This document shows, in pieces, positions 1 through 64,000 of a DNA stretch of 64,000 nt. A program made the position numbers and the translations under genes. Below the pieces are notes generated by a model. That model did no database searches. It saw nothing but the letters and a program-made list of their open reading frames with translations, and was not told the origin of the DNA. The stretch lies in the NCBI GenBank assembly GCA_010093995.1, contig ML992507.1, forward strand, positions 1,113,868-1,177,867, given 5' to 3'. Positions within the stretch are counted from its first letter, which is position 1. Every line of letters starts with the position of its first letter. The DNA is from Elsinoe ampelina (lineage: Eukaryota).

Positions 1-4
1 AAAA

Positions 5-205
5 TATTATAAACTGTCTAAATATAGTCTACGCTAGTAGTCTAAGCTAAGCTAAGAACGAGGTAGTTCTACTTCTATAGTAGTATAGTACTAAGGTAAG
101 AGTTAGAGAAGGTATATCTTATAGATAATAAAGTATAATTAGATAGTATTATAAAGGCTAGCCTTAGTAATACTAGTATTTACTATCTAGACGAGGTTAA
201 CTATA
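5..205 (+). mobile_element. Partial LTR, same family as the solo LTR at 25556
   Basis: TATTATAAACTGTC... is the RIP version of TGTCACGAACCGTC...; ~200 bp align with 25556-25755 apart from transitions, then the two diverge. Confidence 0.85.
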
Positions 206-409
206 ATATTACTTATAAAGGAGAGTATAGTATATATCTTATGTCGTGTTATAATTACCTTAAGTAATTATAAGTAGTAGTTACTCTAATTACTCGTAAG
301 CGAAGTAATCTAAGATAGTTAGTTCCTCTACTTCCTTTTATGCTTCCCTAGCGTAGCCTAGCCACGTCTCTAATTAGCTTGTCTATAGCCTAGCTACAAG
401 TTTATTATA

Positions 410-2750
410 AAGTCTTTCTCGTTATTCTTCTACTAATTAAGTACTTTAAATCCTAGTATACTCTAGACTAGAGGGATATTAAGGTAGTTCTTGCTCTTCT
501 AATAAGTAGTTTAAGAACTCTCCTATTAATCCTAGATTACTAAGCTAATATTAGACTAGAAGCTAAAGCTCGTCTAGGGAGAGGTAAGCTATATAGGTAA
601 CTAAGGTCGATAGAACTAATTATCTTTATCTTTAAGTAGGGTTATAATACTTAGAGTCTTAGGTAGACTATCTAGAGAAGGTAGTTTACTATTATAGTAA
701 CTAAGGTAGTTAAGAAATTACTTATAATACTTAGCCTTATTAGATTTCTCCTAGGTGTTATTCTATAATATAATTAGCTTACTATAAGAATATATTTATA
801 AGCTATAAACCTCGTAGGGGGTTAGCTTTTATATAGAGTCTAAGACTATACTATAATTAAAGAGGTACTCTCTCTTGTTATTAGTATAATTATAGTACTT
901 TAATAATTTATCTCGACCGTGCTCTACTATAAGTCTAACTACTTTAGGCTAAGGCTTATTATTATCTCTCTCCTTGTCTATAGTGCTATTCTCTATCTTA
1001 TTAAGGAAGTTAAATAGACAATTATATATTAACTAGATATATATAATTAGTAGGTAGCTAATAGTACTTAACTAAGTAGTTACTACCTTAAAGTTCTTAA
1101 GCATCTTTATTACTAGCTTAAGGTATAACTACTCTATACTATTAAGCTAAAGACGTTTAAGATCCTTATAATCTAGATTACTAGTATTAGTACTAACTAA
1201 GTTAGGTCCTATACTAGTAGAACTCTTTATTATAATCTCCTATTTAAGCTATTAGTCGATTAATAGTCTAAGCTTAAGACTACGCTTATACATATTAAAG
1301 GTTAAGTTCTACTATGTCTTAACATCTTAAATAATAGCCTTATACTCTCGAGGTATTATAGCTTATTAAAGAGTTATAAACCTCTTAAAGTATTAAGGTA
1401 ATTAATCGATAGTAATATAGGTTATATAGAGCTAGGAATTAATTAGACTATAATTAAAAACTATAATTAAAATACTAACCTTACGAAGTAAGTTTAGTAC
1501 TAAAAGTTTAATAGAGATCTTTCTTAAGTACTACCTTTTAAGCCTAGTAGCTTATTTATCCTCCTTAGTAGTCTTAAGGTCGAGGTACTTAATAATATTC
1601 TATATAACAAGATTAATAATATATAAGGCATAGAATAGTGTTTTCTTATATACTCTATGTAATACCTACCTACCTAAGAAGCCTTTATACTATCTTATAT
1701 AATATATAGTTGTTACTTATATTATTAGCAGTAATAGCAAGGAGTCTGTCCTAGAGATTATAGTACTAGAGTGTCCGTACGAGTTTAGTAGCTATATTAT
1801 AGCCTATGTATTAACCCCGAAGTAGTACTATATCTAATAATTATTCCTAGAGCTACTATTAGTTATTAATATAATAAGCTTTAATTGTAATAAAGCTTAA
1901 ATAATTATTTATAGACTAGCTATTAAGGGCAATTAAGACCTTTATTGTCTTATTAAGATCTTATAATAACGTTCGATAGAGATTTTTAAATTTATTATTA
2001 AAGAGAGTAGTAAAGTAAGTATAGCTTAGTATAAATACTCCTAGGTATAGGAACTATATAAACTATTAGAAGGATAGTTGCTCGATAGTACAAAATAACT
2101 AATTATAGTCTACTACTATTTAAATAAGCTCTAAGTAGAATTAAGTAATTAAATATAAAGGAACATTTTTATAATTAATTACTAGACAACTTCGAAGCTA
2201 TATAAGTGCTTAGTCTACTAGATTATAGGCCAATTTCGTAACCTTAGTATAGGTCTTTATATCTCTATAATTACTTATTATATTTATACCTTACTTTAAT
2301 AGTAATAGGTAAGTAAGTATATTACTACACCGTAAGTAGTAAATAAATAAATGTCTATTAGATACCTATATAGCTTCTCTAAAGTATATCTATACTAATC
2401 TAGTTCTTAGTATTAAGTTCTAGTTTAGTAGACTATACTCCTTAGAGAAGCTATAGCGAGATACTTATAGTATTAAGTTCTACTACTATAGAAAGCTTTA
2501 AAGATCTACTTATTCCTTAGTAGATATTAAAGGATTAAGCGTTAGACACTTAATAAGGTACTATAGTATAGGCTAACTACCTCTATTACGTTATTATATA
2601 GTAAAGTAATAACTAGCTAGATCTTAGAGAATAGGGACTACTATAATTAGTAGAGTTAATAGAAGACATAATTATAGATTAATTAGATTATCGGAATCTA
2701 CTATAGTAGAGTATAGAGGTTATATAACTTATATTATTAAACAGAAGTAG
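410..2750 (-). pseudogene. RIP-inactivated hAT-superfamily transposase, 3' truncated; 5' limit approximate
   Basis: Minus-strand frames read KVLIALNS*S (de-RIP ~ALDGWS), LLAITANNISNN (ITADNASNN), TILCLIY..INL (CLAH.INL, with a frameshift), *DVKT**NLTFNM (DVKTRWNSTFDM) and VLN**KNNEK (start of the dimerization domain). Motifs are in the correct hAT order. Confidence 0.85.
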
Positions 2751-3551
2751 TATAGGTATTTATAATAATACTACAATTTTTTAGCTAAACAAATTTAAAA
2801 TGTTTAGATAAGTAATATATTTAAGTTTAGACTATTAGAAAGTCTTTTCTATAATTACTTTACTTAAGGCGTTTAAAAACGCACTAGTAGCCCCTAAGTA
2901 ATTATAAACATTAATTACTAATATCGAGGAAGAATTAAAGTATTATTATATTATATTATTATAGTAAAGAAATTTATTACTTTACCTATACTATTCCCCT
3001 AGTATAAGCTACTACTTAAAACTCTAATCCTTAACTAACAACTAACTATAAACTTCTAATAGTAGTACTTAGTAAGGCTAAAGTTCTTATAATTAATAGT
3101 AATATACTTAGTATAGATAGCGTTAAGGTTTATATCTATAAATAAGTATTAATCGAGGTTTTAACACATATTAAATAGGTATATATCTTCTATATATCTA
3201 ATAATAAATACCTCTACTAATTCTTAGAGAGCTCTAAGTATATTAGCTGTCTAGCGATTAACCTTAAGAGTAAGTTATATATCTTAGAATATCTTATAGA
3301 TAAGGCAAGAAAAGGAGAGTTTATAGAATAATAATTAAATATCCTTTTAGTAGTAACAAATCTTATAGAGAGCAATAGCTACCTTCTATTAGTTCTACTC
3401 TATAATTAGAAACTATAATAAATACTACTAGGCTTAAATCTCTACTTCTTTCTAGACTTAGCCTAGGATTATAGTATTTTCTTTATAGTAGGTTACTTCC
3501 CTTTATAACCTCTTTCTCTAGAACTAGTAGTAGCTTAAGAATAACCTTTTT

Positions 3552-3859
3552 TACATACTATAGTAAAGTAAAAGGTTATTTGTATATAGCTAAGAAGTTA
3601 AAGTTTATATATAAAATTTTAGTATATATAAAATAGTAAAAAGGAGAGGCTAGAGTAAGAAATATAAAACCTATTATTAGATATGCTATTTACTATTAAT
3701 AATAGAGAATAATAGGATAATAGTAAATAACTTATATAATAATAGCTTTCTTATTCCTTACCCTAGCCTCCTTTTTTATTATTTTATATATTTATAAATT
3801 ATAAATTTCTAACTCTAACTTTCCCTTTATACCTTTACCTCTTTTACTTACCTTATGTA
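3552..3859. repeat. Foldback/MITE-like inverted repeat (~140-bp arms, short spacer)
   Basis: 3595-3696 (aagttaaagttt...aaaaggagaggctagagtaag...gctatttacta) is the approximate reverse complement of 3721-3822. Confidence 0.7.
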
Positions 3860-5305
3860 TAATTTATATACTATAAATACTCTTTTTATTACTTTTAATT
3901 AAATATCTACACTTATAGAAGATATTAAAATAGAGTAGAAAGAGTAGGTAGTAATTAAGTAGAAAGAAGATAGTAGGGAGAATATTCTAAGAGAATTATT
4001 AGGGGTATTAATTATAGTTTCTTATTATATATAGTTACTAACAATACTAGGGATTTAATTCTAAGTAGTAGAAAATTAAACACTAGATCTCTTAGTATAG
4101 CACTAGTTAATCTAGAAAGGGCTATAAGACTAGATTTGTCGCTAGATACTCTAGACCTCTAAGTTAAAGTACTTATACTATTAAGTAAAGAGATTATACT
4201 TCTTAGTATATATATAAGGAGTAAGCTCTCTATACTACTTAAGTAGTAGATTATAAAGCTATTAGTACTTTACGTAACAAGATTAAGAGAGAGAATAGAT
4301 AGAATTAGCTCTCTACTAAAGAGTAGAATATTAGAATTAATAATACTATTAAAGATATAGAGGAGAAATACTTTAATAAATAGAGGAGTAGTAAGTCTAT
4401 TATTATAGTATACTATTATAGTAGTACTAATCGTTATAGGCGAGTAGCTCGAATCTATATTTATATAGACCTATAAGAAATAGACTAGCATTAGAAAGAC
4501 TCTATAAAAGTAAGAGCATAATAAGATTATTAAGCATATCTAAGATAATATAGTAGTAAATTAGCAAGGTAAATAATAGCTAATATAAGCCTATATATAT
4601 ATCTATAGTACTAGTAGTATTATCGAGAAGCTATAGTGTAAAATTTACTAGGATAGCTATATAAGCCTTGTCACTAATAACACTAATAATAAGTAGATAT
4701 ATAAGATTTTTTTTAAGTAGCTTAAAGAGCTCTCTCCTATAGAATTAGTAGTATTATAGAATCCTAACTAGTAGTAAGTTTATTATAGTCTTTAATTATA
4801 GTATATTCTAACAATTGTATAGGCTAGTTGTTCCTCTACCTCCTAAGTATAAATGTATCTCTAAGCTTAAACTCTATAGTACTAGGCTATACTATAAAGG
4901 AGACAATAATAATAAGTATAAGAAGAAGATTAAGGAGGATAAGGATAAGATTAAAAGAATATTAGATAAGGAAGCTAGTAGTAATAAGGATTATTATCTA
5001 GGTATTAAAGTTAAAGATAAGTTAGATAGTAAGGATAAAGATAATAAGGTTATAGAGCACTCTAAGCTTAAGACTAATAGTAATAACAATAATAAGAATA
5101 AGGATAAGAATAAGAATATAAAGAATAAGAATACTACTAAGGTTAAGGATAAAGAGATGTCTAATACCTAGATATAATAGAGATTAAAAGTATAATTCTA
5201 TAAGTAGTAGTATTAGAGAATATAGTTTATAATTAGAATCTATTATTAGTAATTATACTTTATTATTTTATATATTACTAATAACCTATAGAGTATAAAA
5301 TTTAT

Positions 5306-5450
5306 AACTCTACTCTAACCTACCCCTTAGCTTAGCTAACTCTAACTCTACTTACTCTAGCGGGGGTTAGCTAAGCCTAGGGGTAGGTTAGAGTAGGGGT
5401 AGGTTACCTAGAGAAAATCCTAACTCTACTCTACTCTATAACTACTCTAC
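5306..5450. repeat. Hairpin and cluster of ACTCT(A) short repeats, probably a transposon subterminal region
   Basis: ctactctaacctaccccttagcttagctaac (~5310-5340) pairs with gttagctaagcctaggggtaggttagagtag (~5366-5396). Confidence 0.5.
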
Positions 5451-6599
5451 TATATAGTACCTATAGCTAAGGCTTAATAGTAATTAGTTCTACTACTAAT
5501 AGACTATTTAGTTAGATAGGTGTTCTCTATATTATAATATATATAGCTTTAATATAAGGCTTTAATAATAGCTATCTTTAGTATACTTAGTATAAACTAG
5601 TTCTTTTTCTTTCTCTACTATTACTCTAAACTAGTTAGTATCTCTTTCTATTATAAAGCTAGTTTTATTTATGTTATAGATATTCTTAGACTTAATACTA
5701 TAGTTAGTAATAATACTAGCTAGATAGTTAAACTAGACCTAGATTATTTAGTAAGAAACTAAGAATTTTAAGTCTAATAAGTATAAGTATTCTCTAAAGA
5801 TTATACTTAGTAGTATACTAGTAATAAGAATAGCTATAAATCTCTAGGCTTTAGTATTATATAACTTAAAGTTATATAACTTTATAGCTTAATTATCTAG
5901 AAAGAGCTATATTCTTAATTCTAAAAGTATATATATCTTATATAAAGTAAAATATAATAGAAGTAAATTAAGCTTTAGTACGAGATACTACTATATCTAT
6001 ATACTTCTTTTTATAATAGATTTAAGAATAAATTAGAGACTATAGAGATAATAATAATAGAAATTTCTATATTAAATAAATAAGAATTAACTAAGATATA
6101 GTAGTTTAAAGTAATAGAAGGTCTATTTAATATAGTATACTAAGAGATTACTCTAAATTTATATACTAAAACTTTATTAAAAATTTATATTTACTTTAGT
6201 TTCTTCTAACTCTTAATATTTTAATAAATAAATATAATTAACTTTTTATCTTATAGTTCTTACTAGCTATAATTAAAAATAATAATACTAATTTAATACT
6301 ACTAAACTAAAGCTAGTAAAACTAGTAATTATAAGCTTAGCTAAGTAATATACTATATAGTTAAGTAGTTTTATTTAAAAAGACTATAGACTTATTTTGA
6401 AAAAAAAATTAAAATTAAGTTTATATTTTAAATTTATACAACTAAGATTAGATTATAAAAGACACATTTAAGTATAGTACTATATATCTTACGGAGTCTA
6501 ATTCTATATCGCTCGTCGCCTCTACGCTCTCGACTTATCGAGGCTCGATTTGAAAATCAATTATTATATAAGAAATATTCTAGCCACCTTGCAACATAA

Positions 6600-6712
6600 G
6601 GCGAAGTAGCAAAGTGGTTACTGCGAGTGACTAGAAGATTATAGGTGTATCAACCTTTAATACAAGATATCACTTCCCTTCGGGGGCGTAGGTTCGAATC
6701 CTGCCTTCGTCG
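6600..6712 (+). tRNA. tRNA-Ser(AGA) with 32-nt intron (6637-6668)
   Basis: Acceptor stem GGCGAAG/CTTCGTC plus discriminator G; D-loop AGTGGTTA; anticodon stem AGTGA/TCACT with CT-AGA-A; intron at the canonical 37/38 position; long variable arm CCCTTCGGGG; GGTTCGAATCC T-loop; T-runs downstream. Confidence 0.93.
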
Positions 6713-9032
6713 TGTACACTTTTGTATTTTTGAACATCTCTATCGATAGAGAACATAAATATCTATGTCCTGAAGAAGTTTCGGGTCGATAGCATATGTA
6801 TTGGTGGAGATACAGCGGAAATGGCGTTGTGTCCTTTATGTAGTTTGTATGAAGCTAAAGCCTACTTTTGCGGAGGCTTTCCGCACCAATCTTTGCTACA
6901 CGCTGTCATCTAGTGTTCTTCATCACCCTACAAGAATACAGAACTCTACTGTCTCACATAATTTAGATAAGCATTCATAATATTATAGCATAGCAGGTCA
7001 TGTGGTAATCACAATGCTTTACATGCCTAGGAATCTCAAGTGCGAGGACAGACGCGAGAACATCACGGAATAGCTGTAGATCAATGCAAATGCGACACAT
7101 GTCCTGCCACATGAAATATGCGAAGAAGTCGTTGGCCCCTAAGCCCCTAACCCCTGAGCCCCTGAAAAACTACTAGCTTGATACACCTTCCTACACATCC
7201 CATCTGGATCTACTACTTTGTCTGCCTTGGCTTGGGTAGCATCTCTAGAATTGGTGACTGCATGAGGTGTTAGCATTCACAGTGAACCTACGTGCTTGAC
7301 TATCTTCTGCTCTAGCTGCTGCTCCCGCTCCTTGAGTACCATCATTCTCAGCCCTGAGCTCATCATATAATCCTCTTCTCGGGAGACGAAGCCCTTTCTG
7401 ATCCCACTTCGAAGTACCAAGCACCGGACTTCATCCATTCATCTCGGAACCTGAGTAAGCTTTTCGTCCTAGCTATAGCGACCTCTCTGCTAGCAGATAC
7501 TCTACGAGAGAAGTTGCTAGGTACAGCCTGGATAGCCTGCTTGAAAGTCGTACCTATGCGAGCCATGGCCTGACGTAGATTAAGCAAGGCATGGTCAAAG
7601 TTCAAATATAGATGACGCTATCGAGTTGCATCGACGCAACTACTATGGAAATGCTCTGCATCCTCTCCACTCGCAAAAGTTGAGTCCTCCGCAACACTAT
7701 CTTAGCTGAGTATCAACTGCCTACATTCATAACTTCGTTGAGACAGAATTCATAGGCCTTGAATTAGGAGGAGAGATAGTTCTAGTTGGTATTAGCTACG
7801 CATGTAACTACCAGATCTCTGAATCAACTTCTCATGTTGTAACAGCTATTACAACAAGCCACACATTTCGGATTGCGGAAAAGGGATATACATTTGCGGG
7901 TGCAGAGGATTTAGCGAAGGATGCATTACAGGCTTCGTACAAGATGCATCTTGACTGTAGAATGCACAGCTTGCTCCACGATTGTCGCTGTGGGCGTCAT
8001 GCTACGCGGAAGACAGCTACAGGCGCTGCACTGAGATTGCTGCGACTAATGAGGGGTTTCATGGGAATGTCACAATGCTTCGACATGAAGTAAAGTGATA
8101 AGCTTGCGACCACAGGCAGTAATGAACGCCGAATGTGGTCAATCATCTGTCAAGATTACGACTGCTGCTGCATGATCTTTGTAGTCGTTAATGCTGTAAA
8201 TGTACATGCTGCTGCAACGGACTTCAAACAAGCAAGACTTATATTTCAGAGCTGGTAGACGATATCTAAAAATCGCGTCCCATTCATCAGGTCTCACTAG
8301 CAGTGCCACAACTTACTTATTCAACCCTTGGACGCTTCTAAAGACAAGGCCCGCAACTCTGCAGGCATGCGTACACAACCTCGACAAAGTTCATCCTAAA
8401 ACAGTGCGGCCATTGATCCCGACAGCATGACTTGGAGAACATCGGACGCTTCCTGTGAATAGACTGGTCGTTGAAGTATAGCTGTATTGGTTTCATCCCG
8501 CAACCACAGGTAGTCCGTGCCGTTCTTTGCATGTCGTGTTGCTCGTCGCATCTTCGACTATCATAATAAATCTGTGTCGAGAGAGACTGTTGCCGAAGGT
8601 GATCTGAGACAGTCAGTCCCAAGAGGCCATAACGTAAGGCCATAGGCTTGGCTTGTTGGTAGTGGCAGTCTGTCAATGAAGGCCACCACAACAATCGACA
8701 AGAAACACACCAAAGACCTTCCGAGCATTGCATATCATCGCCGACTTGAAATCTCGTCAGTGTAAACACAGAGAGCGTCTCCTGTACTGTGGAACGCATG
8801 AGGTATTTGAGGAAGATTCTGAATGACTGCCGCCACTAGGGATGGGGATCAACGATGAGGCGACTACAGCGTCTTGTGACAGCAGTAGTACTCACGTCCA
8901 TTTGGAGTACCCGAGAGCTGATCTACATACGAAAGCGACTCGCAAAGAGCGCATTGCAATGCTTACCCTTATCCGAACAATCCATTATTCTGGTTCGTAT
9001 TGCTTACCCAAGTCGAGCGTTAGCTCCTGAAT

Positions 9033-9692
9033 AGGCGGTTTTAGCTGGTGGCAGAATCCTTTCAGTTTGTCAGCTTAGAGTTTGACTCGTTGCCTTTAGC
9101 TCACCGAAATTGGCAGGGATAGACGCGAGTGGCGAAATATCTTGGCCCTCCTTTGTGCTTAATGAGCAACTCTTTACGTCGTCGGTATAGCTGAATTGAA
9201 GCTGTAAAAAGGTGTTGTGATGCCGCCGAGTGATCACTAGCGTGTTATTGCAGCTACAGCTGCTCTTGTGATCCTCCTCCTTGTGCAGCAAGAGGAGCAA
9301 TTGAGTGCTCCTCCTCCTTAGCCTCCTCCACCAGCTCCAATCCACGTACCTCGACCCCTCCGGTCGTTGAGGAGGTGCTTAAGGAGGTGGTACAATTGGA
9401 TGATAAGGTGATCTATAAGAGCTTGGAGGTTGATTCATCTTGAAGGCCTTGAAGGGTAATAGATAGAGGTATACCACAACCACCAAGCTTGAGGTTAAGC
9501 ACCTCGTCTATTTGCACTAACACGGCAATTTAGACGAGCAAAACTCAACTGAAGCACCCTCTCAGTTAACTGATGGAGTGCTTCAGTCGGCTAATTCATC
9601 TGTTACAGTTCACGCTAAAAGCTCGTCAAATTGGCCTATCTCCACCAAGATCGACAAACTGAAAGGCGGTGAGGAGTCAGCTAAAACCGCCT
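9033..9692. mobile_element. 660-bp non-autonomous PIF/Harbinger-like element (MITE or internal deletion derivative)
   Basis: Perfect 15-bp TIR AGGCGGTTTTAGCTG (9033-9047 / 9678-9692); AAT on both flanks; second inverted pair CCTTTCAGTTTGTC (9058-9071 / 9653-9666); TIR resembles those of the neighbouring Harbinger elements. Confidence 0.85.
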
Positions 9693-10403
9693 AATGTTCG
9701 AACACGCCAAAAGAATATGCGGGTAGAAACAACTTCAACGGGGGTGATCGTTCCAAAAGACCCAATCTAGATAATCACGAGCCAGACGAGGACGGGATCT
9801 TACCACCATACATGAAATAGAAAAAGCTTGAGAGCACGTTGGAAAGCATGCAAGGTACAGACCAGGAGGAAAATGATCGACGATCATGTTCGCGCGACTT
9901 TCACGCGCTCAAGTCGTGTCAATCGAGGCTTCGAAACCCGTTGGCTGTGAGTGTTCCGAGGAAGGAAGGGCATGCATGACGACAGGATGAGAAGTGCAGT
10001 TACGAGTTTCTCAGGATGCGAAACGTGAGAGATGCCGCCGTGCTCCACGGATGGCAGGGTGGGAGAGGGAGTGGTCACTGTGATGAAATGTGTTTGCCGA
10101 GGATGCTGGGTTTGATGGCCAGCAATCAATCCCGACGGTGGGACTTGATGTTTGACAGACCGGGAACATGAATCATCTTGGAAATTTTGTGGAATAGAGG
10201 GTTTTAGCAGCTGTCGGTCGAGTGACAGCTAGTGGGTCTGTGGCTTGTTAGCGTCCGCCGCCGTTGTACTCCTTCCTCACCAAAATAGCTAGCGGCCGGC
10301 GTACAATTTGAGCACCTTGGCGTAATCCTTCTACAGTGCTGATATTTGCTACCTCGTCGTCAATATAGAGCGTAAATTTGTCTAAAAAGGTGTTAGTGCA
10401 ATT

Positions 10404-11513
10404 ATAGAGGACAAAGAGCTTAACTTTAATAAGATATTACTTATCTATCTATACCTCCTCTGCCGCTATTAACTTAATCGCCCTTGCCGCTACTATAGCG
10501 CTAAATATAAAAAGAAGTGCTCTATCTATCGGTATAGAAAGCCTTATCCTTATTAGTAGTTTAACTAGAATATAGACTAGTAGTATAATAACTCTTTCTA
10601 TAATAATATAAGGTTCTCTAAAGGCTAAATCCTTAAGCTAGTATAGCTACTCCGGATTAAAGAACTATAATATAGTAATCGTAATTAGCTATTAGTAGAG
10701 ATAGCTATCTACGTAATACTTTACTAATTAACTTATCTAAACTAGTAGAACAAGATTTGCTATGTTTTTAGTTACTCTCGAGGTTAGCTATCTAGCGTCT
10801 TTATCGACGTAATTATACATATTAATAGCCTCTTCTATAATAAGGTTGCTTAGCATTCTTAGCTAGATAACTATAAGCTTCTAGAGTAATTTACTAAGGC
10901 TATTAGTAATACTAGAGAGTATAATTAGATCTAGAGTTTTATTAATAGTACTTTTAAAGGCTTCTAAAGACCTACTATTAGTTAGTAGCAAGTCTATAGT
11001 AGCTATTATAGCGGCTATAGCCTTAAATTTTAAGGCATTATTATACTAGATAGATTAATAAGCTTACTTATTAGACTCTTTAGTAGTAAGAAGAATAACT
11101 AGACGATATAGAATTTGTTAATTATAAAGGATAAACTTCGCTATATTAACGCTAGATATATACTAGGGAAGGAGCGCTTATACCTCTATAGTAACGCTAC
11201 CTATTATAATAGTAAATCGATAATAGTGCTATTTTAGTATAAGGCTAGCTAGTAGTTTCTTAGTAATCGAGAGTTAGCTTTTAATACTAAGATATTGTTA
11301 ATAAGAATTATAATTAAGAATAGCTTTAGTAAAGTATAGTAGAAGTAGATATATATAGGCTTTATAAAAGGCCTATATAGAGGTAAGTAACTAGTTAGCT
11401 TCTTTTATTAAGTAGTAGTATTACTTACTAATATCTATACTTATTTAGAAGACTCTAATAGTATATCCTTATAGTTTAATTATAATCTGCTATTAGTGGA
11501 AGAATATTTATAG
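10404..11513 (+). pseudogene. RIP-inactivated PIF/Harbinger (HARBI1-like, DDE_Tnp_4) transposase
   Basis: One 370-codon frame reading I*SFINSTF (IWGFIDGTF), YSSYYSGYSLKF*GII (YSGHHGGHGLKFQGIV), LYLYSNATY (LYGDAAY), FNTKILLIRIIIKNSFSKV (FNTKMSSVRIVIENGFGKV), VLLTNIY...VEEYL. Confidence 0.9.
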
Positions 11514-11879
11514 GTTAAAGAGATTACTAAGGTAGAGGCGTAAAGTTAGAGAGCTTAAAAAAGTACTAAGTCTAAAAAAAGTAACTAAGGTAATAAAGAT
11601 ATAGAGGTAGCTATAAGAGTAGCGACCGATACTAGTATTTAGTTTTATATAACAATTCTTATATTAATCAATTCTTTAGCAGATTTAGAGTTAATTAATA
11701 TATATATTGTTATAATATTTAGCGTATAATACCTTTATCTTAAAGCTTAGAGATCTATCTATATTAGCTTTACCTAGTGTAAGATAGGCTAAGATAGACA
11801 TATAATATAGATTGTACTTAATAAGGCACGCGGCAGTATCCGTGCTAGTTTAGCTACTTATAAGCTTATAATTTCTTTA

Positions 11880-12262
11880 GCTATCTCTTCTATTACTACT
11901 TAATTCTTTACCTCTACTAATATACTTAATAAAAGTATAAAAAAGAGTAGTATTCTTACGCTACTAGCGCTCTATTTACTCCTCTAGCTAGTTAATCGAC
12001 AAGCGTAGGTCGCTAAGTTAAGATATGCTACTAGCGTTAAGTAAAGTAGTTTACTTATCGAGATAGGTAATAAGACTACGTTTTATATTAATAGCGTCTT
12101 TACGTTATTCTCTATAGTAGTAAATATTATAACTCTAGCTTCTACTTCTCGCCTTACTTGCTAAGCTATTGTTTACTTAGCTAGTACTACTAGCTATAGC
12201 AATAGTAGTAGTAGCGGTAGTAGAGAAAGGCCTAGCCTTACTACTAGTATATAGCGCCTTAC
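11880..12262 (-). pseudogene. 3' part of Harbinger A ORF2 (accessory protein); bounds approximate
   Basis: Ala/Thr/Ser-rich frame resembling 39040-39420; joins in frame with 36518+ when the nested element and one TA are removed. Confidence 0.65.
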
Positions 12263-15200
12263 TACGTTACGAAATCCCTAACGCTAGGGAGCTATATTAG
12301 ACTACTTCTAAGCAACTAACTTAGTTTAACTTAGTTTAATATAATTCTCTAGTTACCCCTAGGTCCTACTTAGAAGTAATATAGTTTTTCCCTATAGAAA
12401 TCTAAAAACCTCTAATGCGTAGTAAATAGAGACGGCCTAATAGTAGATAGCGTACTACGTGTATCTCTAATCTTAGTTTAAGCATTTCTTAGTTTACGAA
12501 GTAATTAGTTTATATCTACTCTATAAGCTTAATAATATTAATTATAGAAACATTCTATTACGTAGCTTACCTTGTAGTATATATTATATATATCTATATA
12601 TTATATAGACCTTGTAATTTGTCTACTACGTCTAGAAAATTATATAAGGTCGCTAGAATATATATATTACTTTATGTTCTACTTAACGCTACTCTTAATA
12701 ACGATATATATACTATCTTCTTATAATTCTATATCCTTATCTCTTAGTTCTATAAAAGTATCTCTATCTAGTAGATATCTATTCTCCTTAATGTCTAAGA
12801 TACTACTACTATACTTTAGGCTAATTCGGTACTATAAGACTAGTTTACGTAGTAGGCCTCTAAACTTCTTATATACAAAGGATAAAAAGTTTATCTATAT
12901 CTATATACCTAAGAAATTCTTCTACTATGCCTCGACTACTAGTAAATCGCTATTAAGTTGTCTATCTTAGGATAGTATAGCATATATATAATTAAGTAGC
13001 CCGGGTAAATATCGCTATTAAGTCTATTAATCCTCGTATATACTAACTATAACCTAACTTAGTTTAGTAGTAGTTAAAGTTATAACGAGGTTACTATTTA
13101 TATTAGGTATCTATACCAGCTATACTTCTATCGTAGAAGTTACTATAGAGCAATTTAGTACTTCGCTCCTATATATAAACTAAGTAGTACCTTAATATAC
13201 TATAATAGAGTATTTAGCCTTAATTAGACACTCTTCTTAATCTATTAGTATTAAACTTAAGAAGCTAATAGAAGAATTAAGCTTACCTCTTAAAAGGTAC
13301 TTAGTAGAAGCATTTCGTACCGGTGCTATATAATAGCTATTACCCTCGCTATTAGGCCTATTATTATATACCTAACTTCTCTATAAGTTAGTTCGAAGTT
13401 AGGTAGGCTAAACTAAAACGAGAAGGTATATATATACCTTTCCCTTATATCCTCTCTATCTAATAGTTTCTCTATAGTATTAGCGTAAAGAGATATATTT
13501 AACACTACTACTATAATAGTAAGTCTATTTCTCTTAATACACTTAGCAAAGCTAAGTTTTAGCTAACGAAGGATAAGAACCTATCTCGGGCTAATCTACG
13601 CTAGAAAGTTATTTTAAATACTTAGTCGGACATAATTAAGTTCTAAAGGTTCTATATATTTAAATACTAGTATTCTCTTAGGTAAGTAGAACTTAACTCT
13701 ATTTACTTGCTTAACTAAGAGTATATAAATCATTACTAGGAGAAAGGAAATAAGAAAGAGTATTAGTTTATTAAAGTAATAGCAAGTACTAGCTATTATA
13801 GCTAAGCCTATATATCTAATAAAGGCTACTCGGAAGGCTTTATATATTAAAGAACTCCTAAAGCATTTACGCTACTATATATAAGTAATTAATTAATAAG
13901 TATATCTAGTATATACTAAATCGCTATTCTTATATTAGTACTTTCTTTCCTCTAGTAGCCTATATATCTAATTTAGTAGCTTACTATTCTCTAGCCTCTT
14001 AGCTAGCTATTCGTAGTAGAGTATCTCGCTTACTATTTATATAATGTTATTATAACTATAGTAGAGCGTCTCTTAGAGCTACACGTATATTAATAAGTAA
14101 TTAGCTTTAGCTATGTAACTTACCTTACTAGCTATAACTATAGAAGGGTATTTACCTATAGTTCTCTATAGATAAAGTACTAGTAGCTAGTTACGGACTA
14201 AGCGCTAGTACTATATAATTCGTAGAAGTAGCTATTAATTGTCTAATATTAGTAATATTATATTATAATCTACTCCGATAGCTATACTTATATATAGATT
14301 ATTATATACTATCTCGAAAATGTTAAGATACTAGTTTAGTACATTCTATTACCTCTACTTTACTATCTTAACTAGTATAGAGGTTAACGTTAGGCTATTC
14401 TTGTTAGGTTATAGCTCCCTTAAACTCGGATTAAGAGTAGTAATGTCTAATTTATACCTTCTTCTTTGTCTTTAATATTATATTTATAGCCTATATAGTT
14501 AGCTTAGTCTCTCTTAATACTAAAGCCTTACTCTACTTTATCCTAGTTAAAATAACTTAAATTATTATCTTTAGAATACTTATCGGTCTTATAGTCTAAG
14601 CTATATAGGCGCTAACATGCCTAAGACATCTTAGTTTATAATAGTTCTAATAAAGAGATATATAGGTATAAGAGAGTTAGCAAGGTAAGCCGGAATAATA
14701 TATACTATAAGGGGGATAGATAGTTATCTTATATATGTTATAGTAACTTAGCGTTAGTTTAAGTTAGATAATAGCTTAGTTAGGTGTTTAAAGTATATAA
14801 CTTTCTTCTAATTAGAATTAGTTATATCTACCTATACTCTAAAGTAATCTTAACTAGTAAGGGTATTAAATTAGATTTATAGCTAGGTCTAACTCGCGGA
14901 GTGCTAATTACTAGAAGCTAAACTAAAAAAGAAAGCTACTTAAACTTACTTAGACTAAATACTTAAACTAAATATAGTATTTGTTATTAAGTTAAGTAAT
15001 AATTAGAGTAGAAATACATAGAGAGAAATTATAGATTAAACTTAGACTAAGTAATTATATACTAATTTAAAAGACTATAGGAACTAGCTATTATATATAT
15101 AGACAGGTAGTATAATTTATATAGTAGCTCCCTTATTAATTACATTAGTAGTTCCCTCTTTACTAAGTAGTATATCTTCTAAGTGCTAAAAGCATTAATT

Positions 15201-17073
15201 ACTTACTATCTCGCTATCTAGGGTGTTCGAATAAGATATGCTAGATAGAGTAGCTTATCTTCTACTAATTATGTTATAATAGAGAGCAGGCGTTAATTAG
15301 CTATTAGTAACTATATATAGTAATAGTAGAGTAGCACTATTAGTATAGCGTCGTATACTCTTGTTTAATCCGAATAAGCCTCTTAATACTCTACTAGTAA
15401 GGTCTATAGAGGCGACGCTAAACGCGTAAAAAGCTTTACTAATATACTTCCTAAGTATATTATTCTCTTACTCTAAGTATATTATTCTCTTACTAGAGTT
15501 GTCTAATTAACCTTACGTTCTTCTCTACTATTAATTACAATTAGCCTACTTTCTACTAAACAAGTATAATGTCTTTCTCTAGGAGTTACTATCTATTAAG
15601 CTATTTAGGCTACTAGGTCCTATGTTGCTTTTGCTAGCTACTAACGTAATTATACTCTTCTTCGTGTATATATAGTAGAGAGCTTCTAATTTAAGCCTCT
15701 AGCTAGTTAGGGAGACTGTTAGAAGACTATGCTTTAACACCTAAATAGATAAGAGAAGCCTATATACTTAATCCTATAGTCTAGATATTAGCCGCTAGAG
15801 AAACAAGGTTAGTATAATTAATATCTATACTTAAGAGCCTAGCCGAAAGATACTAATAGACTCGATAGATTAATAGTAGAAGAATAGATAAGTAATTCTA
15901 AAGGGCGATTTAGTTAAAAGGTAAGGAAGGATAAAGCGTAGTAAACGAACTAAAACTCTAAGGTTTAGTAGTAGGTATAGCTTAGTATAGATTACCCTAC
16001 TACTTTTTAGTTCGACTTAGTCTACTACTAGACTATTCTTCTTTATGCTTGCTTTAGCTAGATACTTTTCTTAATCTTGTTACCTTATTAGGATATAAAG
16101 AAGTAAACTATATAATATCTTAGATAAGATAATAGCCTTAAACTAGATAGTATTCTCTATTATAGCGAAATACGGCGTTCTATTATTCTTCTAACCTATA
16201 ACATCGCTTTGCTTATTATATATATAGTAGTCCGTTATAATTAATATTACTCTTAGCTAATTAAACTTAATATTTATATTCTCCTTAGATATAGTAGTTA
16301 TAGCTTTATAACATACAAGTAAAAGATCTTTAATTAAGTAGATAGGACGTATCTCTCTATCCTTATAAACTACTAATAGTATATTATCTAGTTAATTAGA
16401 GAGTAAAGGCACTTATAATTATAATTAGCAATCTAAGGATTTGTTCGAGGTAAGTATATTAGTACTATTCTACGCTCCTCTAGGCTTATATAATCTTAAG
16501 TATAACTATACCTACTAACGTCTAAAATTAGTACTTATCTTATAGACGAGAGTATAGAAGGTAGCTTAACTATCGCTACTCTCTAAGAGCTCTATTATAC
16601 GCCGAAACGTGCACTGAATATTATTACTATCTAGTACTACTAGAAGTACCTTCTTCTCTAACCTTCTCCTATTAGAAATTAATCTAAATATTCTTCTAAC
16701 TATGCCTTTACCTATTATAATATTCTCTAAGAGACTATATAAGTCTCTATAGCCTTTATCGTTAAGGGCGAGAGCTTACTTAATAGCTTTAATTAAGCAT
16801 ATTACTAGTTAATAAGAAGTAGATATAGGTATAGCTACGGAGAAGAGGAGAGAAAGAGAAGAGAAAGTAAAGGTAGAAGAGTAGTAGTATAGATAGCAAT
16901 TCGGTGTAAGTATTACTTATAATAGATAAGCCTTAGATCTTAGTTTACTTATAAGAGAGGCATACTAGAATTATACTTAGTTATAATTAGTTAGCCTAAA
17001 CTAACACTTATAGAACTATAAAGTTTAACGCGCTAAACTTTATCTCCTCTTAGTTTTGTTATATGTTTATTAT

Positions 17074-17874
17074 ATAGCGATATAACTATATTATAAATAC
17101 GATTCGTAATAACGCCTTAGTTTATACTCTCTACTTATACTAACCTAAACGTAGGCGTTAGCGTCCCTAGTATAACCTTTTCTCTCCTTTCTATTCGACC
17201 TTAATAATAGCTAGCTATCTATTATAGTAGATTCCTATGCCTAGTATACTACAATTATTAATTATTATATATACTATAGCGACTTTAATATTTACTTCTA
17301 CCTTACTGTCGCTACTACTTTTAATAGTATTCTCTATACTAGCTATGTTATGTTTATAGAATTAACTACTACTAGTACCTAGTAGTTACACCGGAGTAAA
17401 TCTATTATAGTATACCTCTCTATCTTGCCTACTACGCTGCTATAGGCTTAAGGGTATATAAGGAAACTCCGACACCTCTTTTTCTCTCTCTACTACCGCT
17501 GCCCTCTATAGCTTCCTTTATACTAGCTATGTATCATTAGTAGAATTAGCTACTATCTTTACCTAGTAGCTACAACTAAGTAAATCTATTACGGAGTATC
17601 TCTCGATCTTATAGATAGTACTACTAGGGGTTCTAGCGTATATAAAGAGAGTAGAGGAGCTAGCGTCTACTAGGAATTACCTGCCTTATAGTATAAGAAT
17701 GTTAAGGGGAGAATTATAGAGAAATAACTAGTATAATAAAGAGGAAGAGATAGAGGCATATCGTAGGTAAAGATATGTCTACTACCTCCTACTAGATAGT
17801 AGCTTACTATAGAGAGTATTATAGGCGAAGCTATATTAGTAGTATTCTCTTTTATAATTGCTTTTATAGTAGAG
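17074..17874 (+). repeat. ~800-bp direct repeat, copy 1 (copy 2 at 24247-25046)
   Basis: Colinear alignment by eye; differences mostly C/T and G/A transitions. Confidence 0.92.
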
Positions 17875-20800
17875 TTTTATTATTAGTAGCGCTTTATTAT
17901 AACTTTCTCGCGTTAGCGATATACTTCTTTCTATATAGATTATATACCTATCGCTTTAATCTCTCTCCTCTAACTAGTAAATAAAATCTCCTTATCTAAT
18001 ATATATAAGTATACTATATATCTTTCTTTATTCCTTATTATTTGTCTTATCTCCTATCTACTATAAAGATATTAAGGTTATTGCTTTATATAATAATACT
18101 CTTTATTAAATAGTCCGCTAGCTATTTAAAGTATATATAACTTTATATATAGTACTAATATATAAGTATTTAGTATAGTTAATTACTTCGATACTAATTT
18201 TCTATAATAATTAGTACTTATAATATCCTCTAATAGCTATGTTTTGTTTGCTTATCTAATTTACGCCCTATAATATTTATTAGTAGTAAACTAACTTATT
18301 TACTTTTAGTTCTAGTATCGACCTAATATTAGTAATTATTATATGTTACTATTAGCACGTACGAAATATAGACTTAGTTAACCTAGTTCACTTTTAGGTT
18401 AAGGCTTAAACTAAATCTTAGTTATAAGTATACTACTTACTTCGGTATACTATCTTAAATATAAATTTTATTATATTTAAGAAGTTACTACCTACTTTCT
18501 ATATAGTATTTTAATATTATACTAGGTAGTAGGTATTTATAATTACTAGTATTTACTCTATAGTACTTAACTTACTACGCTTAGTTCCTAGCTATATAAT
18601 CTTAACCCCTCTAACCTTACCTACCTTATATAACGCCTTTACTAGTAGATATTCTTACACTTATTAAATATATATAATAGTACTATGCTACTAAAGATAA
18701 AGAAGCTAAAGGTCGCTACTAAACCTATAGAAAAGATTCTACTTAACGACCTTACGCTAGCTCTTATTAAGAATATACTTCGCAATAATAATATTAGTAA
18801 GAAATCTATCTAATTCTTCTTTAATTAGAATAACTAGTAATACTCTACTACATTTATAAGGATAAAGGAAATAATCTTAAAAGTCTTTATAGAATCTAAT
18901 ATCAAAATTAAGAAACAAGATAGAAGCAAGTTATATAATTCTAAGGTACGTAAAGCATATCTTAAAATTAAAACTAGGCTACTAAATAGTACGCCTAACG
19001 ATTTTTAGCTCTTTATTAACTAACTAGATTAGAAAGATCTAGACTAGTTTAAGAAGAACTTATAGACTATAGTTAATATTAACAAGATAAAAGCTATATA
19101 GTAATTATTCTAAAATACTATATAATTAATAAAGGCAAATCTCCTATTAGTTAAAAGGGAAAGAACAACGTCGCTAGGTAAAGAAGGCACCTAGAGTCTA
19201 TATCCTTTAGCTATCTTGTCTATATAGATACTAATACTCTCCTAAGTAAGAACACTATCCTTAGAGAGATATATAACTTATATAAAGATAGGTAATAAGA
19301 GATTAGATTTATATATATAGCCTTATTATAGAATATTTAGCTTTAACTAGGGGCTAGTGTCTAATTGTATCTAGATTAACATTAAATTCGCTACGATCTA
19401 GATTATAGAGGTTATTAAAGTAGATACTATTCCGTATCTAACATTAAGAAAGAATATCTACGTCTACGACTTAAGAAAGTCTAGTGCCGGTAAGGACAAG
19501 AATTGTTATATTAATTACTACATTAGTAAGCTTAGGTAGATCCTTAACATTAGAGGTAATTACCTCTAACTCTACTAGCTCGACACGTATAACTCTATAT
19601 AAGTCTTTACTATTAAAGACTCTTTCGATCTAGACGCTACTATTACTAAGTATATTATAACTCTTATCCCTAGTACCTATAAGATCTTTCTCTATCTTAC
19701 TTCTTTTATAGTATCTATTAAAGATCTTCCTAACTTTATATAAAGTAAGTTTACTTCTTCCTTATTTATCTATATATACTAATACTTATAGACAACTCTT
19801 ATTAATATTATAGTAGCTAGTAACTACTTCCTATAGCCGAGGCTACTATAGAAGAGAACTTAGAAGTGTTTCTTACTCTTAAGAAGCTTTACTTTATAAA
19901 TATTAATACTAATAAGAAGCGTAAAGAAGATTAGTAGAAAAAGAATATTATAATATAGAACGTTTAATATCTATAATAGCGACTAAACTACTAAAGGTAA
20001 GAGTAGTAATACTACTATGTTTTATTTACTATTATGTTATTTATAAAACTATTTAGTTCTTAACTAATAAAGTTTTATTTAGCTTGTTCTACCCCTAAGA
20101 GGCTATAGCTCCTATAAATCCTATAATTTCTATTATTGTTATTAGAAGTAAACTTACTTAATAGTTCTATAACTATAGCTAGACAGATTCTAACTAACTT
20201 AGTAACTTAGTTCGGGGTATAGTCTTACTTTATATAGTTTTAGAAGAATATAGCTCCTTCTCTCCTACTAGAAGAATATAGCCTATTTAGACTATAGTAT
20301 ATATCGCCGAGGCACTATCTATGTTTCTACTGCTTTAATAGCTTAAAGAATATTATATAAGCTACTATATACCTAAGGCCGGCTATCTATCTAGATAAAT
20401 ATAATCTCTCGGAGCTCTCTAATACCTCTCCTAAGTTCTACTTTATTACTAGTAACTTCCTATAGCCCACCTAGCACACTATAACATATTAGAGTAAAGA
20501 GAGTAAATCTAAGAAGATAATAACTTACTTCTACTAATATAAGATTAATATTAGTATTAAAAAAGTAATATGTTCTTAATATTATTAATAATAGAAACAA
20601 AGTAATACTACTATAGATATAATAGACTAGGGCGTTTAATAATAAATAAAACAAGTTAGCGAAATAGGATCTTGTCCCCTATTATAGTAGAAGTAATAGT
20701 ACAAGTTTTAGTTCTATACCGAACTTAGAGTTAACTAAATTAAATAAGAATAGTATAGTACTATAAAGGAGCGCGTAGGTATTACTACTAATATAGTTAT

Positions 20801-20949
20801 TAGGCTTTACTCTTGTATACTAGTAAGGTTTATATATAGTATACTTAGAAGTTAATAAAGAATTCCCGCTAACTATTATTAGTTCTAGCTACTACCTTCT
20901 AATAAATAGTAAAGATGCTTTAGGTTAGGTTATACCTCTTAACTAAGTA

Positions 20950-22600
20950 CAAACTTAAGTTAGTTTAGTTAGCCTAAAACTAGAAATAAACTTATTTTAT
21001 ATTAGGGCGAATAAGTCCTTTAAGGGAATACTATAACGCCTAGCTATCTTATACTTCTCCTCGTTAGGCAATTACTACTTAGTATTAGTATAGCTCTACT
21101 AACTATATATATAGGTTTAGTATTAAGCTTAATATTTAATATAAGGTTAATTATACTAAGAGAAAAAGATTAGATATCTACTACTTAATAAAGGCAGCTT
21201 CGATATAGTAGAGCTAGTCTCTATCTATAGGCAGTAAAGACGTACCTATTATAAAGAATAAGAGAGAATAAACTAGATATAATTTAACTTAATATTACTA
21301 TATAATATAACAAGAGGTAGCTCTCTACCTATACGAAGGTAATATAAGAATAGTTAAAGCCTATCGTAGCCTCCTTTTCGTAAATATAATAGTTACTTCT
21401 TGTTTCTAGTTCGAAATCTTCGTATTAGTCCCTATATAGATAGCTAGACTTCTATTTATTCCTCTTAATATATATCTTAACCTAATTATAAAACATCTAG
21501 TAGCTATACTTACTTTTATGTCTTATTAGGTTTGAGATATTTCTAACTAGAACTTTAAAGTTTTAATCGAGGATAGATATCTTATTTCTTTAGTAGTACT
21601 ATATATATAAATCGCTTCGTATATAGGGGAGTATACCTTAACTACAATTATAGAGACGCTATATAGGAGAGAGTAGTATAGAATAATATTTATATTTAAT
21701 AAGCAAAAGAAACCTAGAGATAATTATACTAGATATTGTTATAAGCTTACTTTATTTACTCCGCTACCTTGCTAGTATAGAAAGAGTAATAATATTAACT
21801 AATATTATAGTAGAGGCTATAGACACTCCTTAGACTTTATATCTCGAGCCGAAGTAGTAGACAAGTATATAGCTAGTACTACGCTAGATTAGAAATATAG
21901 AGCCTTTATGTTATTATTCCTAAGATTATAGAATAGAAAGCCTATAGTTAGAAGACTAAGAGGCAGTAAGGGATTATTTATACGTATAACTCTATAGCGC
22001 TAGTAGTAGCTATAGTAGTTAGTTTAACTTAGTTAGTCTAGTTCGGTTATTACTAACAAGAGAGCTATATCTATAATAACTTAAGAGAATCCCGAATAGC
22101 CGAGCTATTAGGATTAGTAAGGGCACTAAAGTTATTATTATTAATTATAGAGAGAAGTCTATAGTAAGCTACGTAAGTATTATCGAGGTAGCTATATTAA
22201 AGTAAACTTACTTCGAGAAGGCTACGCTAGTTAGTTCGTAACTAGAAATAGTATATAGTTCTATAACAAGTAGAGTACTAGTGCTTCTACCTTAATAGTG
22301 TAACTTTGCTTAATACAAAGTTAGTATATAGATCTAATTATTATAGTAGGCTTCCGATAGTGCCTTAGAGAATATAATATTCGCTAGTATAGATATAATA
22401 ATAGCGTTTATGCTTAAGCTAACTATACTATTCTATTAGCTAAAGAAGTAGGTTAACTATAGCTATAATACACTAATAATAATATAGAAAGTTATATAAG
22501 ATAATATAGCAAAGTAGACAAACTAAAAGCGTAGTTATTTAAACTAATAAAGGAGTAATAGCAAATTATTAGTTTATTCTTATTAAGACCGGTTAAGAGA
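20950..22600 (+). pseudogene. Second, more diverged SNF2-like helicase relic (C-terminal part clearest)
   Basis: 21880-22460 aligns with 29690-30270 at a ~7810 offset (e.g. gcctttatgttattattcctaagattat vs tcctttatagtattatttctaagattat; shared GTTAGT...CTAAY.AG intron-like segment). Confidence 0.6.
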
Positions 22601-23094
22601 ACACTTACAATTTTCACCTAAAAAGTACTAGTTTTAGTTTAGTAAACTAATCGACTACCTCTAATAGATTAACTATAAGTATAAACGACCTAATGTTATA
22701 TAGCTAAGGCGTCTTTATATACTACTATTACTATTTTTTCGTAGAGGCTATTTATAACTAACTTATTATAATACTAGCGACAAGTTAAGATATAAGATAG
22801 TAAAAGCTATAAATTATTTACTAGCTAAAATTATTATACCTACGTAGTACTTCCTATTTTACAATTGCTATAAAAGCCTCTACTAAGGACAATAGCGTAA
22901 TAATAGCTAATTAAGTATAGTATTTAACATCGTCCTTAAGTAAGAGATAGCTAACAAACTCTATCGCCTAGATATATTAGAGTAAACTCTATCTTAACAT
23001 GTCTAGTACTATAGCGTAGATACAATTTTAGCTTTAGTCTACCGACGCTATATAATAGCTTAGTCCTATTAGCTCTACTACGAATTATAGTAAA

Positions 23095-23544
23095 TAAGAA
23101 CTAAACTAAGTAACGAGGTAGAAATAATAGCCTATAGCTAGTATAGAGTGTCCTTCCCCCTTTGTCTACTATATAGTATAGTATAGTAGATAATCCTCTT
23201 AGTCTCTTTACTAACCTTAACTCTTAACCTCTAGTATATAGAATAGATAGTAATAGTAATAGTAGGCTTAATAGCGACATACACAAGGAAGAGAAGAGTA
23301 TAGATAAGGTTATAATAGAAGGTATATATAAGAAAGAGTAAGTAATTACAGCAAGTATAACTAGTAGTACGTCTATAGAGTAGAGTACTAGAAGGTTGTT
23401 CTTATCTAGTAGAGCTATATCTAATTATACTACGTTCGAGATAGTAACTAGTATACTAGCTAGTAGCGAGGAGTTAGTAATAGATATAGTTTATTCTTAG
23501 TTTATATTAACTAATCTTATCTAGATCTCCCTAAGTCTATAATA
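23095..23544 (+). repeat. ~450-bp direct repeat, copy 1 (copy 2 at 30904-31353); truncated 5' part of the Plavaka gene
   Basis: Near-identical apart from transitions; both copies end ctagatctccctaagtctataata. Confidence 0.9.
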
Positions 23545-23919
23545 CATCCTTTACTCCGAGCAATTAATAAGATATAGCTTAGCTAAGGACTCTTAGCTTA
23601 GTACTTTAATGTTTAATAAAAGGCAAGCTACTAACTTAGATAGATAATTTTAATTCAAGTTAGATCGTTGTAGTAGAAGCGCCTTTTAGTAGAATACACT
23701 TACTACGGACTACTAGCCCCTATATAATATTCTAATAAATCTACTTCTACCTATGTAAGGGTACTAAAGATATATCTAAGTTACACACGCGAAGGCTATA
23801 GTAGTCTAACTAATAGCAAAATAGTGTTTACTAGTAGGAAGCTTACTCGGCTTAAATTTAGTAGTATAAATTGTTGCTTTACTCTATCTCTAGCATGTTA
23901 TATATAGCAGTAGTAGAGG

Positions 23920-24118
23920 GCAGCCGGCAGGGGACGGCTAGTAGTTTATTACGTCGAACTAATAATTTCTTAGTTCTCTCTCTTAAAGTTTAAAGATAAT
24001 TTAAAATTTCGACCTAACCGTAGCTAGTAGAGGACAGCTAGTAGTTTATTACGTTAAACTAATAATGTCTTAGTCCTCTCTCTCGAAGTTTAAGAATAAC
24101 CTAAAATTTCGACCTAAC
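23920..24118 (+). repeat. 100-bp tandem duplication
   Basis: gctagtagtttattacg...aaaatttcgacctaac occurs at 23937 and 24037. Confidence 0.85.
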
Positions 24119-24246
24119 TAGATTAAGCACTTCTTAGAACTTAATTATATAATGCTATTTAATTATATTCTTCTCTAAAGTTAGGTATTATATGTTTAGA
24201 AACTTGTAATCTTAATAGCATTATAAATGCGTTATAAACTCTATTT

Positions 24247-25046
24247 ATAGCGATATAACTACATTATAGATATAATTTACTATAATACCTTAGTTTACGC
24301 TCTCTACTTATACTAACCTAAATATAAGTATTAGCGTCCCTAGTATAACCTTTTTTCTTCTCTCTATCTAACCTCGATAATAGCTAGCTATCTATTATAG
24401 TAGATCCTCTACCTAGTACACTATAATTATCTATTACTATATATATAATAGCGACTCTAATATTTACTTCTACCTTGCTATTGCTACTACTTCTAATAGC
24501 ATTCTCTACACTAGCTATATTATGTTTATAGGATTAACTACTACTAGTACCTAGTAGTTACGCCGGAGTAAATCTATTATAGTATATCTCTCTATCTTAC
24601 CTACTACGCCGCTATAGACTTAAGGGTGTATAAGGAGACTCCGATACTTCTTTCTCTCTCTCTACTACTACTACCCTCTATAGCTTCCTTTATACTAGCT
24701 ACGTATTATTAGTAGGACTAGCTACTATCTCTACCTAGTAGCTACGACTAAGCGAATCTATCGCGGAGTATCTCCTAATCTTATAAATAGCACTACTAGG
24801 GGTTCTAGCGTATATAAAGAGAGTAGAGAAGCTAGTGTCTACTAGGGATTACCTGCCTTATAGTATAAGAATATTAAAGAGAGAATTATAGAGAAATAAC
24901 TAGTATAACAAAGAGGAAGAGATAGAGAAATATTATAGGCAAAGATATGTCTACTACCTCCTACTAGATAGTAGCTTACTATAGAGAGCGTCGTAGGCGA
25001 AGCTATACTAGTAGTATCCTCTCTTACTATTACCTTTCTAGTAGAG
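24247..25046 (+). repeat. ~800-bp direct repeat, copy 2
   Basis: Matches 17074-17874. Confidence 0.92.
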
Positions 25047-25555
25047 CTAGGTAAGGAATAAAGCATATTTATAATTATGTAGAATATACTATTAATCGCC
25101 TATTCTACGGAATATATAGCCTTTACTCTACTTTACTACTTAATTCTATATATAGCAATTATAAAGTCTAGATAATTAGATAGTAGTATATTACTTTCTT
25201 TGTTTCTTTACTAGTATCTATAAGCTATACTATACACTATATATACTATACTCTTTATTCCGCTATAGGCTACTAACTACCTTCTATTTATGTTCTATTA
25301 CTATTATCCTTCGTATATAAATACTAGTTTCGCTATTAAAATATTGTTTAATTATTTTATATTAACTGCTACTATATTTCTTCTATTTATTAGACTATTA
25401 TTCCTTAAGATCTACCCTAAATACGACAATAGTATCCTTAGTATATATAGTATATAAAATAAAAGGTAACTAAGTACATAGACTATAGTTACTCTTAGTT
25501 TAGTGTCTAAACTAAGTAATTTACTATTATATATATACTATATCTAGTATACTAC

Positions 25556-26018
25556 TGTCACGAACCGTCTAAACATAGTCTACATTAGTAGTCTAAGCTA
25601 AGCTAAGAACGAGGTAGTTCTACTTCTATAGTAGTATAGTACTAAGGTAAGAGTCGGAGAAGGTATGTCTTATAGATAATAAAGTACAATTAGATAGTAT
25701 TATAAAGGCTAGCCTTAGTAATACTAGTGTTTGCTATCTAGACAAGGTTAACTATAGTACTTACATAAGGTAAGGACTGTTCCTATATACTTATGTTCTC
25801 TATCGCGTACTCTATATACTCTATATACTTCGTAGCGAAAGCCGGGAACAGCATAAAGTACATGTCTACTAGTAACCTACGCGCTCTATAGTCTCTAGGG
25901 TAGAGCTGCTAGAGAAGATAGAGAACCGGGTAAACGTCGGGCTAGGTCACGTAATAACCTTAGCGGTTTAATTAGTCCTAACGTCCCTATGCTCTAGCTG
26001 TTCTACTAGTTCGTAACA
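25556..26018. mobile_element. Solo LTR (463 bp) with 5-bp TSD ACTAC
   Basis: TGTCACGAAC...GTTCGTAACA termini; ACTAC at 25551-25555 and 26019-26023; partial second copy at 5-205. Confidence 0.92.
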
Positions 26019-27899
26019 ACTACTACGTGCTTAGTTTAGAGCCTAACCTAAGTTAACTAAATTTAGGTTACTTCTCTCCTTAATTGCTTTAGTTTACCTT
26101 TGTTTATACTCTCTTATATATAAATAAATAACTTATATAGCTCTCTAGTATTTCTTTAACTTCTTTAACCTTTCTTTTAAGCGCTCTTTACTTAAATATC
26201 TCCTCTTTAGTTAGGTTTTAGTTAGGCATATATTATAAAGTATATAGACCTACTATGTTAATAAATTCTCTTCTTAATTCTTCTAAACTTATAAATATAT
26301 AATACCTTTATAGAATCTCTTTTTTAATATCTACTATACTTACTTAACCTATTTACTAGATATTATTCTAAGCTTTATTTATAGCATATACTAAGCTTAT
26401 AGATGTATATAATATATCTAAGAATTAGTCTAATAGCGCTAGTATAGCTACTAATAATATTCCGCTCTATAAAAGATCTTCTATAGAAATTTAAGTATAG
26501 CTCGATAAAAACTTTAAGATTAAGAGATTCTTCCTTAAATTCTTTAACTAGAATAACGACTAGTATACTACTATACGTATAAGAGTATAGAAAGAATATA
26601 AGAATACCTACATAGTTCTAGGACTTAAATATAAGAAACCTTAGAATAGTAATATTAATATAACTATAATTATAAATAACATTAAAACTTCCCTACGATA
26701 CTCTTAGGATAACTATACGAAGATCTTCTTTTAAAGACTATACTATTAAGACTAAGACTAGTTTAAGAGGAATATTAGAAACTATAACAATATATCTAGT
26801 TATAATATTATTAAAGATTTTGTCCTTACTATTAAGGCGTAAGAGCTTAGAAATAAGAAGAATTAGACTAAAGTAGATAAGAAGGCTAATCCTAAGAAGT
26901 ATATTAGAAAGCGCCTCTCCGCTACCTAGTCTAATAGTAGACTCTCTAAAAGATTAAAGACTTCTATACTTAGTAGCGGACTTATAAGTATAAATATTAA
27001 TTACTATACTAGTTAGCCTATACATTAGTAGTAAATACTAGAGGACATGTCTTGTCTAGTCTAGAGTATTATTAATAAAACTATTATTAACTTTATAATT
27101 GTTAAGTAATTAAATATTAGCCTAGGCGTAATTATAAAGAGAGAATGTTTATGTCGTCTATAGGTATTTAGTCTAAGAATTTTAAGGTTATATCTAGGGA
27201 ATTATAATCTAAACGTATATAGCCTTAATAAGATTAGGCTATTCCTAAAGGAGAAGAAGTTAGTTAGTAATAATATTATTCTTGTATAGATAAATTATAT
27301 AGAGCTATATAACATTCTACTTATCTTAGACAACTACGACCTACGTGCTACTATAATTAACTATATTAACTTCCTAGTCGAAGGTAGTAATATAATCTTT
27401 ATCTATCTTATACCTAGTATAGATCTAGTTAAGAAGCTTCCTAAAGAAGTACTTTATAAGTTTAATACTTAGTTTAACTTAGGTGTATACTAATATACTT
27501 AGTTAACTCTCTTTAGTATTATAATAGTTAAAAGCTATTAACTCTAGTCTAGAAGGAAGAGAAAGAGGAACCTCTAGCCTCTCTATCTTTAGCTAAGCAC
27601 CTACTACTACATAAACCTACCTCTAAGAAGTAACCTAGCTCTCTACTACCTAATAAGGATAATACTACTATTAACTATTATTCTACTCGAGTAATAGAAG
27701 ATAAATACTATAAGTAATACTAAGACAGTAATTAGTATCCTTTTATAATTATACCTAGCAAGGAGCAAGTAAGGTACTATATTCCGTTAGTCCCTAAGAC
27801 ACTATCTATACCTATCCTAGCGCTTATAACTTATATATTTAATAAGACTCTTAGTAGCTTAGACTTTGTTAAACTTTATACTATAAACGACAATAACGA

Positions 27900-30400
27900 C
27901 AAGTAAACTAGTAATAATCTAGCTAACTAAAGCTTTATCCCTATAGGCACTAGAATCGATTACTAGTCTAAAGAGTTCTAGAAGAGAGTCTATAACTTTA
28001 TAGGCTTTAAGAAAGATATCTACTTACCGAATACAAGTATATAGTGTTTTAGTTAGAATAAGAAGTATCTAGTCGAGGTAGTATAGATATACTTAGCGCT
28101 TGTTACACTTAAGAAATACCTTAAAGGCTACCTAGTATTTATATTTACATATAAGATAGAATTTAGAAAGACTCTAATAGAACTCTTCTTTCTCTTACTA
28201 ATTTAGAACTTAAATAAAAAGGTTATCTAGGATGCTAATTATACTACTATACCTAAGGATAAGTAGAGTAAGTACTAGAAGATAAAGACACTAGTTAATA
28301 AGCTATAGCTAGATATTGCTTCTATAGATACTATTAGCTAAAATCTAATTATTAGCGGATTAAACGTAATAAAATAGTAAGCGCAGGAGATATAGAAGTT
28401 TATACCTAATACAAAGGTTGTTCTATACTAGGGAAGAATATTCTAAGCTATATAAGAAGATAAGTATAGCAATATATATAATATAGACACTTTAATTTAC
28501 AAAGAGGATCTGCCTATAGGCTACTACTAATAGAAGTCTTAGCTAATAGATAAGTCTAGTAAGCCTATTAACACTATTATAGTCTTATAACTAGTCGATA
28601 TACGTAAGTAACACCCCTAGACCTTATAGATAAATAATTAGTTCTTCTTTACTACTTATAATACTATAATCTACTACTTCCTTAGTAAGAATAATATAAA
28701 TACTAAGGATTAGAACTTTATTCCTAAGAGACAAGAGAGAAAGCTAGGGTTTACGCCTATAAACTAGGCCGCTATTATCTTTAATAAGTTCTATTAGGTC
28801 ACTAGCTAGAAGACGTAGACCTAGTATTATCTAGAAATACTACCGGGGAGGCCTTTTATACTAGACATAAGCGGGATGCTATTTATTAAATACTTAAACG
28901 TAGTAGCGTTCTTAATAGCGGCTATATATAAGGACTTTAGATTAGAAAAGCTTAATATAAATAGAAGTAGAATAGGAGAATTTAATAAGAACTATATCTA
29001 TAAATCTAAGTAGAAGCTAACTAAGGCTAAGAATAATAAATGTTAAGTAACACTAAAGATAACACTAGATAAGACTTAATAAGCTATTACTAACAAGCTT
29101 AACTTCTAAATAGTATTAGACTATACCTTTATAATTAATAAATAGTATAAGGCGAATAACGACTCTAGTAAGTTTAACAAAAAGAGAAGTATATAGTTTA
29201 TAGAAAAGATTATAGTAATAGTTAGTAAATAGAGCACTATCCTTATAAATATTCTTATTAAGATAAATATAGACTATATCTAGAAACCTTTCGATACTAC
29301 TTCTAGTCTACTAGCTATTAGAGTTCTACTATATTCTACCTTTAACCTAGAGATTACTATTAAGAATAAGTATCTTTATAGTCTTATAAATACATAGAAG
29401 AAGATTAAACAGGATATAGATAAGAGTATATAAGAGACAATCGACAGGCAAAAGAATAAATCTAATAAGCCTAAAGTAATATTAGAGACAATCCTTAATA
29501 AGAAGACTAAGGAGCAAATACTAAGCCTAGTTACGCCGCTACTGCTTTTCTCTATGTTTCTTACTCTTATAGATATATTCTAGGACAATCCCGTAGTTGT
29601 AGAAGAGTTTAGTAACTTTACTATTAAGTTTACCTATAAAATTATATATAACTCCTCGGAGATAGCGCTATAGTAGTATATAGACAAGATCTATGCTAGT
29701 TCTTAGATAAAGGTCCTTTATAGTATTATTTCTAAGATTATTAAGTAGAATATCTCTTATTTAAAGGAGCTAAAGAGGTAAGTAATTGTCTATGCATTTA
29801 CACTGTTAGTACTAGCAGTTGCTACAATAGTTAGTTTAGTCTATTTAGTCTATTTAGGTTATTACTAATAAGGGTATAGTATCTAAAATAGCTCGAGAAG
29901 CACCTAGACAGTAAAGCAATTAGAATCGATAAGGATGCTAATATAGTTATTGTCTACTATAGAATAATATTTATACCTGCCTATATAGACATCGTCGACG
30001 TAGCTATATCTAATAATACGTTTATTAAACCTAACAGGCTAGAAGGCTTAAGGATCTTAATTGCCTAGGGTAGAGCTATTAAGACTAGTCTTAATCTAAA
30101 CCGCTTCGATACTATAATCTTACTTAATATAGCATTAGTGTTATAATCTATTCTTTAGTATCTAGCTTAGGTCCGTAGGAACATTAAGTCTTAGAAAGCT
30201 AACTATATAGAGGCGTTTATAATAAAGCTAATAGCTCCGTTCTATAGGCCTCTAGAATAGCTTAATAGTAGATAGAGTAGGCTATTAATAATTTAGAAGG
30301 TTATCTACGAGGAAATAGAGAAGTAGAAGGCAGAGATCTAGAAACTTTAATAAGCTATAGTAAAGAAGAACACAATTGTTATAGATAATAATTAAGATTA
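27900..30400 (+). pseudogene. RIP-inactivated SNF2-family helicase/ATPase-like gene; bounds approximate
   Basis: A single frame carries IFTYKIEFRKT at 28141 (de-RIP ~FAxEMGFGKT, motif I), NLIISGLNVIK**AQEI*KFIPNTKVVLY*G (motif Ia), FFFTTYNT, *AAIIFNKFY*V at 28765 (WAAIIFDEFHQV, DExH) and ILDISGMLF (motif III-like). Confidence 0.75.
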
Positions 30401-30839
30401 CTAGATAATAGTCTAACTATATTACCTAAAAATACAATTCTTTAGTTTAGTAGACTAATTTAGTTCCCTGTATATATTAAACTATCTTTTAGGTTACTTA
30501 ATATAATATAGTATCTAAACGTTTTCTACTTCCTACTATTGCTAAAATTTAGCTAGCTAACTCTAACTACAAATTTAGATCTTAAGCAATAAACATAGAT
30601 ATACTAAGGTAAATTAGTAAATACTCGGCCTATAGGATCTAGTAGAGGCCTTATCTAACATCTGCTATATTGCTAAAGGAGAGAGCTACTAATAAGTAAT
30701 ATAGCGTAAGTCTTACTAGAGTAACGTAGTAATAGACATCTATATAGAGACGACGCTAGTAACAATCCTTGCTTGTTTAATAAGAGAGAGTACTTACTAT
30801 CTAATAAAGGCTAACGAGGTAGTATTACTAGTAATATAT

Positions 30840-33800
30840 AACATAGTTCGCCGATGCTAAATAACCTACTAGTCTACTTTACTCCGCTGCGAATAATAGT
30901 AACTAAGAATTAAACTAAACACTAGAGTAGAAACGAAAGTCTATAGCTAGTAGAGAGTATCCTTTCCCCTTTGCCTACTATATAGTATAGCATAGCGGAT
31001 AATCCTCTTAGTCTCTTTACTAACCTCGACTCTTAACCTCTAGCATATAGAACAGATAGTAATAGTAATAGTAGGCTTAATAGCGACGTATATAAGGAAG
31101 AGGAAAGTATAGACAAGGTTATAATAGAAAGCATATACGAGAAAGAGTAAGTAATTATAGTAAGTACAACTAGTAGTACATCTATAGGGCAGAGTACTAG
31201 GAGGTTATCCTTATCTAGTAGAGCTATATCTAATTATACTACGTTCGAGATAGCTACTAGTATATTAGCTAGTAGCGAAGAGTTAGTTATAGACATAGTT
31301 TATCCTTAGTTTATATTAACTAATCTTGTCTAGATCTCCCTAAGTCTATAATATATATACCGACACTAACGATAAACTAAATTATAATTAGTTAGGTAAG
31401 ACTTAACTAAAGGAAGTCTTTATTAGCGGCATAGACGTAGGTCTTACCTAGTAGCTTATAAAGGAGAAACTTAGTAGAGCTACAATTACGTAATTGCTTA
31501 AAGACCTACGTATATAACCTCTAGTAGAAAGCCTTAGTTAGCAAACTACGAATGAACTAATAGAGAAGATAGAGAATTTAGATACGGGCGGGGGTATTAA
31601 TAGCTAGTAGACCTTAAGCTTTATACTAAACACTAATCGTAGGCCTAAAAGACACACGTTCTAGTATCTAGATATTCTTATAGCGATACGCTTCTTGCTT
31701 AGCTATTACAGTTTTATAGTAGATATAGACTATAGCCTATATAGAGTCTTTATAGAAGCTATCGAGAGTAAGCTACTACAATAAGTATATACTAAAATAG
31801 TAAGCGGCAACTAGTAGTAGAATATATAAAAGCGACTTAGAATACTAGGGGCTACTACTATCCTATTAATTGTCGTAAGTGATTAGACCTAGGTAATAAA
31901 CTATTAAGGAGATCTTATAGCATATACTATCTATCTATTATTAGGTAACCTAAAGGCAAAAGTACGTAATAGTAACTACTAGCTAGGGTAGTTACTAATC
32001 GGCTTACTTTCTATTATTAAAGATAGTAGTAATATCGTTAAGGAGAAGACCTACTATACTTATATAAAGAAAATCTTTAATACTATTATTAATTACTACT
32101 CGAGAGAGAGGAAAATAATCTTCTATATAGATAGAAAGAGGTAGAGGTGCTTCTCTATACTTGCTACTATACCTACGAATTATGCTAAATAGGTTACTAT
32201 AACTAGTGTAAAGTTACTATATTATTATATAAGTTGCCTAATTAGCAAGGATAAAAGAGAGGACCTAGTAGTTACTACGCCGTTCCGAACTTACTACTTT
32301 ATATAGTAATAATAGTGCTTTTAGAGAGAAGCACGTAAGAGTTAGTAGTAGAGCAAGAAGATAGATATAAGCTCTTAGGTTTATATAGTTAGTTACTTTA
32401 CGTAGGATCTTCTATATACTAATATTTACTACGCGATAGTACTAGATATTCTATACTAACTTCTTAAAGGCGTTTTAATACATGTCTTACACTAGACTTA
32501 AAAATTGCTCTAGGATTTAATACCTATATAGAGATTACTACGGTATATAAAGGCTAGAGAGACTATATAGCGAATAGGCTACTAGCGCTTAGTAAAGATT
32601 TAAGAAGATTATACTTAATATTATTAATAAGCGTTTCGATAGTATACTAGTGTTTCCTAGTATTCGATACTTCTTGTACTACTCGGCTATTAAGCAATAG
32701 ATAGGTTAAGAGTAGAAGAGTATTATACGCTAGATACTTCTAGTATTTATACTACTACTTAAGGAGGTTAAGGCGCCTTAAGCTATTAAGTTTATACACG
32801 CACTAGTCGACTTTATATTACTAGTAAACTATAAGACCTATAACAACGATATACTTTAGTATATTAACCTTACGCTCTTTAGAATAAATAAGTATAAAGA
32901 AATCTTCTAGGCCTATTATAGTAACAAAAAAGAAAAGGGCAACTTTAACTTTCTAAAATAGTACTTAATAATACATTTTTTAAAGGCTATCTATAATTTT
33001 AAAGTAGTTACTAGCCTTAATTCTAATTATTTAAAGTATAATTATATATGCCTTATTAAGGATGCCTTTAAACTTATAAACAAGAAGGCTAGATAGAAAG
33101 ACTAGGTTACTACTTATAATACTAAACTAGTAAACATATTAGTAGTATTTAATAACCTCTCGAAGTTAGTTAGGCTATCGGCTACTAAACTAATTAAGAT
33201 CTAGAGTACGCTAGTTAGTATAAGTAATATAGTAAATGTTACTTCTTAGTTTAGCTAGCCTAGCGCTAAGAGGAGAGCTATATAGCGTATAGTAAGAGAA
33301 CTAGAGGCACTTATTAACATACTACCTAGGCTATTACTATAGCAAGTAATAGTGGTATTTGTCCGCGAGGCTTGTTAAGGTATAGCTAATATAGGCTCTA
33401 ACTCGAGAACTAAATACTCTAATTAGTTTAATACTAAACTAGATTCCGACAGACTCGAACTAGATTCTTCCTAGGTAAGCAACCTCCGTATTAAGTTCTA
33501 CTATTCTTTAAAGTATAAGAAACTATCTAACTATAATCCTAATAATCCTAATACGAACGAATAAGACTTTATTTAGTATATAACTAACTAGTAAGAGATA
33601 CGTAGTAATAAGAGGTAAGACTAGCTCTAGGTACAAGAATAGATAACAAATAATAAAGGCACTAACGGAGCATTACCTAATAGCCTATAAGGTAAGTTAC
33701 TAGCTTATATTGTGTTTATAATAACTATAGAGGATAGCTTCTAGTCTAGTAGATTAGGCTAGCGTTAATACCTATACTATATAGGAGCGCTAGTAGATCT

Positions 33801-34134
33801 ATATTAGCCTACTTAGCCGGATAGAGTAGCTAATCGAGAGTATAGTATAACACTAATTAAGCCTTAGACAAATTAACACGCGCGAGCTAGATAGAATACT
33901 CTTACTAGTAGATATATCTACTCTACCTTGTAAATCTACTATAGTATCTACGTCGTGCTAGTAGATAAAATAAGGCTATATAGCTAGATATATATTAATA
34001 ACATAGCCGACTTTAACACATATAACATGCTATAGAATAAGTTATAAGAGTCTAAATAGCTTTACCTAGCTAAGGCTTCGAAACGAGAGAGGTTAAGATT
34101 CCTAGGTATAGTTAGCAAGCGTAGTAAGCATTAA
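30840..34134 (+). pseudogene. RIP-inactivated Plavaka-type transposase; bounds approximate
   Basis: GATTILLIVVSD*T*V...IYLLLGNL (~31850); LATIPTNYAK*V (AxxADYxEQ); LDILY*LLKGV (PDILHQLLKGV, 32442); KRFDSILVFPSIRYF..KQ*IG*E*K (QWTGxExK); NFNFLK*Y (FNFPKxH); KYNYICLIKDAFKLINK (ExxH..KDAF..TN). Confidence 0.85.
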
Positions 34135-36362
34135 TAAAGCTAGAGTACTCCTTTTATAGCTAGAACAATTATCTCTTATATCGATAGTCTAACGCTTAGG
34201 TATACTTAGGTTAACTACTAGACTATATTAGGTAGGCAAGTTATAATAACTTCCGTAGGTATTACTCTAACTAGTTAGTTTACACCTGTATATTATTAGG
34301 TTAGTCCCTGAACTATATAGAGTTTATAGCCTAAGGTGCCTTATATAGTTTTTACGCTAAAGAGTTAGTCTATTCCTTTACTAATTATAATAGCTTAGGA
34401 AACTATAGCGAGGCGTTATAGAAGTTAGTCTTTAAGATACTTAAGACATACCTTAAGTATTTAGTAATAGTAGTAAAAGACTTAGGTTAGTAAGTTGTCT
34501 TTAAGTTAGTTTTACTAACGGAGTTGTCTAAGAGGAAAGTTTATTCTCTATAATAAGTTTACTAATAAGACTCTAATATAGATAATAGTACTTTACTCTA
34601 TTTGCTATTATATTATAGAGATCTACTCGATACTACTAGAGTAGTTACTAAGGACTTATTCCTTTCTATCTAATAAATAAGATCTATAATAACACTAGCT
34701 TAGAAGACCTACTAGGGAACATTCTTATTAATCTCTATATATACTATACACGGGAAACAAGTCGAGGAAGAAGCTGCCCTTTAGTATAGCGAGTAGCCTC
34801 TTCCTTATCTTCTAAAGCCTTCTCTATATCTATGTAGGTTATAAGTATTTCCTTATAAGATTATTAGTATATAATATATATATAACAAATCCTGTCTATA
34901 AGATTATATACTAGATTATCCTACATGCGCTATTACTATAACTACTACTTAGTAGTAGTAATAGTAGAGCGGTAAGATATAGTAGAAAAAAGTGTTATTA
35001 TACCTACCTCCGAGAGAGAAATATCTCTTTTCTCCTCTATATCTTTCTCCTTGCTCTCTGCTATAGTAAGGTATACTATAACTAAAGCTACTACTACTAC
35101 TCCCTCTATAACTACTATTACTCGTATACGGCTATAACTGCGAGTTATTACTAGAAGCTTAGTACACGTCGGGGTAACTTTATCTTTAATATATAGTAAT
35201 AAAGTGCTATAATCTTAACCTAGATACTACCTCTATTACCTCTCCGATGACTACTATAACTAGCGCTAAGAGCTAGTAAGGCAAGAAGCGTACTACCTCT
35301 ACCTTCGCTAGTGTCTATAGCTATACTAGTATTAAGCTTAGTAAGGTAGAGAAGAAGAGTAAGAAGTAGAAGAAGCCTCTTATTATTACTAATTACCTTC
35401 TTACTAATAACCTTATAGATAGGTAGTTAAGGTAGATCTTAAACTTCCTAGAAAGAGTATTTACTTCTCTACTATAACTACCTTCGAGCTGTTATTTAGA
35501 CTACTATATTCTTAGTACTATCTCCGGGGCTACTTAGATAGTATACTAATGTCTATTAGACCTTACTTTTCTAGGTAGTCTTTTATAGCTCTAGAATTAT
35601 CCTTCTAGTAGGTATACTATTCTATATTAGTAGACAAGGGATTAGCTTAGCCTAAACTAAATGTCTATTACATTTCCTATACCTATCTATATTAGTGTTA
35701 ATCTTCTTAGAATAGGCTATAGCCTCGCTACTATAGCTACTATTAACGTAGTGTATCTAGCTTCTATTGTTATTCTCTTTCTACGTTACTAACGACTTCT
35801 AAGTACTAGAATAGGTCTATAGGTATTTATACTTAATATTATAACTATGCTTAGCTATAATAATTAAGTTCTTCTCGGAAAAAGCTTTCTTATATCTATA
35901 AGCCTAAGTTATAAATACCTCTCTATAAGCTTGTTTTATATTATTAATAATATAGGCCGCTAGATAATAGAACGTATAGGCTATAGAGCAATAGAGGTAC
36001 TTTTCGTTAGTATTAACCTTTATTGCTAGCTATATAGTTACGCGAAAGTGCTTGTCTTTAGAGATATCTAACACCTTAATAGATAACTAAGTAGAGATAA
36101 TAAAATAGAGTTAGAATAAGTATATATTAGTTTAGGGTTTTATATTATAAGCTAGAGAATAAGGCGTATAATGTTTACTTTTCTATTATAGCGAAAGCGC
36201 TTCTATACTAAGCTTTAATAATGTAGAGTATATACTTCCTCTCTATCTAGTAGATAAGATCTATAATAACACTAGCTTAGAGAGCTCTCTCCGGAAGATG
36301 CTTATTAATTTCTATATCTATTCTAGTTGCGGCAAGTAGAGCGTTTATCTAATCTAAGGCAC

Positions 36363-36436
36363 GTATAGTATATTTAACTAAAATTAGGTAGGTATAGTGT
36401 ATTTAACTAAATTTAGGTAGGTACGGTACGTTTATA
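36363..36436 (+). repeat. 29-bp tandem subterminal repeat (~2.5 copies)
   Basis: gtatagtRtatttaactaaaWttaggtag twice plus a partial third copy, ~80 bp inside the right TIR. Confidence 0.85.
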
Positions 36437-36517
36437 TCGACCTAACGTAGTTAAACTTAGTTTAATATAGAGAAACCTAATATTCTAACTCTCTATACTT
36501 AGGACTTTCGTAACGTA

Positions 36518-37230
36518 TTCTTCTCCTTGTTCTTCTCTACTAATAACTAACTATCGCTCTTGTCTAGATAAGAGCCTTAGCGACTTATAAGCGAGATAGA
36601 CTAGCGATCTGTCCGCGTAGCCTTAGCCTCGGCATTCTTCTCGTCGCTAACTACTAGCTTACGCTTATATAGCTCCTATACTTACTCGATAAAGAAGTTA
36701 AGCTATAGCTTTAAGTCGGTAATGTTCTTCGAACTACTAGGATTCTCGGCGTAATAGTTAGCCTTCTCCTTATAGCAGTTAATAATCTACTTCTTTAATA
36801 TACACGTAAGTGTCTTATAGTCCTTACTAGTCTTTAACCTCTAATTCTTCTATAGCCTTATAATTTACTTACTAAGTAGCTTATTCTTTAAGAGTGCTAG
36901 ACTAATCTCTTAAGCTATTACTAAGATTGCCTTTTTATAAGTATCTAGCTAGTAAGTTAGCGTCGGCTTTATAGTAGGTAAGGATTACTACTTCTTAGAA
37001 GCTAGTATAGACTTAGCTAGCTACTTGCTAGCCTTTCTCTTTCGACTCGATACTACTTCTATCTCTAGCTCTACCTCTTTCTCTCTCTTAGTATCTACTA
37101 TCTACCCCCTTACCTCCCTTTCCCTCTCTAATACTACTACGCTAGCCTACTATACTAGCGCTAATAACGAGGCTAGCGTAGCTAGTAGTTCTATTACCTC
37201 TACTAGCGACTATAGCGGCATCTATACTAC
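36518..37230 (-). pseudogene. 5' part of Harbinger A ORF2
   Basis: Reverse complement of 36640-36730 (aagaacattaccgacttaaagctatag...) aligns with 38818-38930 of Harbinger B ORF2. Confidence 0.75.
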
Positions 37231-38199
37231 CAAGTTTAAAGGTGCTAGTAAGAGTATCGATCGAGATTAAATAGGAGAAAGGTAGTACTCTAGATAGAAG
37301 TACTACTATAGCGGAGAGTAGTATCCTTACGAAGGATATAGTAACTATAATAGCGAATAACCTCCCTATAGTAATTAATAGCTAGATTAGTTATATTGCC
37401 ACGAATTCTCTATCTTGTAATAAGGTAGTAATATCGATCTATTACACCTTAAAGGACAACGCGTTAGAAGAGATATTAGAGCAAATTTACTACCTTAGTA
37501 ATCTAACTACTCTCGGCTAGTACTATACCCCTTTAAGCACTCTAAGCTAGCTATCGAGGGTCGATAGGTAGCTATCGACCTTTAATAGCTAGCTATTATA
37601 GTTTACGCTATCTACTACGCCGTTACTAATTGTTAAACGACTACTCTATGCTATTTAATTAGAAGAAGTAAGATTAACACTAGCTACTACTCGACTAATA
37701 GCTACTAAAACTCTCTAATAACGATTTAATATAAACTGCTCTAGAGTAGGTAGTTTTAGTAGCTATATAGTCTATATAGCTAGAGTCGATTACTTCTCCT
37801 TCTAGCTAGATAGTATAAAACTAGCACTCACTGTCGATTGGCCGTCGATAGGCCGTTAACGACGGCGCTAAGACAATAGATAACATTGTTAAACTATAAA
37901 ACTAGCTACAGAGTTAGTGTAGCTAGCTATACTAACTCTATAGCTATTAGAAGAGGTAAAGCGCGTACTAAAGAGGCTAGAGGCTAGAGATAGTTAAAGG
38001 CTATCTAGACGACCTTTTATCTAGTAGCTAGCGTTATTAAATATTTACTATTACACCTTTTTTAAATAGGTGTAAAATAAAGCACTTATAGCAGTATTAA
38101 TATCTAGCTAGATACTAGTAACTATAGATACTATATTTGTAGCTATTATTATAGCCTCTACTATCTTCTTATTATAGTAGATATAGTATACAATTATTA

Positions 38200-39420
38200 T
38201 AGCTACTACCTCTTCGGCCTTAACCTTAAGCCTTATAACTAGTTAACTAGATAGTACTAGCCTTACTAGTGCCTTCTTTAATGTAGCCTTCTCTATAGCT
38301 AATACTATTACTAGTTACACTAACTACTTAACCTACTATACTACTAGTTATAGTATTAAGTTTATATACTCTATAAGTAGCGTGCTAGAATTTAGCTAAG
38401 GTAGTAGACTTAGTAGTATTAGTAGAAGAGAAAGAGCTAGAGGAGAAGGAAGATACTAAGGCTAATAAGAAAGAGAAGAAGATTATTATTGTCTCGAAGA
38501 AGTAGAAGTAGCTAGTAAAGAAGACACTATTAAGGAAGAAGTAGAAGGCGATAGCTATAGCTAAGAGTAGTAGTAGTACTAAGCTAAGCACTTACTAGTT
38601 AGATATATAGAAGAAGATAATCTTAGTAATAGCTTAAGAGATTAGACTAGCGCTTATATATAGTAAGCCTCTTATAGCTTAGTTTAAGAAGCTAAGGTCG
38701 AACTAGAAGTAGAAGACTAGTAAGAATTATACCTATCTAACTTGCATATTTAAAGGCTAGATTAAGACTCGGTATAAGGAGCAGATATAGTACTATTATA
38801 ATAATCTAAGTAGATTAAAGAACATAACGGATTTAAAGCTATAGATAGACTTCTTTATTAAGGAGATATAGGAGCCTTATAAGTAAAGAGTAAAGAGTAT
38901 AAAGAAGAAAGATACTAAGGCTAAAGCGACTCGCCTTAATTGCTAGTTAATATCTCTTTCTACTCGCTAAGGCCTATACTAAAGTAAGGACAATTAGTTA
39001 GATAAGAAGGATAAAGTAGAGAAGAAGAATAAAAAGAATAAGGCTAGCACTAACGCTACTACTATTGCTACTACTATAGCGCTTACTCTACTAGAGATAG
39101 AGCGTAGTAGTACTAGTTATAATAGCTCGGCGAGTACTACTAGAGGTAGAAGTAGATCTCGAGGCGTTTATTAGTATAGTAGTCGGCGTAATATAGAGTT
39201 AGATACTAACTACAAAATTATAGCGTATATCGCTAAGAAGCGTACTACTTTAGCCGTAGCTAGAGGCTAAGATAGAGAGCTATCTAGCTTATATAGTGTT
39301 ATTAAATAGCTAGTAGAGCAAGTTAAGCGCTAGTATAAATTATAGACTACTCTTTTATATACGTTTATAGAGTATAAAGAGAGAGGTAAGGTTTTTAGAG
39401 AAGGTAGTTTTAATAGATAA
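38200..39420 (+). pseudogene. Harbinger B ORF2 (K/E-rich accessory protein, possibly Myb/SANT-like); bounds approximate
   Basis: Long RIP-damaged K/E-rich frame homologous to element A ORF2 and convergent with the transposase, as in two-ORF PIF/Harbinger elements. Confidence 0.65.
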
Positions 39421-39774
39421 AGAATTTAAGCTATCTTAGTAGTTAAATAGACTCGCTTATACCCGCGCCTAATTTAGCTATTATATAGATCTATCTCGTA
39501 ATCTAGTTCGCCGCGGGTAAAGCTAATAGAGGCCACATTTTAAGGGCTAATATATCTACCTTATATAGAAGTTACTAGTGTAATATATATATTAAACAAT
39601 AGAAGCAATAAAGCTAAATCAATTAATATAGAAATTGATATATAAATATATATATAGAAGGTAAAGTTATCTATAGCTACTACCTTCTTAGTCTTATATA
39701 TTCTAGTTATAAAAACCTTAGGCTTAGTACTAACCTTAGTAAAATTATTCCTTAACTTCTATAAACTCTTTAAC

Positions 39775-40884
39775 CTATAAATATTCTTCTACTAAGAGTA
39801 GATTATAGTTAAATCGTAGCGATATTAAGTTATATCCCTTTATATAGGTATATATATTAGTAAGTAGTATAGCGACTTAATATATTAAACTAACTAGTTA
39901 CTTACCTTTATATAGGCCTTTATTAAAAGCTATATATATCTAGTTCTATTAAACTTTACTAAAGCCGTTCTTAACTACTATATAGAGCAATAACATTATA
40001 TAGTTAAAATCTAGCTTATCCTTGCTAAGAAATTGCTAGCTATACTTATAGCTATAAGGAGCTATAACTAAGGCGCTAAGGTAATATATAGCGTTACTAT
40101 AGAGGTATAAGTGTTTACCTCTAGAGAGATATCTAGCATTAATATAGTATAGCTTTTCCTTTATAACTAAGTAATTCTATATAGTCTAGTTATTCTCTTT
40201 ACTAATAAAAGAACTAACTAGCGAACTAACTAATCTATTAGGTGTTACTACCCCTTAGAACTTAAGGCTATAACTGCTATAATAACTACTATATACCTTC
40301 TACTAGTTTAGTATTAGCCTCTAGAAGCCTTAGAAGGTACTATTAATAAATCCCTATACCTAAGAGTAGCTACTAGCATCTTTAATAGCTTTAGTAAATT
40401 CCTTAATTAGTCCTTAATTATTAAGCTATAGGTACTATACTATCCTATTACAGAAGAGCTTATCTATATAGTAAATAACATTAGTAAAGACACTTAATAA
40501 CTAGCCTTAGCATTAGCTAAAGGTATTATAGATATTAGTCTACTAGTTTAGAAAGGTAAGTTAATATAAGGTAAGAGTTATTACTAGCTCTAGTAATAGT
40601 TAATTATAGTTACTAAATATAATATTATCTATCTAGAGAAGCTTAGTAAGGTAAGGGATCTAGTCTCTCTTAAACCTTATATTATTATAGAAGGTAGCTT
40701 TAAACTATATCTCTAAGCTCTAGTTAAATTAGTAGTATAGATAGAGCTTCTAATATTAATATCTAATTGGCCTCTTCTTCTTATTGCCTCAGCGCCGAGG
40801 CTACTACTACTATCATTAGCAGCAACAGCGACAGAGATATAGCTAGAGGAGAAGTAGTTTATTAAGCTCTTTATCTTTATCTAT
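39775..40884 (-). pseudogene. RIP-inactivated PIF/Harbinger transposase (element B)
   Basis: Inverted homolog of 10404-11513 with the same 1110-nt length; ends ...LVEEYL*. Confidence 0.88.
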
Positions 40885-43800
40885 AACAGTAGTACTAACA
40901 CCTTTTTAGACGAATTGAGGCTCTATACCAACAACCAGCTATCACGACAGTAGCAATATCAAAATTTGGCCAAGATTGCCTAGAAGGTACGTCGGCCGCT
41001 AGCTATTTTGGTGAGGCTAAAGTATGATCGAGGCGGCCGCTAAAAACGCCAGACGATCCTCTGCTGCAGAGGTCCATCGGCAAATGGAGAGTGAGAGCTC
41101 CACTTTTGCTGCTCGTCGAACGGCGGGAGAAGGAAGCAAAAGCAAAATTGTGGCAGGTTCGCTCGCTCTGGCTCGGTGAGCTTGACCCGATCTCCTTTTC
41201 TCATCCCTTGTGGCTGCTCGGACGCCAGATGCGAGCGTTTCTCTTCTCTCCTGACCAAAAGCCACGAGGAATCTCATGCGTCCCCAAGCAGCGGTTCGGA
41301 AAAGGCAAGCCGCTCCCGTAGCCTCGCACTTGTCGTACCTGACCAATGGGACAGGAACGGAGCAAAGCAGACCAATGAGTGATGACGATGGTCAGGCACA
41401 AGGGACAAGCGCGAGATGAAGCAGGTCCGAAAACAGGATTTTGTGGTAGCTCTAGCGCGTGGACGCGCCCCTCGACTGCAGCCCATTTGTCGTGCATGTC
41501 TTGTCGTGTGTTTCTCATCGATTTGACATGCTTTGCTCCTTTTCCCGAGCCTGTCTCGCTAGTCCATGTGCAGCCGGGACAACCACAGTGTTTGTCTACA
41601 CTTTTGAAGGTTTGGACGGTCTGGTGATATCGCACGGAAATGTCCAAGGACCCTGGCGCAAATTGACACGGAGGGAGAGATGCACATCGCACGGTCTGCC
41701 ATGGGGCAGCAGCAGAGCATGACCAGGGTCTCAGAGTGTCATTTCCTCCATTTCTTGAGCGCGTCGTCAAGTGGTTGAGTTGCGGGATTATCCACAAGTG
41801 GGCCTGAGGTCTTGACAGCCGCCTGGGATGATCCTCTCGAGGGTGCTACCCAAACACAGGCACGCACAACCCAAGGTTAATCGCGGCCGCTGCTGCATGC
41901 GCCGTGATATGCACACTGCAGGACCATACGGTACGCCAACGGCAATCCACACTGTCGGGAGAGCAAAAGCAAGCAGGCAAACGACACGGAAAAAGCTCCA
42001 ACAGAAGACTCGCGTCGAAACAAAACAACGTGACAGACAAGAGATGAAAATGAGGCGATCAATTTGAGAGACGAAACCACACGGTTGTTGCGCGAGAAAC
42101 CAAAGCTCGCTAAGTTATCATGTCCAATAGTGCCCAATGAGAAGATTGACCACGTAGATGCCCTCCTGCAAAATGGGAGACAGCGCATTCACCGTCTTGA
42201 TTGACTCATTATTTATGCAAAGATGCCAGAATGTGATGTGCTGTGTTCTAGTAGTCCTGGTGATGAAAAGTGTGTCGACCTGTGATAGGTATACCCTCCG
42301 TCAATAAACCAGGTACCATCGACCGAGGCAGGCTATCGTCAGCCATCAGCCATCACATCATGAACAGCAAAAGTACAGTAACATACTTCGTCTCTCGTAC
42401 CTTGATCAGTAAAGGCGTGTCCCTTATTATCCGGGCCCTGGCTAGCCTGGAATAGCACCACCACAAGTCCGAAACCAACGCACGGTTCGTCACTACTGGC
42501 AATCTTTCTTCCACGCTGCCTGGCTTCTCTGCTAAACCGTACTGTAATCACCCCTGCGAGTCAAGCGATTGTTGGCATCTGTCGTCGTCTCTGGTGGCTT
42601 GTCTCGCCGACTGCCATCCCATCCCCATCGAATCCCTCGATTGCGACTCCCGACCGCAGCTTGCAATTCTCACAATTTTTTTGCAAACACTTTCGTTTCC
42701 ACACCACACCACAACCGACACCACAACCGCAAACCCATCAACAAACGTCTCCGACCCATCATACGTCAAGTGCGACACCAAATATCCCAGGATCGTCCCA
42801 GGGGATCCCAAGTCCGACTGCAGTTTACTGGGCGCCGTCGCATCATCGCCATCCCCTCCGACCGCATACAGGCCTTTGCTCAACGTCTTCGCCCTCCCTC
42901 CCGGCCCCGATCGACTCGTGCGCCCTCACCCGTACAGGCTCGCCCTCGTGGAAGTGGAGTGGAGCTGGATGCCAGACCCCTGAGCCCATAGGTTCGTCAT
43001 CAAAGGCAAAAAAAGGACATTTGCGCACTGCTCTTCGAGTGTCGCTGCACCGTCTCTGCCGCTCCCTCGCATCCTCCACCCGAACACATGCCATCTTCAC
43101 TACGCCACACCCATCTCAATTTCACTGTCCACGGATCCTGTCAATCTTTAACCTCGACCACGTCCCTCACCTCCTATCCTGTCGATCCATCTTATCAATA
43201 GCTTCGCTCATCTCAACACTGGATCCCAAAGGCCCGAGCTCGATTAACCCGACTGTCAACTTCCGTCAACTTCCCGCATCTCACATCTTTCGGCCCGTAC
43301 ATGCAATAACCGATCGACAATCAATATTGTATGGACTTGGTTCTGTCAAAAGGCTTCGTGCCTCTTTCAGTCTTCTCTCTGAGCAGCACCGTTGTGTCGA
43401 ATTGACCTGTACTCTCCTGCCAGATACAGAACGACTCTGGACCTCGTTTACGCCCGGAGTAGTCCTTCCATCGCCCTGTCGAGACGTCTACGGTGATAAA
43501 CTCACGGCTTGAACGAAACACATCCACTCGCTATCGATTGTCAATTGTAACGTTGACTATCCGGATAATCGATCCACCCGTTCTCGAACCCTCCGATTAG
43601 CCAATATCGCTACCAGCCACGGTCTTCACGCTTCTCCTCAAGAACCTCAACCAAAGCTCACCTACATCAAACGTCTTTTTGGCAACGGCTTTTCTTCACG
43701 GAACTCGCTTCCCCGTCGATGCACGCCCCATTATCCTCGTAATCAAGATTCCCCTGGAGCCAGTTGCTAGGTTTTTGCTCGACCGACTACCACATTCGTT

Positions 43801-44188
43801 CATCAAGCAAACAACGATCGATATCACTCTTTTCATACACACTATACGACACTCATCAATAAGCCTTTCACTGTACTTTTACCGATCTCCGTACGAACGT
43901 TTTCCGTACGAGTCCGCCGCTCAGAAACCGTCGACCCGTTCTACACAACGGTCTAGACTGATAATCCTAATCCACGCATCACCGAGAATCCTTCACACGC
44001 TATCTTCTCACGCGTCTGCTCTATCGACAAGCTTTTCTTCCTACACTAGCACGATCACTTGACTGTAGATCTGCAAGGAAACCACTAGTGAGTAAATCAA
44101 TTGCCATCAATGTGGCAGTTTTGACCTGTCCACAGAATGCAATAGAGAAGACGCAGGACTCGTCAATTCCATCCACACAGTCGACGCA

Positions 44189-46613
44189 ATGGCCGTCGCC
44201 GTCGAATCCTCCTTCCGAGGCTGGTCTTCGCACCACCACAATCACACTTCCAACCCGGCCATCACACTAGAGGACAAGTACGAGATTGTAAAGGAGATTG
44301 GAGATGGAAGCTTTGGCAGTGTGTGCCTTGGTCGAACCCGGAGCGCTGGCGCTACCGTAGTTCGGAGGAACACCATGGTTGGTGGGATGAAACTAGCTTG
44401 AAATGATATACTGACATACACAGGTCGCAATCAAGACCATGAAGAAGACTTTCGACAACTTTGCCCAGTGCTTGGAGCTTCGTGAGGTCATCTTTCTCAA
44501 ATCTCTTCCAGCACATCAGCATCTCATCCCTGCTTACGACATCTTCCTCGACCCTCTCTCCCGAAAGCTTCACATCTCGATGGAATACATGGATGGCAAT
44601 CTATACCAATTGATGAAATCAAGGGACCACAAGCCACTCGATGGAGCGAGCGTCAAGAGCATTCTTTACCAGATATTGTCTGGTCTGGAACACATCCACG
44701 AGCACGACTTTTTCCATAGAGACATCAAGCCTGAGAACATTCTGGTCACGTCATCATCACCAGACTCGAGCAATGCTTTCAAGAGATATTCATCGCTCAT
44801 GACTCCTCCATCGACACCTCCAACTTACTCGATCAAGCTTGCCGACTTTGGCCTGGCTCGTGAGACGCATTCACGAACACCATACACCACCTACGTTTCT
44901 ACCAGATGGTATCGTGCACCAGAGGTACTTCTCCGCGCCGGCGAATACTCGGCTCCCGTCGACATCTGGGCCCTTGGTGCCATGGCTGTCGAAATTGCTA
45001 CATTGAAGCCACTCTTCCCCGGTGCAAACGAGGTCGACCAAGTCTGGAGAGTCTGTGAGATAATGGGCAGTCCAGGTTTGTGGGTCAACAAGCATGGTCA
45101 GAGGGTTGGTGGCGGTGAATGGAAGGAGGGTGTCAAGCTTGCTTCCAAACTTGGCTTTTCGTTTCCGAAGATGGCTCCTCACTCTTTGACCACTGTCATG
45201 CCACCATCTCAGTGGCCTGCCAGCCTTGTTGAGTTCGTCACTTGGTGTCTAATGTGGGATCCTAAGGCACGACCAACATCGACCCAAGCTATGGCCCACG
45301 AGTACTTCATTGACGCCGTCGATCCACTCCGGCCCAAGTCGTCGTCGACATCGAGACTCCTCGGACGGAAGCACACTGAGCAACCAGATTCTCCTCACAG
45401 CCTCAGCACTAAGACCTCCTCATGGTTCAGACGCTCACTTGGTCCACGCGAGTTCGGCACTCCCATCACCTCTGAACAGAGCACTCCTGTCCAGCCTCTC
45501 GCTGTTCGGCCGTCGCCAGCACAGGCAGTCTCGGATCATCCTATTCCTACCACCAAGCACAAGCCAGCTGTCAGTAAACGAGCCAGCTGGACTCATGGGC
45601 CTTCCTCCAACGCAGCACCAATTCCAATTCTGCCTTCCATCCGACCCGTCTCACCTCTTCCCGATGCTGCGACTGCTCAGGCCACTTCGAATCCATCCAC
45701 CAATCAAGAACGACCAAGCAAGAAACTTGGCAGGCAGTTGTCTGTCAACTCAAGCAACAACCACTATGCGGACTACCACCGGCAAGAAGCTGAAAAGGCC
45801 CTTACCGGTGCTTCTGGCCTCGCGTCGCCGTCAAGTACAAAAGAGAGCTTCTTCTCACATCTCCGCAAGAGAGCTCGTCGCTTCTCAGGAAAGTATGGTG
45901 CACCGGTCTCACCGCCAGCCGATGAAACAAACTACGGATATGCAACTGCTTCTAACCGTACTTCGATGGTGGTCGATTCGCAGACACCAGAGTACGATCC
46001 GGCCAGTCCTTCCAAGGACTCTGGCTTCGCTGAACTCGACAAGGTGCTCAACAACGTTAGATATAGCCTTGAAACTGGCAAAGGTCCCGAAGTGCCACCC
46101 AAGCAGCCTCACCGGACTTCTAGCTTCAACTCGCTTCGACGACTCGGCTCATTGCACAAGACGACTGAGCAACAAGCAGATCCTGGTGCATCAATGGCAC
46201 GGACTCGTCGTTCGGTGAGGTACGCACTCCGACAGGAGAAGCGATACGATATCCCGGATGAGGAAGACGAGCTTCTCGACGAAGCACTCAACTCCGCCGA
46301 AAAGATTTCACGGACTCTGGACCGGACTGCACAGATTGAGGCTGCCAAACACAGCAGGCCGGCACCTCAAAGCTATGTGTCTGCTCCGGCTCAGGTCTCA
46401 AACCCTTACCTGACACCATCACCGTCCAAGGAGAACAATGCAATCGACTTTGGACAGCTTGACAGCGTCGCTCCTTCCAAGCCTGTCGACATCAAGCGGA
46501 CCCCTGCAAAGACAAACGCCAACGCGCAGTGGCCCACACCTCCCTATGAGGAGAACGACTGGGCTGCGGCGGCTGCGGCAAGCATCTATGCTGCTCAGGC
46601 AACTCACCGATAA
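44189..46613 (+). CDS. IME2: Ime2/Crk1-family Ser/Thr kinase; exons 44189-44377, 44424-46613
   Basis: GDGSFGSV, VAIK, HRDIKPEN, DFG and TTYVSTRWYRAPE (TxY loop); GT..CTGAC..CAG intron; long Ser/Pro-rich C-terminal tail. Confidence 0.93.
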
Positions 46614-47652
46614 CCAAAAGCACTCATTATCATTTCCTTATCTCTACCAACAAAATTTTGCATTTCTTCTGGAGCATTGGCATACATCCAAGAATCATAG
46701 ACTGGGAATCTAGCGTGATCAAAAAGGGTTCCGGCGTTCTCCAGCGATATACAGCAATCGCCTGCTTTTCATCTCCTTGCACTCATCAGATGCTCGCGCC
46801 GATGGCAGATGTACGTCACGGAGTCACCAAAACGATGAGGTCTACAGAACACTCACATAGACTGGACGTTCGAACGATCCTCATCCACGAAATTGGTTTC
46901 GACTCCACGGCGTCTCTGGCAGGAGTTCAGGGAGTCCACACAGGACCAAGCATTTCCTACATGTATCTCAACACCAACCATCTACACCGGGCACCACAAT
47001 TTTCGGCAAAACATTTCCTATCTCACAATATCATACAAGGCGCCGAGCGACTTGCGTCACCATTTACTTTGCGTTCCGACCACACTTGATCTGGTCATCA
47101 AGATACCATTTGCTCCTTGAAGAAAGAGGCTTTGCGATATATTCTTATTTCCTTGTCTGGGAGAGACGGGAGGGAGGTTTTCTAAAAGAAATGGATAAGG
47201 ATGGAAGGGAAGATAAGGGAGGATACTGGGAGGAAAAGATTGTATATAGCGAACCGCCCTCGAAAGGCTGGATTGCATTTCCTTACCCAAGAATCGTTCA
47301 CTGCAATGGTGCACCGTGACGTGTATGTCTTGTACGTGCTGGGCATGACGGCGCTATTGCTAGGAAATCGTGTAAGCCACAAGCTGGCAGGACTGTAACA
47401 TTCGTGGATTCCTTCGCTAGAAATTATGTACAGCTCGTCTATAGACCATGCCATGCCGTGAGCTAGCCATTGCCTTCCCTGCCTCCTCCGTGTCCCATAT
47501 CGTAGACCTCTTTCACACCCATCTCCCTCACCTACCCTCCCTTCTTCCACCACCTTCGCCCTTCCACCCCGAACATCCTCTGCTCCTTTCCCCCAGCCAT
47601 CCATCCTGCACCACTCTCCCACCGCTTACCCCTCCCCTCCTCGTGAAGCCCC

Positions 47653-48856
47653 TCAATCCTCCCCCCCATCCCTCTGCCCCAACCACATCCTTCCCCCCTC
47701 GTACGTCCCCAGGTACAACCCACTCCCCAACATCGTCCACACGGCCCTCAACGCGCCTCCGCGAAAGAGTCCCTTGACGCCTTTCTCAGCCATAATCTCC
47801 CGCGCAATATCCAAGCTACCTTTACGGCTCGGGGGCTTGGCGACATTGGCCGCCGCGGCTTTGACTTTTTCGCCGAGAGCGTTGAGGGTGGGGGATTTCT
47901 GGTTGGAGGAGGGCGGGGACGAGGAGGAAGAGGAAGAGGAGGTGGAAGGGGAGGAGGAAGAGGAAGGGGGAGGTTTCGATGCTGCTTCCGCGGCGCCCTC
48001 GGCTGCTGCTAGCATGATCCGTGTTTTTACCACGTCCACGGGGGTGGTGACGACTGCTGCTAGTGACCCGGCTAGACCGGCGGATATGGCGGTGATGGTC
48101 CCCGCTTCGAGGATGGAGCCGGAGAGGTTACCTTGGGCGTCCCTGCGCTCACGGAGGTGGTGCTTTAGGCGCTCGAACAGGGGGAATTGCAGGGCTGTGA
48201 AGGGGAGGTTGCGTCCTGCTAGTGCGGTGTAGCCGCGCCAGAGAGCGAGGGGGTTGGAGCGGAAGCGGGAGATTGTTTGGAGGGTCGCGGAGGTGGAGGA
48301 CGGGGTGGAGACCATTTGGGCGTTTTGTTTGATTACTTCTGCCGGGGTGAGGATGGCGCACGAGACGAGCTCGGCGAGGGAGGAGGCGGTGGCGTGGATG
48401 AGGGGTTCGGGGAGGAGGGGCGTGGTGGAGAGGAGGTGTTTGGTGCCTTCGTAGGTGGTGAAGAAGGCGCCGGCTGAAGGAGAGGGTTAGTGTTTGGAAT
48501 GTGAGTGGGGATAGGGGAGGGGGGTTACATGAGGGTAGAGTGGCTATAATGACGCTTCCCAGTCCTTGGTAGAGGCCGCGAAAGAGAGCGGCCTTGTTGA
48601 CCGTGTTGGTTCCAGCATTGAGGAAGAGATTCTTGTATTCAGGACTCTGAATCCGGGTTTTGAGTGTGTCTAGTGGGTACACGAGGAGGTCGACTGAGAA
48701 AGCGGCGAATGCTCCGGCCTGTGTTGGGTTAGCAAGATGTTTGCAGTGAAGCAACGAATAGTAGCAAATTCGACCGAAACCACGCTTGCTGTTATTGACT
48801 GAGCACAAAGATATATCACTTACTATCCAGATATCACGATTCGTGTTTTTGGACAT
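47653..48856 (-). CDS. PET8: Mitochondrial carrier protein, PET8/SAM5-like (SAM carrier); exons 48856-48824, 48718-48529, 48473-47653
   Basis: Carrier signatures PLDTLKTRIQ, PAEVIKQNAQ and PVDVVKTRI; two canonical introns with CTAAC branch sites. Substrate assignment is inferred. Confidence 0.85.
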
Positions 48857-49770
48857 TGAAACTTACATTACGAAGGACAGGCACGAACTGGAAGATTTGT
48901 GTGCCATCCATTGCAGTGTCGTCATGACGTTCGGTGGAAGTTTTGACTTTGAACGACACAACCACAATTCACCATCCTTCCATCAACTACCCTTCTGCCC
49001 AGGCACAATTATAGTCGTCTTCCATCCTCTATCGCTCGAGCATCCTACGTGGAAGCCTGAGAGTCGATTTCGCTCGATTTTGATACCCCGTCACCTTGCA
49101 TGCCCCAATTGATTACATGTTTGCTCGTCTTGTGCTCCGGCTCCTAACATCCTCATTGTCTGGTTCATCACCATTTAGTATCCGATCACATCGGCGAGAT
49201 ACTTCGTTCGCCACGTCTGAAGTTGGGCCGACCGAAACTGAAGTGATGGACAGCAGCGTGCCACGTGAGAAATTTATCCCGAGTGATAGATGCAAGCAAC
49301 CCAACTTGCCAGCCCAATGGAGTACAGAGGCAATAGTTTCATCCTTCATGTCGATCTTCGAGCCTCTGATAGCAACTGGGACAAACATAAGAAAGGCAAG
49401 AGCTCTCCCATATCTCTTTCTTCGATGTAAACAGTGATCGCCACGACCTCACCTTGCTCAGTACTTATCAAGCTTTCCACTTCAGGCCCTCACCAGTGCT
49501 CAGGTCTTAGATGTCCACCGTCTAACTCTAGTGAATTCATATCGAAGTGATCTTCCCGGCTCTTGCCCTTGTTTGCCGTCGACAGCCGTCGTTGTGACGT
49601 GGTTATTTCCTCTTCTGGCTTCACTCGCACAGACCCGCACAGCGACGACGAATCTGAGAGCTTCTCCCGTCTTCTTCACCCCAAACACGACTCAAAACAC
49701 GACGGACGATATCCTCACATCCACCGCTACACGTACAAGACCGCAATTCCAGCACAGCGCTCGGCCAACA

Positions 49771-51719
49771 ATGCCGCTCACCTATTTCGAGCGCCGACGT
49801 GACCCTCCTCACCAGGAGACACGTAACGCAACTCCACCTCAAGCTCAGACTCAGACCTCACTGGGTCACACCGGAAGTGCTTGGGCCCCCGCAAGCAGTG
49901 ATTCCTCAGCAGCTACCCGATCAAACACTCCCGCGGCAAGCAATGGTAGCGATAACACTGGGATGATGGCTAAATTTCATGCTAACGCAAGAGGGGCAGG
50001 AGTTCGTGTGTCTGCTCCAGTAGTCCATGTCGCACAAAGCGAGCAGACTACGGGATGGGGTGCCTCTGCCGCCGCTACCAGTGCTACGCACTCTGAGCAG
50101 ACTACAGGGTGGGGAGTCTCCGAGGATCCGAGTCGCGGGAATCACGCCGACGACACCACTCCCGACATAAATGGCTTCAGCAGTAGCCAGACTGGACACC
50201 CGTTTGGCACTGCGATGGTGCCAACCAGCATAGTGGCCCCTTCAGAACATGCGAAGCCCATGCCTATGAAGAATGCTCGTTCAAAGACCGTGGAACCGTT
50301 CAATTTTGGTCCCGTGAACAAGCAAAAGAGTCGTTTCCTGCCACAACAGAGGACCCCATCGCCCAAGGTCAGATCAACTCCGTTTACACCTGGGAGCACC
50401 TGGCTGATCATAACCAGCAGATTCAGACTCCATCCGACTCTGCAGCTGATCCCGAGAAGACCCCTACTGCAATCAAAACGGAGGTACGTTGCAGTTTTGG
50501 CACGTGCATGACCGTCATCGACTGACACCGACACAGAGTCATGGTGCTTGGAGCAGCGCTGCAGGTTCGGGGACTGCATCTCGCACATCGTCTGACAGCC
50601 AGCCCACTCATGGACATATTGGCGACACTGTTGACTCTCTCACTCAGGCATCCAATGGTAATCAGCAGAACTCGGGGCTCTCATCCGATCAAGATCATGA
50701 GTCGGAGACGCCAGAGGTTCCTGAGGCGCCCAGAGCAGACCTCACCAGCTCGACTCCACAAGCGAACAGCGTCGTAGATGTAGTCGAGCTTATCGCTCGC
50801 TTCGGACAACTCAGCCAGGAGAGAGAAGCTGTGAGACGGGCTGTTTTCGCTGGTCTGAAAAGTCAGGACCCTAAGTTTGCTAGTCTCATCAGAAGTATGC
50901 TAGGCAGTGGCGGGCAGCAGCAGGTGAATGGCGAGAGTCCTGGCTCTGAAAATGGCCTGGACAACGCAACAAGCAACATGCAGCTATCCAGCACACCACC
51001 GACCAGTAGCACGTCCGTCACTGCGGAGCACCAGGTTGAAGACGTTCTCAACGAACAGGCCGAGGTGTATCGCCAGGGTCCAGGTCTTCATCTCGAAGGT
51101 TTCGCCAACAGAACCTCTTACCTCGATCGGGACGACCCGACTCATGCTAGCAATGGGAGTGCCTCCAACCACGTCAACACTCTCAACTATGACGACGACA
51201 ATACTCCATCCCCGAATCGTCCCGCCCAGGCAGGGAGTAGCTTCCAGGACGACCCCTGGGCAGCTTCCGAACAGATACCTGCACCAACCGTGGCTCGCCG
51301 TGGTATGTACATTCCGAGACCTGCTTGAAGCCGCTAACACACCATCAGGCACCATCCAGAGCATGCATGATCCTTCGCAAGCAAAGAATGGCAACACACC
51401 ACCTCGCAGCATCAAAAAAGAAGACGTCCTGCCCTTCTCTACCGGCTCTAACGCATTCGATGTCAAGATCAGAATCGGTATGTGATCTGAGTGTGGACGT
51501 GGGATTCAAAGCTAACCCATGGTAGATGGAGCACCCGCCTTCTCACTCCGCATCAGCGATAGTATGCTGATCATGCACGTCGTTCTCAACGCATGCAAGA
51601 AAGGCAACGCAACGCCGAACAAGCTCGAGCTGAGCGCCAGGGGAGAGGTCTTCAGCGTCAAATGGACGGTCTCAGACTGTCAACTCATGGCTGGCGACGA
51701 GCTCGACTTGGACCCCTGA
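49771..51719 (+). CDS. Low-complexity hypothetical protein with possible C-terminal ubiquitin/SUMO-like domain; introns ~50368-50419, 50484-50535, 51304-51348, 51478-51525
   Basis: ORF pieces linked by four GT..CTRAY..AG introns; final exons read FDVKIRIDGAPAFSLRI...LELSARGEVFSVKWTVSDCQLMAGDELDL. Confidence 0.7.
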
Positions 51720-52062
51720 AAGCATGGCAAGCTACCATGAGCCGTCGCCGACAACTTTGCCAGTCGAGCTTCGTCAATGCTGGGCTGCCCAATGCTCAAG
51801 CCACTGACCAGAGCATGTAAGGTATCAACAAGACAAGGAAGATCAAAGGAAGAAGCAACAGTCAGGTATTCTGCAGCAAGCCAAGGTTAAACAGCAGTCT
51901 AGCAAAATGAATGGAAGATGAAAAGTTCCAATTGACGGAAAGAGCAGATTTCGATTCGACTGAGCGAGGATATCATGCGAGCCTTGCACTACCAAAAGTG
52001 CTTTTTGTGCCCCCCTTCTCCGTTCCACAATCTGTTGTACAAACCACCTTTTTGACCCCCTC

Positions 52063-53334
52063 TCAGTATTTCTGTGTCGTCTTATCAAAGCTGTCCAACA
52101 CACTCGGCGCCACCTCGTCGCTCTTTCCCTTGCCCGCCCCTCCCTCTATCCGCTTCTGCTCTGCCTCCCCCTTGTCCAGCGTCCGTTGGCCCTCTCCCCC
52201 GCCCGATTGCCTCGCCATGCTCCGCGCCTGACTCTCGTTCACCTTACCATACACCGCCATAGCATTGGCAATCATTCCTCCCAGATCCCCCACGTTGCCA
52301 GGCACGACCACACTCGTCCCCTCCTTGGCGAGCTTGGAGAAGGCGTCGACGTATTTCTCCGCCACACTCAGGCTTACGGCCCCTTGCGCGCTCTCTCTTC
52401 CTTCCGCGATACTGCGGGCTACGGCATCGATGCCGGCGGCTGTGGCGCGGGCTTTCAGGAGGATGGCTTCGGCTTCTCCGCTCGCGGTGTTGATCTGTTC
52501 GCTGCGGAGCGCTTCACTGGCGAGGATGACGGATTGTTTCCTTCCTTCTGCGATGTTGATGGCGGATTGCCTCTGCCCTTCCGAGTCGAGGATCTCGGCG
52601 CGTTTCGAGCGTTCCGCGGTGACTTGTCTGTGCATTGCCTCTACTACGGGGCCCGGGGCGTGGATGTCCCGGATCTCGTATCGGAGGCAGGTGACGCCCC
52701 AGTCTTGGGCGGCTTCGTTGATGGCGGCGGTGATGTTGGCGTTGAGGTTGGCGCGTTCTTTCAGGACGTGGTCGAGGGTGAGTTGGCCGATTTCGGAACG
52801 CATGGTGGTTTGAGCGAGTTGAGAGATGGCGTATTCGGCGTCTTCTACGCCGTAGGAGGCTTTGTAGGGGTCGAAGACCCGGGTATAGAGGACGCCGTCG
52901 AGTTCGAGGGTGACATTGTCGGCGGTGATGGCAGATTGCGAGGGGATCTCGATGGCGGACTCTTTAAGGGATTTTACGTATGCGATGCGGTCGAGGATGG
53001 GTACTAGGACTGCAAGGCCGGGAGAGAGGATGCGGGAGAATTTGCCCATGCGTTCGACTATCCATGCTGTTTGCTGCGGGACAAACTTGATGACGGTGTT
53101 GGCGGGGAGGGAAGGTCGCTGGAAGTACGTCGAGGGGGAACCGCCTAGGCTGCTGCTGGCAGAGCGGAAGAGGGATTCGCCTGGTGATGGCAACTGTGAT
53201 GGTGGGGAGCTGTGAAAGTTTCGTTGCTGAATGAGGGCCGGGAGGGAGCGGAGGTGGCGGGATACTGGTAGATGTCGAGACTGTTGTGACACTCGAAGCA
53301 CAGAAGACTGTGCTATTGATCTTGAGAGCGCCAT
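52063..53334 (-). CDS. Mitochondrial stomatin-like protein (SLP-2/STOML2-type, SPFH/Band 7)
   Basis: FVPQQTAWIVERMGKF, QSAITADNV, AQTTMRSEIG, CLRYEIRDI, AERSKRAEIL; R/S-rich presequence from MALSRS. Confidence 0.93.
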   Translation of the reverse strand: MALSRSIAQSSVLRVSQQSRHLPVSRHLRSLPALIQQRNFHSSPPSQLPSPGESLFRSASSSLGGSPSTYFQRPSLPANTVIKFVPQQTAWIVERMGKFSRILSPGLAVLVPILDRIAYVKSLKESAIEIPSQSAITADNVTLELDGVLYTRVFDPYKASYGVEDAEYAISQLAQTTMRSEIGQLTLDHVLKERANLNANITAAINEAAQDWGVTCLRYEIRDIHAPGPVVEAMHRQVTAERSKRAEILDSEGQRQSAINIAEGRKQSVILASEALRSEQINTASGEAEAILLKARATAAGIDAVARSIAEGRESAQGAVSLSVAEKYVDAFSKLAKEGTSVVVPGNVGDLGGMIANAMAVYGKVNESQARSMARQSGGGEGQRTLDKGEAEQKRIEGGAGKGKSDEVAPSVLDSFDKTTQKY

Positions 53335-54403
53335 GCCGGCGGTAATGTGGTGGGAAGTAGTGAAGCTCTTGTGGTTTCTGGAAACATTTGAAGCTCGAGA
53401 AGGCACAGAAGCATGACGTGTTTCATGCATGACTCGCGGGAACAGGCTCCGTCCACGGGTACGTTTCGCTCTCTTATTAACTGCATTTACTCGCCTCAAC
53501 TTCTCATACTGGACCATTGCAAACTAAACACGCTCCAATTGAACACACCGGTGCCTTGAAATACGATTCAGGAACAATGCGACACATCAGCCCCTGCGGT
53601 TTGACTCTCGCGGCATTGCCTCGGTGAGCCGACGGCGCTACCTTCTAGCAATCATGAGTAGTATCCTACGTCGCTGGTAATTCTAGCCCGAAGACAGAGT
53701 GACTCTCCAGATCATGCAGTCGTTGCATACTTGTTCACGACAAAGCATGCAAGTGGACGATGTTCGTCTCTACACACCTCTCACAGCTCTGCTCTCTGGC
53801 CGCCTACATCGGAGCGCATCTTTCCGCTCGCAAAGGCAAGCGCCATCCTTCCAAGGTTGACACCAGACTCCAGTGGACCGGTCACTCTGCCACGACCGAA
53901 GGATCTAGAGCTTGCAGTATCTTCCTGGTCACAAAGCTCGCGAACGATACCACTTGCGGTCTCTGCTCAGGCTGACCTGCAGGGTTGAGAACCAAGCTGA
54001 CCAGGTGCGGCTGAAACTGTAAATCTGATGAACCAATTCGCTTTCTTGGTCCCTGGTCACGGTGGGCCGCTCTTACCTGCATGTCGCGGGATCTGCATAT
54101 TCTGCTGTCTCGGATTCTACTTTCGACCAATGACTGTGTAGCATGAACCGCAATCCCGCTCATCTATTGTTGGTTTGGAGCGTGCACCGGACCTCTCTGA
54201 TGAAATTGTTTCCGGTGTGCTGTTCAGCAGAGCATTGAGGTTACATGAAAGGCAGTGCATTGCAGTCTTCTCAAAGGTTCGTCGCTATTCCCTCCTGCAA
54301 GTATCAGTCATATTACTTTCTCATTTCCATGGAGATACAGTCGTTACTTACTTAGACCTTCTTTGACCTCAGCGTGGTGCCTGTGGTACTCATTGTGCCC
54401 ATC

Positions 54404-57053
54404 ATGCATGTCTTACGGCACCTAGGAACATCATTATGCGTCTTGGCCACGCTAGGCGGTGTGCGCGGGCAGCGACTGAATCAGACATCCTCTACGCTCA
54501 CTACGACTGCGACTGCAGAAAGTACCACACAAAGCTCTAGCAAGGTTTCGCAATCTTCCATACCTGCAACGATATCTGCGCCAGCTACACTCACCTTCGC
54601 CAACTCTTCGGCACCCGCCAGTGTCTACTCGCTCGTAAACTCTGCATTCGATTGCATACTAGACATAAGCAGATGGTCGGACTCTGCCAAAGGCACATGG
54701 GTATCGACAGAACTATACCTGAGCACCTTCACTGAAACGACGTACACCTACACCAGCACCATTTGGCATACATCATTGACGACACTCTGCGATGGAGTCC
54801 CACGAGCGGTCATTACGACGGACCCTGCTTCCGAATTATCGTTGTCATACAGTACTGCTCCTCAGCGGGTTCTGACCTTGACCAACAGCTCACTATCATA
54901 TTCTGGCACCCCACCATGTACTGTGTCCCCTGACCCTGCATCGTCCTATTGCAAGCAATTCCAAGAGGTGTATAATTCGAGGCTCTCCTCTGCATACTTG
55001 ACACCTGGTGCTTCGTCCTTCCAACTCCAGAACAAGTTTCCGAAATTCTGCACCGTCGACACTGAGCCGGTCGCGCCATACTACGGACACCTCACGGACG
55101 TTGAATGCTTTGTGAGCATCAGCTCTGCCCAGCTCTACTACTGGTCCACATCCAAACCCTCAAATTTCTGCAATTGGACAGCGACCACAAACCCACCAAG
55201 ACCAGACGGTCAGCCGGAGACCGTGATACTAAACGGAACGACTTTGACATCTCCCTCGGCCTATGTGTATTTGCACAGCCTGAGCTATCTGATTCGCTCC
55301 ATGCAGTCCACGACAAGGAGAACAATGGATACGATGCTGGCCTTCCGACCGGACGAATTGAAGTCGGTGTGTGGTTATCGAAATGAAGAAGGAGAGTTCC
55401 CCATGAACTACGCAGATTTTCAAGATCCAGTACCATGGAGTGCTTGGGCTTGTCAACCATATTGCTTCGGAAGGGACTCTGATCGCTGCAAGCCCTTGGG
55501 CGCAAACCTTGCAGCAAATTACAGACCCCAACTATCCGTGCCAGGCAATTTCTCAACGGTCCTCGCTGGCCTCGGGCTACCATCAGATTGTACATTGCAC
55601 AACGTGGGATGGCCGTTCACTGCCTGGCATGTAAGTAGACACTGCCGGCGCAGAGTCTGCATGACCGCTAACATATTCTCAGGACCCTCCCCAAATGCTG
55701 AAGCCCGCCGACCACTTGCTCGAGCCCAAGCCAACTTCAGCGCCGATGGTGACTACTGCAGATCCGGCTCCGACTCAAGTGCCCCCTTCGCCGAGCTCAC
55801 CGCCAGTCCTACCACCTGTCCAGACTGCTGCGCCCATGATCCCACCTCCTCGCCCGACAGCCCTGCCAGTCGACCAAGATCCCGCGCCAGCTCCCAGTGA
55901 TCCGGTAAATGATGGACAATCAGGTCAGCCGCAAATACCTGCAGATTCCACAAGTCAAGGAGCGGTGCAGCATCCCGCACAGCCTTCTAGTGGAGGTAGC
56001 GATCCCCAATCGGGGAGTGGCGTGGGCACCGGATCGACTAGCAATGGAAACAATGACAGCAATGGCCCGTCGGACCCAGGCAACAATAATGGTGCAGAAT
56101 CAAGCGGAGGTGACGCAGCATCGGAGCACGATGACACATCTCCATCACGGCCGCCTGTCATTGTGATTGGTGGCTTGTCGACCCTGACTGCTGGTGGCGC
56201 TCCCACTACGATCTCTGGCCATGTCATATCGATTCCCACAGTCGGCGCCGACTCGAACTCAGGTAACGGCGGTGGATCAGACTCCGACTCTAATGCAGGA
56301 AGCAGTGCTGTCGGATCGGGAAGTGGCACCTTTTCGGGCCCTGGCTCTGGCTCCAGCAGCGGCAATGGAGTTGCGTCTGGAGGTGATCCTAGCAAACCGA
56401 TTGCTCAGCGTCCCGTCGAGCCTGTGGTGGTGATCGACTCCTCCACCATTCCCGTGCGAGACTTTGGCAATATGATGGCTACTGCGATGCCGGAGTTGCA
56501 GTCTGCAGGCGTGAGTGTCGTCACTCCAGCCGCAGTTCCTAACAAGGCAACTGCTCGACCCCAGCCAGCTGTGGTCATTGGCGGGTCAACGACCCTTTTG
56601 GCCGGTGGCACACCTATCACGGTTGGCATTAGAGTCATCTCCATGGTCACAGGGCAGCCGACGGCTGCTGGTCAGCCAGGTGGCGCTGCGGTCGTGATTG
56701 ACGGCTCTACAGTCCCATTGGCTTCTCTCAGCAAGGTTTTGGAGACAGGCTTGCCTGATCTGCGGAGCGCTGGTATGGTGGCCACGACCGTCGTCGCCTC
56801 GTCAAAGCCAGGAAGTACCGATGCAGCTGTTGATGGCATCGCGGGCTGGATCATGAGCGCGCTGGGAGGCAAACCCAGCTCAGCGCGGCCTGCTGTGATC
56901 ACGGGATCGGGACAGAATGGTGGGAGGGGGAGGAACAATACGATAGTACCTTTCACAGGCGATGCGGGCAGGACGATCAACTTTGACTTCAAATGGCTGT
57001 ATAGCTCGGCTTTTGGCGTCGTTGCCGCTGGTATTGCCGTTTTGGCGTTGTAG
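54404..57053 (+). CDS. Secreted Cys-containing, Ser/Thr/Pro/Gly-rich, probably GPI-anchored cell-wall protein; intron 55631-55682
   Basis: N-terminal signal-like peptide; Cys-rich domain ending WH/DPP across a GTAAGT..CTAAC..CAG intron; VVIGG-type repeats; hydrophobic C-terminus. Confidence 0.82.
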
Positions 57054-57273
57054 AATAATTTGTAATAAGGCGATATCCAAACCATTTCTCAAATTCAATC
57101 CAAAGTCTCACTGCCACCTGTGCGGCTGATCACAATTCAAAAAGTGAAGCCCATCGGCCTTTCCTCGCACATCCCTCGGCCATCAAACTTCCCCCCCACC
57201 TCCATCTCCACCACCATCACTTCCTCCCCTGCACATCTCACGCTCACCTTCCCCCCCATCCCTCCCCAGCACA

Positions 57274-58158
57274 ATGTCCGAATACTGGAAATCAACCCCC
57301 AAATACTGGTGCAAATTCTGCAAAACCTACGTCCGCGACACCACGCTCGAGAAAAAACAACACGAACAAACCGGCAAGCACCAGTCCGCGATCCAAAAAT
57401 CCCTGCGCGAACTCCACAAAACCCAGTCGCGTGAGGAGCGGGAGAAGCAGCGCGCCAAGGACGAAGTGAGACGTATCACGGGCGCGGTGGATGGGAAGCC
57501 CGTCGCTGGTCCGTCGGGTGGCAAATCCGCTGGGGTTGCGGGCGCGGCGTCTGCGCCCGTCTCGGTGGCGAAGGCCAGGCCGACGTTTACGAGGGAGCAT
57601 AAGGTTGCGACGGCGGAGGATCGGAGGCGGCAGGCGGAGCAGTTGGCGAAGTTGGGGGTGGCGGTGCCGGATGAGTTTCGCGGGGACATGGCGGTGCCGG
57701 GGGAGTGGAGTACGGTGGAGGTTAGGGAGGTGTATAGAGCGCCAGCTGCGGGAGGGGTGAAGAAGGAGGAGGGAGAGGAGGGGAAGGAGGGGGTTGCGGA
57801 GGGGGTGAAGAGGAGGAGAGGGGACGGGGTGGAGGACGAGGATGAGGAGGCGGATAGGGTGAATAGTAAGCGGAAGGTGTGGGGATCGACACTGAAGAGT
57901 TATCCTGGTAGTAAAGAGGGGCAGGGGGAGGATTTTGATGCTTTGCTTTCGAATGCGTTGGTCAAGAAGGAGGTGAGGAAGGAGGTCAAGGAGGAGGATT
58001 TGGAGGATGGGGTCAAGTTGAAGACGGAGGAGTCTGGTGAAAATGATGGTGTTACCAAGAGCGTCGAAATGGCTACAGCAGCATCTTCAGATCAGAAGAC
58101 CGAAGAGGTGGCGTCAGATACTCCGGTCGTCTTCAAGAAGCGGAAGGGGAAGCGTTGA
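57274..58158 (+). CDS. U1-C-type zinc-finger protein (WBP4/FBP21-like, spliceosome-associated)
   Basis: MSEYWKSTPKYWCKFC...HEQTGKH zinc finger; C-terminal VVFKKRK. Confidence 0.88.
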   Translation: MSEYWKSTPKYWCKFCKTYVRDTTLEKKQHEQTGKHQSAIQKSLRELHKTQSREEREKQRAKDEVRRITGAVDGKPVAGPSGGKSAGVAGAASAPVSVAKARPTFTREHKVATAEDRRRQAEQLAKLGVAVPDEFRGDMAVPGEWSTVEVREVYRAPAAGGVKKEEGEEGKEGVAEGVKRRRGDGVEDEDEEADRVNSKRKVWGSTLKSYPGSKEGQGEDFDALLSNALVKKEVRKEVKEEDLEDGVKLKTEESGENDGVTKSVEMATAASSDQKTEEVASDTPVVFKKRKGKR

Positions 58159-58707
58159 GGGGAGGGATCAATTCGACAGCACACAGCAATCACGAATCCC
58201 TGACAATCACTGGAGAAGACATTCGGGATCGCAGTCTCTTCAAGGACGTCCTCGATCGTCAAGGCGTAGGTCAAGGTGACCCAAAGCCAGCGGTGCTCGA
58301 TAGGCCAGCATGAGCTGCAGGGCACAACTGGCCAGAGCAGACCGCAGGGGGGCGGAGGACGCATACGCAAGGAGCCAGCTCTACGCAGCAGGTCTTGCAA
58401 AGATTCCTCGGTCAGGTATGAAGAAATCACACGTGACTCGCTCCTGGTTATGCACCCATGCCTCAAAAATGTGCCAAGGCCATCCTCTTGACCCCAGACT
58501 TCAAAAGTGAAGCTTTGAGAGCTCCGCGCAACCACGCGACGTGACACAGTGCTCGTGAACGACAAAAAAACACAATTCTTTCCCAGCGCACATCCATACA
58601 ATCCCGACACTTGATCTCACGATTGCCCTGCAAACTTACTCACTGGTAGGCGGATGGCGAGAGCAGATATGAACGCAGCGCGACCTTAATCGACCTGAGC
58701 GACCGAG

Positions 58708-61700
58708 ATGCGATTCACGAAACCACTCTGGTTGACTCACGGCGGTGACAAGAAGGACTATGAGGTCTACAGCTGTCATGTATCGCCGGACGGTCAGCGT
58801 CTGGTCACTGCGGCAGGCGGTGAGCATCATCCTCTCCAAGATATGCACATTGACTCACCTTTTGTACAGACGGACATGTACGGATCTGGTCAACTGAAGC
58901 TATCTTGAACACGAACGATCCCAAATATGAGAACAAGCCGAAACAATTAGCCTCGCTGAGCTATCACTCTGGAACAATCCACTCTGTGCGATTCTCCCCG
59001 AACCAAAAGTACCTGGCATCAGGGGCCGACGACAAGATTGTCTGCATCTACACACTCGACCCGAACCCTCCGTCGCATACAACATTTGGTGGGTATAGTA
59101 AAATTAGGGAACTCGGGGAAAGATACTGATAGGCTACAGGCTCAAATGAGACACCCCCGGTGGAGAATTGGCGCATATATCGAAGGCTGATCGGACATGA
59201 CAACGACGTACAAGATTTGGGATGGTCTCACGACTCGTCGATACTGGTCTCCGTTGGGTTGGACTCGAAGGTTGTGGTATGGTCGGGTTATACGTTTGAA
59301 AAGCTCAGGACGCTCTCCCAACATCAAAGTCATGTCAAGGGAATCACGTTCGACCCAGCCAACAAGTACTTTGCAACTGCCAGCGATGACCGGACAATCA
59401 AGGTATACCGATTCCAATCACCAGATGCGAAAGCGACAGCATACGATCAGGCCAACAACTTCACTCTGGAAACAAGCATATCAGCTCCGTTTTCAGCTTC
59501 GCCCTTGACGACCTACTTCAGACGTCCTTCATGGTCACCAGATGGAGCACACTTGACTGCAGCCAATGCCGTCAATGGTCCTGTCAGCTCGGTAGCAGTC
59601 ATTACGAGAGGCTCATGGGAAAGCGATATCAGTCTGATTGGTCATGAGGGTCCCGTCGAAGTCTGCGCCTTTTCTCCTCGCATGTATACCCGCCAGCAAC
59701 CCAATCCCGCCGATCAAACGCCGCAAGCTAGCGTGACTGTCGTCGCTTGTGCCGGACAAGACAAGACCTTGAGCGTGTGGAATACGAGCGTGCCCCGACC
59801 ATTCGTCGTCACCCAGGAACTGGCCGCAAAGTCGATATCAGACCTCGCCTGGTCGCCCGATGGAATGCATCTCTACTTCTCGAGTCTGGACGGTACTATC
59901 GCTGTTTGCAGCTTCGCTCAAAAGGAGCTCGGCTATGCGACGCCTGTGGCAGACACCGATAAGGCTCTACAGCGATTTGGTGGAAGCAGGAGAGCTGGCA
60001 TTATCGAGAATGCGGATGCGCTTAGGCTCGAGCAGAGCAGTAAGGCTGATGAGCTAAGAGGCGCCCAAGGTCGTATGGGCGAGTTGATGGGAGATGGCAA
60101 CGATGGGCCTGCTCCTGCTATCAATGGGGACTCATCCAAAGTCAATGGTACTGCTGCAACCACGAATGGGGATACTACAGCAGGCGCAACAAGCGCAACG
60201 AACGGTGAAGCGGCTCCTCCTCCGGATCCGCAAGTAGCACGTATCGACAAGCTCAAGCAAAGAGTGACAATCACGAAAGATGGCAAGAAGCGTATCCAGC
60301 CGCTTTTGGTCTCTGCGAGTGGTAGTGGACAATCATCTTTGCCACAGTCTCAACTGGTGGTGCAAAGTTCGCGAGGCGTACGAGATGATGCGCCGACAAA
60401 CATCCTCGATCTCTCGAAACCATACGACGGACTTCCAAAAGGCGGTCTTGCCTCGCTCATCCTCGGTCAGAAACGAAAGTTTGCAGAGATTGAGGGTGAC
60501 GAGGAGAAGCGTGCAGAGAAGCGCATACAGGCCGTGCAGGAGTCTGGCGCCATACCCATACTAATGAACACATCTGGTGGTCTTGTACCGCCGAGTCATG
60601 CCACACCTGCTTCGAAAGATACCCCAGCGGCGTTACGTCCATCAGTCATTTCACCCAGTCTCTCAGTCTCTCAGATTCGACTCGCCGTTCCTCTCATTCG
60701 TCCGTCTATTACCAGACCTCTCGAATTGTTCCCTCAGAGAGACAAATCCGCCACGAACAGTACAGAAGATACATCGGTGCTCTTTGAAGCCCGCAACTCT
60801 CTTGGCCCGTCTCGGACTGGTCGACCACAAGACCGTAACCCTACCAGAGTTACCTTGTCCCGCCGCGGGCAAGTACTGTGGCAAGACTATGTCCCTCGAC
60901 ATGTCCTTCTCGCGACCGGCAATCGTCACTTCTGGGCGGTCGGCTGCGACGATGGGTCTATCCACATCTGGACCCCAGCCGGTCGACGCATGCTCAACTC
61001 CCTCGTCCTTCCCGCGCAACCTGTCATCCTAGACTGTCGTGGCTGGTACCTCCTCGCCGTCTCCGCAGTAGGCGAATGCAGCGTCTACAACCTCCGCAGC
61101 CTCTCCTCGCCCCACCCACCCATCAGCCTCGCCCCCGTCCTCGATGCCGCGGCCACCGCAATGCAAGACCACCTCACCGCCAGCCCAGCCATCATGTTCG
61201 CCCGGCTCAACAGCCAAGGCCGCATCGTAGTCGGCGTCAGCAACGGCGACGGCTACGCCTACAACCCCAGCATGTACGTCTGGCAACGCCTCAGCGAACC
61301 CTGGTGGGCCGTCGGCAGCCAATACTGGAACACGTCCGACACGTCCCTGACCACCTCCTCTGGACCGGTCAAACCCTCCACCACCAGCCCCTCGGCCTCG
61401 CCCCTCGACGACGTCGACGCCGTCACCGCCCACCAGATCTCCGCGGGCATCATCCCCTTACTCGAGCGCAACACAACCTCCCAGACCCTCCTCAAAGGCC
61501 GCGCCTTCTTCCTCCAGCGCCTCGTCAGATCCCTCCTCTCCGCAGAAGGGTACGAGGGCTTCGAATCCGCCGTGTCGGTCGCGCATCTCGAGAACCGCGT
61601 CGCGGCCGCCATGATGCTGGGCGCGAGGGAGGAGTTCAGGATGTACCTCGTCACGTACGCGAGGCGGTTGGGGAGCGAGGGGTTGCGGGGGAAGGTGCAG

Positions 61701-62026
61701 GAGTTGTTGGCTTCGTTGGTGGGGGCGGTGGATGGTGGGGAAGGTGAGGATGGGGGAGGGGAGGAGGGGAGGGGGTGGTTCGGGGAGACGGGGGAGGTGG
61801 TGGGGTGGGATAGGAAGGAGTTGGGGAGGGAGGTGGTGTTGATTCTTGGTGAGTCGATATACATATCTATTGTAAGGGGGTGGGAATACTGACTGGTACA
61901 GGGAAACATAGGGATTTGCAGCGCATTACGGTGCCGTACGCGAGGGCGTTGGGGGTGTTGGGGGTTCAAACGAATGGGTCTGGGTCTGGGAATGGGGAAG
62001 GGGAGGAAATGGTCACGGATTCGTAG
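58708..62026 (+). CDS. HIR1: HIR1/HIRA histone chaperone; exons 58708-58819, 58870-59088, 59140-61848, 61902-62026
   Basis: WD40 repeats (GHDNDVQDLGWS, HQSHVKGITFDP), B-motif ITKDGKKRIQP, Hira C-terminal AHLENR; three canonical introns. Confidence 0.95.
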
Positions 62027-62350
62027 ATGGCGTTTGTTGAAGAGGGGAAAGAGTTCGACAAGGAAGCGCGGACAGATGCTGGTGTGATCCTCACGGACAC
62101 GACAGCAAGACGCTGGAAAGGGAGTGGTAATGTCCAATCATCATTGACGAGCTCAAGAATCGCTGCCGAAGCAAATAATGCACCCCGCTCGACTAGGCTA
62201 ATTCGCTCGCTCGAAAAGCAGAAGCAGAAGTAAAAGTGGATCAGTCACTCCATCTCACCTTCACCCTCTCCCGTTCCCCCTCCGACCCACGATCCTCCCC
62301 TTGGCATCTCCCTTCGCCTCTTCCGCCAACCCTGCCATCCCGTGGGTTTG

Positions 62351-63523
62351 CTAGATTCCACGGACATAAACAACCTTGTCCCCCCTCCCCCTACTCCTGC
62401 TACGACTCCTGCTGCCCCTCTTCCTCACGATCGCCAAGCCCCCGCCTCGATCCTTCTTGGCCTCGATGAGAAACTTCTTCTTGCCTTTACCCCGCTGCTC
62501 CTTTGTTTTATCGTGCAGGACCTCGAACATGGCTTGGTCCATTTCGCGGTAGATGATGATGTAGTTGGAGTCGACCTGCCACCAGTCAGTCAGGGCAGGG
62601 ACGGGGAAGAAAGGGGAGGGAATGGAGGGGAGGGGGAGGGGTCAAGCAGGGGAGGGAAGGGGTGGGCTTACGGGGTCGTAGCGGTACGCGATTCCGAATT
62701 CCTTGAGCACGTCGGTGGAAATGTCATGTCTGTGAGCGCGCGGGTAGACGGGTGTGCGTCCCGCGCCGGCGACGATGATGTCCCCCGCCGCGTGGTGGCC
62801 GTGACCATGGTGGTGACCGGCGCCGTAGACCTGGGCGGAAGCGCCGGGGTAGGCGACGATGCTGGTCGTCTTTTGCTCGATGAGGCCCTCATTCTTCTCG
62901 CCTTCGGCTCGGCGCATGATGCGGTCGATCTGGTTGTCGCTGTAGCCTGCCTTGCGGAGGTTGTCGCGGGTGGCTTCGTCGGCCTTGTCCTTTTCCTTTT
63001 TGGCCTTGAGCTCGGCTTCCTGGCGTTTCTTTTCCTGGAGAGCTTCGAATTCTTTGTATGCCTTGTCGGCCTTTTCCTTGGCCATGATCTCGTCGACGCG
63101 GATTTGTTCCTTGATTCGCTCCATTTCTTCCTCCTTTTTGCGTTTCTTGGCGGCTTGTTCGTTCTCCCATTGTGAGATGATCTGTTTGCGGTCCTCCTCT
63201 TCGTGGTGTTTGGCTTCGCTGTCGTCGAGGTTCTTCTTTAGACGTTCGATTTCTCGTTCCAAATGCCCGTAGGACGGACTGCGCGAGCGAGCATAGCTCA
63301 AGTCGGAGTGTGCTCGGTGTCTCCCTCGAGATTGGGAGACACGCAGATCGTGAATCTCATCCGCGATGCGGTCGATTTGACGCCCACGGTAGTCTGGCGA
63401 CGAGGGGACGAAGACATTGGTGGTATTTTCAGTTCGACCATGAGAGGATGATCGGTAATGATATGCGGGCGGAGAGAGATGAGGCGGTGGGTAGTATGGA
63501 TCATAGGGAGCGTAATAGACCAT
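62351..63523 (-). CDS. Conserved fungal hypothetical protein (coiled coil plus C-terminal domain); intron 62671-62576
   Basis: K/E-rich coil, then PVYPRAHRHDISTDVLKEFGIAYRYDP/VDSNYIIIYREMD joined over a GTAAGC..CTGAC..CAG intron. Start codon uncertain. Confidence 0.78.
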
Positions 63524-64000
63524 GGTCACCGCTCCGGACTCGAGGCCAAGAAAATCGGGGCTTTCTCTATCCGAGGCTCGTGGTAGGGCTGAGATCAAGT
63601 GGGAGGAGTGAAATCGGAGCCAAACTCCGGTAAAGGAAGAACGCTGATGTTAGGATTGAAAGAATAGGCTTACAATGGCAGTGTAGACAAGGTGGGTAAG
63701 ATGTGGACGAATAGCAGAGAGTCTTACGGCGCGTCTTGTGGTTCATGTCAGATCAGATCAGCTGGCATGCGGCTGAGGACGAGATCAGGCCAGCAGCCAT
63801 CTATTCCGCTACCTTCTCTAGAGAGTGGGGCAGACATGTTGGGCATGGGAGATGGCGTTGTCGCTATGCTCGATTTGGGCCGTGGTGGTTCACGCTCTGG
63901 CTGCTAGACGGTTAGCATTTGTTACTGTAGCTCTGGTCGCGTATATCGAAGCGTGACAGCGAACCATGCTTCACGTCGAGTTCAAGAACCGGTGAAGGAC

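Follow-up and report, generated by a model that had tools for sequence, protein, structure and literature searches.

A probable RIP-inactivated Plavaka-lineage transposon of 24 kb with a helicase gene in Elsinoe ampelina

Background

What kind of mobile element is the long AT-rich segment that interrupts a Harbinger-like element in Elsinoe ampelina, and do its genes belong together? We addressed this question in a 64,000-nt window of contig ML992507.1; the window is the whole stretch of DNA analysed and all coordinates are positions in it. The initial annotation, made from the letters alone, read the segment as one giant unit that couples a Plavaka transposase with a SNF2-like helicase and further cargo ORFs. 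In the literature we searched, structural accounts of Plavaka come from basidiomycetes and red algae only, and the passengers known so far are enzymes that modify DNA or chromatin. Among the main texts outside subscription journals we found no paper linking Plavaka with a SNF2 helicase, and a prior description is possible. We suggest that the segment is probably one RIP-inactivated, multi-gene DNA transposon that belongs to the Plavaka lineage (DDE type, related to EnSpm/CACTA) and inserted at a TA in the Harbinger-like element.

Results and discussion

Boundaries and target site

Self-comparison in the RIP-invariant purine/pyrimidine alphabet was used to pair the interrupted host (copy A) with a sister copy B. 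It matches 10248-12248 to 41043-39043 and 36518-37773 to 39028-37773. The two parts of copy A amount to 2017 + 1258 = 3275 bp, and copy B measures 3270 bp. With a single TA retained, the junction of copy A (CTTACTATTCTTCTCCT) fits copy B (CTTTTTATTCTTCTTCT) gap-free, and the minus-strand frame of the host reads across it from ..EKNKEKN to SKALYTSS... The earlier claim that excision together with one TA restores the host frame and a length of 3.27 kb is thus borne out on both points. The top Pfam match of this host, DDE_Tnp_4, reaches 15.6 bits, under its cut-off of 24.8.

The element starts, after the left TA, with CGTTACGAAATCCCTAACG and ends with CTTAGGACTTTCGTAACG, followed by the right TA. 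Its inverted ends (CGTTACGAAA..CCTAA) match in 15 of 17 bases, ten perfect ones and five more, and a repeat search of the region lengthens the match to 37 nt (76%). Because the region contains 1139 inverted pairs, this one included, the inverted repeat alone is unremarkable; a perfect 10-nt terminal inverted repeat was obtained at random boundary pairs (±10 bp, AT-rich block) in 109 of 20000 trials. The target-site duplication, read from this one insertion, is 2 bp long and lies within the 2-3 bp used to define Plavaka. Subterminal repeats are present as well, as initially annotated together with the TA-flanked inverted termini: a tandem array on the right and, on the left, an enriched TTAGTTTAA-type motif, with five occurrences of TAAACTAA/TTAGTTTA in the left 300 bp versus 45 in the entire 24.25 kb. 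Further nested elements could lie concealed in the left 4.2 kb (12265-16500) or in the 2.4 kb at the right end.

Table 1. Coordinates of the element, its parts and its host in the window
Feature	Position	Strand	Remarks
Host Harbinger-like copy A, left part	10248..12264		purine/pyrimidine self-comparison; DDE_Tnp_4 E 0.012
TA target-site duplication, left copy	12263..12264		single TA restores fit to sister copy B
Whole element	12265-36515		length 24,251 bp
Left terminal inverted repeat	12265..12301	+	starts CGTTACGAAATCCCTAA
Left subterminal TTAGTTTAA-type motifs	12318..12482		at 12322, 12332, 12474; motif count
ORF-X remnant	16515..16784	-	homologous to L004:1016-2017(-); function unassigned
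Unit 1, diverged second copy of helicase segment	17065..23548	+	self-comparison
Linker between units	23549..24237		100-bp x1.9 tandem repeat at 23932-24118
Unit 2 (S1b, nested MITE, helicase pseudogene, S2b)	24238..31357	+	self-comparison
Nested 463-bp miniature element M	25556..26018	+	termini TGTCACGAAC..GTTCGTAACA
SNF2/Rad54-like helicase pseudogene	26275..30300	+	extent extrapolated; alignment covers 28000-28923 only
Plavaka transposase pseudogene	31350..34125	+	full-length; frame 0 to 32525, frame 1 from 32602
Right subterminal 29-bp x2.5 tandem repeat	36344..36434		tandem-repeat search
Right terminal inverted repeat	36479..36515	-
TA target-site duplication, right copy	36516..36517		one TA suffices to match copy B
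Host Harbinger-like copy A, right part	36518..37773		purine/pyrimidine self-comparison

A full-length Plavaka transposase

The RIP damage noted in the initial annotation is evident throughout the block, where TpA/ApT is 1.8-2.1 and (CpA+TpG)/(ApC+GpT) 0.18-0.35, compared with 0.57 and 1.22, respectively, where genes are plentiful; the transposase pseudogene carries 36 + 40 = 76 stops. PF18759, with its cut-off at 26.3 bits, is nevertheless matched twice, at 55.9 bits over profile positions 3-187 and at 63.5 bits over positions 106-322. Jointly the two matches span 3-322 of the 325 profile positions in one frame, at about 31545-32490. Exhaustive phmmer with the transposase gave 179 matches at E<=1e-3, three of them at <=1e-30; for the 150 phmmer matches listed, all 154 tblastn HSPs fall within 31000-34125 on the plus strand, and PF18759 is present in 12 of 12 matches tested. 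The 905-aa relative P0014 is covered over residues 1-892 (1-335 at 31521-32483, 377-892 at 32602-34122), and residues 24-897 of the L001 transposase map collinearly too. With the profile well above cut-off and collinearity over the full length, the Plavaka gene stands as annotated.

Mismatches to the relatives are largely RIP-type, for example MASGDWWW to IVSGNXXX. Where the relatives have invariant C255 and C258, the window reads Y..C, and the change of C to Y is again RIP-type; the H(3-4)H motif could not be placed in the transposase. The nearest named relatives are Ascomycota (Polychaeton, Aureobasidium, Emmonsia, Ciborinia), and PF18759 scores 212-255 bits in ascomycete versus 343-415 bits in basidiomycete relatives. 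Unguided scans saw none of this. The long read-through translations P0001-P0010 (stops as X, 2,700-4,100 residues) gave no Pfam family; these pieces lack two plus-strand frames of the second half, and it was the cropped, frame-guided scans that found Plavaka. Pfam matches of 86 of the 95 stop-free ORFs (at least 45 aa) were noise only (best E 0.019), and word-based homologue searches returned nothing useful, in one case only the query itself.

A SNF2/Rad54-like helicase and ORF-X

The helicase is recognized through its relatives. The window's own frame 27601-30150(+) hits no Pfam family even at E<=10, a PDB search with the helicase frame gives noise only, and the protein collection gives nothing. 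The loci L001, L003 and L004, which come from metagenomes and have at least 2 kb of upstream sequence, are diverged and intact relatives of the element. The helicase of L004 (L004:3190-7299) scores 34.2 bits on Helicase_C, whose cut-off is 23.5, and 23.1 bits on SNF2-rel_dom, just below the cut-off of 24.9; its best solved-structure relatives in a PDB search are Rad54 and SsoRad54. Residues 561-883 of this protein align to 28000-28923 (+) with a score of 89, versus 46 for the next unrelated one among 306 six-frame windows; shuffling gave 32.8 ± 5.0, with a maximum of 58 in 200. The L003b helicase peaks independently at the same place (69 vs 51). Motifs I, Ia, II and III are aligned there with RIP-type changes (L004 to window: GVGKT to EFRKT, DEFH to NKFY, ISGT to ISGM). 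The initially annotated SNF2 motifs I/Ia/II/III therefore hold by homology to the helicases of relatives, and not by Pfam, PDB or protein-collection search of the window's frame. The C-terminal half reaches a best score of 45 in the window, tied with unrelated windows, and a small helicase HMM gives sub-threshold though collinear matches (iE 0.12 and 3.0). Purine/pyrimidine codon periodicity supports the tabulated extent of the gene.

The third gene, ORF-X, is recognized through L004 as well (phmmer 22.7 bits, iE 1.8e-8), with a local score of 116 and the next unrelated score at 57 among 306 windows. Searches for its function yielded neither a Pfam family nor a relative in the PDB, and its Atlas scores (0.76-0.81) lie at chance level.

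Is this combination of genes accidental? In all three relative loci a SNF2/Rad54-like helicase gene lies just upstream of, and in the same orientation as, the transposase gene, and the three transposases are only 42-62% alike. In L004, the one relative that shares it, ORF-X lies farther upstream on the opposite strand. The trio of the window, ORF-X (-), helicase (+) and transposase (+), thus repeats the order and orientation of L004. Judged from these sequences, helicase and ORF-X are conserved accessory genes of the transposon lineage rather than picked-up cargo. The earlier view of them as cargo accordingly keeps its linkage with the transposase and loses the cargo part. Both named genes lie between the inverted ends and are linked in 3/3 relative loci, which agrees with the single mobile unit proposed at the outset. 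A separate pair of terminal inverted repeats with target-site duplication around either gene, named in the initial annotation as the sign of independent insertions, was not found. No contig of a relative extends as far as its own ends, a search by end motifs yielded no convincing termini in loci L001-L005, and the link between the ends and the trio is read from the window.

Copies in a related sample and alternative origins

Contigs of one related sample, from which both runs derive, were matched at 80% likeness. The sample holds the same junction, as a 193-nt exact contig across 12264/12265. Summed contig depth (X1), which is not the same as copy number, was 9,088-16,295 in 29 of 30 bins over 12100-32099, with the last 4.4 kb including the transposase lying outside this range, versus 221 for the single-copy junction contig. 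At 12145-12171, in the Harbinger flank, it was 978-1,253. Nearly all listed kinds of difference (1,408 of 1,433) are transitions, and none of the 15 joints listed, out of 18, lacks unit 1 or unit 2. From these values the first 20 kb would amount to some 40-75 copy-equivalents. Movement of the whole 24 kb as one piece is read from the contig depth of this one sample. Positions 13909/13914 and 30637, considered as repeat boundaries, were rejected on CGCG/TATA RIP differences and a 12-nt indel.

Could the segment be a composite instead? Its ends would then be those of an unrelated element that duplicates TA, such as a Tc1/mariner-like transposon or a relative of Harbinger, and the Plavaka genes and the units would be later, independent nested insertions. 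TA duplications are typical of Tc1/mariner, nested insertions are usual in RIP-degraded repeat islands, one such insertion, a MITE with an empty site, is proven here, and the interior pair of 6.5-7 kb units is puzzling. Further, the termini are unlike the Plavaka termini published in the available part of PMC12730594, and the available part of PMC6737239 has nested elements stretching ToxhAT from 14 kb to 20-25 kb in related fungi. Nonetheless, summed depth stays level from the element's first 500 bp to the end of unit 2, the three genes keep the order found in an intact relative, and a second transposase family is absent from every scanned frame; despite the TA, a DDE_1/DDE_3-type transposase as in Tc1/mariner was found in no scan of the element. 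The MITE, whose end motif is related, has AC rather than TA on its flanks, and the 2-bp duplication with YGT..ACR ends comes near PlavakaA as described in that part of PMC12730594. We therefore regard a composite as unlikely.

The element might also be a transposon in origin only and owe its copy-equivalents to segmental duplication or recombination among AT-rich islands, which we consider improbable. Recombination among RIP-degraded islands has been proposed in related fungi, according to the available part of PMC6737239. Moreover, 2,005 of 10,199 contigs (X1) are at least 99% alike to the element and therefore share its RIP-mutated state, which is odd for copies that predate RIP. Against this, depth is about 12,700 in the 500 bp that open the element and falls to about 1,000 in the flanking Harbinger sequence, so that the edge of the repeat coincides with the inverted end. 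It is highly improbable that a Starship-like or other recombinase-driven giant element with a captain too degraded to see underlies the locus: size, multi-gene content and the weak power of Pfam on RIP-worn sequence (the control Harbinger domain stays at the low score given above) would allow for it, whereas no tyrosine recombinase, DUF3435 included, appears in any scanned frame, as the initial annotation had held, and a full-length DDE transposase, inverted ends and a 2-bp duplication are present.

Comparison with known elements

The reading as one multi-gene Plavaka-type transposon, and not a Starship, rests on transposase, helicase and ORF-X being shared with relatives. Starships of Pezizomycotina resemble the element as large fungal multi-gene mobile elements, and their tyrosine-recombinase captain is replaced here by a DDE transposase with inverted ends and 2-bp duplication. 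EnSpm/CACTA elements share a related transposase clade, subterminal repeats and more than one gene with it, and differ in having CACTA ends and a 3-bp duplication. For fungal EnSpm, the available part of PMC12730594 gives CAC..GTG ends with 3 bp.

The same part of PMC12730594 describes two sublineages in Basidiomycota, PlavakaA with 2-bp duplications and TGT..ACA ends and PlavakaB with CATCA..TGATG ends. They share with our element the PF18759 transposase, collinear over its full length, the 2-bp duplication and the presence of an accessory gene. The YGT..ACR of the element is one base from TGT..ACA, which the nested MITE shows exactly. Because the ends read CGT..ACG, matching neither sublineage, the element is left outside both; it also differs in its length of 24 kb and in carrying SNF2/Rad54-like helicase and ORF-X rather than TET/JBP. 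In red algae, giant Plavaka elements measure 17.4-19.1 kb and carry three accessory genes, PAG1-3 (bioRxiv 10.1101/2025.02.11.637652, as far as available); they are likewise multi-gene and high-copy, with tandem repeats beside the accessory genes. Among the PAG products are a protein with DNA methylase/SET domains and one with ParB/2OG-oxygenase domains, families that we found in no scan of the window or loci L001-L004; the sole SNF2 mention in the available text of that paper is not about the transposon. ToxhAT of wheat-pathogenic Dothideomycetes (14.3 kb, 74-bp TIRs, no target duplication found, a hAT-like gene and a virulence gene, according to the available part of PMC6737239) is also TIR-bounded, multi-gene, set in RIP-degraded AT-rich islands and lengthened by nested insertions. 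It is unlike the element in TIR length, transposase gene, virulence gene and target duplication.

Possible role of the helicase

In the single Plavaka-type transposon that we propose, the transposase would bind the ends, excise the element and reinsert it through a 2-bp staggered cut. The helicase might serve as a lineage-specific helper ATPase acting on the DNA or chromatin of the element; most likely it would open chromatin for synapsis of the distant ends, or drive templated repair of the donor gap, thereby raising copy number. The present copy is a fossil, mobile only with enzyme from another copy.

We tentatively propose, as a possibility we hold at well under even chances, that an ascomycete Plavaka clade made a SNF2/Rad54-like ATPase, together with ORF-X, a permanent part of its accessory gene set, and that this motor is what enables a cut-and-paste element exceeding 20 kb to reach dozens of copies, through chromatin remodelling at the ends or template repair at the donor site. 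If true, this would be a helper function without described counterpart in any DDE transposon. The intact relatives (L001, L003, L004 and the Polychaeton and Aureobasidium homologues) make it testable whether a DDE transposon needs its own SNF2-type motor. An ascomycete lineage with a conserved transposase-helicase-ORF-X set and 2-bp-duplication ends may have reached dozens of copies of 20 kb and more before RIP. The case also shows that Starships are not the sole giant multi-gene mobile elements in RIP-prone fungi.

Internal units and the nested miniature element

The helicase segment occurs twice inside the element, and its additional copy together with the nested miniature element accounts for about 7.6 kb of the 24 kb. 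Units 1 and 2 have near-identical ends (S1a and S2a in unit 1) and a very different middle. Because the middle of unit 1 differs from that of unit 2 by about 30% transversions, simple duplication is insufficient to explain it; the second copy with its linker (7.2 kb) would most likely stem from faulty gap repair between family members. The units were rejected as LTR or LINE retroelements: they show no RT, RNase H or integrase and no third LTR-like copy, and S1 and S2 are unlike.

The miniature element, with its related ends, inserted afterwards, and the length of 24 kb is partly secondary. Its empty site is seen in contigs of the related sample that join 25555 to 26023, and its ends are TGT..ACA. 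A deletion derivative of the big element was considered and rejected, the score beyond the terminal 8-10 nt being 135 versus a null maximum of 146. The GTTACGAA at 22235-22242 was likewise rejected as the end of another nested element, since the alignment with unit 2 has no indel there. The same GTTACGAA is common to the MITE and the ends of the big element, and contig depth in the MITE bin is about ten times that of the other bins.

Insertion site and ends of the element

In the window, AT-rich sequence forms one block at 1-7000 and another at 10.2-41 kb, both with a GC of about 0.26-0.33 and adjoined by GC-normal sequence. In these blocks the RIP indices are extreme (TpA/ApT 1.8-2.1; (CpA+TpG)/(ApC+GpT) 0.18-0.35), those of the gene-rich part being normal (0.57 and 1.22, respectively). 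A 3-kb GC-normal island (7000-10200; GC 0.48) without RIP signature lies between them. Because RIP produces transitions only, the window was compared with itself on bases collapsed to purine and pyrimidine. Across the AT-rich block as a whole, two signals outlast RIP: collapsing bases to purine and pyrimidine reveals repeats, and R-N-Y codon periodicity reveals old reading frames. Both served to locate the frames of Harbinger, helicase and transposase, which had escaped stop density and profile scans of long translations.

The element of 24,251 bp begins with CGTTACGAAATCCCTAA, preceded by TA, at 12265 and ends with TTAGGACTTTCGTAACG, followed by TA, at 36515, just as the initial annotation had it. 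The region has 1139 inverted pairs, so that the one formed by the termini (37 nt, 76%) is not telling by itself; when two boundaries were drawn at random in the same block, a perfect 10-nt terminal inverted repeat turned up within 10 bp of them in 109 of 20000 trials. Purine/pyrimidine self-comparison pairs 10248-12248 with 41043-39043 and 36518-37773 with 39028-37773. The flanks are two parts of one 3,275-bp element (copy A), to which a 3,270-bp sister (copy B) adjoins head to head. Once the insertion and one TA are removed, copy A matches copy B with no gap and a minus-strand frame is continuous across the rejoined junction, which bears out the earlier proposal that such excision restores a Harbinger element. 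With no spacer between them, the two copies form a 3.27-kb inverted duplication.

In the host frame marked by codon periodicity, the top Pfam match is DDE_Tnp_4 (15.6 bits, E 0.012). Judged by this weak sequence signal, the host of the insertion is Harbinger-like; the same score also gauges how little profile signal outlasts RIP here.

Coordinates of the features paired with one another in the window, and of the nested miniature element (MITE)
Feature	Position	Remarks
Harbinger-like copy A	10248-12264 + 36516-37773	purine/pyrimidine pairing with B
Unit 1	17065-23548	tandem with unit 2
Unit 2	24238-31357	tandem with unit 1
MITE	25556-26018	463 bp, in unit 2; ends TGTCACGAAC..GTTCGTAACA
Harbinger-like copy B	37774-41043	purine/pyrimidine pairing with A

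Plavaka transposase

Long read-through translations, a set that lacked two of the frames on the plus strand of the second half, yielded no Pfam family. When candidate frames were chosen by the RIP-invariant codon periodicity and cropped, PF18759 (Plavaka transposase) gave two matches, of 55.9 and 63.5 bits, which lie in one frame and together span positions 3-322 of the profile. Exhaustive phmmer with this remnant returned 179 matches at E<=1e-3 (best 2.5e-35), and on tblastn back to the window all 154 HSPs from the 150 listed matches fell on the plus strand at 31000-34125. Nearly the full length of a 905-aa relative is matched, the frame changing once between 32525 and 32602. The Plavaka transposase claimed earlier is confirmed. 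Stops number 36 + 40 in the aligned remnant, where most substitutions are of RIP type. Among named homologues, the closest come from ascomycetes and are hypothetical proteins (Polychaeton citri, Aureobasidium pullulans, Emmonsia crescens, Ciborinia camelliae); those of basidiomycetes are farther away.

Helicase and conserved gene order

The window frame at 27.6-30.2 kb looks SNF2-like by eye, and in its own reading it matched nothing in Pfam (E<=10), PDB sequences or the protein collection. For this putative helicase the evidence from relatives is decisive. Metagenomes scanned with the aligned closest transposases gave five loci (L001-L005). In L004, a 1,370-aa ORF lies 2 kb upstream of the transposase on the same strand; it matches Helicase_C (34.2 bits) and, slightly below the cut-off, SNF2-rel_dom (23.1 bits), and its closest solved relatives are Rad54 and SsoRad54. 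Homologous ORFs occupy the same place in L001 and L003. The helicase is thus upstream of the transposase in all three close loci with sufficient upstream sequence, L002 (too short) and L005 (distant and different) being left out of the count. Since the transposases of these three loci are only 42-62% identical to one another, the linkage is conserved across diverged elements. In L005, the Plavaka relative (33% identity) is followed at 16428-18824 by retroelement ORFs (reverse transcriptase, RNase H, dUTPase), not by a helicase.

Residues 561-883 of the L004 helicase align with window 28000-28923 (plus strand) with a score of 89, compared with 32.8 +- 5.0 (maximum 58) for 200 shuffles and, when 306 six-frame windows across the RIP block were scored, 46 for the next unrelated one. 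With the L003 helicase, the peak independently falls on this stretch as well (69 vs 51). From L004 to the window, GVGKT reads EFRKT, DEFH reads NKFY and ISGT reads ISGM, and the Ia block is LIISGLNVIKXXAQEIXKFIP; most of the motif changes are C-to-T or G-to-A. No match to the C-terminal half was detectable in the 306 windows. The SNF2-like helicase of the initial annotation is supported through the alignment with L004 and L003, not through profile or database matches of its own frame.

A third gene, ORF-X, connects the window with L004. The ORF at L004:1016-2017, which lies on the minus strand upstream of the helicase, has its counterpart in the window at 16515-16784 (minus), with 22.7 bits (iE 1.8e-8) and a local score of 116, the next unrelated being 57; neither a Pfam family nor a PDB relative was found for it, and none of its Atlas neighbours is informative. 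The match gives both loci a common order and orientation, ORF-X(-), helicase(+), transposase(+). The idea of one multi-gene mobile unit is supported. The element is best read as a multi-gene transposon of Plavaka type, killed by RIP and belonging to an ascomycete lineage, with a conserved SNF2/Rad54-like gene as putative helper.

According to PMC12730594, PlavakaA has a 2-bp duplication and ends TGT..ACA, and PlavakaB a duplication of 2-3 bp and ends CATCA..TGATG. The element described here shows 2 bp and CGT..ACG, unlike the ends of either, and is therefore placed in Plavaka but in neither sublineage. In red algae, giant Plavaka elements measure 17-19 kb and carry three other accessory genes (bioRxiv 10.1101/2025.02.11.637652). 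ToxhAT is likewise multi-gene, TIR-bounded and situated within RIP islands, but is described without target duplication (PMC6737239). Among the article texts searched, none links Plavaka to an SNF2 helicase.

Internal repeat, MITE and copies in a related sample

Two things add to the length of the element, an internal repeat and a nested MITE. Because one end of the repeated unit (S1) comes after ORF-X and the other (S2) stops at the transposase start, the unit is the helicase segment, present twice. The copies of S1 and S2 differ nearly by transitions alone; in the 5-kb middle, transversions reach about 30%, and no partner for the helicase core of unit 2 was detectable in unit 1. Recent duplication cannot account for a middle so diverged; our guess at its origin would be gap repair between diverged family members, with a chimeric product. 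The 689-bp linker between the units contains a 100-bp tandem repeat (23932-24118; 1.9 copies, 87%).

About half of the 31-letter words of the stretch are present in two runs (X1, X2) of one related sample, where an exact 193-nt contig crosses the left junction. At 80% likeness, 10,199 and 14,184 short contigs fit 12100-32099, and 1,408 of the 1,433 kinds of difference listed for X1 are transitions. Summed depth was 9,088-16,295 (X1) and 7,939-12,561 (X2) in 29 of 30 bins, and 133,257 and 153,078 in the MITE bin; for comparison, the junction contig had 221 and the Harbinger flank 978-1,253 (X1). These contig-depth estimates from one sample suggest about 40-75 copy-equivalents for all parts of the first 20 kb, several hundred MITE copies, and a repeat edge coinciding with the inverted end of the element. 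Joining contigs bridge the MITE; none of the 15 joints listed out of 18 lacked unit 1 or unit 2.

GTTACGAA is common to the ends of the MITE and of the large element. The 5' 260 bp of the MITE recur in a second copy, worn by RIP, at 5-266, beginning 4 bases into the window with TATTATAAAC.. in place of TGTCACGAAC..; its likeness to the MITE stops at about 240-266. In the same AT-rich block, GGTTACGAAATTGG at 2230-2243 (minus strand) repeats 10 nt of the large element's inverted end; this sequence and the MITE-like end at position 5 might be the two ends of a non-autonomous relative of 2.2 kb.

Follow-up and report, generated by a model that had tools for sequence, protein, structure and literature searches.

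An SNF2-family ATPase gene killed by RIP inside a giant transposon

We analysed a 64,000-nt stretch of Elsinoe ampelina DNA (here denoted the window) and found that it holds the relic of an SNF2-family ATPase gene killed by RIP. This gene almost certainly lay between the terminal inverted repeats (TIRs) of a 23.8-kb unit and moved with it, encoded all seven motor motifs, had its frame under selection and has Plavaka-linked relatives elsewhere. Taken as a whole, the best explanation is that it is the SNF2 gene of a giant cut-and-paste element of the EnSpm-related Plavaka family and that its product was a motor helping transposition; we put the probability of this reading at about 0.6. The window copy is dead and has no present function.

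The gene comprises two exons (Table 1). An earlier note on this DNA had read four motifs in one frame, in the order expected of SNF2 proteins, and these are indeed found on the + strand at 28150-28794. Aligned after splicing, motifs I, Ia and II-VI follow one another in family order over 28150-30179, the set including the Walker A lysine, the DExH box and both motif-VI arginines; motif Ia is without its usual proline. The main exon carries 43 stops within 28141-29829, and the RIP that the note had called heavy is evident over the SNF2 stretch from a TpA/ApT ratio of 1.7-2.0 and a GC content of 0.28-0.31. The restored residues GFGKT and DEFH are backed by real copies among the 24 aligned: Walker A reads IGFGKT in one copy and EFGKT in one (1/24 each), the DExH box of other copies reads FDKFH, FNEFH or FDEFY, and G-F-G-K-T as well as the D, E and H of the box are each kept by single copies. 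The M of the proposed EMG is still a guess, as 0/24 copies have it and all read I.

With stops read as X, the translation gave no match in Pfam, in the PDB or among 1.84 billion representative proteins, and none in two word-seeded searches, in which only 3,946 and 8,000 candidates were scored, so that absence there is unproven. Since the raw translation finds nothing in databases, a RIP-aware test was required, which weighs, for each consensus codon, a mixture of the codons that could have stood there before RIP. The host SNF2 profile was built from 25 intact host SNF2 loci (25 of 30 matches). Scored in six frames over the 24-kb element consensus, the host N-lobe profile has a single peak of 27.9 bits, which ends at 28915; the next-best place reaches 9.2 bits, 30 codon shuffles at most 15.2 and reversed profiles 9.4. 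The profile together with four less-mutated copies gave 31.8 bits, and a plain hmmsearch of the consensus in six frames gave E=6.8e-6. With a generic host C-lobe profile the relic reached only 14 bits, a score within the null, and a motif V-VI profile likewise stayed inside it. The note had made its claim depend on an SNF2 HMM match after RIP correction and on homologs other than unlinked host genes; under RIP-aware scoring the match is there, and the closest homologs are not confined to unlinked host genes (see below).

The notion that motifs were read into AT-rich RIP debris is refuted by these data. The blank raw searches would suit it, as would raw BLASTP of exon 2 against the transposon-linked protein of locus L162, with an E-value of only 0.006. 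Against it stand the seven ordered motifs, the key residues in real copies, the clean intron, scores beyond those of the controls and a codon-usage model, in which 450-nt windows of the main exon each carry 21-51 bits of coding signal (16-19 bits on the last exon). Removing the 50-nt intron makes the relic collinear with L162. The position of the intron in motif IV is common to the relic and locus L163, in a comparison with L163 alone. The intron is absent from the earlier note, as are the termini of the element, the other SNF2 cassette, which is decayed, and the earlier publication on Entons treated below.

Table 1. Features of the transposon copy and its SNF2-like gene, in window positions.
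Feature	Position	Strand	Remarks
Whole Plavaka-type (Enton-like) DNA transposon copy	12265..36515	+	24,251 bp; about 23.76 kb minus solo-LTR insert
Left 2-bp target-site duplication, TA	12263..12264	.	copy comparison
Left terminal inverted repeat	12265..12324	+	starts CGTCAC pre-RIP; first 10 nt perfect, then imperfect
Probable minus-strand gene(s), no known family	12600..16600	-	weak RIP-aware signal at ~12.6-13.3, 13.8-14.2 and 15.9-16.6 kb
Cassette 1, paralogous to cassette 2 in tandem, diverged	17074..23568	+	between near-identical repeats A and B; self-comparison
ORF-A paralog in cassette 1	18565..19800	+	coding signal; 30-44% identity to 26.5-27.5 kb
Decayed SNF2 paralog, cassette 1	21400..22514	+	linker and C-lobe recognisable; tblastn 33.6%, E=1.6e-11
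Solo LTR-like insert, TG...CA, 5-bp ACTAC duplication	25557..26018	.	gap at this site in all other copies
ORF-A, upstream coding segment, no known family	26300..27480	+	separate gene or 5' exon of SNF2 gene; 11-29 bits per window
SNF2-like ATPase main exon, motifs I, Ia, II (DEFH), III, IV	27562..29829	+	start approximate
Motif I	28150-28173	+	SNF2-like ATPase relic, aligned with host and transposon SNF2 proteins
Motif Ia	about 28372-28395	+	SNF2-like ATPase relic
TT box	28642-28659	+	SNF2-like ATPase relic
Motif II (DEFH)	28768-28794	+	SNF2-like ATPase relic
Motif III	28858-28875	+	SNF2-like ATPase relic; beyond the earlier note's list
Motif IV	29782-29799	+	SNF2-like ATPase relic; beyond the earlier note's list
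Phase-0 intron, 50 nt	29830..29879	+	polymorphism between copies restores GT donor, branch site and CAG acceptor
SNF2-like ATPase last exon, motifs V and VI	29880..30390	+	spliced C-lobe matches L162 helicase C-lobe; end approximate
Motif V	30075-30098	+	SNF2-like ATPase relic, 3' of intron
Motif VI	30159-30179	+	SNF2-like ATPase relic, 3' of intron
Repeat B, acidic coding stretch	30890..31377	+	similar acidic ORF precedes L162 transposase
Plavaka transposase relic	31365..34040	+	PF18759 match 31548-32490, E=2.8e-23
Probable minus-strand gene, no known family, converging on transposase	34750..36100	-	coding signal up to 23 bits
Right terminal inverted repeat	36456..36515	-	copy comparison
Right 2-bp target-site duplication, TA	36516..36517	.	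copy comparison

Ends, copies and surroundings of the element

From the RIP the note had concluded that the gene was multicopy or embedded in repeats, and both are true: the SNF2 gene region exists in at least 24 copies, every copy read being RIP-dead, and lies inside a 23.8-kb transposon. The Plavaka transposase stands where the note had put it, downstream on the same strand, with the PF18759 match about 1.2 kb away and scoring 83 bits against a cut-off of 26.3. Among 20 copies scored of 60 candidates, 19 others match positions 27000-34500 at 91-92% identity. Homology between copies begins at about 12263 and stops sharply at 36515-36522 in 17 of the 19. The 2-bp flank duplication matches in 14/14 copies with both ends located (20 examined), as TA, AA, AG, TC or CT, and the remaining six have a gap, an insertion, a truncation or too little flank. 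The first base of the terminus is C in 13 of the 14.

Most copies are full length. They differ by 8.4% transitions versus 0.087% transversions (190 pairs), indicating that the element amplified whole in a recent burst and was then mutated by RIP. A second subfamily has four members, of which three measure 23.8 kb and the fourth 16.56 kb. In the 28.3-Mb fungal genome, 25 of 26 matches to the 5' region of the SNF2 gene sit 3-6 kb from a Plavaka match, and all 28 Plavaka matches carry 18-26 stops. A copy of the SNF2 upstream region at G000:C15:643708-645106, near a contig end, has no Plavaka match listed nearby. At G000:C10:312789-336583 (L002, L009) one copy has apparently inserted into another, in opposite orientation, at a point ~20 bp within the left terminal repeat of the latter.

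The RIP block covers 11-41 kb of the window, with a GC content mostly of 0.24-0.33 and a TpA/ApT ratio of 1.6-2.4. Around the element lies an outer RIP-mutated repeat (10195-12262 and 36518-41071), whose left and right kilobases are inverted copies at about 69%, each side having 3-4 close genomic copies; inside it, 36664-36957 and 38590-38883 form a 294-nt inverted repeat pair (71%). A 30.8-kb element proposed by a 45-kb repeat scan was rejected, because copy comparison showed that the outer repeat is separate. To the right of the RIP block are host genes for a protein kinase (44415-46613) and the HIRA/Hir1 histone chaperone (59133-61892). Outside RIP regions of the host genome we also noticed an ORF with an SNF2 N-lobe only, followed by C2H2-like repeats (L125, G000:C7:857257), and an SNF2 N-lobe gene with two stops (L126, G000:C10:498389).

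A second cassette and further coding segments

The two tandem cassettes are bounded by repeat A (17074-17874 against 24247-25046, 95%) and repeat B (23081-23568 against 30890-31377, 90%), and their interiors match at 25-48% in tblastx. The 16.56-kb copy lacks roughly the length of one cassette, the loss of which would account for this form. The SNF2 paralog of cassette 1 scores 22.4 and 16.6 bits in the RIP-aware test against a null below 9; its motif VI arginines and N-lobe motifs were not found (N-lobe at most 11.8 bits versus 9.2). A 99-bp tandem duplication is found between the cassettes, at 23920-24118.

A single-cassette unit has about 5-6 coding segments, two of them with an identified family. 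Repeat B is probably a 5' exon of the transposase gene, and near 32595 the transposase of the window copy contains 7 inserted nt that are private to it. For one part of ORF-A (27050-27480) pN/pS is 0.56 (p=0.09). Pfam gave no match for the part of ORF-A tested, for the gene at 34750-36100 or for the left-end 3.3 kb of another copy, which corresponds to the genes at 12600-16600, and no UPF1-like helicase was found inside the element (at most 9 bits). Homology of ORF-A to orphan ORFs of loci L163 and L168 was rejected (hhalign probability below 1%). The first bases of the solo LTR-like insert resemble the terminus of the Plavaka element itself, and the LTR recurs at the window start (12-208) and, at other sites, in several copies.

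Purifying selection on the SNF2 frame

Selection was measured from transversions only, which RIP cannot make, in a comparison of the two subfamilies. The SNF2 frame was held by purifying selection between them: pN/pS is 0.69 on the main exon (p=0.05) and 0.27 on the last one (p=0.015), the pooled value being 0.62 (p=0.011), and shifted frames of the gene give 0.95-1.36. Both indels inside the gene keep to threes (+3 and -3), and the four just beyond it, at 30385-30544, are +1, +1, -2 and +1. The transposase is more constrained than SNF2, with pN/pS of 0.38 and 0.07. Its transversion pS is 0.03 versus 0.085 for SNF2, and this synonymous distance of about a third suggests exchange between the subfamilies.

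SNF2 genes beside Plavaka transposases in other genomes

The note had asked whether intact homologs lie next to Plavaka genes in other fungi, and they do: on other contigs of fungal type, intact SNF2 genes adjoin Plavaka transposases. A search with the transposase copy least damaged by mutation yielded five proteins, four of them intact at 37-40% identity, one of the four from Polychaeton citri. A metagenome set was retrieved by alignment of transposase relatives, and the best 80 of 399 confirmed transposase loci were analysed, of which 32 have an SNF2 profile match. At loci with at least 8 kb of upstream sequence, SNF2 is found in 27 of 35, versus about 1% expected from host gene density; 24 of these 27 belong to one repeat cluster, so the positives are not independent. 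Grouped at 80% DNA identity, the 80 loci form 23 transposase clusters, six of them with SNF2. In the seven clusters with at least 5 kb upstream, SNF2 is present in four and not in three, and two more are positive on shorter flanks. The transposases that show the linkage mostly have 24-42% identity among themselves. In the largest cluster the repeat is at least 13 kb long and breaks off sharply on the right, mostly with TGATG; a TIR search inside single metagenome loci bracketed no whole element. In the E. ampelina genome itself, a third, distant Plavaka family has an SNF2 C-lobe remnant at one of its two loci (L141, 24.9 bits versus a null maximum of 8.0).

L162 carries the closest intact transposase relative found, with a Helicase_C ORF about 1.8 kb upstream on the same strand, its N-lobe cut off by the contig end. 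Among 33 proteins this is the best match of the relic C-lobe, at 31.6 bits versus 11.9 for the best host protein, and the two are collinear over about 200 residues (score 96 versus a shuffled maximum of 53). Whole-motor z-scores are 18.0 for L162, 8.7 for L163 and 4.6 for the best host protein. The relic N-lobe, by contrast, has a host gene and not a transposon protein as its best single match (19.7 bits), and a transposon N-lobe profile gave only 18.1 bits on the relic versus a shuffled maximum of 16.6. Intact L168 alone fails to match the relic, thus not all Plavaka-linked SNF2s are close to it.

Of the tree that the note had called for, one part stood: in a C-lobe tree the relic joins L162 at 91/62, with a long-branch warning. 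Placement among the remodeller subfamilies (Snf2, ISWI, CHD, INO80) did not follow, as there the relic sits on a very long branch with open forks. All transposon SNF2s form one clade with support of only 33/89. The term remodeller-like is thus conjectural: the trees put the relic in no remodeller subfamily, and intact relatives are bare motor domains in Pfam. L168, with the same gene order and orientation, has an intact 669-aa SNF2 ORF holding only PF00176 and PF00271; HSA, chromo, bromo and SANT/SLIDE domains were found neither in this ORF nor in the L163 pieces. The AlphaFold prediction for L168 from its single sequence had a pLDDT of 33.5, too low for use, and a viral-contig scan with L168 found no relative.

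Locus L163 has two further features. Directly downstream of its SNF2-linked Plavaka transposase is an intact UPF1-like SF1 helicase with CCHC zinc knuckles (L163:13247-17182), the sole such case among the 80 loci (best 80 of 399). Orphan ORFs flank its SNF2 gene (L163:2094-3323 and 7042-7761) and have a common C-terminal domain, for which a PB1/ubiquitin-like fold is a lead only, with atlas feature scores below 0.9.

Possible function of the transposon-borne motor

A bare SNF2 motor without a reader domain is a double-stranded-DNA translocase that displaces bound proteins. Tentatively, we take the SNF2 protein to be such a bare translocase serving the transposition of its own element. At the cost of ATP the motor might free the target or the far-apart ends of nucleosomes and other proteins bound there, or might alternatively strip the transposase complex after strand transfer; after the recent burst, RIP would have wrecked every copy read. 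The decayed paralog of cassette 1 and the constraint on SNF2, weaker than that on the transposase, count against a helper role. Nor is SNF2 obligatory, given the three of seven clusters that have no match and the many Plavaka elements described without SNF2 in the passages of PMC12730594. In the parts available of PMC3520738 and PMC3627910, a transposition role for SNF2 in such elements had already been suggested.

A helper of transposition seems likelier than a remodeller directed against silencing, as the note had imagined, which would keep the chromatin of the element open or interfere with RIP, meiotic silencing or DNA methylation at their pairing or heterochromatin steps. We regard this as unlikely, even if other Plavaka cargo is directed at chromatin, namely TET/JBP in fungi (PMC12730594) and, in red algae, genes for a methylase/SET protein and a 2OG-oxygenase (bioRxiv 2025.02.11.637652), as far as the available passages go, and even if the faster divergence of SNF2 than of the transposase and its mosaic history would fit an arms race. 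Intact relatives are without a chromatin-reader domain, SNF2-carrying relatives occur also in contigs of normal GC content, and, judged by the stops in every Plavaka match, SNF2 gave the E. ampelina family no rescue from RIP. A Rad5/Rad54-like motor might instead promote template copying across the 17-24-kb excision gap, giving more copies and fewer internal deletions, as would suit the prevalence of full-length copies and the UPF1-like helicase gene beside the L163 transposase. Yeast Rad5 is the best PDB match of intact L168 (E=2e-17), and nine transposon rows are found to the Rad5/16-like side in the full SNF2 tree, in which L162 is misaligned and the forks are open. The PDB margin is small, however, with an archaeal SNF2/Rad54-type protein at 1.4e-15, and the Pfam result for L168 contains no RING domain; we hold such a repair role to be less likely still.

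Improbable, and largely refuted, is the idea of a captured host SNF2 gene that brought the element no benefit. Weak constraint (pooled pN/pS of 0.62), decay of the second copy and the lack of SNF2 in several Plavaka clusters speak for it, but there is no close host source, as the L162 C-lobe finds host genes only at E-values of 1.4e-4 or weaker; the two subfamilies have preserved the SNF2 frame, and the linkage is seen again with very distant transposases and in three families of the E. ampelina genome. Help in transposition thus ranks ahead of counter-silencing, gap repair and passive cargo, in that order. A wider proposal, which we offer as a speculation somewhat below the helper role in likelihood, is that Plavaka is the Enton lineage and that its SNF2s may form an old, transposon-specific motor subfamily, which would have spread through fungi together with the transposase and supplied an ATPase dedicated to transposition or anti-silencing, by which 17-24-kb elements could move whole, with cassettes swapped and duplicated between families. 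The intact natural homologs L168 and L163 make the function of the motor assayable. If the motor was needed for the movement of giant elements or for resistance to defence, this would be a transposon that handles chromatin with an ATPase of its own.

Comparison with known systems

As a rule, a cut-and-paste transposon of eukaryotes codes for just one or two proteins, as stated in the available part of PMC3520738. Published Plavaka elements are grouped with EnSpm in the CMCT clade, with PlavakaA and PlavakaB termini defined by Kojima 2025, and their cargo in fungi includes TET/JBP (PMC12730594, passages); the term SNF2 occurs 0 times in the text and supplement of that paper. The present element is like them in its PF18759 transposase, short TIRs and 2-bp target-site duplication. 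Its termini, CGTCA..TGACG, agree with PlavakaB (CATCA..TGATG) at 4/5 positions, the mismatch being inexplicable by RIP, and TGATG is also the usual right end of the large SNF2-carrying metagenome family; PlavakaA termini (TGT..ACA) are not those of the element, as shown by its first base. It differs from Plavaka elements in the published passages in carrying SNF2 and not TET/JBP, in its 23.8-kb size and in a terminus that matches neither motif exactly. Plavaka copies are known in Tuber (PMC12581995, in part). The passages of PMC12581995, PMC5751038, PMC4592977 and PMC10799480 make no SNF2-Plavaka link, and the pairing appears in no title or abstract start of the open literature searched, a scope outside which most subscription papers fall.

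Giant red-algal Plavaka with PAG1-3, of 17.4-19.1 kb, carry methylase/SET, ParB/2OG-oxygenase and orphan genes (bioRxiv 10.1101/2025.02.11.637652). They are like the present element in giant size and in several accessory genes thought to be directed at chromatin, and unlike it in that the passages of this source report no SNF2 cargo. The fungal AcademH and KolobokH transposons, which carry a RecQ/DEAD-like helicase (as cited in the passages of PMC10799480), likewise have a superfamily-2 helicase gene beside the transposase, but both the helicase type and the transposase superfamilies differ. With host SNF2 ATPases (PF00176 and PF00271; Rad5/Rad16-like, Rad54-like and remodellers) the relic has motifs I-VI in order in common, whereas it sits on a very long branch and its intact relatives are without detected accessory domains.

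The closest likeness is to the fungal Entons of V. Kapitonov, which together with Intons were described in a 2012 meeting report as encoding 5-6 proteins that are conserved and as derived from En/Spm and IS3EU ancestors (PMC3520738, in part); a passage of Bao and Jurka 2013 (PMC3627910) names an SNF2 helicase in both. Compared by description only, the likeness lies in fungal hosts, EnSpm-type cut-and-paste ancestry, an SNF2 helicase and several extra genes, and the difference in that neither passage names Plavaka or describes a tandem second cassette. The present element is RIP-marked and fungal, has an EnSpm-related Plavaka transposase and holds its SNF2 gene inside, and it is very probably of the kind that Kapitonov called Entons. 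As SNF2-carrying, EnSpm-derived Entons have been on record since 2012, it is probably a new example of a little-described kind, and the locus ties the 2012 report to Plavaka, adding element ends, a copy number, the structure of the gene and signs of selection.
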